Shown here: piece after piece, positions 1 through 32,011 of the stretch
Layout: every line of letters starts with the position of its first letter
How positions within the stretch are numbered: position 1 is the first letter of the stretch
Source of the DNA: a virus
Taxonomy: Duplodnaviria; Caudoviricetes
Virus record (IMG/VR): IMGVR_UViG_3300025155_000130
Span: 1 to 32,011 of that record
DNA: 32,011 nt
Direction: 5' to 3' (one strand)
Made by a program: the position numbers and the translations under genes
Notes under the pieces: generated by a model
What the model was told of the DNA's origin: nothing
Database searches by the model: none
What the model saw: the letters and a program-made list of their open reading frames with translations, nothing else

Positions 1-1
1 A

Positions 2-763
2 GAATCATTTAATCTAAAAGATCCAACAATTACTATGTTAGGTGGTATTAATGAAGCTCATGCAGAAGCATTATTTGCTACAAAAGATTTACATGGTGGA
101 TTTATTGGTAGAAGTTTTATTATACATGAATCAAAAAGAAATGCTATTAATTCTCTAGTAAGTGAAACAGATTTAGAAATTGATACGCAAATAGATTATA
201 CAAAATACTCTGATTACCTACAAACTATTGCATTATTAAGGGGACCATTTAAGCCACTTACTAAACAAACTATATCAGGTAGATTCTTTGATGATTGGTA
301 TAATGATTTAGTTAAGAATATTGAAAAGAAAGAAATTAAAGATCCTACAGGTACCTTAAATCGCGCGTCAGAATCAGTTATTAAAATTTCTATGTTGTTA
401 TCATTAATTCGTGAACCAAACTTAGAAATAGGAATAAAGGATTTAGAAATAGCAATTAAGATGTATGAATCTTTAGTCGGTAATATGCGAAAGACTACTT
501 CTGCTCAAGGTGAAGCACGTTGGATGAGACAAAAAGCAGAAATAATGAATGAACTCCGAACGCGAGATAATCATATGATAAGTAGAATACAATTAAATAA
601 GAATTTTTGGACCTCAGCTAATAGTCAAGATTGGGATTTAATTATGGAATCTTTAAGAGATGGTGGATGGGTTACATTTGAAATGGTTGGGCCTAATTTG
701 ATGTATGTTATGCCTGAGGAAAGAGCAATTGAATTGAATGAGAGAATGAAAGGGAAGAATTAA
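2..763 (+). CDS. 5'-truncated DUF3987/YfjI-like protein (primase/helicase-associated replication protein), C-terminal part
   Basis: Frame is open from the window edge. DPTITMLGGIN...GGFIGRSFII resembles the DUF3987 core; C-terminus looks winged-helix-like. Confidence 0.55.
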   Translation, partial: ESFNLKDPTITMLGGINEAHAEALFATKDLHGGFIGRSFIIHESKRNAINSLVSETDLEIDTQIDYTKYSDYLQTIALLRGPFKPLTKQTISGRFFDDWYNDLVKNIEKKEIKDPTGTLNRASESVIKISMLLSLIREPNLEIGIKDLEIAIKMYESLVGNMRKTTSAQGEARWMRQKAEIMNELRTRDNHMISRIQLNKNFWTSANSQDWDLIMESLRDGGWVTFEMVGPNLMYVMPEERAIELNERMKGKN

Positions 764-765
764 TC

Positions 766-915
766 ATGGAAATCAATCTTGTAATTGACATGCTACTAAA
801 AATAAAAGAACAACATGGAAACATTCAAGTTTATTTTGATTGCCCAGAATGTAATAAATCATTTGTACCAAATAGAATTGTTCCTATAGCTAAAATGTCT
901 GAAATTAAAACTTAG
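766..915 (+). CDS. small hypothetical protein (49 aa, CPEC motif), not in ORF track
   Basis: Manual translation MEINLVIDMLLKIKEQHGNIQVYFDCPECNKSFVPNRIVPIAKMSEIKT*; fills the gap between the upstream CDS and the tRNA. Confidence 0.6.
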   Translation: MEINLVIDMLLKIKEQHGNIQVYFDCPECNKSFVPNRIVPIAKMSEIKT

Positions 916-923
916 AAATTAAT

Positions 924-1009
924 CCGGGGATGATGGAATAGCAGACATTACAGACTTAAAATCTGTTGGTAGAAATACCGTGTGGGTGCGAATCCCACTC
1001 CCCGGACCA
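924..1009 (+). tRNA. tRNA-Leu, anticodon UAA, encoded CCA end
   Basis: Acceptor stem CCGGGGA(924-930)/TCCCCGG(999-1005), discriminator A, CCA. Anticodon arm ACAGA-CT-TAA-AA-TCTGT. Long variable arm TGGT-AGAAAT-ACCG. T-arm GTGGG-TGCGAAT-CCCAC. Confidence 0.93.
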
Positions 1010-1018
1010 AATAATTTT

Positions 1019-1219
1019 ATGTATTACTATTGTTTAAAATGCAAAACTAGAGTTTCTGAAAAAGATATAATTATGGAACCTACCATGAATGGTGATTATA
1101 ATTATAAGCATATGCTTTATTATTTACAAAGTGGAAAGAAAGATTATGTTTTGCATCCAGCAAGGAAAGTTTTTGAAAAGGAAATAAAATGCCAATCGAA
1201 CTCTCAGAATTTCCAGTAA
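1019..1219 (+). CDS. small hypothetical protein, CxxC...H putative Zn-binding
   Basis: Track ORF 980..1219 re-started at ATG 1019 because the longer start lies inside the tRNA; begins MYYYCLKCK. Confidence 0.55.
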   Translation: MYYYCLKCKTRVSEKDIIMEPTMNGDYNYKHMLYYLQSGKKDYVLHPARKVFEKEIKCQSNSQNFQ

Positions 1220-1497
1220 AAGAAAAGAAACCAGATAGATATAATTCCCTATTTGATGGTAAAATATGGAAGGTTCATCCATCTGAATATGATTATGATG
1301 TTGAGGATATAAAAGCATTTATAGCCTCAATTAAAAATTCAGCAGCTAAACAAAAGATTTATTTGAAAACTTTTATAACTGCTGATGATCACGTAATACT
1401 TTCTAAGCAACCTGATGGATATATTCCTAGAAAAATTACTAGAAAGAAAAAGGAAAATGAATTGGTAATTGAACACATTGGAAAGGAAGATCTATAA
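1189..1497 (+). CDS. hypothetical protein (102 aa)
   Basis: AAGGA SD upstream; TAATG coupling to the next gene. Confidence 0.65.
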   Translation: MPIELSEFPVKEKKPDRYNSLFDGKIWKVHPSEYDYDVEDIKAFIASIKNSAAKQKIYLKTFITADDHVILSKQPDGYIPRKITRKKKENELVIEHIGKEDL

Positions 1498-3017
1498 TGC
1501 CTAAGACTTTATCAGGAATTTTTGCTGATGTGTGCTATGCTCCATTTCCCACAATTGTGATAATTGAAGATGACTACAAAACAGTCCATTATAAAAATCT
1601 TCTTACTGGAGATGTATTTCGCACTGTTTCTCTGCAATTTGATTCATTATTCTTGCGGACTGCCTCCAAAGTAACTGAGATTAGATGCGTAGCGCAGATA
1701 GCAATTAGTCAGCATGTAAATAAATTAGCAATTATTTATAATGATGGTCATATAGAAATTACTCAACACAATTGCTCAGGCCAAGAGGGATGTTATATTC
1801 AATGCTTAAATGATAAGTTTGAAATCTATTGCAAGATTGATAGTTGGAACTATATCATAATTTTAGAAGATGGAACATTTACTGATCCAATTCCTATTCC
1901 ATTTCCAGAAGGAACAGTTCAAGGAATAATTGATATTCTTCATGGTTGCCCCGGCTATGCAAATGGAACTATTTTTTGGGGTGAAGAAAGAACTAGAGAA
2001 GTAGGAGGATTGAAATTTGTATATCCAGTTTATAGAAATGGAGTTACTTTTGGTCAAGAGTATTCAAAGGTAGATAGATTAGTTGGTAATGATAATGTAA
2101 CTACACAAAACTTCCTCGCGCTTGATAATAAATTGGGTAAGTATCCTCATTTAGCAACCGATAGTTATCAATATTTATCCTGCTGGGCAGAATTAAATAA
2201 TGTTATTGGTTATGAATTCTATCCACCATTTCCTCCATATACACCTCCAATTGTAATTGATGATCCTGTTCCTACTGAACCTGAATCAGAAAAAGTAGAT
2301 ATTCCATACTTTGCAAAAGCAAATCATAACTTTGACTTAATGATTCCAGGTAGTCCATCTGATAAAAAGCGATTAACTTGGATAGGAGATTCTAATCCTA
2401 CTGAATCCAATGTAGTGGGACTATTCTTTACTTACTCACAAGAATCAATACCAGATGCAGTAGCTATTTGTAAAGCAATTAAGAAGCCATTATGCTTTTA
2501 TGTTGATGGTAATGATTTTGGTTCAAATCATGAATCTATTTGTAAAGATATTGAAACTGCTAATCAAATAGAAGTTTGGAGATCATGGAATTGCTATCCA
2601 AAGGATTCACAATACAATGAAAGTCCTCCTTATGATAGTTTATTAAGAATCCAAAATGATAACCTTTCTCGAACTACTGGTAAGGTAGCACCTTGGTTTG
2701 CATTTTATAGGCAGATTTATCAGGTGGTTCCTGAGCCAAAATTCACATTAAAACTATCTACTGTAGTTTCAGCTTTGGACCACTTATGGCAAATCTTTGC
2801 ACAGAATAATAGATGTGTAGGAATCAATGGATTTACCTATGATCGCGCGAATGGAAAAGATGGAGTTATTGCTTGGAAGGAATTACAAGAATGCGAAAGA
2901 TTAATGAGAGAAAATATTCCTCAAATTGTTATTGTTCCAATTCCTCCACCAGTAGTAATAACTAAGAAGAAATCATTTTGGGAAAAGTTGCTTGATTTGT
3001 TGAGAGGCAGGAAATAA
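1497..3017 (+). CDS. 506-aa multidomain hypothetical protein (beta-rich N-domain, Pro linker, alpha/beta C-domain, basic amphipathic tail)
   Basis: Long ORF with TAATG overlaps at both ends; Pro-rich linkers PPFPPYTPP and PIPPPVV; C-terminus KKKSFWEKLLDLLRGRK. Confidence 0.7.
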   Translation: MPKTLSGIFADVCYAPFPTIVIIEDDYKTVHYKNLLTGDVFRTVSLQFDSLFLRTASKVTEIRCVAQIAISQHVNKLAIIYNDGHIEITQHNCSGQEGCYIQCLNDKFEIYCKIDSWNYIIILEDGTFTDPIPIPFPEGTVQGIIDILHGCPGYANGTIFWGEERTREVGGLKFVYPVYRNGVTFGQEYSKVDRLVGNDNVTTQNFLALDNKLGKYPHLATDSYQYLSCWAELNNVIGYEFYPPFPPYTPPIVIDDPVPTEPESEKVDIPYFAKANHNFDLMIPGSPSDKKRLTWIGDSNPTESNVVGLFFTYSQESIPDAVAICKAIKKPLCFYVDGNDFGSNHESICKDIETANQIEVWRSWNCYPKDSQYNESPPYDSLLRIQNDNLSRTTGKVAPWFAFYRQIYQVVPEPKFTLKLSTVVSALDHLWQIFAQNNRCVGINGFTYDRANGKDGVIAWKELQECERLMRENIPQIVIVPIPPPVVITKKKSFWEKLLDLLRGRK

Positions 3018-3274
3018 TGTTACCAAAACAAGAAGCTCACTTACAATCTGTTAAAGATAGATTTACTAATCTAGTAGATTCCAAATATAGAAAAGGCCAA
3101 CAAGAACACGGAGGAGATTTAATAGATAAAAATATTGAAGACATTATTGATTTCTCTATAGAAGAAGCTATTGATATGGTAGTATATTTATTTACCATAA
3201 AAGAACAGTTAGAAAAAGCTAAATTAAAGAATCATATTAGTAACTTAGCAACTATTAGAGAGACTAAGATTTAA
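3017..3274 (+). CDS. MazG-like / all-alpha nucleotide pyrophosphohydrolase-fold protein
   Basis: KYRKGQQEHGGDL...IEEAIDMVVYL carries the EExxD motif typical of small phage MazG-like proteins. Confidence 0.5.
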   Translation: MLPKQEAHLQSVKDRFTNLVDSKYRKGQQEHGGDLIDKNIEDIIDFSIEEAIDMVVYLFTIKEQLEKAKLKNHISNLATIRETKI

Positions 3275-5577
3275 TAAATTTTCATCTCAGGTTGTTCTTT
3301 ACCAAATAATTTATGACCCTGACCTCTTTCATCATAAATTTGAGTACCCATACCAACAGAAGATGGAATTAATGCTGGTAATAAGGTAGGATCTTCTTGA
3401 ATTAAGTCAGATAAATCTTGTAAAATAATAGGGGTGAATAATTTCATAGTTCTATCAACAATATCAAAAGGCATATTCTTAGTAGCAAAAAATGGGTCAC
3501 TAACAAAACCTGGAGTTGGAGCTAACTTATTTCGTACAAATCTAATAATAGCTTCTCCACGCGTTTGTGATCCAAATTTCTCGCCATATTCACTTGTTTT
3601 ACCACTAGTAGATGATGTATAACCACCACCTAATGACTGTGGTCTAAGTCTACTCAATAAAACTAGATATTGCTGAAATCCAGCACCAGGATCTAATCTG
3701 GTATTACCAATTTTAACCTTACCAAAATCAGCACTATTAGAATCAGATGTAGCTTTACCACCAGCTAATTTCCCTAGCTGTTCCATAGTAAACCATGCAC
3801 TAGCCATAGAAATTATCGATTTTAAATATTGCTTACGAATAAATGCTGGCTTACTAATATAGTTTGCAGGATTCATCATTTGAACGCGCGAAGCAATAAA
3901 TCTAGGAGCAAATAATCCAGTATTTAATGCAACAGCATATTTTTCTAAACTACCTAAACTACCTCTACCAGATGCATTATTAATATATCCAGCAATATCT
4001 CTTGCAAAAGGAATATTAGTTCTTGGATTAAGCCTTTCAACTTGAGCTAATTCTACTGGAGTTTTAGCAATTAACTTTGTTGATTCATAGATTCTCTCGG
4101 TATCCTTAATTAAAGAATTAAAATTATCTGCCCTAAGTTTATTTGCAAATGCTGTATAAGCACGATTAGATGCTCGAATACCAGGAATCTTTTCAGCAAA
4201 AGTTGACATTATCTGTTCTTCGCGACTAGATAAGTCAGTTAAATCAGTTACTGCTAAACCAGCTTCTTCAGCAAAAGAAGGTCTAAATTCTCCATTTGGG
4301 GCTTTTCTTGGTTTAAAATTTGGATGTTCTACAATTGAATCAATAACTCCTCTATATGATTTCTCAGATCCATATGATCTTAACATATCATCCCAAGAAG
4401 TCCACCATCCTTTTGTATGTATTAATCCTAGTCCTTGTCTAAATGGAAAAGAAATATCATATGCAGCTTGAATAGCGCGCGGAAGATTTACTGATTCTTG
4501 AATTAAACTTCTTCTAATATCAATCTTTGGTAAATTTGTTTTAATATTAGCAATTGAATCTTTACCAAATACTGATTCAAGTAATTTAATTTCGCTATCT
4601 TGTGGTACTCTACCTTCAATAATCTTAACTAATCCTGATGTTGCTGATTCCTTTTGAAATCTCATTAATGTTGGAAATTCATTAATTGTATCAACTAATG
4701 AATCTACATCAATTTGGTCCAACTTTAGTGGTTCAGTACTAACTTTAGTATATTCACCTTTTAATTTACCAAGCCTCTGGTAATGACCGGCTAATCCTTT
4801 AGTAGTAACTGTTTCTGCTTCTCCTACGCGCTTAGCACGTTCAATAGAATAAATCTGTGCCTGAAGTTTATTTAATGGCTTGGCTTGTTGAGTTGCTTCA
4901 ACTAATCTATCAATTGGAGTTTTTTGATTAGGAACTTCTGGTATTTTTTCAATAGGAAGATTTTCTTGAATTGGTAAAGATTCAGGAATTACTTCTTGTT
5001 TATTCAAAGGCAAATCAAATTCAGTTTTTGGAATTTCTGCTACTGGTAATTTAGCTTTTGGCTTAATTCCCGCACCATATTTTAAACCTAATCCACCACC
5101 AATAGCCTCAGCACCACCTAATAATCTTTCTCCAATAGAGGAATCTGGTTTTAATAAATTATATCCACCTTCAGCTACTAATGGAGCAGAACCAACTTTA
5201 ACAGCAGTATTTAATCCTTTTGCCAAACCAGATAATCCCATTTTAGCAGCAGTACTAGCACCACCTGTTGCTAAAGTCATTCCAATATTTAATGGACTAG
5301 TTAATCCTGAAGATAAATCAGAACCAATACCACGAACTTTCTCTTGAAAATCTGGTAAGATATTTGATTTGGGAACAATAACATTTCCAATAGCGCGCAT
5401 GAATTCTGGTGAGATTAATCCCTTATTAAGATAATCCCATGCAGAACCAATAATTCCTTTTGATTCTTTTGGAGGAGTAATTTCTTTAGTTGGTTCTTCT
5501 AATCCAACAGGATTACCATTATCATCTAAATAAACTGGCTTTGATGGATTACCCTGTTCATCTAGATATTGCTGCAT
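3271..5577 (-). CDS. large internal virion / DNA ejection protein
   Basis: Last and largest gene of the late region. Likely start MQQYLDEQGNP at 5577 (TAATG overlap). N-terminal YLDxxGNP repeat, Gly/Ala-rich hydrophobic helices, helical body. Position matches P22 gp16 / T7 gp16. Confidence 0.65.
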   Translation of the reverse strand: MQQYLDEQGNPSKPVYLDDNGNPVGLEEPTKEITPPKESKGIIGSAWDYLNKGLISPEFMRAIGNVIVPKSNILPDFQEKVRGIGSDLSSGLTSPLNIGMTLATGGASTAAKMGLSGLAKGLNTAVKVGSAPLVAEGGYNLLKPDSSIGERLLGGAEAIGGGLGLKYGAGIKPKAKLPVAEIPKTEFDLPLNKQEVIPESLPIQENLPIEKIPEVPNQKTPIDRLVEATQQAKPLNKLQAQIYSIERAKRVGEAETVTTKGLAGHYQRLGKLKGEYTKVSTEPLKLDQIDVDSLVDTINEFPTLMRFQKESATSGLVKIIEGRVPQDSEIKLLESVFGKDSIANIKTNLPKIDIRRSLIQESVNLPRAIQAAYDISFPFRQGLGLIHTKGWWTSWDDMLRSYGSEKSYRGVIDSIVEHPNFKPRKAPNGEFRPSFAEEAGLAVTDLTDLSSREEQIMSTFAEKIPGIRASNRAYTAFANKLRADNFNSLIKDTERIYESTKLIAKTPVELAQVERLNPRTNIPFARDIAGYINNASGRGSLGSLEKYAVALNTGLFAPRFIASRVQMMNPANYISKPAFIRKQYLKSIISMASAWFTMEQLGKLAGGKATSDSNSADFGKVKIGNTRLDPGAGFQQYLVLLSRLRPQSLGGGYTSSTSGKTSEYGEKFGSQTRGEAIIRFVRNKLAPTPGFVSDPFFATKNMPFDIVDRTMKLFTPIILQDLSDLIQEDPTLLPALIPSSVGMGTQIYDERGQGHKLFGKEQPEMKIY

Positions 5578-6896
5578 TATTGAGCCACCCAACCTTTACC
5601 ATCCCAAACACCAATTTTACCATTTGGAAATGTTTTCTTATCTCCGACTTTATGAATATTAACATTTGATAAATTTGGATTAACTGTTACAGATTGATTT
5701 TGATTAGTTGGAGTAGTTGTTCTTGTAACCGTAGTAGCTGGAGGCTTAATTGATTGTAACAAATAGTTCCGAATTTCATCATAAGTTTTCTGATCTGGTC
5801 CTGTTGGTTTTCCACTCCACCAACTAGTTCCAGGTTTAACAATTTCAATATCACCAGTATTAGCATCAACAGTTACAAAATCAGCCCATTCAGGTTTATC
5901 AATCTTTAACTGCTTAACTCTATTTTCTAATGCTACTTTCTGTTGACTAGGTAACATACTTGTAGATGATGAACTACCTGATGGAGTAGCTTTTGTAGTT
6001 CTTGCTTGTTCTCCGCGCGCTATAATTTGCTTATCTTCAATTGCTCCGCGTTGATTGATTAAATCAGATTGAACATCTCCTGATGCTTCGATTCTTGTAA
6101 TAGCAGCATCTAGTTGCAGATTAATCTTATCTAAATCACTAAGCATACCAGATGCAATTCCAGTATCAATTTTCTTAGTTGGATCAATTGGATTAACAGC
6201 AAATACATTCCCACCGCGTTCAGTTACAAATTTCCATGTAGGATTATCTTGTTTGAATCTAAGAATCTCAGTTCTCTTTTGCTGATCTTCAAGTTTCCTG
6301 ATATTTATTAATTCTGTTTCTCTATTCCTTCTTTCTAATTCTTCTTGCCTTCTAATTGCCAATTCATTAGTTCTTGTATTCTGAGCAAACATTCTTTCTT
6401 GAGTATTAGCCAATCTTTCATTATCTGCTGCTTGTTGTGCAGGTGTAATTCTATCTTTCCAGGATTTCATTTTATCTTCATAACCTGGATACATTACACC
6501 ACCAAATGCTTGTTGCCCACCACCACTACCGAATGCATCAGCAAGAGTTCCAAGAGCAACAGCACTAATTTTACGACCTAATCCAGCTTTTGGCTTTTCA
6601 GGATATTCATTCATTAAAGCATTAAATCTTGCATTTGCTGAAGTTTCTGGTTGATACTCAAATTGATCCTCTGGCCTAAATTGTGGGGGCATTTCTGGTG
6701 CTTTAGATTCAGGATATGGTGCTAAACCATTAAAACTATTAATCAATTCTTCATTAGAAATTGGTTCTTGATCAATATTATATGGTCCACTTCTATTAGG
6801 ATCTAGGCCACCAAAATTCATATAGGAATCATCAGGTTGTGAATTATCAAACATATTCCTAATACGATTTCGATTAAAAAGAGAAGTAAAGTCCAT
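5577..6896 (-). CDS. internal virion / DNA ejection protein
   Basis: Low-complexity coiled-coil protein with an amphipathic segment (GLGRKISAVALGTLADAFG). C-terminal VGDKKTFPNGKIGVWDGKGW motif as often seen in podophage injection proteins. Confidence 0.6.
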   Translation of the reverse strand: MDFTSLFNRNRIRNMFDNSQPDDSYMNFGGLDPNRSGPYNIDQEPISNEELINSFNGLAPYPESKAPEMPPQFRPEDQFEYQPETSANARFNALMNEYPEKPKAGLGRKISAVALGTLADAFGSGGGQQAFGGVMYPGYEDKMKSWKDRITPAQQAADNERLANTQERMFAQNTRTNELAIRRQEELERRNRETELINIRKLEDQQKRTEILRFKQDNPTWKFVTERGGNVFAVNPIDPTKKIDTGIASGMLSDLDKINLQLDAAITRIEASGDVQSDLINQRGAIEDKQIIARGEQARTTKATPSGSSSSTSMLPSQQKVALENRVKQLKIDKPEWADFVTVDANTGDIEIVKPGTSWWSGKPTGPDQKTYDEIRNYLLQSIKPPATTVTRTTTPTNQNQSVTVNPNLSNVNIHKVGDKKTFPNGKIGVWDGKGWVAQ

Positions 6897-6898
6897 AA

Positions 6899-7816
6899 TT
6901 ACTTCACCTTTCCTTTAGCAGCAGCTAGAGTAACACCCATCACATCAGCTAAATGTAATGTTTTTCCATCTCCAACACCAAAGATTCTCTTAAAATCTTC
7001 AGCCATTGGTCCCATATGTTTTGTTTTGTTACCCTTATATTTCCAGTTATATAGATTTAATTTCTTTAATCCTGCTAAAGCTCTAGTTCTATCAAGGGGT
7101 TCAATATCTTCTTTTAATTCTTTACTAGATACTGCCATTCCAACATAAGGTGCAGCAGTTCCAGCTACTTTTAATGCTTTTTCCCACCAAGGTGTTCCTT
7201 TTTGATTTTTACTTTGCTCAATTCGTTGCTGATTACCACCTAGATATTGATCACCAAACATATCAGGCATTCCTGGAGTAGTTCCATAAAGATTAGCCAT
7301 ACCTCCTGCGCGATTAAAATCTATTCCAGAACTTGCATTTCCAGAATTTAATAATCCAGATAAGCCAGCCATCTTACCTTGCTGCATCCTTTCTTGAATC
7401 ATACCTTCAGCATTAACTGATGCATCTGATAAACCATAACCTAAATCTCTATTCATCTTAGATTGAGCAGCAGCAAAATTTGGACTAGCACCTCCTAATG
7501 ATCTGCTACGATTTAATTCTGATTGCGCTCTACCAAATACTGCTCTTGTTGGTGCTAATGCTCTAGCTCTTACTGCATCAGGATTAAATCCTCCAGTATC
7601 AGCCATTGACTGAAAACCACCAGCAGCACTATTAATATAACCTTGGCCTTGTTGACCAGCAGTTCTATACTGGTCCATAATATTACCATAATCTAGTTTA
7701 GCCCGGTCTACTGATTCATTATAATTCTTCTGTGTTTGATCAGTAAATTGATTAGTGCTAGTTTCAACTCTCTGTCTTTGAGCTTCTTTTGCACGACCAG
7801 CATCGCCTTTTGCCAT
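6899..7816 (-). CDS. ejection (pilot-like) protein with C-terminal peptidase S74 intramolecular chaperone domain
   Basis: G/A/Q/N-rich helical N-part. C-terminal SSKELKEDIEPL...LKKLNLYNWKYK...HMGPMAEDF..FGVG matches the S74 consensus SDxRLKxxI...GxxAQ. Confidence 0.75.
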   Translation of the reverse strand: MAKGDAGRAKEAQRQRVETSTNQFTDQTQKNYNESVDRAKLDYGNIMDQYRTAGQQGQGYINSAAGGFQSMADTGGFNPDAVRARALAPTRAVFGRAQSELNRSRSLGGASPNFAAAQSKMNRDLGYGLSDASVNAEGMIQERMQQGKMAGLSGLLNSGNASSGIDFNRAGGMANLYGTTPGMPDMFGDQYLGGNQQRIEQSKNQKGTPWWEKALKVAGTAAPYVGMAVSSKELKEDIEPLDRTRALAGLKKLNLYNWKYKGNKTKHMGPMAEDFKRIFGVGDGKTLHLADVMGVTLAAAKGKVK

Positions 7817-7818
7817 GA

Positions 7819-8199
7819 TTATAACTCCAAAACTAATGCATTACCTTTTGTTGATTTAAAACCATGCTTCTTTAATCTTCTTAACCAAGATTCATTTCCT
7901 TGCACAAAACAATGAAGTTGATCATAGCCTTCTACAGCAACCTGTAAACTTAATGCAGTTAATAATTTCTCTAATGCTTCATATCTATCTTGAAGATTAT
8001 AATTCATATTAGTAATTGCTACTGCTTCTACAATTAACTTATTTCCACCGAAAGTAATGATTTCCTTTTTACTATCCTCAACGATAAAAGTATTAAAAAA
8101 CTTACTAAAATCAGGAAACTCGAACTGGTCTTTAAAAAATTTATTATGAAGTTCCCTAATTTTTTCCAAATCATATTCTTTTGCAAGTCTGATATTCAT
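7819..8199 (-). CDS. GNAT-fold (acetyltransferase-like) protein
   Basis: MNIRLAKEYDLEKIRELH start and NESWLRRLKKHGFK end are GNAT hallmarks; syntenic with P22 gp14 / T7 gp13. Confidence 0.7.
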   Translation of the reverse strand: MNIRLAKEYDLEKIRELHNKFFKDQFEFPDFSKFFNTFIVEDSKKEIITFGGNKLIVEAVAITNMNYNLQDRYEALEKLLTALSLQVAVEGYDQLHCFVQGNESWLRRLKKHGFKSTKGNALVLEL

Positions 8200-8615
8200 G
8201 TTAAAAATGTATGATTACCAATTAATCGAGTCATTGTTAATTTCTTTGCCCATTGTACATTACCAGAAGAATAAAGTGCATTTGTTAAATAATGATCTGC
8301 TCCACGAGTATTATCAAGAATATGATCTTGAATAATTCCTTTTGCAACCCAAATAGCTTGATTAATAAATATGTTATCAATAGGTTCACCTAATTTCATC
8401 TTATCTCCAAACTCTTTTAATACTGGAAGATTTGGATCATCTTCATTCCAACAAGAAAATTGTTTTGGAGCTAAACAAATTTCTTCATAAGTTTTATTTC
8501 TTCGCGCTACACGATTTCTAATTACACATGCAACAGCAATCTGACCTTGAATTGGCTCACCGCGTGATTCACCATAAATAGTTAATGCTAATACTTCTGT
8601 AGCAGTTAAATCCAT
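8196..8615 (-). CDS. SleB / Hydrolase_2 family cell-wall hydrolase
   Basis: LALTIYGESRGE (catalytic Glu), AVACVIRNRV, QFSCWN, GADHY, IGNHTF. Confidence 0.9.
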   Translation of the reverse strand: MDLTATEVLALTIYGESRGEPIQGQIAVACVIRNRVARRNKTYEEICLAPKQFSCWNEDDPNLPVLKEFGDKMKLGEPIDNIFINQAIWVAKGIIQDHILDNTRGADHYLTNALYSSGNVQWAKKLTMTRLIGNHTFLT

Positions 8616-8618
8616 GAA

Positions 8619-9026
8619 TCACCATTGATAAAATAAACCATCTACTGGAGATTTGAAAACTCGATAAATTCCATAATCAGTATTAATAACTGGATTAACA
8701 ACGCCCTCAACAGTTCCAGTTAAAGTTATGTTATTTGCTAGTGCATTACCAGATATATCCTTGAAAATTACCATTTTAGGAGCAAATACATATAGAGCTA
8801 ATTCAAATGTAACTGGCGCGCTTGATGTATCTACTTCCCAAACTACAATTGCTCTTAGCGCGTCGAATTGAATTTGGATATTATTAAATGTTTCTATATC
8901 CAAGTCTTGTTTCTTTTTACCACCATCAATTATTCCAAGAATAGTTTGATAAGCAGCATTATTATCTTTCTGAAATTTACTCTTGACTAAAATTGCTTTT
9001 AGTTGAGCATAATTAACTAATGCCAT
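8619..9026 (-). CDS. putative tail needle/fibre-associated structural protein
   Basis: Helical N-half plus VDTSSAPVT...KDISGNALANNITL beta domain reminiscent of T4 gp9/gp10-like modules. Confidence 0.5.
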   Translation of the reverse strand: MALVNYAQLKAILVKSKFQKDNNAAYQTILGIIDGGKKKQDLDIETFNNIQIQFDALRAIVVWEVDTSSAPVTFELALYVFAPKMVIFKDISGNALANNITLTGTVEGVVNPVINTDYGIYRVFKSPVDGLFYQW

Positions 9027-9028
9027 AA

Positions 9029-9313
9029 CTAAGCCGGATAATCAGTATACATTTCCTTAACAAAAACTATAATTGAGTTAATTCTCATTACCTCATCAAT
9101 TTCATCTGTTGAGCCTTTTAATTTACCATATTGACTTATAAAGTTACTCAAACGCGTTTTTTCTCGCGAATCAGTTAAACTCATAGCAATTGGAACAAGA
9201 GTTTGGGTAAGAATATTATTATAACCTTGAAACTCCAAATCAAGATTTCCTGCACCAACTACTCTGATACGAGTAATACCAAAATGAATAATATTGCTTG
9301 AGCCCTGACCCAT
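9029..9313 (-). CDS. 94-aa protein resembling the C-terminal beta-sandwich of tail nozzle (P22 gp10 / T7 gp12-like) proteins
   Basis: Own GGAG SD and TAATG-coupled start; HFGITRIRVVGAGNL...NFISQYGKLK...RINSIIVF pattern. Confidence 0.5.
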   Translation of the reverse strand: MGQGSSNIIHFGITRIRVVGAGNLDLEFQGYNNILTQTLVPIAMSLTDSREKTRLSNFISQYGKLKGSTDEIDEVMRINSIIVFVKEMYTDYPA

Positions 9314-11286
9314 TATTTATCTCCTAAGAATGCTGTGATAAAAAATGGAGTAGGTAATTTAACTCCAACATCATTAGTTAATCCAGGAGTTACTTTTCTT
9401 AATCCACCACCAGAATTTTGATTAAGAACTAATACTGTAACATTTTCTCCAGGCGCGACAGTAATAGCAGTTATAGGTGATCCATTACTAACTAAATAAG
9501 TCGGAGATTGATTAGTAATTGGTAATGGAAATTCTTCTACATCATATAGAGTTCCAGGAATTAATCCACTAAATACCCGCGCGTTTTCTGATAATAATGT
9601 CCATGTAGATGGTGATAAAGTATTACTTCTAAAATTAAATACTGTAACTAAATCTAATGGATCTGTAACTTTTGCTACAGTAATAGTTCCCTTTTGAGTA
9701 TTAGTTACTGTTACTGTAACTGTTTCTCCAACAGCTACTGAAATATTTGTATTATCATCTAATGGATCATTACTAACATCATAAGTTGTTATAAAATCTG
9801 AATCTGGAGTTTCTACAATTGAATATCCACTACCTGCTGGAACATTTAAATAAGTTTGACTACCACCATCTATTAATGAAAATGTTCCAGGTGCTAATCC
9901 ACCACCAGCAGTAAAATCAAAACTATCAATTAATCCAGTTGGATCAGTTACTTTATTTACAATTATTGTTCCAGTTGCTGCTGCTCCAGTTCTAACAATC
10001 CAGAATGGACAACTAAAACTTACTCCAAATCTACTAATAGGAGTTGCAGTTTCTGCCGCGCGATAAGTTCCTGTTTCATAATGAATCTGTTCAACTTCAG
10101 CTAATGTAGAACCATCTGATATTTTAATATTCCTAAATACTACATGCTGCGGACTAACCGCTGGCAAATGAAACATAATCCAAAAACTATCTGGATTATC
10201 AACTGCTTGGGCAAGCCTAGGAAATGTTGATGCGGGATAACCAATTACTCCAATATTGTAAGTATTAAGTAATGCCCCAGCAGTAGAGAACTGTTTTACA
10301 AGAACATCTAATGCAGGATTACTTGGAAAATATAATGCTAATAAGGTATCATCATCTAAATAAAGTAAATCACTACTATCATAACCTGCTAATGTAGCTA
10401 CTAAATCTGGTCCTGCAATATCTAATACTAAATCCCACGTTTTAATTGCAATATCGGGGGCACCAGCAAATTGCCAGAAGTATAAAATCGTTCCAGCATT
10501 ATTAGCTGCTAATGCCTTAACATTAGTATTACCAGTTAAGGTATAAGTAGTTCCACTAATTACTCCTAATGCTGATACCATACTAACAATAATAGCACCA
10601 GCACCTCCAGGATCTACTCCAACATAAAATTTATTTAATCCATGACAAGCACGAATTACACCAAATCCAAAATCCGTATCAAGTGCTAAATCTGCAATAA
10701 GAGCATAAGCACTATCAAATAATTTAGTACGAGTATTCCATGAATCAGAGACTAATACTTCACCACCAGGTAATATATCTGCTGCTTCTCCAGCGGGAAA
10801 TGATAGAGCACCAACAAAAGTTAATACGTTATAATCATCTCCATCTATAGCTGATACAAGAACTAATGGAAATTTCTCAGTATCATCATTAACTGCAATA
10901 CTTCCTAATGGAACTGCTTGATCAGGGGCTTCTTCAGCTTCAATTAATAATATAGCTGGAGTTGGATTTCCCGCGTTTGGAGTGAATCTTAACCAATAAG
11001 TATTACCAGCAACTACTCCAAATTGAACTGGTCTATTTTGAAAACTTGTTCCAGTATCAAGTAATTGAGTTATTCCAGCATCAGTATATACACGAGTTCG
11101 AGGTTTATAAGGATTAGCTAATGCACCAAATCCAAATAATCCAATTCCAACACTTCCTACTGGAGCAACAACAGTATACCATACATCATATGTAGTTCCT
11201 GCATCATGCACATCTTGACTTACAGATGCAGGTAATGCACCTAAGTCAATAGCAGTTCCAGCAGTTTGATTAGATGGAGCAGGCAT
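9313..11286 (-). CDS. 657-aa adhesin-like tail protein: PPC-like domain + beta-propeller-like region + two SpaA/CnaB Ig repeats + short C-terminal peptide
   Basis: N-terminal PSNQTAGTAIDLG...DVWYT...AGNTYWLRF; two ~92-aa repeats GTIxVxKVTDP...E...GExVTVxVxN. Confidence 0.7.
   Translation of the reverse strand: MPAPSNQTAGTAIDLGALPASVSQDVHDAGTTYDVWYTVVAPVGSVGIGLFGFGALANPYKPRTRVYTDAGITQLLDTGTSFQNRPVQFGVVAGNTYWLRFTPNAGNPTPAILLIEAEEAPDQAVPLGSIAVNDDTEKFPLVLVSAIDGDDYNVLTFVGALSFPAGEAADILPGGEVLVSDSWNTRTKLFDSAYALIADLALDTDFGFGVIRACHGLNKFYVGVDPGGAGAIIVSMVSALGVISGTTYTLTGNTNVKALAANNAGTILYFWQFAGAPDIAIKTWDLVLDIAGPDLVATLAGYDSSDLLYLDDDTLLALYFPSNPALDVLVKQFSTAGALLNTYNIGVIGYPASTFPRLAQAVDNPDSFWIMFHLPAVSPQHVVFRNIKISDGSTLAEVEQIHYETGTYRAAETATPISRFGVSFSCPFWIVRTGAAATGTIIVNKVTDPTGLIDSFDFTAGGGLAPGTFSLIDGGSQTYLNVPAGSGYSIVETPDSDFITTYDVSNDPLDDNTNISVAVGETVTVTVTNTQKGTITVAKVTDPLDLVTVFNFRSNTLSPSTWTLLSENARVFSGLIPGTLYDVEEFPLPITNQSPTYLVSNGSPITAITVAPGENVTVLVLNQNSGGGLRKVTPGLTNDVGVKLPTPFFITAFLGDK
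9412..9975 (-). repeat. two tandem CnaB/SpaA-like Ig domains (protein-level repeat)
   Basis: TGTIIVNKVTDP...VET...GETVTVTVTN versus KGTITVAKVTDP...VEE...GENVTVLVLN. Confidence 0.75.
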
Positions 11287-12821
11287 TATGGAATTACTCC
11301 ACTAAATCCAATATGAAGCACATTTATATTCAAAAATGCTATAGTTGCTGCGGCATCATTAAATGACCAAGGACACCATTTAATCTTTTCTGAATTTAAT
11401 CCTTGATCATATACTCCAAGTAAAATTTTAAATGTAGGAATTACACAATATAATTTCTTATTGATTGAATCATTTAATATCTGTACTCTATCAAATTCAT
11501 CTTTATCTAAAGCAAGCCAATAATCTTCAATCTTAAAAGTTAGTTCAGGATCAATAAAAGTTCCATTGAAAAGACAGATTCCAGAGAAATTAGCAATAAT
11601 AATATACTCAATATTAATTCCTCCACTATCAAGTACTGTAGTTATACCATGAACTCCCGCGCCATTACCTTGATCAATAACTACAACATCCCATAATGCA
11701 GGTGCTTCTCCATTATCTGATGCTGCAATAGTCTTATATGCCTTGAATAGATAAAGGATATCTCTGTATTCCTGGCCGTTTGTTAAACTATTACCATCTA
11801 ATGGAGCTACAATTAATCCATCTACAGCATTAAATGCTTCAGGTTCTCCTACATTAGATAATCTCGCGGTTGATGGTAAGGCAGATTCATCTAATGAAGG
11901 ATCAACATTACCAACACCATAAAATCCACCAGCAACTAATCTGTCATGATAAGTAGTTAGAAAAACTGAAGCAGGAATTTCTGATAATAAATCTTCTAAA
12001 GCCGCTGCTGAATCAATTAATTCTGAATCAAACGCGCCAAGATCATTTAATGTAGTTTGAGTATTATTTGGAATTCTTCCATTTGATAAAAAGAATAATT
12101 CATAGTCAGTTGGGATTCCGCTATATTCACCAATAGGAATAGATTTTGATACAACTACATGCCTTGCTACTACAAATGTATCAGGCGATACTGGAATACC
12201 AGATAGATCAATCCAATGTGCTCCTGTAGCTTGAACTGTTGCTAAAGTATCTGGTCCAATCTGAGTTAAGAATCCTGTATCAGTTTCATAAACAATACCA
12301 AATACATGTATTCCTGCTTCAAAATTTGGGCCTGGTTGAGCAGTTCCTAAAGCAGCAGTTAATGTTGATCCAGTTGGTTGTAATCCAGCAGCCTTTCGCG
12401 CGGCATTTCCTAATCCTAAATAAACATATAAGAATTCTCCTTGTAAACCAATTTCTCCATCATGGGGTGAGATATATGCCCTATTTGCAACAGACTGAAA
12501 TGCAAAGTCAGTCATTCCTACAATTGATAAAATTGGAGTAAATGGCGTCGGACTACCAGTATGATAAATATTACCTAAGTTATCAAGGATTAATAAACTT
12601 TGAACATTTTCTCTTACATAAGTATACATCCTAACAATATTAGGAATTGTTAGTCCACCTGATACTGGTACTTCTTCTATTCCATCGCGCGTGCAAAATC
12701 CACCTTCAAAATAATCTAAATTGTCACAATCCGTGAAATGATCCAGTGGGCAAGATTCATCATCCCCACGCGACCATAAACCATTAAATTCTTCTATTCT
12801 AATTGCTTGGTGTCCGCGCAT
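11286..12821 (-). CDS. tail nozzle / packaged-DNA stabilisation protein (P22 gp10 / T7 gp12-like), apparently lacking its C-terminal domain
   Basis: N-terminal FNGL...DDESCP...DNLDY..GG..TRDG; propeller motifs YHDRLVAGG and SNVGEPEAF; located downstream of the adaptor gene. Confidence 0.7.
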   Translation of the reverse strand: MRGHQAIRIEEFNGLWSRGDDESCPLDHFTDCDNLDYFEGGFCTRDGIEEVPVSGGLTIPNIVRMYTYVRENVQSLLILDNLGNIYHTGSPTPFTPILSIVGMTDFAFQSVANRAYISPHDGEIGLQGEFLYVYLGLGNAARKAAGLQPTGSTLTAALGTAQPGPNFEAGIHVFGIVYETDTGFLTQIGPDTLATVQATGAHWIDLSGIPVSPDTFVVARHVVVSKSIPIGEYSGIPTDYELFFLSNGRIPNNTQTTLNDLGAFDSELIDSAAALEDLLSEIPASVFLTTYHDRLVAGGFYGVGNVDPSLDESALPSTARLSNVGEPEAFNAVDGLIVAPLDGNSLTNGQEYRDILYLFKAYKTIAASDNGEAPALWDVVVIDQGNGAGVHGITTVLDSGGINIEYIIIANFSGICLFNGTFIDPELTFKIEDYWLALDKDEFDRVQILNDSINKKLYCVIPTFKILLGVYDQGLNSEKIKWCPWSFNDAAATIAFLNINVLHIGFSGVIP

Positions 12822-12822
12822 T

Positions 12823-12972
12823 TTAATTCACGAAATATTTACTATACTCAAGCCTATTCCAACAATGACTACAACAATATCTAATATTTCCAGCAATAGT
12901 TTTTAGAAAAGGCTTCATTCCATTATTGCAATTCTTTATTCCACATTCATAGCAATATATGATTTTAGCCAC
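12823..12972 (-). CDS. small Cys-rich (Zn-ribbon-like) protein, 49 aa, not in ORF track
   Basis: GTG start; MAKIIYCYECGIKNCNNGMKPFLKTIAGNIRYCCSHCWNRLEYSKYFVN*; fills the gap exactly and stops 1 nt before the nozzle ATG. Confidence 0.55.
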   Translation of the reverse strand: MAKIIYCYECGIKNCNNGMKPFLKTIAGNIRYCCSHCWNRLEYSKYFVN

Positions 12973-13162
12973 GATAATCAGTAAAGGTAGTTAAGATAAT
13001 AATTACTGCAATAACAATACAAATTGCATAGAAAACTTTTGACCAAGGTTCCTTAGTAATAACTGTTGATAGAAGATAAGCAACAACAGAAAGAATAACT
13101 ACTAGGATTCCTGTTCCTATTAAACTTTCAATTGTGGGTAATACAGCTTTTAAAGCAAACAT
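12965..13162 (-). CDS. small two-TM membrane protein (holin-like or accessory)
   Basis: Two hydrophobic segments separated by TKEPWSK; AAGGA SD. Confidence 0.6.
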   Translation of the reverse strand: MFALKAVLPTIESLIGTGILVVILSVVAYLLSTVITKEPWSKVFYAICIVIAVIIILTTFTDYRG

Positions 13163-13173
13163 ATAATCCTTTC

Positions 13174-13207
13174 AAAATTGGCAGTTTTATTATGGGAAAA
13201 CTACCAA
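13174..13207 (-). terminator. probable intrinsic terminator / hairpin after the beta-helix gene
   Basis: Minus strand TTGGTAGTTTT-cccataat-AAAACTGCCAA (the one mismatch is a G.U pair only on this strand), followed by TTTT. Confidence 0.5.
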
Positions 13208-13257
13208 AAACCAATCAATCATTAAATCCAGGGAGTTAATTTAATGACTAATTATTG

Positions 13258-14247
13258 TTATGCACCAGGAGGTGATGTAACAGTTAGTGCTGCTGTTCCT
13301 TCTGCATAGTTATTCCATGTATCAGTAGTTCCTCCACTATAACCATTAGAAATCTGAATCTCAGAAGCAATATTCTTAAACTGATTCAGTATAACATGGT
13401 TATTATTACCTTGGCCCGAAACTGCAATGGTAGAAACAACTTTGTTAGTTGAGCCAGAACCAGCAGTATAGAATCTACTTCCTTCAATTAAGCTCTGACT
13501 TAATGACATTTTAATATCATTAAGATTTGAGATAAATTGACAATTTTTAATCATCCATGCTAAGGGAACAGCAATTCCTGTTGAAATACCTTTAATTGCT
13601 GTATCTCCAAGAGATTCAAACCTACAATCTTCTATTAATACATGTCCACATCCACCAACATCTTCAATCCCAATACCATTTGCACCACCACCAACAAAGT
13701 AGCAGCCAACAAATGTTGCATGAGATCCATCCATATCTGCTGCTGTTTCAGCGCGAGATAATCTTACACAAGCAGAAGTAGCAACAGGAGCAAACATCAT
13801 GTTATAGATTGACCATGATTGTTCACGCAATTTAAGTAATGGAGTTGTAGCTGCTGGACTTGCAGGAGATAACCAAGAAGCACCACCACCTGTAGCAACA
13901 CCTGCATCAGTAGCTTGTCGTGGTCTATTACAAGCACCAACAATTGTTACATCAAATACATCCTGTGGTGCAACACATTGTTCCTTAATGACTCCATTAA
14001 CAAGAATCATTCCATAATTTCCAACAACAGCTAATGCTTCTGCCATTGTAAGAAATGCACTATCCCATGATAATCCATCTCCAGATGCTCCACCATAGGT
14101 ATCTACAAAGTATGTAATACCATTACCAATTGCCTGTGGAGCTAACTGACCACCATCAGAAAGTAATGCAAAAGTATTTCCAACGCGCTGTCCTTGTACT
14201 GCTTGTGTAAGACGCGCCCAAATAGAATCGATTGAATTAGTCGGCAT
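13258..14247 (-). CDS. right-handed beta-helix (pectin-lyase-like) spike/fibre protein
   Basis: YFVD...GDGLSWDSAFLTMAEAL cap motif, followed by IEDCRF / IKNCQF / IEGSRF rungs. Confidence 0.75.
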   Translation of the reverse strand: MPTNSIDSIWARLTQAVQGQRVGNTFALLSDGGQLAPQAIGNGITYFVDTYGGASGDGLSWDSAFLTMAEALAVVGNYGMILVNGVIKEQCVAPQDVFDVTIVGACNRPRQATDAGVATGGGASWLSPASPAATTPLLKLREQSWSIYNMMFAPVATSACVRLSRAETAADMDGSHATFVGCYFVGGGANGIGIEDVGGCGHVLIEDCRFESLGDTAIKGISTGIAVPLAWMIKNCQFISNLNDIKMSLSQSLIEGSRFYTAGSGSTNKVVSTIAVSGQGNNNHVILNQFKNIASEIQISNGYSGGTTDTWNNYAEGTAALTVTSPPGA

Positions 14248-14265
14248 TGTTATTCACCTTTCGGA

Positions 14266-14293
14266 GTTTTTGAATATAATTTGATTCAAAAAC
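14266..14293. promoter_or_regulatory. 10-bp inverted repeat in the intergenic region
   Basis: GTTTTTGAAT-ataatttg-ATTCAAAAAC, upstream of the beta-helix gene SD. Confidence 0.35.
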
Positions 14294-14313
14294 AAATAAC
14301 TACTTTTTGGTTG

Positions 14314-14991
14314 TTAAACGTAATTCCTCATCTTTGCTCCGGCTCTAAATGGCCTTCTTCTAGTTTTTATAGCCTGACCTCCTTTTACAGAAATTCCTAC
14401 AGTTCTATCTAATGCCATCACAGCAAATACATTCAAATCATCTGCTCTCTCTTTATCTTCTCCAATGAATTGAGCGCATAGTGCAGCAGTTCTATATTGC
14501 AAGAATGACTTACTATTGATTAAATTTATTGTCCCTGTAGAAGCAGTAATCTCTGGAAACAATGATTTAATATAATCAATCTTTATTTGGTTATCTTGAC
14601 TTGATGCGAGGACTTTAATTTCTTGTTCTTGCCATACCCACCAAATAAAGTTAGTTAATAGAGTTCCTTCCATATAATGTGGAAGAAATTCTAATCTAGT
14701 CATTTGAATATATGGATCAGTTCCAGCAAGTTTTTCCCATACTTGTTGAATTTCAACTAATGCAATAGGTAGCGCGGGAGTAGTATTAAATCCTATTGAA
14801 GTTACTCCTGCTGGAATTGTCAACGCGCTTGATACAGCATTAGTAACTGGAATATTATTCTGCTCGAATGTTTCTTCCAATTCAGCTAAAGCCATATTTA
14901 AATAAGGTAATTGCGCTGCATAAGTAAATGATGTTAATGCAGAATCATTTAGTAATGCAGCTACCTTATTCATTACATCAGCAGCAGTCAT
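14314..14991 (-). CDS. head-tail adaptor (tail tubular protein A / P22 gp4-like)
   Basis: Helical N-terminus (A..V..LLND...LPYLNMALAEL), beta insert and helical C-terminus; size and position typical. Confidence 0.65.
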   Translation of the reverse strand: MTAADVMNKVAALLNDSALTSFTYAAQLPYLNMALAELEETFEQNNIPVTNAVSSALTIPAGVTSIGFNTTPALPIALVEIQQVWEKLAGTDPYIQMTRLEFLPHYMEGTLLTNFIWWVWQEQEIKVLASSQDNQIKIDYIKSLFPEITASTGTINLINSKSFLQYRTAALCAQFIGEDKERADDLNVFAVMALDRTVGISVKGGQAIKTRRRPFRAGAKMRNYV

Positions 14992-15001
14992 GTATCACCT
15001 A

Positions 15002-15688
15002 CTAAACAGCAAACTTTAATCCAAGTTCCTTAGCTTTTTCTGGATCAATAATTGCCTTGCAATTCCCACAAATTGGGTAATTTAAATTCACCAAACTACC
15101 ACACGCCTTACAATTAATAAGACTTGGTAATCCAGAAAAATCACCAATCCAAGGTTTAGTCTTTGGATCAATATTCATTTCTTTTGCAGCTAGACGCGCT
15201 TCATCAGAAATTGCCATTGGATTACCATTAGTTCTTGCCCATAATCCATCGGCTGCTCTAATGCAATTTTCCCAATAAGCATTCTGCTTAGATCGCGCGA
15301 GAGCTAATTCTGCTGAATGAATCATCTTTACATCAATGACACTTTTCTCACCCATGATAAAGAATAATCCAGGAATTGCACTACCAGGAATAGCATCAGG
15401 TAAAGTATTACAATATCCAGTGCAAACATCTTCTGCAACTTGAATAGAAGAATTTGGAATTTCTAGCATGGGTTGTTCTGCATCAATATCTCTCCACCAA
15501 GATGAAGAACCAATAACTAGAATTGCAGGACTATTAAATGAGCCCGCTTCAATAGTAAATACTCCCGGCTCAATTGTAACTTTTCTTTCAACAATTTTCT
15601 TTGGATAAATACTAACAATAGTACATTTATCTAATGGATTCTTTGGTGATCTAATAGTGCGACGATTTTCTAATGCATAGCCACTCAT
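15002..15688 (-). CDS. hypothetical protein with C-terminal Zn ribbon
   Basis: CKACG...CGNC near the C-terminus; TAATG coupled. Confidence 0.7.
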   Translation of the reverse strand: MSGYALENRRTIRSPKNPLDKCTIVSIYPKKIVERKVTIEPGVFTIEAGSFNSPAILVIGSSSWWRDIDAEQPMLEIPNSSIQVAEDVCTGYCNTLPDAIPGSAIPGLFFIMGEKSVIDVKMIHSAELALARSKQNAYWENCIRAADGLWARTNGNPMAISDEARLAAKEMNIDPKTKPWIGDFSGLPSLINCKACGSLVNLNYPICGNCKAIIDPEKAKELGLKFAV

Positions 15689-16242
15689 TATAGTTCTCCC
15701 TGTTTAGTAAATCCTACTCCAGCTCCAGATTGTAAACTATCAGTTATTGAAGATTCATTTCCATATAAGTATTCTTCTATTTCTTCTAATTTTGCTTTTC
15801 TTACTTCTGGATTAATCTTTTTATCCCAATAGGGATGCTTGTATGCTACACCAACTCTAGCAGCGGCATTTGCATAAATAGTTTCGATTACATAATGGCA
15901 TACTGCGTATAAAGGAGGAAGGGATTTTTTACCATCCCCAGTTTCAAAAGTCCAAACTACATAATAATCAAATTTCTTGTCAACTAATTCTTTCTGCGCG
16001 TCAGGTGTTAAGATTGGCATTGCGCGTTCAAGAATATATCTCTCTTTAATATGCCAGTATTTTGGGACTTCTCTTGTTTCAGTTACTCTACGAATAAATA
16101 TTGAACCATTATAATCTTCAAAAGTTCCGAATCTTTTTTCATACTGATCATCTGAATAGACTACTCGAAAATTAGGAGTATCTATTGCAAAATACCCATA
16201 AGTATCTAATAGGTGCTTATTAATTTCTTCTATTGGTTCCAT
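15688..16242 (-). CDS. hypothetical protein (184 aa)
   Basis: ORF within the late operon, coupled to the next gene. Confidence 0.7.
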   Translation of the reverse strand: MEPIEEINKHLLDTYGYFAIDTPNFRVVYSDDQYEKRFGTFEDYNGSIFIRRVTETREVPKYWHIKERYILERAMPILTPDAQKELVDKKFDYYVVWTFETGDGKKSLPPLYAVCHYVIETIYANAAARVGVAYKHPYWDKKINPEVRKAKLEEIEEYLYGNESSITDSLQSGAGVGFTKQGEL

Positions 16243-16250
16243 GTTTTATT

Positions 16251-16290
16251 GTAGGTGGATTAGTAGCCCTTATTCTACTAATCCACCTAC
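16251..16290. promoter_or_regulatory. perfect 16-bp stem-loop between the capsid cluster and the next gene
   Basis: GTAGGTGGATTAGTAG-cccttatt-CTACTAATCCACCTAC. Confidence 0.85.
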
Positions 16291-16296
16291 TCCTTA

Positions 16297-16608
16297 CTAA
16301 GAGACTGGCCCCGGAGTATATTTCGCTGTATTTGGATTATAGTGCATCGCTACAGGAATATCAACACCAGGATCAGCAGCAACAAGAATATTTCCTGATG
16401 TGGCAAAAGCACCCATTGCATCAGGAAATTGCAGATACAACACATGCCACCCACTAACAGGCGGTGTGATTGTAACTAACTGCGTAGTGCCAGTAACAAT
16501 TGTTAATCCCGTTGTGGGAGCAATTACTGAGGCACTAGCAATTGTGCGCGGTGGCAGCATATTAATGCTTTGCGCGGGAAGCAACTGGTTATAAGCATCA
16601 TCTGACAT
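16297..16608 (-). CDS. putative capsid decoration protein (103 aa)
   Basis: Likely start MSDDAYNQ at 16608 with AGGAG SD; beta-rich; directly after the major capsid gene. Confidence 0.55.
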   Translation of the reverse strand: MSDDAYNQLLPAQSINMLPPRTIASASVIAPTTGLTIVTGTTQLVTITPPVSGWHVLYLQFPDAMGAFATSGNILVAADPGVDIPVAMHYNPNTAKYTPGPVS

Positions 16609-16619
16609 TTTATAGCTCC

Positions 16620-17858
16620 TTAGTAACCAGTTGGTACAAGCAAGTTGTCGATATAGCTGCAAGCGGCAGGGTTGTTCACAAAAAATTGTGTTCCCAACAC
16701 CTGGTAGAAAATATCCGCCGCAGCAATACCACCTGATGCTCCACGAAGTTCAAAGAAATTCCTACCATCAGTCTTGTAGAATCCTAATGGAAGAATTTCT
16801 CCGCGACCCCATACCTTTTTAGATACAAAGTCAATTCGTGTAGTATCCCAATTAAATGATGTTCGCACAGGAGCACCAGCCATCTGCATCTTTTCAAAAT
16901 ACATATCCAAACCTTCTTCTTTTGGCTGTTTTTGAATGATGCTTACTGCTTGTCCAATTTGCTCATATGCCTGTTGCTGTGCAGGATGCATCCAAGCATC
17001 AGGTTTAAAGTTGTTATTTAAACCAACTCTATTCCCAATTGCATTGATTGCTCTACGTGGCAGAGTTAGAGTCAATGCACTACCACCACCATTAATTCGT
17101 GTTGCTCGAATCTGTGGTGTAGTAGCGCGCTGAAATCCTAACCATGTTCCTGTAGCAGCATTACTATGATGATATGGAACACCATAGATACCCGGAATTG
17201 CAGCAGGAGCAGTAATACCAAACGTGACAATCACATCTGTAGCAACTACTCCCGCGATTGGAGTATCAATAGTGATTGTTTTGTTTGGCACATCCCAGGA
17301 AATGATAGTAGCACTGCCACGATTAGTAGCAAGTGTAGCATCAAAAATCTGGATTTTCTGTTGATCCCGCATTAACCTAACACCAAATCCATCAGTAGTG
17401 CAAACAATCACTTCTGCTGTATAAGTTGTTACGGTACCAATTACTCCAGTTCCAGGCTGCATTAATTGCGCGTCCATCTGCCTTTTCAACTCCATAGTTG
17501 ATCTAGCAACAAGTTTACGAACTGCATTAGCAATTGACTTTCTATCTGAGTCAGTTGCCCATTGTGCAAGTTTTGTATATTCAATATTCTCGCTAACGAA
17601 TACTGATCGCAAAACTGCTTTGTCAAACTTAGGCCCACTACCACGACCTAAATCACCACCATCAGCATTAAAGTATTGAAAACTTCCACCGGGAGAAATT
17701 TCGAGAGGAACTCGCATTTCTCGGTTAGAAATCTTCTCTACCTGTTGCTTCTGGATATAGCCAAAGAACTCATCATCATAGTCGAATACTGTCTGAATAT
17801 CATCGACTACTTTCTCAAGTTCTGAGGCAATAACTTCAGCATCTGTCATTGCAGGCAT
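16620..17858 (-). CDS. major capsid protein (HK97 fold)
   Basis: 412 aa downstream of scaffold/portal; backbone helix SIANAVRKLVARSTMELKRQMDAQL; C-terminal FFVNNPAACSYIDNL pattern. Confidence 0.8.
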   Translation of the reverse strand: MPAMTDAEVIASELEKVVDDIQTVFDYDDEFFGYIQKQQVEKISNREMRVPLEISPGGSFQYFNADGGDLGRGSGPKFDKAVLRSVFVSENIEYTKLAQWATDSDRKSIANAVRKLVARSTMELKRQMDAQLMQPGTGVIGTVTTYTAEVIVCTTDGFGVRLMRDQQKIQIFDATLATNRGSATIISWDVPNKTITIDTPIAGVVATDVIVTFGITAPAAIPGIYGVPYHHSNAATGTWLGFQRATTPQIRATRINGGGSALTLTLPRRAINAIGNRVGLNNNFKPDAWMHPAQQQAYEQIGQAVSIIQKQPKEEGLDMYFEKMQMAGAPVRTSFNWDTTRIDFVSKKVWGRGEILPLGFYKTDGRNFFELRGASGGIAAADIFYQVLGTQFFVNNPAACSYIDNLLVPTGY

Positions 17859-17859
17859 G

Positions 17860-18204
17860 TTAACTCCAAATTAACCTTACTCCTACAACTTGTGTAACTG
17901 CTGTTAACACAAATGTAGCAGCATATGAATCTATTCCGATTGACGTTGGATCAGTATTATGCAGAACAATTCCCGTATCACCTGTAACACCTTTAAGTGT
18001 AACATCAACAGTATTTCCAGTTGGAAATAGTATAGTTACAGCCTTAGCATTAGTAGGTGGAGTAATTGTATTTGCACCAGCAGCCAATGTAACAATATCA
18101 ATCTTGGCTGGGCTAGCCGTATTTTCTGCTGCATCTAATCCCGCGTTTGCAGAGAAATCGCCCGCGAATGTTATAGCTACGCTGCGCTGTGATGTTACTG
18201 CCAT
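17860..18204 (-). CDS. small beta-rich structural protein between scaffold and capsid genes
   Basis: Thr/Ala/Val-rich 114 aa, tightly packed in the head module. Confidence 0.55.
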   Translation of the reverse strand: MAVTSQRSVAITFAGDFSANAGLDAAENTASPAKIDIVTLAAGANTITPPTNAKAVTILFPTGNTVDVTLKGVTGDTGIVLHNTDPTSIGIDSYAATFVLTAVTQVVGVRLIWS

Positions 18205-18208
18205 TTTA

Positions 18209-19432
18209 CTAATCTTTCGTCAAAAATTTGAAAACATCTCCGCCATCGTATTTCTTACTTTTTCCACTATTTGAGGATGCGGATCGTCCTATGGGAAGTC
18301 TCTTTGTTGGAGTCTCATCATCTTTATTACCTTTTGGCCTTGATCCTTTTAAGGCTTCATTTCTTATGGATCTGATTACTTCGGGTAATAAAGTCTGAGC
18401 CTTTGACAAATAAGCACTTCGAATTTTATGGATTGAATCTGAAGAATACTTTGATTCCTTAGCCTTAATCCAAAGTTTATCTAAAATTGCTTTGAATCTT
18501 ACATCTTTATCAATTGTTTCTTCTAACTTCTCTGCGCATTCTTTAGTTGCATTCTTCTTTACATAAGCTGACATTTGATCTTTTGGATCAATGTTTCGGT
18601 CAATAGTTGATTTTACAACGTTATCAACTTTTCCTTGTAATTCTGTTCTAGCAGTTTCAAATTTAGAAGTTTCAAAGTCTTCGCGCTCTTTCTTTAATTT
18701 ATCTGCTTCTGGATTTGATTTTGATTCACCACCAAATTTGCCAACTGGTTTATAATTGTTGAGACCAGTTCCAAAAACCATCTGATGAATTAAATTAGCA
18801 GATTCCTTCATCAAAGTTTTAGTTTCATCATCTTTAGCAGAATCAGAATTCTTCCAAACATAATTAACTAAAGAATCCATCATCTTGTTGAAAACATGTG
18901 AGTATGCTTTTTCATCAAACGCGTGGAGATTCTCTAAATAACTATCAATGATTTTGCTATAGACTTCTGGGCTATGTTCTTTAACTGCGCCAAGAACAGT
19001 ATTAATATCTCCGGAAAAAATATTCTCTTCAAACTTACTTAGAATTCCAGCACGCTCTTGAGCTTCTTTTGCATCATCTAATGTTGGAAATACTTCTGCA
19101 TACTTCTGCTCGCGATAAATTGCTTTTTCAACTGAAGGAAATGTTTTAAATAAATCCGGGTATTTTGCTAAAATCTCTTTCCTTCGTGGAATAACATCTA
19201 CTAATTCTGATTCGAGATCATCTTCTTTTTCAAGTTCAATCTTTTCTTCAGAATCTTCTTCACTATCTTCCTTAGAATCTTTATCCTCATCTTTCGCGTC
19301 AGGTTCTTCTTCTTTAGTTTCTTCTTCATCTTCTTTAGTTTCATCTTCTTCTCTTGATTCTGCTTTCTTGTTCAATAAATCCAATACATCAGATTCATCT
19401 TTAAGTGGAATATCAATTACTTCGTTAGCCAT
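18209..19432 (-). CDS. capsid scaffolding protein
   Basis: Very acidic disordered N-terminus, helical body, basic/flexible C-terminus; lies between portal and capsid. Confidence 0.7.
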   Translation of the reverse strand: MANEVIDIPLKDESDVLDLLNKKAESREEDETKEDEEETKEEEPDAKDEDKDSKEDSEEDSEEKIELEKEDDLESELVDVIPRRKEILAKYPDLFKTFPSVEKAIYREQKYAEVFPTLDDAKEAQERAGILSKFEENIFSGDINTVLGAVKEHSPEVYSKIIDSYLENLHAFDEKAYSHVFNKMMDSLVNYVWKNSDSAKDDETKTLMKESANLIHQMVFGTGLNNYKPVGKFGGESKSNPEADKLKKEREDFETSKFETARTELQGKVDNVVKSTIDRNIDPKDQMSAYVKKNATKECAEKLEETIDKDVRFKAILDKLWIKAKESKYSSDSIHKIRSAYLSKAQTLLPEVIRSIRNEALKGSRPKGNKDDETPTKRLPIGRSASSNSGKSKKYDGGDVFKFLTKD

Positions 19433-21732
19433 TATACCTGTTCTCCCTGCTTTTCTGCACCTTTGGAGTCGGCAGAATTATTTGACTCTTGTTGTTGCAT
19501 TTGCTGCATCTGTAAGAAATTAATATGCCCCATCATATGAAGCATTACATTTCTATAGCCTAAAGGATTTTCAACTTTACAAATTCTTCCCGCGTCCGAT
19601 ACTAGCCACCTACGACAAATCTCAGATTGAATAAAATGATTATCAACAAATTGCTCAACTTCTATTGATGGTAATTCTTGTTCTTCAGCAGGCATTATAT
19701 TACCCATACCATCATCCATTGGTTGTCCGGGTAACATAATAGGCTCACTAATAATTAACTGCTGAATTTCCTCATATTGCTTAGTTCTATCATCATTGCC
19801 TGGAATTACAAACGAGTTCAATCCAATCACATTCTTTAATATATCAATATTTTCAGGTGCACTTAAGGCTTCAAGAATAAGAGGATTATTCAAATTCATC
19901 AAATTAAGAATAACATCTTTTTGCTGCAACCATGTAACTGGCATTTGTTCAGCAGCTTCTAATTCTACTGAACCAAGTTTACCAGCTAATTCGGATTTCT
20001 TAATTAGAATATTAATGAATCCACCATCTTTGGACTTTTCAACATATCTTTCATCATCAATAACTGATTGAATATATGCTGGAATAACCTTACCAAAAAT
20101 CTGTTTCCACCAAATACTTAACATTTTCCAAGTAGTTTGTAGTCTCTGTAATGCTTGAGCACGAGACATACTATATTCAGATGCAGTTTTACTACCAGCA
20201 GAATTTTCACCACCAAATAGACTTGGCAACGCGCCTGATACTAATTGACCTAATTCCTGCACCTTATTTGCAAATGGTAATACTTCACCTGATAGATTAG
20301 CAGTTTTAACTGAATAAAAACTTTCACCTAAAGTTCTTCCTGATTTTGGCTTAGCAGGAATTAAACTACCCGGAGATACTTCTTGTTGCCTATATGCATC
20401 AAAATTAACTACTTCTGGATCAACGAAAGTTTGTTCGATTCCATGTTCAATAGTTTGCAAAATTAGACTGATTAGGTCATTCGATATTTCTTGAATTGGT
20501 TCAAGTACTTTTCCTAAAGGCTCATGATGCAAGTAATCAGATAATGGATTCTCAGATAAAGTCCAATGATCATCTAATTTCTCAGCACATGCTTCTGCAA
20601 AGAAATCATTTACTTGAACTACTTTGACTCCAAATGGGTATAATTTTCTAAGTTTCTCAACTTCATCATCTTGCAAAATATTATATGCACTTGGTCTTAA
20701 CCATGTATTACTGCAAGTAGGAGTATCTTGTGGTTCTGTTCCTCTATATTGATTTGATACTCTACCCCATCTTTCGTAGTTAGAAGAATCATTTCCAGAA
20801 GATTTTAACTTACCTTTTTTATCAATATTCTTTCTTAAATCAGGAAATTGTTCTAATACATTTACTAAGTTAGTTTCATAGCTAAACCTTAAGTAAGGAG
20901 TATCTGCTTGTTTCTGTGCATAATTAGCAACTTTAACAAATAATCCGCCATATACTTCTAAACACTGACGAGATTTTGGTTTAGTAGTTTTGCCTATGAG
21001 TCTTTCAACTATTAATTTCTCGCGCTTGATTTGTGGATTAATAACTTGAGTTAAGCAAACAGGGCAAAAATTAACACCTTGATTCAATAAGTCATGTTGA
21101 TCAATTTCATTTTGACCCGGATCAAATTCATCTTGAACTTGATTCATTACTTGTTGATTAACTAATTGTGTTCCACATACATCACAAATTTTTTGATCAA
21201 CTTCTTGTTCCTGATCCTCATATTCATCTTCTTCATAAGTTCCATATTTCTCATCATAATCAGTATAGTTATAGCAGCAAATTAAACCCTCAGTTACAAA
21301 AACATATAATGCCTTAATCCAAAGTAATACTGCATCATTATGTCTATAAACTAACTCAGCAATCTTATCTCCACCTTTGGCCGTAGTAAGGTCGAGAGGA
21401 TCATCTGCATTATCAGGATAACATTTAATTGGAGGAACTGTAACTGATAATGCAGCGATAATTGATTCAGAGTAAGCCTTGAATATGTTAGGTCGCTTAT
21501 CATAATAGGCTGAGTCATTTGTAGAGTCATCGGCATATTGCTGGTCGTAGATTCTCCAATCATGTGCAGTCTCTGACCAAAAAGTATTAGCTAATCCATC
21601 CCATAATAACTTTAATCTTTTCCAAGTTCTAATTTGTCTGTCTCTTGTAGATGAATCTTCCTCTGCAAAGAATTGACAGACCTGTACTAGAAGGTTTTGA
21701 ATTTCTTCTGGTACTTCTTTTTTCTTAGCCAT
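19432..21732 (-). CDS. portal protein
   Basis: 766 aa downstream of the terminase; KTASEYSMSRAQALQRL tunnel-loop motif; Q-rich tail; P22-type size. Confidence 0.85.
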   Translation of the reverse strand: MAKKKEVPEEIQNLLVQVCQFFAEEDSSTRDRQIRTWKRLKLLWDGLANTFWSETAHDWRIYDQQYADDSTNDSAYYDKRPNIFKAYSESIIAALSVTVPPIKCYPDNADDPLDLTTAKGGDKIAELVYRHNDAVLLWIKALYVFVTEGLICCYNYTDYDEKYGTYEEDEYEDQEQEVDQKICDVCGTQLVNQQVMNQVQDEFDPGQNEIDQHDLLNQGVNFCPVCLTQVINPQIKREKLIVERLIGKTTKPKSRQCLEVYGGLFVKVANYAQKQADTPYLRFSYETNLVNVLEQFPDLRKNIDKKGKLKSSGNDSSNYERWGRVSNQYRGTEPQDTPTCSNTWLRPSAYNILQDDEVEKLRKLYPFGVKVVQVNDFFAEACAEKLDDHWTLSENPLSDYLHHEPLGKVLEPIQEISNDLISLILQTIEHGIEQTFVDPEVVNFDAYRQQEVSPGSLIPAKPKSGRTLGESFYSVKTANLSGEVLPFANKVQELGQLVSGALPSLFGGENSAGSKTASEYSMSRAQALQRLQTTWKMLSIWWKQIFGKVIPAYIQSVIDDERYVEKSKDGGFINILIKKSELAGKLGSVELEAAEQMPVTWLQQKDVILNLMNLNNPLILEALSAPENIDILKNVIGLNSFVIPGNDDRTKQYEEIQQLIISEPIMLPGQPMDDGMGNIMPAEEQELPSIEVEQFVDNHFIQSEICRRWLVSDAGRICKVENPLGYRNVMLHMMGHINFLQMQQMQQQESNNSADSKGAEKQGEQV

Positions 21733-21744
21733 TTTACTTAGAAA

Positions 21745-21894
21745 TTACTTAGAGAATAACTTCTTTTTCTTTTTTGAAGTTTTATTTAGAAATTCTTTTG
21801 CTACTTCTTCTGATGGACCAACTCCCTTACGAGATTTAGCTCCATGAGCAATTCCACTCATAAACTTAAACTGGGCTTTACTCTTAACAGGCAT
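21745..21894 (-). CDS. small basic protein (49 aa), not in ORF track
   Basis: MPVKSKAQFKFMSGIAHGAKSRKGVGPSEEVAKEFLNKTSKKKKKLFSK*; AGGAG SD upstream; MPxKSxAQ...VAKEF pattern familiar from portal-adjacent phage genes. Confidence 0.75.
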   Translation of the reverse strand: MPVKSKAQFKFMSGIAHGAKSRKGVGPSEEVAKEFLNKTSKKKKKLFSK

Positions 21895-21895
21895 A

Positions 21896-22231
21896 TTAAC
21901 TTACTCCTGATTTAGTAAGTAATTCTGCTTCAAGTTCATCATTCTTCTTTCGCGCTATACTTAATGCATTCGCGCGATCATTCTCTTCTAACATTCTACG
22001 CTTTTCAGCCCAAATTCTTGGTGCAGTTCTAACTGATTGTAATTGAGATAAATCAATTTCTTCTTCGGGTTCAATAATTTGCTTAGGAGGATTAATCATC
22101 TGATTTAATAATCTATCATATCTATCTTGTAATCTACTTAATTCAGCGCGCAGATATAATACTTCTGATTTATCATGATCAACACAATGATCGCAATGAG
22201 GATTCATTAATTTATGTAACCAGATAAACAT
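21896..22231 (-). CDS. hypothetical coiled-coil protein with HCDHC motif
   Basis: ORF between terminase and portal. Confidence 0.65.
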   Translation of the reverse strand: MFIWLHKLMNPHCDHCVDHDKSEVLYLRAELSRLQDRYDRLLNQMINPPKQIIEPEEEIDLSQLQSVRTAPRIWAEKRRMLEENDRANALSIARKKNDELEAELLTKSGVS

Positions 22232-22233
22232 TT

Positions 22234-23862
22234 TTACATCCTATAAGCAGGTCTACGCGCATGATATCTTTTAATAGGCATTGGAAATCCATCTTTAGCA
22301 ATTTCCATTTTTCTACTATTTCGATAAAATGCAGTCCAATCTTGAGTATTTTGTAGTAATCTTTCTAATGCTTCTTGTTGTTCAACGCGCTTCATTTCAT
22401 CTACTGATTCACTAAAGAATCTATCTGCCCCATCACATAAATATCTTAATGCATCATATGGATCATCACCAGGAAATTCCGATACATCTTGAGTATGAGT
22501 CTTGTCATAGAAACAAGTTTTAATTGCACTAATTAGTCCTTCACATGATTTGAATATCTGCAATTTAGGAAGATTATCTTCTTGTTCAGGAGGACTTAAT
22601 GATTTAATATATGCATCATAATCTGCTTGAGTCTTATTACGAATTAACCAATCAGCAAATTCTGGTTTGAATACAGGTAATTCTGTTTCAGGAATATATT
22701 TCTGTGCCCATCTTAAGTATTCATGAACTAGCATCTTGCCCGAAATACGAGATCCCTGCGAATTACCAGTTAATTCAACTGATCTATCTAATGCTGATTC
22801 TATTTGCTGATGAATTGTATGTTCTTGCCCTCGATTTTGTGCAGCAGATTGACATAACCTAATAACACGAGGATTTTCTTTTTCTAAATAAGGCTTTGCT
22901 TCCGCACACCATTCTTCAATTTTCTTTCGCTGCCACATTAATTCGCGATAAACATAAAGTTTCTTACCTGGACTAATTGCTCCAAACAACATACACGTTG
23001 CAGCAGGGGGAGCAAATCCCCAATCTAATGAAACAATCTTAGGCCACCATGTAGGAATATGAATTGGATCAATTACATGCAACGCATTATCTGGTTCATC
23101 TGAATATCGTTTCTCGCGAAATTCATCAAATACTGCACCTTCATAAGCATTCCAGTCACCATATTTTTTAGCTTTACGTTCTGCTTCTGGTAATGCATCT
23201 AAGTCATTTTTATATTGCTGTGCAATATGTGGATTATCATCAATTGTTGCGGGAATAAATACGCGCTTTACTCCACCGCGTCCTACAATTATCTTTCCAC
23301 CGTCTGGGTATGGCTTGATGAAACGTTTATAAACAAACTGATGCCCAATATTTCCTGGATTTGATGCACTTCGAGCAATCATAGGAAGAACATGTTTTAA
23401 ATGTTCATCAACTCTGATACGCTGTAATACGATATAAGTATAGATCCATTCAGTAAAAGTAGTTAACTCATCAAATGCTACATAATTAGGCTGCATTGAA
23501 TCATAATTATGCACATCATCTTCATGCTCACAATGCCCCATGAAATACAACGCGCCCGATGGAAAAGTAAATACTCCATCTGCTGCATTATATGTTGCGC
23601 CAAATGGCCTAAAGAAATTCTTAGCGCGCGGAATTATTTCTCGTCTTAACTCAGGCATTGTTCTACGAAGAAATAATCCTTTAAAACTTTCGTGCTCATG
23701 CCATCCGAAAACTATCGGATACATTAATAATACATCTGATTTACCAGAACCAACACTTCCACCATATAGAGCTTCTTTTATAGTAAGCGGTATGCTTAAA
23801 AAACGCTCTTGTTTCACGGTCGGGCGCCATGAAAATTGTCCGGTTTCAATATCCCTAATCAT
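22234..23862 (-). CDS. terL: terminase large subunit
   Basis: Walker A YGGSVGSGKS, Walker B AFDELT, coupling motif ASNPG, nuclease LDWGF...DDPYDALRY. Confidence 0.95.
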   Translation of the reverse strand: MIRDIETGQFSWRPTVKQERFLSIPLTIKEALYGGSVGSGKSDVLLMYPIVFGWHEHESFKGLFLRRTMPELRREIIPRAKNFFRPFGATYNAADGVFTFPSGALYFMGHCEHEDDVHNYDSMQPNYVAFDELTTFTEWIYTYIVLQRIRVDEHLKHVLPMIARSASNPGNIGHQFVYKRFIKPYPDGGKIIVGRGGVKRVFIPATIDDNPHIAQQYKNDLDALPEAERKAKKYGDWNAYEGAVFDEFREKRYSDEPDNALHVIDPIHIPTWWPKIVSLDWGFAPPAATCMLFGAISPGKKLYVYRELMWQRKKIEEWCAEAKPYLEKENPRVIRLCQSAAQNRGQEHTIHQQIESALDRSVELTGNSQGSRISGKMLVHEYLRWAQKYIPETELPVFKPEFADWLIRNKTQADYDAYIKSLSPPEQEDNLPKLQIFKSCEGLISAIKTCFYDKTHTQDVSEFPGDDPYDALRYLCDGADRFFSESVDEMKRVEQQEALERLLQNTQDWTAFYRNSRKMEIAKDGFPMPIKRYHARRPAYRM

Positions 23863-24296
23863 TAATGTTTACCATGTACTCTAATATATTGAATCATACA
23901 AATTAATATAAATGGATCTTCCTTAACTAATCCTAAGGTAACATTACAATTATGACAAAGTAAAGCTCTAATCTTCCCAGTTCTATGACAATGATCTACT
24001 GCTAATCTATTTCTAACTGAACATTCTTCTCTACAAATTTCGCATTTACCATTTTGTGCAGCTAACATTTTTGCATATTCAATAGGATCTAAATCAAATC
24101 TCCATTTTATATATTGATCACTTCGAGCTTTTGAAGTTCTAGAAGGTCGTTTAGTATCACGAATTCTATCACAAGGTATACAACAAGTTTGTAAATATCC
24201 ATTTTTAAAACGAGAATTATCTTTAGTTAATATAGTTCCACAATCTTTACATTTCTCCCCAAGTAATTTTCTTGAACCCATTTTACCACTAGCCAT
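23862..24296 (-). CDS. recombination endonuclease VII-type HNH nuclease
   Basis: QNGKCEIC...LAVDHCHRTGKIRALLCHNCNVTLG; N-terminal CxxC...CxxC. Confidence 0.9.
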   Translation of the reverse strand: MASGKMGSRKLLGEKCKDCGTILTKDNSRFKNGYLQTCCIPCDRIRDTKRPSRTSKARSDQYIKWRFDLDPIEYAKMLAAQNGKCEICREECSVRNRLAVDHCHRTGKIRALLCHNCNVTLGLVKEDPFILICMIQYIRVHGKH

Positions 24297-24298
24297 AA

Positions 24299-24580
24299 TT
24301 ACTTTCCATTACCAGTACCTTCAAGTTTATTTACTTGATCACGCACTACTGATGCATAATCATTATCTTTATCTGGATCAGGCAATGGATGAGATTTAAG
24401 ATATGAACCTGCTGCAATTAATGCACCAACCATAACAACTGATCCTAATTTAATCCATGACCCTTCACCAAAAGGATTAAAATCATTAGGATCAACAATA
24501 AGCACAGTAATACCATTACCTACTGCTGATACTGCTGATGCAAATAATCCATGTAACCAAACTCGATATTTATAATTCAT
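24299..24580 (-). CDS. putative holin (2 TM)
   Basis: Two hydrophobic helices, then YLKSHPLP and a charged C-terminus. Confidence 0.55.
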   Translation of the reverse strand: MNYKYRVWLHGLFASAVSAVGNGITVLIVDPNDFNPFGEGSWIKLGSVVMVGALIAAGSYLKSHPLPDPDKDNDYASVVRDQVNKLEGTGNGK

Positions 24581-24582
24581 TG

Positions 24583-24747
24583 TTAAATTCCTGACAAATC
24601 ACCTGATGCAATTTTCTTTTGTTTATCTAATTCAGCATCAATTTGAGTAATCATGTTTGTTAAAACTTCTGAGTCATCTTTATCACGATTACCTAAATAT
24701 TCAAATAATGCTTTCAACGCGATTAAAATTAAAGTTTGTTGATCCAT
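24583..24747 (-). CDS. small helical hypothetical protein
   Basis: Likely start MDQQTLILIALK at 24747 with AAGGA SD. Confidence 0.5.
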   Translation of the reverse strand: MDQQTLILIALKALFEYLGNRDKDDSEVLTNMITQIDAELDKQKKIASGDLSGI

Positions 24748-25165
24748 GAATTTCCTTTTGATAAGCCTTCCAATTTTCAATAATAGAAAAAATTAATTTT
24801 ACTTGAGCACTTAATTTAGCTTTGAATTCTGAGTTTGATAAAACTTCAATAAAATTATTTACTGTATTAAATGTTAAAATACTAAATCTATCAAATTCAG
24901 AATTTAAAGTAGAACTATTTGTTTGAATAAGAATAACAATTTGTTTATTTAATTCTAATGCAGGTACTAGATAAATCTTGGAAAATATTATTCTATCTTC
25001 TGAACTAATTTGCTTAGCAACAAATGCGGCATCAGCAATATCCCCAGCAGTTTGTAATGCTGTAAATAATACTTGAGTATAATTAATTGCTGTTCGCCTT
25101 GGTGTAGAGGCACAATTAATTATTACAAGTAATGTTAATGTAATGCTAATTCTTTTAAGAATCAT
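24701..25165 (-). CDS. putative lipoprotein (lysis accessory / spanin-like?)
   Basis: MILKR, hydrophobic stretch, IINC-AS lipobox-like signal. Confidence 0.5.
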   Translation of the reverse strand: MILKRISITLTLLVIINCASTPRRTAINYTQVLFTALQTAGDIADAAFVAKQISSEDRIIFSKIYLVPALELNKQIVILIQTNSSTLNSEFDRFSILTFNTVNNFIEVLSNSEFKAKLSAQVKLIFSIIENWKAYQKEIHGSTNFNFNRVESII

Positions 25166-25189
25166 TGTAATTTTCCAATAGATTCATAA

Positions 25190-25513
25190 CTAATACACAA
25201 TCAAAACCTGCAACTCATCATTCGTTGATCCAAGAACATAGAAGTCACCAAGAGAAATATAACCATTACCACCCAACTCAATAATTGTTGGAGCATATGG
25301 AATTGATGTAAGAGGAATTTCAATCCTATAACCAAAATCTGTTGATGTAAGTGTTCTTTGATTACCACCAACATATGCTACTGCTACATTTGCTGAATGA
25401 GCTTGAAGTGATAAAAAGCGTAAAACATTTCCAACTCCTGCACCACCTGCTAATGCTGTAGCAAGATTAATTGGTGTTCCAGTTGTAAGTGCTACCGTAA
25501 AGTGGTTAACCAT
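25190..25513 (-). CDS. small beta-sandwich structural protein
   Basis: Likely start MVNHFTVALT at 25513; LQAHSANVAVAYVGG pattern of phage fibre/decoration domains. Confidence 0.55.
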   Translation of the reverse strand: MVNHFTVALTTGTPINLATALAGGAGVGNVLRFLSLQAHSANVAVAYVGGNQRTLTSTDFGYRIEIPLTSIPYAPTIIELGGNGYISLGDFYVLGSTNDELQVLIVY

Positions 25514-25644
25514 GTTATAAATCCAATCATTGCTGAAACCCAATTCATTCTATAACCGCGTCTATATCTACTTGCAAGAGAAATTGTTCCTGATGGAGGT
25601 GGAGGAAGCCATCCTGACCAAAAGAATAAATACATTGCTAACAT
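25492..25644 (-). CDS. small hypothetical protein (50 aa), not in ORF track
   Basis: MLAMYLFFWSGWLPPPPSGTISLASRYRRGYRMNWVSAMIGFITWLTTLR*; ATG immediately follows the upstream stop. Confidence 0.5.
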   Translation of the reverse strand: MLAMYLFFWSGWLPPPPSGTISLASRYRRGYRMNWVSAMIGFITWLTTLR

Positions 25645-26124
25645 TTATAATCCAATACAATCTGGATAATTAATTAATCCATCAACTAATGTTGTAGCTG
25701 GTGAAGCATCAGTTCCAGTTCCAGTAGAAAATAGTTTCTCAATTCGCGTAGCACTTCTCTTACAATGAACATATACTGCTGCTCTAACTGCTAAATCTGC
25801 TGCTGTTCCTACCCAAACTGTATCAATTCCGGCGCGAATCCCCGGATTAGATGGATTTATTGAACCTTGTCCTGCATCAAACATCCATTCCCAAATGCGA
25901 GCTTTTCCAACTCCAAGATTATCTACTCTAGTCCAATCAAAATTATCAATCATTATTTCTTGCTGAGGAACAGAATTTCGCCAAATAATAAAATTTGGAG
26001 CTGCGAGAGAATTTAATAGATCAACTAATCCTGATAAATCTCCATCTGTATAAAGAACCAACAAATCAGCAGTTGCTAATATATGAGCTTTAAGAATAAT
26101 CTTTTGAGCAGATGTTAATATCAT
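25645..26124 (-). CDS. tail-fibre-associated protein (159 aa)
   Basis: LTSAQKIILKAHIL...WTRVDNL..GKARIW...KRSATRIEKLF..GTGT..SPAT; coupled to the LamG-like gene. Confidence 0.55.
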   Translation of the reverse strand: MILTSAQKIILKAHILATADLLVLYTDGDLSGLVDLLNSLAAPNFIIWRNSVPQQEIMIDNFDWTRVDNLGVGKARIWEWMFDAGQGSINPSNPGIRAGIDTVWVGTAADLAVRAAVYVHCKRSATRIEKLFSTGTGTDASPATTLVDGLINYPDCIGL

Positions 26125-26849
26125 TATGCTATAAATCTCTTGAGAGGTCGCGTGAAGTTAGTACGTTTATTAAAATTTGATAATAAATTATTTTTGCCTA
26201 TTGAAGCACCAGTAACAATACCATGATTTCCATTACCCGACCAATCAAGTTGTGTACTGGTACCATTTTGTCCAAGTTCCCAATAACCTCTTCTAGGAAG
26301 AGGAATATCTCTTGTCCATGCCGCACAAATTTGTGCTAACGTCATATTCTCATTAACAAACGAAATAGACAACAGTTCTCCATTGACATCCTCTTCGGAA
26401 CCAAGACCATTATTACCAAGTAACATAATCTCTGCTGACGTGTCATGATAGCCACTCCCATCAGTAGTCACGTTCAACGTCTGAAGTGTGGGTGGGGTGT
26501 TGAGAAGCCCTTTATATATTCGCACCAAATCATTAGCCGACCCACTAGGATTGAAGGTAAAGGCGAAAAAATTAATCACCCCGATTGACCACGGGTGGGC
26601 CGTGATCTGATACTTCAACGTCACGGTCCCGGTGATTTCAAACTCACATACCCCACTACTCGTTCGCCAAGTAATCCGCACTCTCGGTGTAAATGGTGAA
26701 CCAACATGCGCCTTACCAAAAAGACCACAGTTTCCAGCATCATTTATGGGCACAAACCATCCATATGCCGACCATGCGGCCGCGGCCATATTCCACCCCA
26801 TCGTACCCACATTAACATATTCAACATCAGAATCGAAGAGAAGTGACAT
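26124..26849 (-). CDS. LamG / concanavalin-A-like lectin domain protein (putative receptor binding)
   Basis: SLLFD...YVNVG, FFAFTF, RIY, LLGN, GYWEL...DWSGNGNHG motifs. Confidence 0.75.
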   Translation of the reverse strand: MSLLFDSDVEYVNVGTMGWNMAAAAWSAYGWFVPINDAGNCGLFGKAHVGSPFTPRVRITWRTSSGVCEFEITGTVTLKYQITAHPWSIGVINFFAFTFNPSGSANDLVRIYKGLLNTPPTLQTLNVTTDGSGYHDTSAEIMLLGNNGLGSEEDVNGELLSISFVNENMTLAQICAAWTRDIPLPRRGYWELGQNGTSTQLDWSGNGNHGIVTGASIGKNNLLSNFNKRTNFTRPLKRFIA

Positions 26850-26877
26850 TGTTAACCAGACTACTAGAAAGAATTCA

Positions 26878-28275
26878 CTATACTGCTACTCCATAAGCAA
26901 GAGGAGTAATCTTAACTATACAACTTGTACCACCATCATTATTCATATTCTGCGCGGTTGAATTCTTAATATAGAAATCAATACTAGTTGCGCCTTGCAA
27001 ATCAATCTTTATCTGTCGTCTTTGAAGTGCATCAGTTCCAGCAATTATCCATGAACCAAAATAATGTGCCCCACCATTAACAGTCGTTGCAGGCGCATCA
27101 GTTTCATCATCTGTTCCATCTATATTATTAAGAATACCATATAAATCTACTGTAGTTCCTGCTACTGGAGCTGCTGCCCAATCAGGAGCTTCTAACATTG
27201 CTAATGCTTCTCTTGCATATGGAACTGCTGCATCAGAAGTATTATCAAAACTTGCAGCAGGAGCACCTGAAAAATTACCCGCTGCAATATCTGTTGCTGT
27301 ATTAATTACTGTCTGAGCAGTTCCATAGAATGCTTTCTCAGGATAATTAGCTGCTGTAATTAATAAATAAACTAATCCTCTTAAGTATTGTTGTAATGTT
27401 CCATTTGCATCAGTAATTACTTTTGCTCCAGAAATAGCACCTAATACTGCTACTGCTGGATCATCTGATGCAAGTGTAGTTCTAGGAGTATTTGCTGCTA
27501 CTGCTCCCGCGCCTGCTGTAATAGCAACTTGACCAGCAATTAAATTAACTTTCGCGCGATCGGTTTCGTCCCAATCGTCAATAATTTGTAATGCTACTAC
27601 AGCAGGATCATCACTAGCTAATGTAGTGCGTGGTGTATTTGCAGCAACAGCACCAGCACCAGCAGTTATTGCTACTTGACCAGCAACAAGATTTACTGCT
27701 GCACGATTAGTTTCATCCCAATCATCTATTATTTCTACGGCAGCTTGAATTGCTTGTTCTGCTGTAATTTGTGTTGATTGGTTTGCTGATGTAGCAACCC
27801 CAGTTACTGCAACCGTTCCTGATACTGGAACTGCTGTAGCGCGTAGTTGTGTATCAGTTAATGCATCTGTTTGTTGTGATGCTGCTGTAGCTGCTCCAGT
27901 AGGTAATGGTAATGTTGCTGCACTAACTGGTACTGCTGTTGCTCTTAATTGAGCATCTGTTAATCCACCAGTTACAACAGTACCAGAAACTACAATAGGA
28001 TTAGTTGCTGTTCCCCCAGCAACAGGTCCACCAGCACCTGGTAATGCTAATCCTACTAATGATAAGTTTGCAGTTCCCGCGCCAGTATCATAATCAAGTA
28101 ATTGCTCAGTCTCTATGGGTACACGTAATCTACTACTAATACCAACTACATTTGCATCTGTAGATGGATCAGAAATTACAATTCCTTGCCTATGATAACC
28201 TAGAACTGTAGTAGTCCAGGTATCAATTAATTTACCTGTGCTATCCGGTGGAACTTGTACAAATGAATTAGCCAT
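26878..28275 (-). CDS. tail fibre protein with internal repeats
   Basis: Ala/Thr/Gly-rich; LTDxQLRATAVPVS twice; 49-aa tandem repeat; globular C-terminal beta domain. Confidence 0.75.
   Translation of the reverse strand: MANSFVQVPPDSTGKLIDTWTTTVLGYHRQGIVISDPSTDANVVGISSRLRVPIETEQLLDYDTGAGTANLSLVGLALPGAGGPVAGGTATNPIVVSGTVVTGGLTDAQLRATAVPVSAATLPLPTGAATAASQQTDALTDTQLRATAVPVSGTVAVTGVATSANQSTQITAEQAIQAAVEIIDDWDETNRAAVNLVAGQVAITAGAGAVAANTPRTTLASDDPAVVALQIIDDWDETDRAKVNLIAGQVAITAGAGAVAANTPRTTLASDDPAVAVLGAISGAKVITDANGTLQQYLRGLVYLLITAANYPEKAFYGTAQTVINTATDIAAGNFSGAPAASFDNTSDAAVPYAREALAMLEAPDWAAAPVAGTTVDLYGILNNIDGTDDETDAPATTVNGGAHYFGSWIIAGTDALQRRQIKIDLQGATSIDFYIKNSTAQNMNNDGGTSCIVKITPLAYGVAV
27440..27735 (-). 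repeat. 147-bp-period tandem duplication (49 aa x2) in the tail fibre
   Basis: IIDDWDETxRAxVNLxAGQVAITAGAGAVAANTPRTTLASDDPAV occurs twice; Trp codons at 27571 and 27718. Confidence 0.9.
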
Positions 28276-28579
28276 TTATTGCTTTGGCCTTACATTCACT
28301 ACAAATAAGTTTGCCAGTTAAGGCATTTCTAAAAGTATTCTCAGGTAAGAATTTTCCACAATCTTGACAAATTGTTTCAGTAAATACTTGTGATTGAGTT
28401 GAGTTGAAAGTACGTTTAATCCGAACTATATCAAGTGAATGAACTTGAATGAATTGCTCATGTCTTTGAATTATTTGGAATAATTGATCGCGAGATTTTT
28501 CATAGTTGTAGAGTTTCCATAAAATATAAATATTTGGAATAAGTAAAGCTAAAAATAAATAAATCATTTTACTTCTCAA
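28268..28579 (-). CDS. membrane-anchored protein with C-terminal Zn finger
   Basis: N-terminal TM segment; CQDCG...CSEC. Confidence 0.6.
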   Translation of the reverse strand: MRSKMIYLFLALLIPNIYILWKLYNYEKSRDQLFQIIQRHEQFIQVHSLDIVRIKRTFNSTQSQVFTETICQDCGKFLPENTFRNALTGKLICSECKAKAING

Positions 28580-29099
28580 TAACTATTGGTCCAATAATTA
28601 AGCTATTTGCTGGACATCTAACTGTAAGTCTTTGGTCACCATTTGCATAAGATGACATTGCAGTAATTGAACATTTAACTGTTGGTCTAGTTAATAAAAT
28701 TATAATTGAATTTAACTTATCAAGAATTTGAGTTAATTCAGTTTGGGAAATTATCGGATTTGCTACAGTATATTCAATAATATTTGAATAACCAATATTT
28801 CCTGCTGCATCTACTGCAATTGCTCTGACATTAATTATTCCAGTTAGTAATGGAATCCAATTAGTTTCATATGGTGGGATTGGATCGCGAAAGATTGGAT
28901 TACTATTCTGTTGGAACTCCACATAAGAAACTCCAACATCATCTGTAGCAGTTGCTTGAAGAATTATATTTGATCCAATAATAGTATTTCTATAAGTAGT
29001 AATACCTTGAACAAATGAAAATCTAGCGTATTCTTGTGAGGAATTAAGGGGAATAATAAATAGGATACTAATAATAATTGATAAAAGAATTCGTTTCAT
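28569..29099 (-). CDS. signal-peptide-bearing bacterial Ig-like (Big) domain protein
   Basis: MKRILLSIIISILFIIP signal; ATATDDVGVSYVEF...PPY...AIAVDAAGN motif. Confidence 0.75.
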   Translation of the reverse strand: MKRILLSIIISILFIIPLNSSQEYARFSFVQGITTYRNTIIGSNIILQATATDDVGVSYVEFQQNSNPIFRDPIPPYETNWIPLLTGIINVRAIAVDAAGNIGYSNIIEYTVANPIISQTELTQILDKLNSIIILLTRPTVKCSITAMSSYANGDQRLTVRCPANSLIIGPIVIEK

Positions 29100-29509
29100 T
29101 TTAGATTATACCTCATTCCTGATCCTGCTCCAGTTCTTTCAATTAGATTTTCACCTATTAATAAACTTATAGCATTTCTAAAATCATCTGGTCGCGCTGC
29201 ACATGAAAGTAATCGTAATCTATATGAACGATGAATTCCTTCTTTTATATGAAATAGAATCTTTTCTTTTACTAATAAAACTTCTCCATTTATTTTGTCA
29301 GGTTTTCTATAAACTTCTTTCTTAGAAGAATCATCTTTTAATAATCCTTCAACAAGATTTGGATAAAGTTTTAGAATCCCACGCGCGATGATTATTACAT
29401 CCTTAACTTTAGCATCATTCTCTAACAACCGAATTATTACAGATAATCCATGTTGGTATGAGATATGTTCAATTCTTAATTGTGCATATTCACGTTCCGA
29501 AACTTCCAT
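29096..29509 (-). CDS. hypothetical protein, possible C-terminal winged helix
   Basis: AISLLIGENLIERTGAGSGMRYNL resembles a wHTH wing. Confidence 0.5.
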   Translation of the reverse strand: MEVSEREYAQLRIEHISYQHGLSVIIRLLENDAKVKDVIIIARGILKLYPNLVEGLLKDDSSKKEVYRKPDKINGEVLLVKEKILFHIKEGIHRSYRLRLLSCAARPDDFRNAISLLIGENLIERTGAGSGMRYNLK

Positions 29510-29515
29510 TATCCA

Positions 29516-29731
29516 TTATGCAACAGTTAATGTATAAGTTGTACCAGAAACTGTTAAAGTAAGAGTTGTCTGAGTAGAAATATCAATGTAAGTAGTAACT
29601 CCTCCGGTTCGATTTAAGATGAGTAACTCCTTACCATTAACAAAGGTAAATGCCTCTACATCTGTAAATACTTGAGCTGTTAAATCTTTACCTGGACCAC
29701 TTGTTCCTGTAACTGTTACTGATGCTGCCAT
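29516..29731 (-). CDS. small Thr-rich beta protein
   Basis: Strong AGGAG SD; 71 aa. Confidence 0.65.
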   Translation of the reverse strand: MAASVTVTGTSGPGKDLTAQVFTDVEAFTFVNGKELLILNRTGGVTTYIDISTQTTLTLTVSGTTYTLTVA

Positions 29732-29746
29732 GTGAATTTCTCCTTT

Positions 29747-30259
29747 TTATCTTTCAATTTCTTGCACATCAATTACATCGTAGCTTTCTTCTTCGCGCAT
29801 TCTAGGTCTATATATTACAACAGAGTTCTTAATGTTAACTCCATCTTCAGTTCCAGTCATATTCTTTGCAACTTGACTCATATCTCTAGCAACTGAAGCT
29901 GCTGTTCTTACTCCTGCATCGAGTAATTTTTCTTTTGTAATGCAGTTCATCGCATCCATTAATTTATTGAATGCAACTCCTGAAATCTTTGATCTAACTT
30001 CATCATTAGCAGCTTCTAATTTCGCGTCGGGCTTATGATATGTAGCTGTTGAATGTGCACCATTTTTGTAGGCACTGATTGAAGATTCAGAAATTCCAAA
30101 TGTTTTAGATAATTCTTTTGCTGATGCACCTGCAATTGATTCCTGTGCAATTAACGCGCGCAGAGGTTCTGATACATTCTTAATTCCATTACCTCTACCG
30201 TGTTCAATTAATCTAGTTTCAATTAAGAATTCTTCTTCTGAAACAATTCCTAAAGGCAT
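29747..30259 (-). CDS. HTH protein, putative terminase small subunit
   Basis: Likely start MPLGIVSEE at 30259 (the longer start overlaps the promoter). HTH AKELSKTFGISESSISAYK followed by oligomerisation-type helices and a beta tail. First gene of the late region. Confidence 0.5.
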   Translation of the reverse strand: MPLGIVSEEEFLIETRLIEHGRGNGIKNVSEPLRALIAQESIAGASAKELSKTFGISESSISAYKNGAHSTATYHKPDAKLEAANDEVRSKISGVAFNKLMDAMNCITKEKLLDAGVRTAASVARDMSQVAKNMTGTEDGVNIKNSVVIYRPRMREEESYDVIDVQEIER

Positions 30260-30317
30260 AAAAATTACCAATACTTCAGCGGGCTCTGAACTCCTACACC
30301 CGTGGCGTTCAAGAGGC

Positions 30318-30346
30318 ATCTTATCATGTAATTCTTTCCAAGTCAA
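30318..30346 (-). promoter_or_regulatory. sigma70-type promoter for the late region
   Basis: Minus strand TTGACT-17 bp-TAAGAT with extended -10 TGn. Confidence 0.7.
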
Positions 30347-30384
30347 GTCATTTCTATCGTGTCAGTTTTATTATTAGTAAGATT

Positions 30385-30416
30385 AATTACAATTTTTATA
30401 ACTATAATTTGTAATT
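30385..30416. repeat. AT-rich inverted repeat
   Basis: AATTACAA...TTGTAATT arms within a very AT-rich tract. Confidence 0.4.
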
Positions 30417-30589
30417 TTTATTTTTTCCAAAATTTTTCTTGGAATTCCCAATTCTAATTTCTTAGTTATAATTTTTGCAGATATATTTTAGTTGTAATTA
30501 TTCAGATAGAATTGCTGCCATTCTCGCCTTGACTTTCGATAGATGGTACCTTTGCAGCGGGTGTATACCCCCATACGAGTATAATTACA

Positions 30590-30633
30590 AGCAAGCGAAC
30601 AAATAGCGGATGAATAGCGAACAAATAGCAAAG
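30590..30633. repeat. four degenerate 11-bp tandem units (14-bp exact repeat at 22-bp spacing)
   Basis: AGCGAACAAATAGC at 30594 and 30616; units AAATAGCGGAT / GAATAGCGAAC / AAATAGCAAAG. Confidence 0.7.
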
Positions 30634-30829
30634 GTTGTAAAAGCTAGGAATTGTAGAATAAAGTCAGCGCGTCAGGCGACTTGTCTATGGTTGAGTATTG
30701 CGTGATTGGTCATTTGATGATTGTCTACCTGGCACCGATGATGCATACTCAAGATGCGTTCGATTAGTTCTTTGACAATTGAATACGTGATTGTGGCGTC
30801 TGTTGGATGCTGGTAGATAGGATACCAGT

Positions 30830-31129
30830 ATGCCACTACCAGGTGACAGACTCTATTACGTTTGGCAGAATTACAAGACTGGCGCGTTAGAGTGCTTGTC
30901 TGTTGTTGTCAAGCGTATTGGCGAAGTTTATACCACATTTGAGAATAACGATTCATATCGTGGTATGACTCGCTACCATTCAGGAGCGTTAGAAAATAGT
31001 CCCATCTCAGAGCGTAGCGCATGGGAAAGATTCTTACGCGAGCAATATAGCGAGCAAGAACGCCTGACCGCCAGACTCAACAGAACGCGACAAGCAATAG
31101 AAACTGCCGAGCAACACATAAACAACTAG
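30830..31129 (+). CDS. hypothetical early protein (99 aa)
   Basis: AGGA SD; SH3-like beta N-terminus and coiled-coil C-terminus. Confidence 0.65.
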   Translation: MPLPGDRLYYVWQNYKTGALECLSVVVKRIGEVYTTFENNDSYRGMTRYHSGALENSPISERSAWERFLREQYSEQERLTARLNRTRQAIETAEQHINN

Positions 31130-31210
31130 CTAGTTTTCCCACCAGCATCTTATTGACTCCACAATCATCAATTCACAGGCTTTGTTAGTGGCTCATTCGA
31201 GGAGCAAACA

Positions 31211-31384
31211 ATGACAAAGTATCAGATAAGAGTGATTGTAGAAGAAACTAATGGAGATATTCGTAACACAATTTTGGATATCTCTGTTTTTGATACAGAT
31301 TCTATCGCAGAATCTATCAATCAGGCCCAAAAACTCATCAAAAGAGCAGAGAGAAAGCCAAATGGGCCTAGGAGTAAGAAGTAA
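31211..31384 (+). CDS. hypothetical early protein (57 aa), not in ORF track
   Basis: GAGGAG SD; MTKYQIRVIVEETNGDIRNTILDISVFDTDSIAESINQAQKLIKRAERKPNGPRSKK*. Confidence 0.7.
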   Translation: MTKYQIRVIVEETNGDIRNTILDISVFDTDSIAESINQAQKLIKRAERKPNGPRSKK

Positions 31385-31551
31385 TGAAAATCCGTAAATG
31401 TAAGATTGATGTGGAAAGGGATAGTCTTTTGCCACCACAAGAACCCGAATACAGCATTAGAATCCTGCCAAAGAAAAGATATGGCGCGTGGATTCTTATG
31501 CTACAGTGGAATGAAACAATCATCGAAATAGCATCGGGCGAAGGTAACTAG
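31384..31551 (+). CDS. hypothetical early protein (55 aa), not in ORF track
   Basis: AGGAG SD and TAATG overlap; MKIRKCKIDVERDSLLPPQEPEYSIRILPKKRYGAWILMLQWNETIIEIASGEGN*. Confidence 0.6.
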   Translation: MKIRKCKIDVERDSLLPPQEPEYSIRILPKKRYGAWILMLQWNETIIEIASGEGN

Positions 31552-31605
31552 CTAGCAAACCGAGCCACTAATAAAACTTGTGACTTGAAAAAGAAAAGGA
31601 TAACT

Positions 31606-31812
31606 ATGACCGCAACGGTTTGGATTCTTGAAATTGACACAGCTACTTATGCATTCTTTGATAAAGAGAATGCAATTCATATGGCAGCACAAATGCAGGT
31701 TAGAGACTATAACCTGTATGAAGTGCAGCTATATGATGGGCAGGTAGAACCTGATAATTATGGACAAGCCATAATCTATGCAGGACTACAGTTCAAAAAG
31801 GATGGTAAATAA
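31606..31812 (+). CDS. hypothetical early protein (68 aa)
   Basis: AAGGA SD before ATG 31606. Confidence 0.6.
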   Translation: MTATVWILEIDTATYAFFDKENAIHMAAQMQVRDYNLYEVQLYDGQVEPDNYGQAIIYAGLQFKKDGK

Positions 31813-31813
31813 G

Positions 31814-31996
31814 ATGGAATGCCTAATCTGTGATGGAGTCTACAACATCAAGCGCGATTGCTGCCCATATTGTGGCGCGTTCAAAGTAGGGAATAAGCAC
31901 TATGATAAGCATAATGGAATGCGTGAGTTAGCACGAGTAATTCCACGAAAGATTGTGCAGTTCTCAGAACTAAGAATCAAGTCAGAACTGGCATAG
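31814..31996 (+). CDS. small Zn-ribbon protein
   Basis: CLICDG...CPYCG; start could alternatively be 31802. Confidence 0.6.
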   Translation: MECLICDGVYNIKRDCCPYCGAFKVGNKHYDKHNGMRELARVIPRKIVQFSELRIKSELA

Positions 31997-32011
31997 CAAA
32001 AAGCAACTAAC

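Follow-up and report, generated by a model that had tools for sequence, protein, structure and literature searches.

Phages are expected to shed short palindromes from their genomes. The phage considered here hoards one such word, CGCG, while avoiding others. It is represented by a stretch of 32,011 nt (the window), in which an earlier note, made from the letters alone, had described an excess of CGCG and CGCGCG and taken it for a hidden DNA-level signal. The locus thus raises two questions: whether the excess goes beyond what the encoded proteins and their codons would produce, and what might read the word.

Results

CGCG in the window and in the complete genome

In the window (GC 35.0%), CGCG is found 106 times against a zero-order expectation of 29.4, and CGCGCG, which is two overlapping CGCG, 15 times against 0.9. 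The earlier estimates, about 34% GC with about 27 CGCG and fewer than one CGCGCG expected, agree closely with these values, and the 15 CGCGCG positions given there are exact. The 106 sites, at a density of about 3.3 per kb, collapse into 91 loci that lie 350 bp apart on average, as in the previous manual count of about 90 loci, roughly one per 350 bp; the last site (31876-31879) lies slightly beyond the end coordinate of that count. By maximal-order Markov statistics CGCG stands at the top of the 256 tetramers of the window (z = 16.5; runner-up 9.3). CpG as a whole is depleted (rho 0.555).

The codon-shuffled control proposed in the earlier note was carried out on the 41 window genes (300 shuffles each, pooled and per gene), and it failed to reproduce the counts. 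The genes contain 103 CGCG against 23.7 (z 20.7) and 25.6 (z 17.2) in the shuffles, and 15 CGCGCG against 0.75-0.86, the shuffle maximum being 4. The sites are distributed over all three reading frames (41/24/38). A codon or amino-acid artefact was thus rejected as the source of the excess. Equal enrichment of all GC-rich tetramers, the other outcome that would have spoken against a specific signal, was not seen: CCGG (21 vs 19.9) and GGCC (20 vs 13.2) are near the null in the window genes, and a general excess of GC tetramers was rejected. The apparent excess of GCGC in these genes (78 vs 30.5) is due to overlap with CGCG, since 67 of the 80 GCGC in the window overlap it and GCGC without contact to CGCG amounts to 20 against 28 expected in the full genome. 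Z-DNA-type alternation was likewise rejected, ACGCGT not being favoured (3 of 140 sites). The under-dispersed spacing that had been suggested as a check is absent; spacing is random in the window (CV 0.87, p 0.13), and no even spacing was detected in 13 genomes (lowest p 0.065).

The window carries a podovirus-like virion module with terminase, capsid and cell wall hydrolase genes and a tRNA-Leu(UAA) (Table 1). A record of 47,105 bp, estimated to be complete (G001), is the same phage at 99.8-99.96% identity; its early region adds an SNF2 helicase, a PD-(D/E)xK exonuclease, a Sak4-like ATPase, a cold-shock domain protein, a UDG-PolA fusion and the DUF3987 protein. CGCG is in excess throughout this genome, with 134 sites in genes against 34 expected. 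CTGCAG, CAGCTG, AAGCTT and CCATGG are all missing from its genes, the usual mark of restriction avoidance; CGCG itself departs from this pattern in being enriched, not depleted. The structure model of the DUF3987 protein (pLDDT 84, pTM 0.74) matched MCM subunits in Foldseek (E 1e-8), so that the PHROG label "primase" sits on a protein whose predicted fold is MCM-like. Profile searches for Toprim_2 (PF13155) and Prim-Pol (PF09250) primases found neither in 24 genomes.

Table 1. Features of the window (positions in the 32,011-nt stretch; a dot marks features without strand).
Feature	Position	Strand	Remarks
CGCG sites	362..31879	.	106 sites, 91 loci; 103 within genes; all three frames; preferred flanks: preceding G or following C
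CGCGCG (two overlapping CGCG)	362..30160	.	15 sites, at 362, 2844, 3885, 4476, 6014, 9578, 10057, 12397, 12686, 15294, 21971, 23625, 27553, 29382, 30155
DUF3987 gene, 3' part	2..763	+	405 aa in G001; predicted MCM-like AAA+ helicase fold; primase domain not seen; divergence best tracks word type
tRNA-Leu(UAA)	924..1009	+	
Podovirus-like tail, adaptor, probable internal virion and cell wall hydrolase genes	3271..16662	-	CGCG excess as elsewhere
Major capsid protein	16620..17858	-	query for collecting relatives; divergence without link to word type
Probable portal	19432..21732	-	766 aa; named by position and size; no family match
Terminase large subunit	22234..23862	-	divergence without link to word type (rho -0.04)
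Weak HTH-type protein at early/late boundary	29747..30346	-	moderate match to word type (rho 0.48)

Anatomy and fate of the sites

At synonymous sites of the complete genome all four positions of CGCG are favoured, with odds ratios of 56 for the outer C, 13 for the inner G and 4-10 for the inner C. Across 28 other enriched loci, CGCG spanning Xaa-Ala codons occurs 4-5 times above independence even without a flank, 9-10 times with a preceding G or a following C, and 19 times with both; the preference becomes weak past two flanking bases. CGC followed by A, C or T stays at background level, and trimers alone are not favoured. No shift was seen at the amino-acid level apart from a slight Arg-Ala excess (1.12 vs 0.97).

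Retention of the sites was compared between relatives. In enriched relatives at 77-84% identity, the inner CGCG positions are retained at 0.55-0.81, against 0.31-0.39 for other CpG; in one enriched pair at 73% identity the values are 0.37 and 0.22. No extra retention of the inner positions over other CpG was observed in unenriched pairs. Whole CGCG sites are retained at 0.61 in six enriched pairs and at 0.20 in seven unenriched pairs, values that are not strictly comparable because two of the six enriched pairs exceed 95% identity. Between G004 and G005, 30 of the 45 lost Xaa-Ala sites had changed at both ends. From one relative to another, a CGCG site is either retained or lost as a unit. Beyond 10 bp from a shared CGCG, synonymous sites show no better conservation. 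Of the DNA-level signal proposed earlier, the part that invokes a signal read by a protein is supported by the favoured synonymous positions and the whole-site retention, while the readings centred on a methylase are unsupported.

Relatives of the phage and a second word

With the capsid protein as query, 3,100 relatives were recovered among 7,999 candidates scored; no cultured member appeared in the capsid and portal searches. The set analysed began with 135 loci of at least 7 kb (133 with a capsid gene), and 81 were left after removal of near-duplicates. CGCG ranges from 0.33 to 5.4 times expectation across the 81 loci, with z >3 in 38 of them. The CGCG excess is real, strong and family-wide. 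Its fold value falls with GC3 (rho -0.55) and is largest in the AT-richest relatives; density per kb shows no trend with GC3 (rho 0.05) and lies at 0.8-5.0 per kb within the CGCG clade. On a quick capsid tree of the 81 rows the trait is patchy, with 29 strong rows and 17 changes.

Relatives without the CGCG excess are often enriched in AGCCG and GCCGC, the top heptamer in seven genomes being AGCCGCT (127 vs 21). By word type, 38 loci are of the CGCG type only, 21 of the AGCCG/GCCGC type only, five carry both words and 17 neither, several of these last being short or GC-rich. The two types are clearly separated in late genes: those of G001 hold 92 CGCG against 22 expected and nine AGCCG against 11, and those of a second-type relative, G041, hold 11 CGCG against 16 and 85 AGCCG against 23. 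On the early-gene strand AGCCG/GCCGC exceeds its level on the other strand 1.4-2.2-fold in seven of seven genomes, in early and late regions alike. GCGCG and CGCGC are unpolarised in the CGCG clade (nine of 18 genomes).

A general trait of AT-rich phages was rejected, as seven control phage stretches are without CGCG excess. Observed and expected counts in 40-kb control stretches are 38/40 for phiKZ, 7/14 for PA5oct, 68/62 for Atu_ph07 and 0/17 for phiYS40, phages whose hosts we take to be GC-rich. The other three controls, distant polymerase relatives, lack the excess as well. A report of CGCG over-representation in phages was not found in the literature searched, most subscription papers lying outside its scope.

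Habitat and host

Sequencing runs with the window sequence, used for habitat only, come from soil, sediment and groundwater metagenomes; 16 of the 20 runs may themselves have supplied the window DNA. TTA makes up 53% of the Leu codons in the complete genome; together with the phage tRNA-Leu(UAA) this suggests a host in which TTA is rare. Host assignment through five capsid matches in genome collections failed, the matches belonging to five unrelated taxa and looking misbinned. A sample of 301 Acidobacteriota genomes was searched, centred on an unpublished genome (G021) that supplies the phylum label only. It contained no close match to the tRNA-Leu(UAA), the best reaching 76% over its length, and the capsid profile matched two of the 301 genomes. 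One Acidobacteriota genome (G065) holds a terminase/portal/capsid relic of 30-42% identity amid bacterial genes, which is a lead only. The tRNA and this distant relic hint at a GC-rich host. In genes of Acidobacteriota stretches (28 of 33 scanned) CGCG stands at 4-31 per kb. A count of WWCGCGWW over Acidobacteriota genomes was left unused, as it mixes CGCG excess with GCGC avoidance.

The enriched word follows the replication genes

Word profiles were taken from late genes alone and compared with gene divergence by Mantel test in 22-29 genomes. Word type correlates with the divergence of the DUF3987 helicase (rho 0.70), the exonuclease (0.69) and the polymerase (0.66), and also with Sak4 (0.58) and a 136-aa putative SSB (0.55); the values for capsid, portal and terminase are 0.08, 0.12 and -0.04. 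These correlations are driven largely by one deep split with few independent clade contrasts, and capsid distances are shallow. In the helicase tree one clade (SH 98) unites 19 CGCG-type rows and another (100) five AGCCG-type rows. FastTree trees of helicase, polymerase and exonuclease all separate the CGCG genomes from the five second-type genomes, whereas the capsid tree mixes both: AGCCG-type G041 groups there with CGCG-type G001 and G033 (98). G041 is a fragment without its replication genes; only its word type and a single early gene place it in the second clade. G002, with CGCG enriched 3.1-fold, falls outside the main clade, its replication genes being sister to those of unenriched G007. 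Within the CGCG clade the flank profile tracks no replication gene (rho at most 0.18). Apart from clade markers, no single gene is exclusive to enriched genomes.

What is new here is that replication module and enriched word are exchanged together; host lineage may vary along with that module. Since relatives with other replication genes write another GC-rich word, it is probable that CGCG is read as a signal while the DNA is copied. A use in packaging, one of the roles suggested in the earlier note, is unlikely, since word type shows no link to terminase, portal or capsid. CGCG would also be abundant in the DNA of the host, should this be GC-rich, and that speaks against the word as a self mark by which the phage packages its DNA.

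Discussion

Searches and fold comparison give the phage a replication set made up of UDG-PolA polymerase, MCM-like helicase, exonuclease and Sak4-like ATPase. We propose, with a probability of about 0.4, that CGCG is a GC-only priming word for the replisome, held by selection against AT drift. In this proposal, primers for replication would be started at CGCG, which stands in silent positions at about three copies per kb. Drift of the genome to AT would make such sites too scarce by chance, and selection would therefore have kept them. As no recognisable phage primase is present, either the host DnaG, with a GC-only site, or a cryptic phage primase would have to read the word. The link to the replisome, the polarity of the asymmetric second word, the graded flanks, the random spacing and an excess that grows with AT drift together appear to fit a priming site best.

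GC-only sites are described for some DnaG primases: 5'-GC(G/C)-3' for M. tuberculosis DnaG (cited second-hand in PMC12839067) and CCC/GCC/CGC for Aquifex DnaG (PMC2532735). With such sites CGCG shares the short word, graded flanks, genome-wide scatter at a few per kb and the link to replication machinery; it differs in that known primase sites are trinucleotides with flanks, while here the core is a four-base palindrome whose trimers alone are unfavoured. For phage T7, whose gp4 primase site is 5'-(G/T)2GTC-3', the source gives 177 sites on the lagging region, a density similar to that of CGCG here, of which only about 6-37 need be active (PMC12839067); selection for 140 CGCG is thus not obvious. 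In the same test as used here, the top-strand primase pentamers of T7 are enriched 1.1-2.0-fold and two of the four reverse-complement pentamers also (1.5-fold), so that both strands are enriched, but far more weakly than CGCG (4-fold or more). A primase gene was not found in these phages. In SCCmec, CCPol-MP, which pairs a family A polymerase with a small protein that binds ssDNA, is described as priming at preferred sites (with the Cch2 helicase; PMC7581432), a precedent for a primase built from PolA and an SSB. These phages resemble it in having PolA plus small OB-type genes and differ in carrying UDG and exonuclease regions on a full-length PolA.

A host CGCG methyltransferase that marks the phage DNA, with sites built up by a methyl-directed repair ratchet or by host mimicry, is the unlikely reading closest to the cyanobacterial HIP words. 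CGCG is described as commonly methylated in environmental prokaryotes and in some phage genomes (PMC8919816, PMC9516812, bioRxiv 10.64898/2026.06.24.734251), and GCGCG is in weak excess (1.3-1.7) in several of the Acidobacteriota stretches. In Elhai's G-meC model of HIP words, as outlined in PMC4390886, G stands ahead of a methylated C and GCsGC is an alternative word; both the flank preference of CGCG and the AGCCGCT of the second clade match it. HIP1 and CGCG are alike as GC-rich palindromes in silent positions with a G-flank preference, and CGCG is iterated in all reading frames as HIP words are (Elhai 2015, PMC4390886). In comparison with the HIP1 described there, CGCG lies in a phage and not a chromosome, has a four-base graded core at more than one per kb, is accompanied by no cognate methyltransferase in the genome, and has a sister-clade word that is strand-polarised, a property not expected of a site methylated on both strands. 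Against a methyl mark there also stand the lack of even spacing in the 13 genomes, densities of up to 5 per kb, the lack of protection of synonymous neighbours beyond 10 bp, and the 4-5-fold enrichment of CGCG without a G/C flank. Five signature-positive Acidobacteriota, candidate hosts only, share no common methyltransferase ortholog. The methylase readings of the earlier note fare no better on the phage side: no C5 or N4/N6 methyltransferase was found in the complete genome or in the CGCG-enriched relatives searched. PF00145 (C5) matched none of 20 and none of 24 genomes in two overlapping sets, and PF01555 (N4/N6) matched one of 46 records, G010, itself unenriched. Dcm/Vsr activity drives the excess of CCWGG, likewise an enriched C-containing palindrome. 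The Vsr-type draining of near-cognates predicted for CGCG is absent: over 13 enriched genomes transition near-matches are in slight excess relative to transversion controls (odds ratios 1.27-1.47), and each of the four positions is favoured. G001 taken by itself is low in TGCG (0.13, p 0.003) and not in CGCA (1.14).

Chi words such as AGCGG of B. subtilis and GCGCGTG of L. lactis resemble both phage words, and Chi can build up in phages that lack inhibitors of resection. If the word were Chi-like, it would tell an enzyme that resects DNA ends, either of the host (AddAB/RecBCD type) or the phage exonuclease-Sak4 set, where to stop or load. This would agree with a short, lineage-specific, over-represented word, with the strand polarity and graded variants in the AGCCG clade, and with the correlation of word type to exonuclease (0.69) and Sak4 (0.58). 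The CGCG core is palindromic and unpolarised, and past one or two flanking bases no fixed consensus of greater length is seen; the Chi reading suits the AGCCG clade more than it suits the CGCG phage, and overall it appears improbable. A functionless by-product of context-dependent errors or of uracil editing by the phage UDG-PolA would follow the polymerase tree, as observed (0.66), could be strand-biased, and is in line with the near absence of an amino-acid shift beyond the slight Arg-Ala excess. We regard it as quite unlikely: all four positions are required jointly in G001 (odds ratios 4-56), two-thirds of the Xaa-Ala sites lost between G004 and G005 (30/45) differ at both ends, and neighbour effects on error rates would not be expected to yield an all-or-none tetramer. 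Very unlikely is a phage or host DNA-binding protein that coats or organises the genome at these words, for protection or anti-silencing, for which an early zinc-finger/coiled-coil protein and a small HTH protein upstream of the polymerase are the candidates. The motif is graded and near-symmetric, and the zinc-finger subtype splits with the word (17 genomes all at least 1.36-fold in CGCG, five of another subtype all at most 0.95). These subtypes are syntenic orthologs that behave as clade markers, the model of the zinc-finger protein (pTM 0.33) has no fold match to a known DNA binder, and the HTH cluster is absent from strongly enriched G004 and G005. On present evidence, CGCG acts like a primase or Chi word and resembles a HIP, and is at most a candidate member of each class.

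A broader claim, which we hold to be doubtful, is that this abundant, uncultured podovirus family, with its MCM-like helicase and no recognisable primase, relies on a new priming system that changed its sequence specificity from one clade to the other (CGCG vs AGCCGC), each replisome having rewritten silent positions genome-wide. If CGCG is a priming or resection signal, the clade-specific words make a testable prediction of the sequence that a primase yet to be recognised, or an enzyme of the host, would read, and could help to assign hosts. If the word is instead a footprint of host methylation, these phages offer a phage-scale test of how HIP-like words arise. Should the new priming system be true, replisome specificity would be legible from genome composition alone, swapped-in virion genes included.

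Features of the window and of the early region

The tRNA gene of the window was found in 17 of the 30 relatives scanned, and its carriers are mostly rich in TTA codons. A short ORF called at window 980-1219 overlaps this gene, and its start may therefore be wrong. The direct repeat lies within the gene for a 465-aa protein.

Positions of the features discussed
Feature	Location	Strand	Basis
tRNA-Leu(UAA)	window 924-1009	+
Internal direct repeat, ~147 bp, 73% identity	window 27442-27737		sequence self-match
83-aa protein, 5' of polymerase gene	L035:6296-6547 (G001)
Early Cys4 zinc-site protein	L041:9377-10177 (G001)
Terminase, portal and capsid genes	G065 contig C46, about 21.9-33.0 kb (L291)

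In the early region of G001, the estimated-complete record of the same phage, the 83-aa protein clusters with a 426-aa protein that bears an N6/N4 methyltransferase and occupies the equivalent position in the related genome G010 (L039); the shorter protein may be a relic of a longer fusion. The conserved early protein combines a Cys4 zinc site with a long coiled coil and C-terminal helices, and occurs as three divergent subtypes; family and fold comparison of this protein gave no match. The polymerase of two relatives (G031 and G032) is broken into pieces of 573 aa and 289 aa, with a small gene between them.

The terminase, portal and capsid of the Acidobacteriota genome G065 are distant relatives of those of the phage family (30-42%). 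These genes are surrounded by bacterial genes and are host-like in composition, and the locus is possibly a domesticated prophage.

Other over- and under-represented words

AGCCG/GCCGC is a second iterated word in seven related genomes (G006, G009, G028, G035, G036, G037 and G041), with AGCCGCT as its best heptamer. The word is polarised, favouring the strand of the early genes, and its variants differ by lineage (AGCCG, TGCCG, GCCGG). Many family members show a mild excess of ATTAG/CTAAT, AATCC and CTAC, and runs of A and of T are depleted family-wide (AAAAA in G001, 161 against 333 expected). In contrast to the window phage, where CGCG is in excess, phiYS40 lacks this word entirely in a 40-kb stretch (L356; 0 against 17 expected).

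GATC and/or GTAC are nearly missing in G002, G008, G011, G034-G036 and many loci of the 81-locus survey, falling as low as 0.00-0.06 of expectation. Among the relatives this scarcity is independent of the CGCG excess, and it is likely to be a record of host restriction systems.
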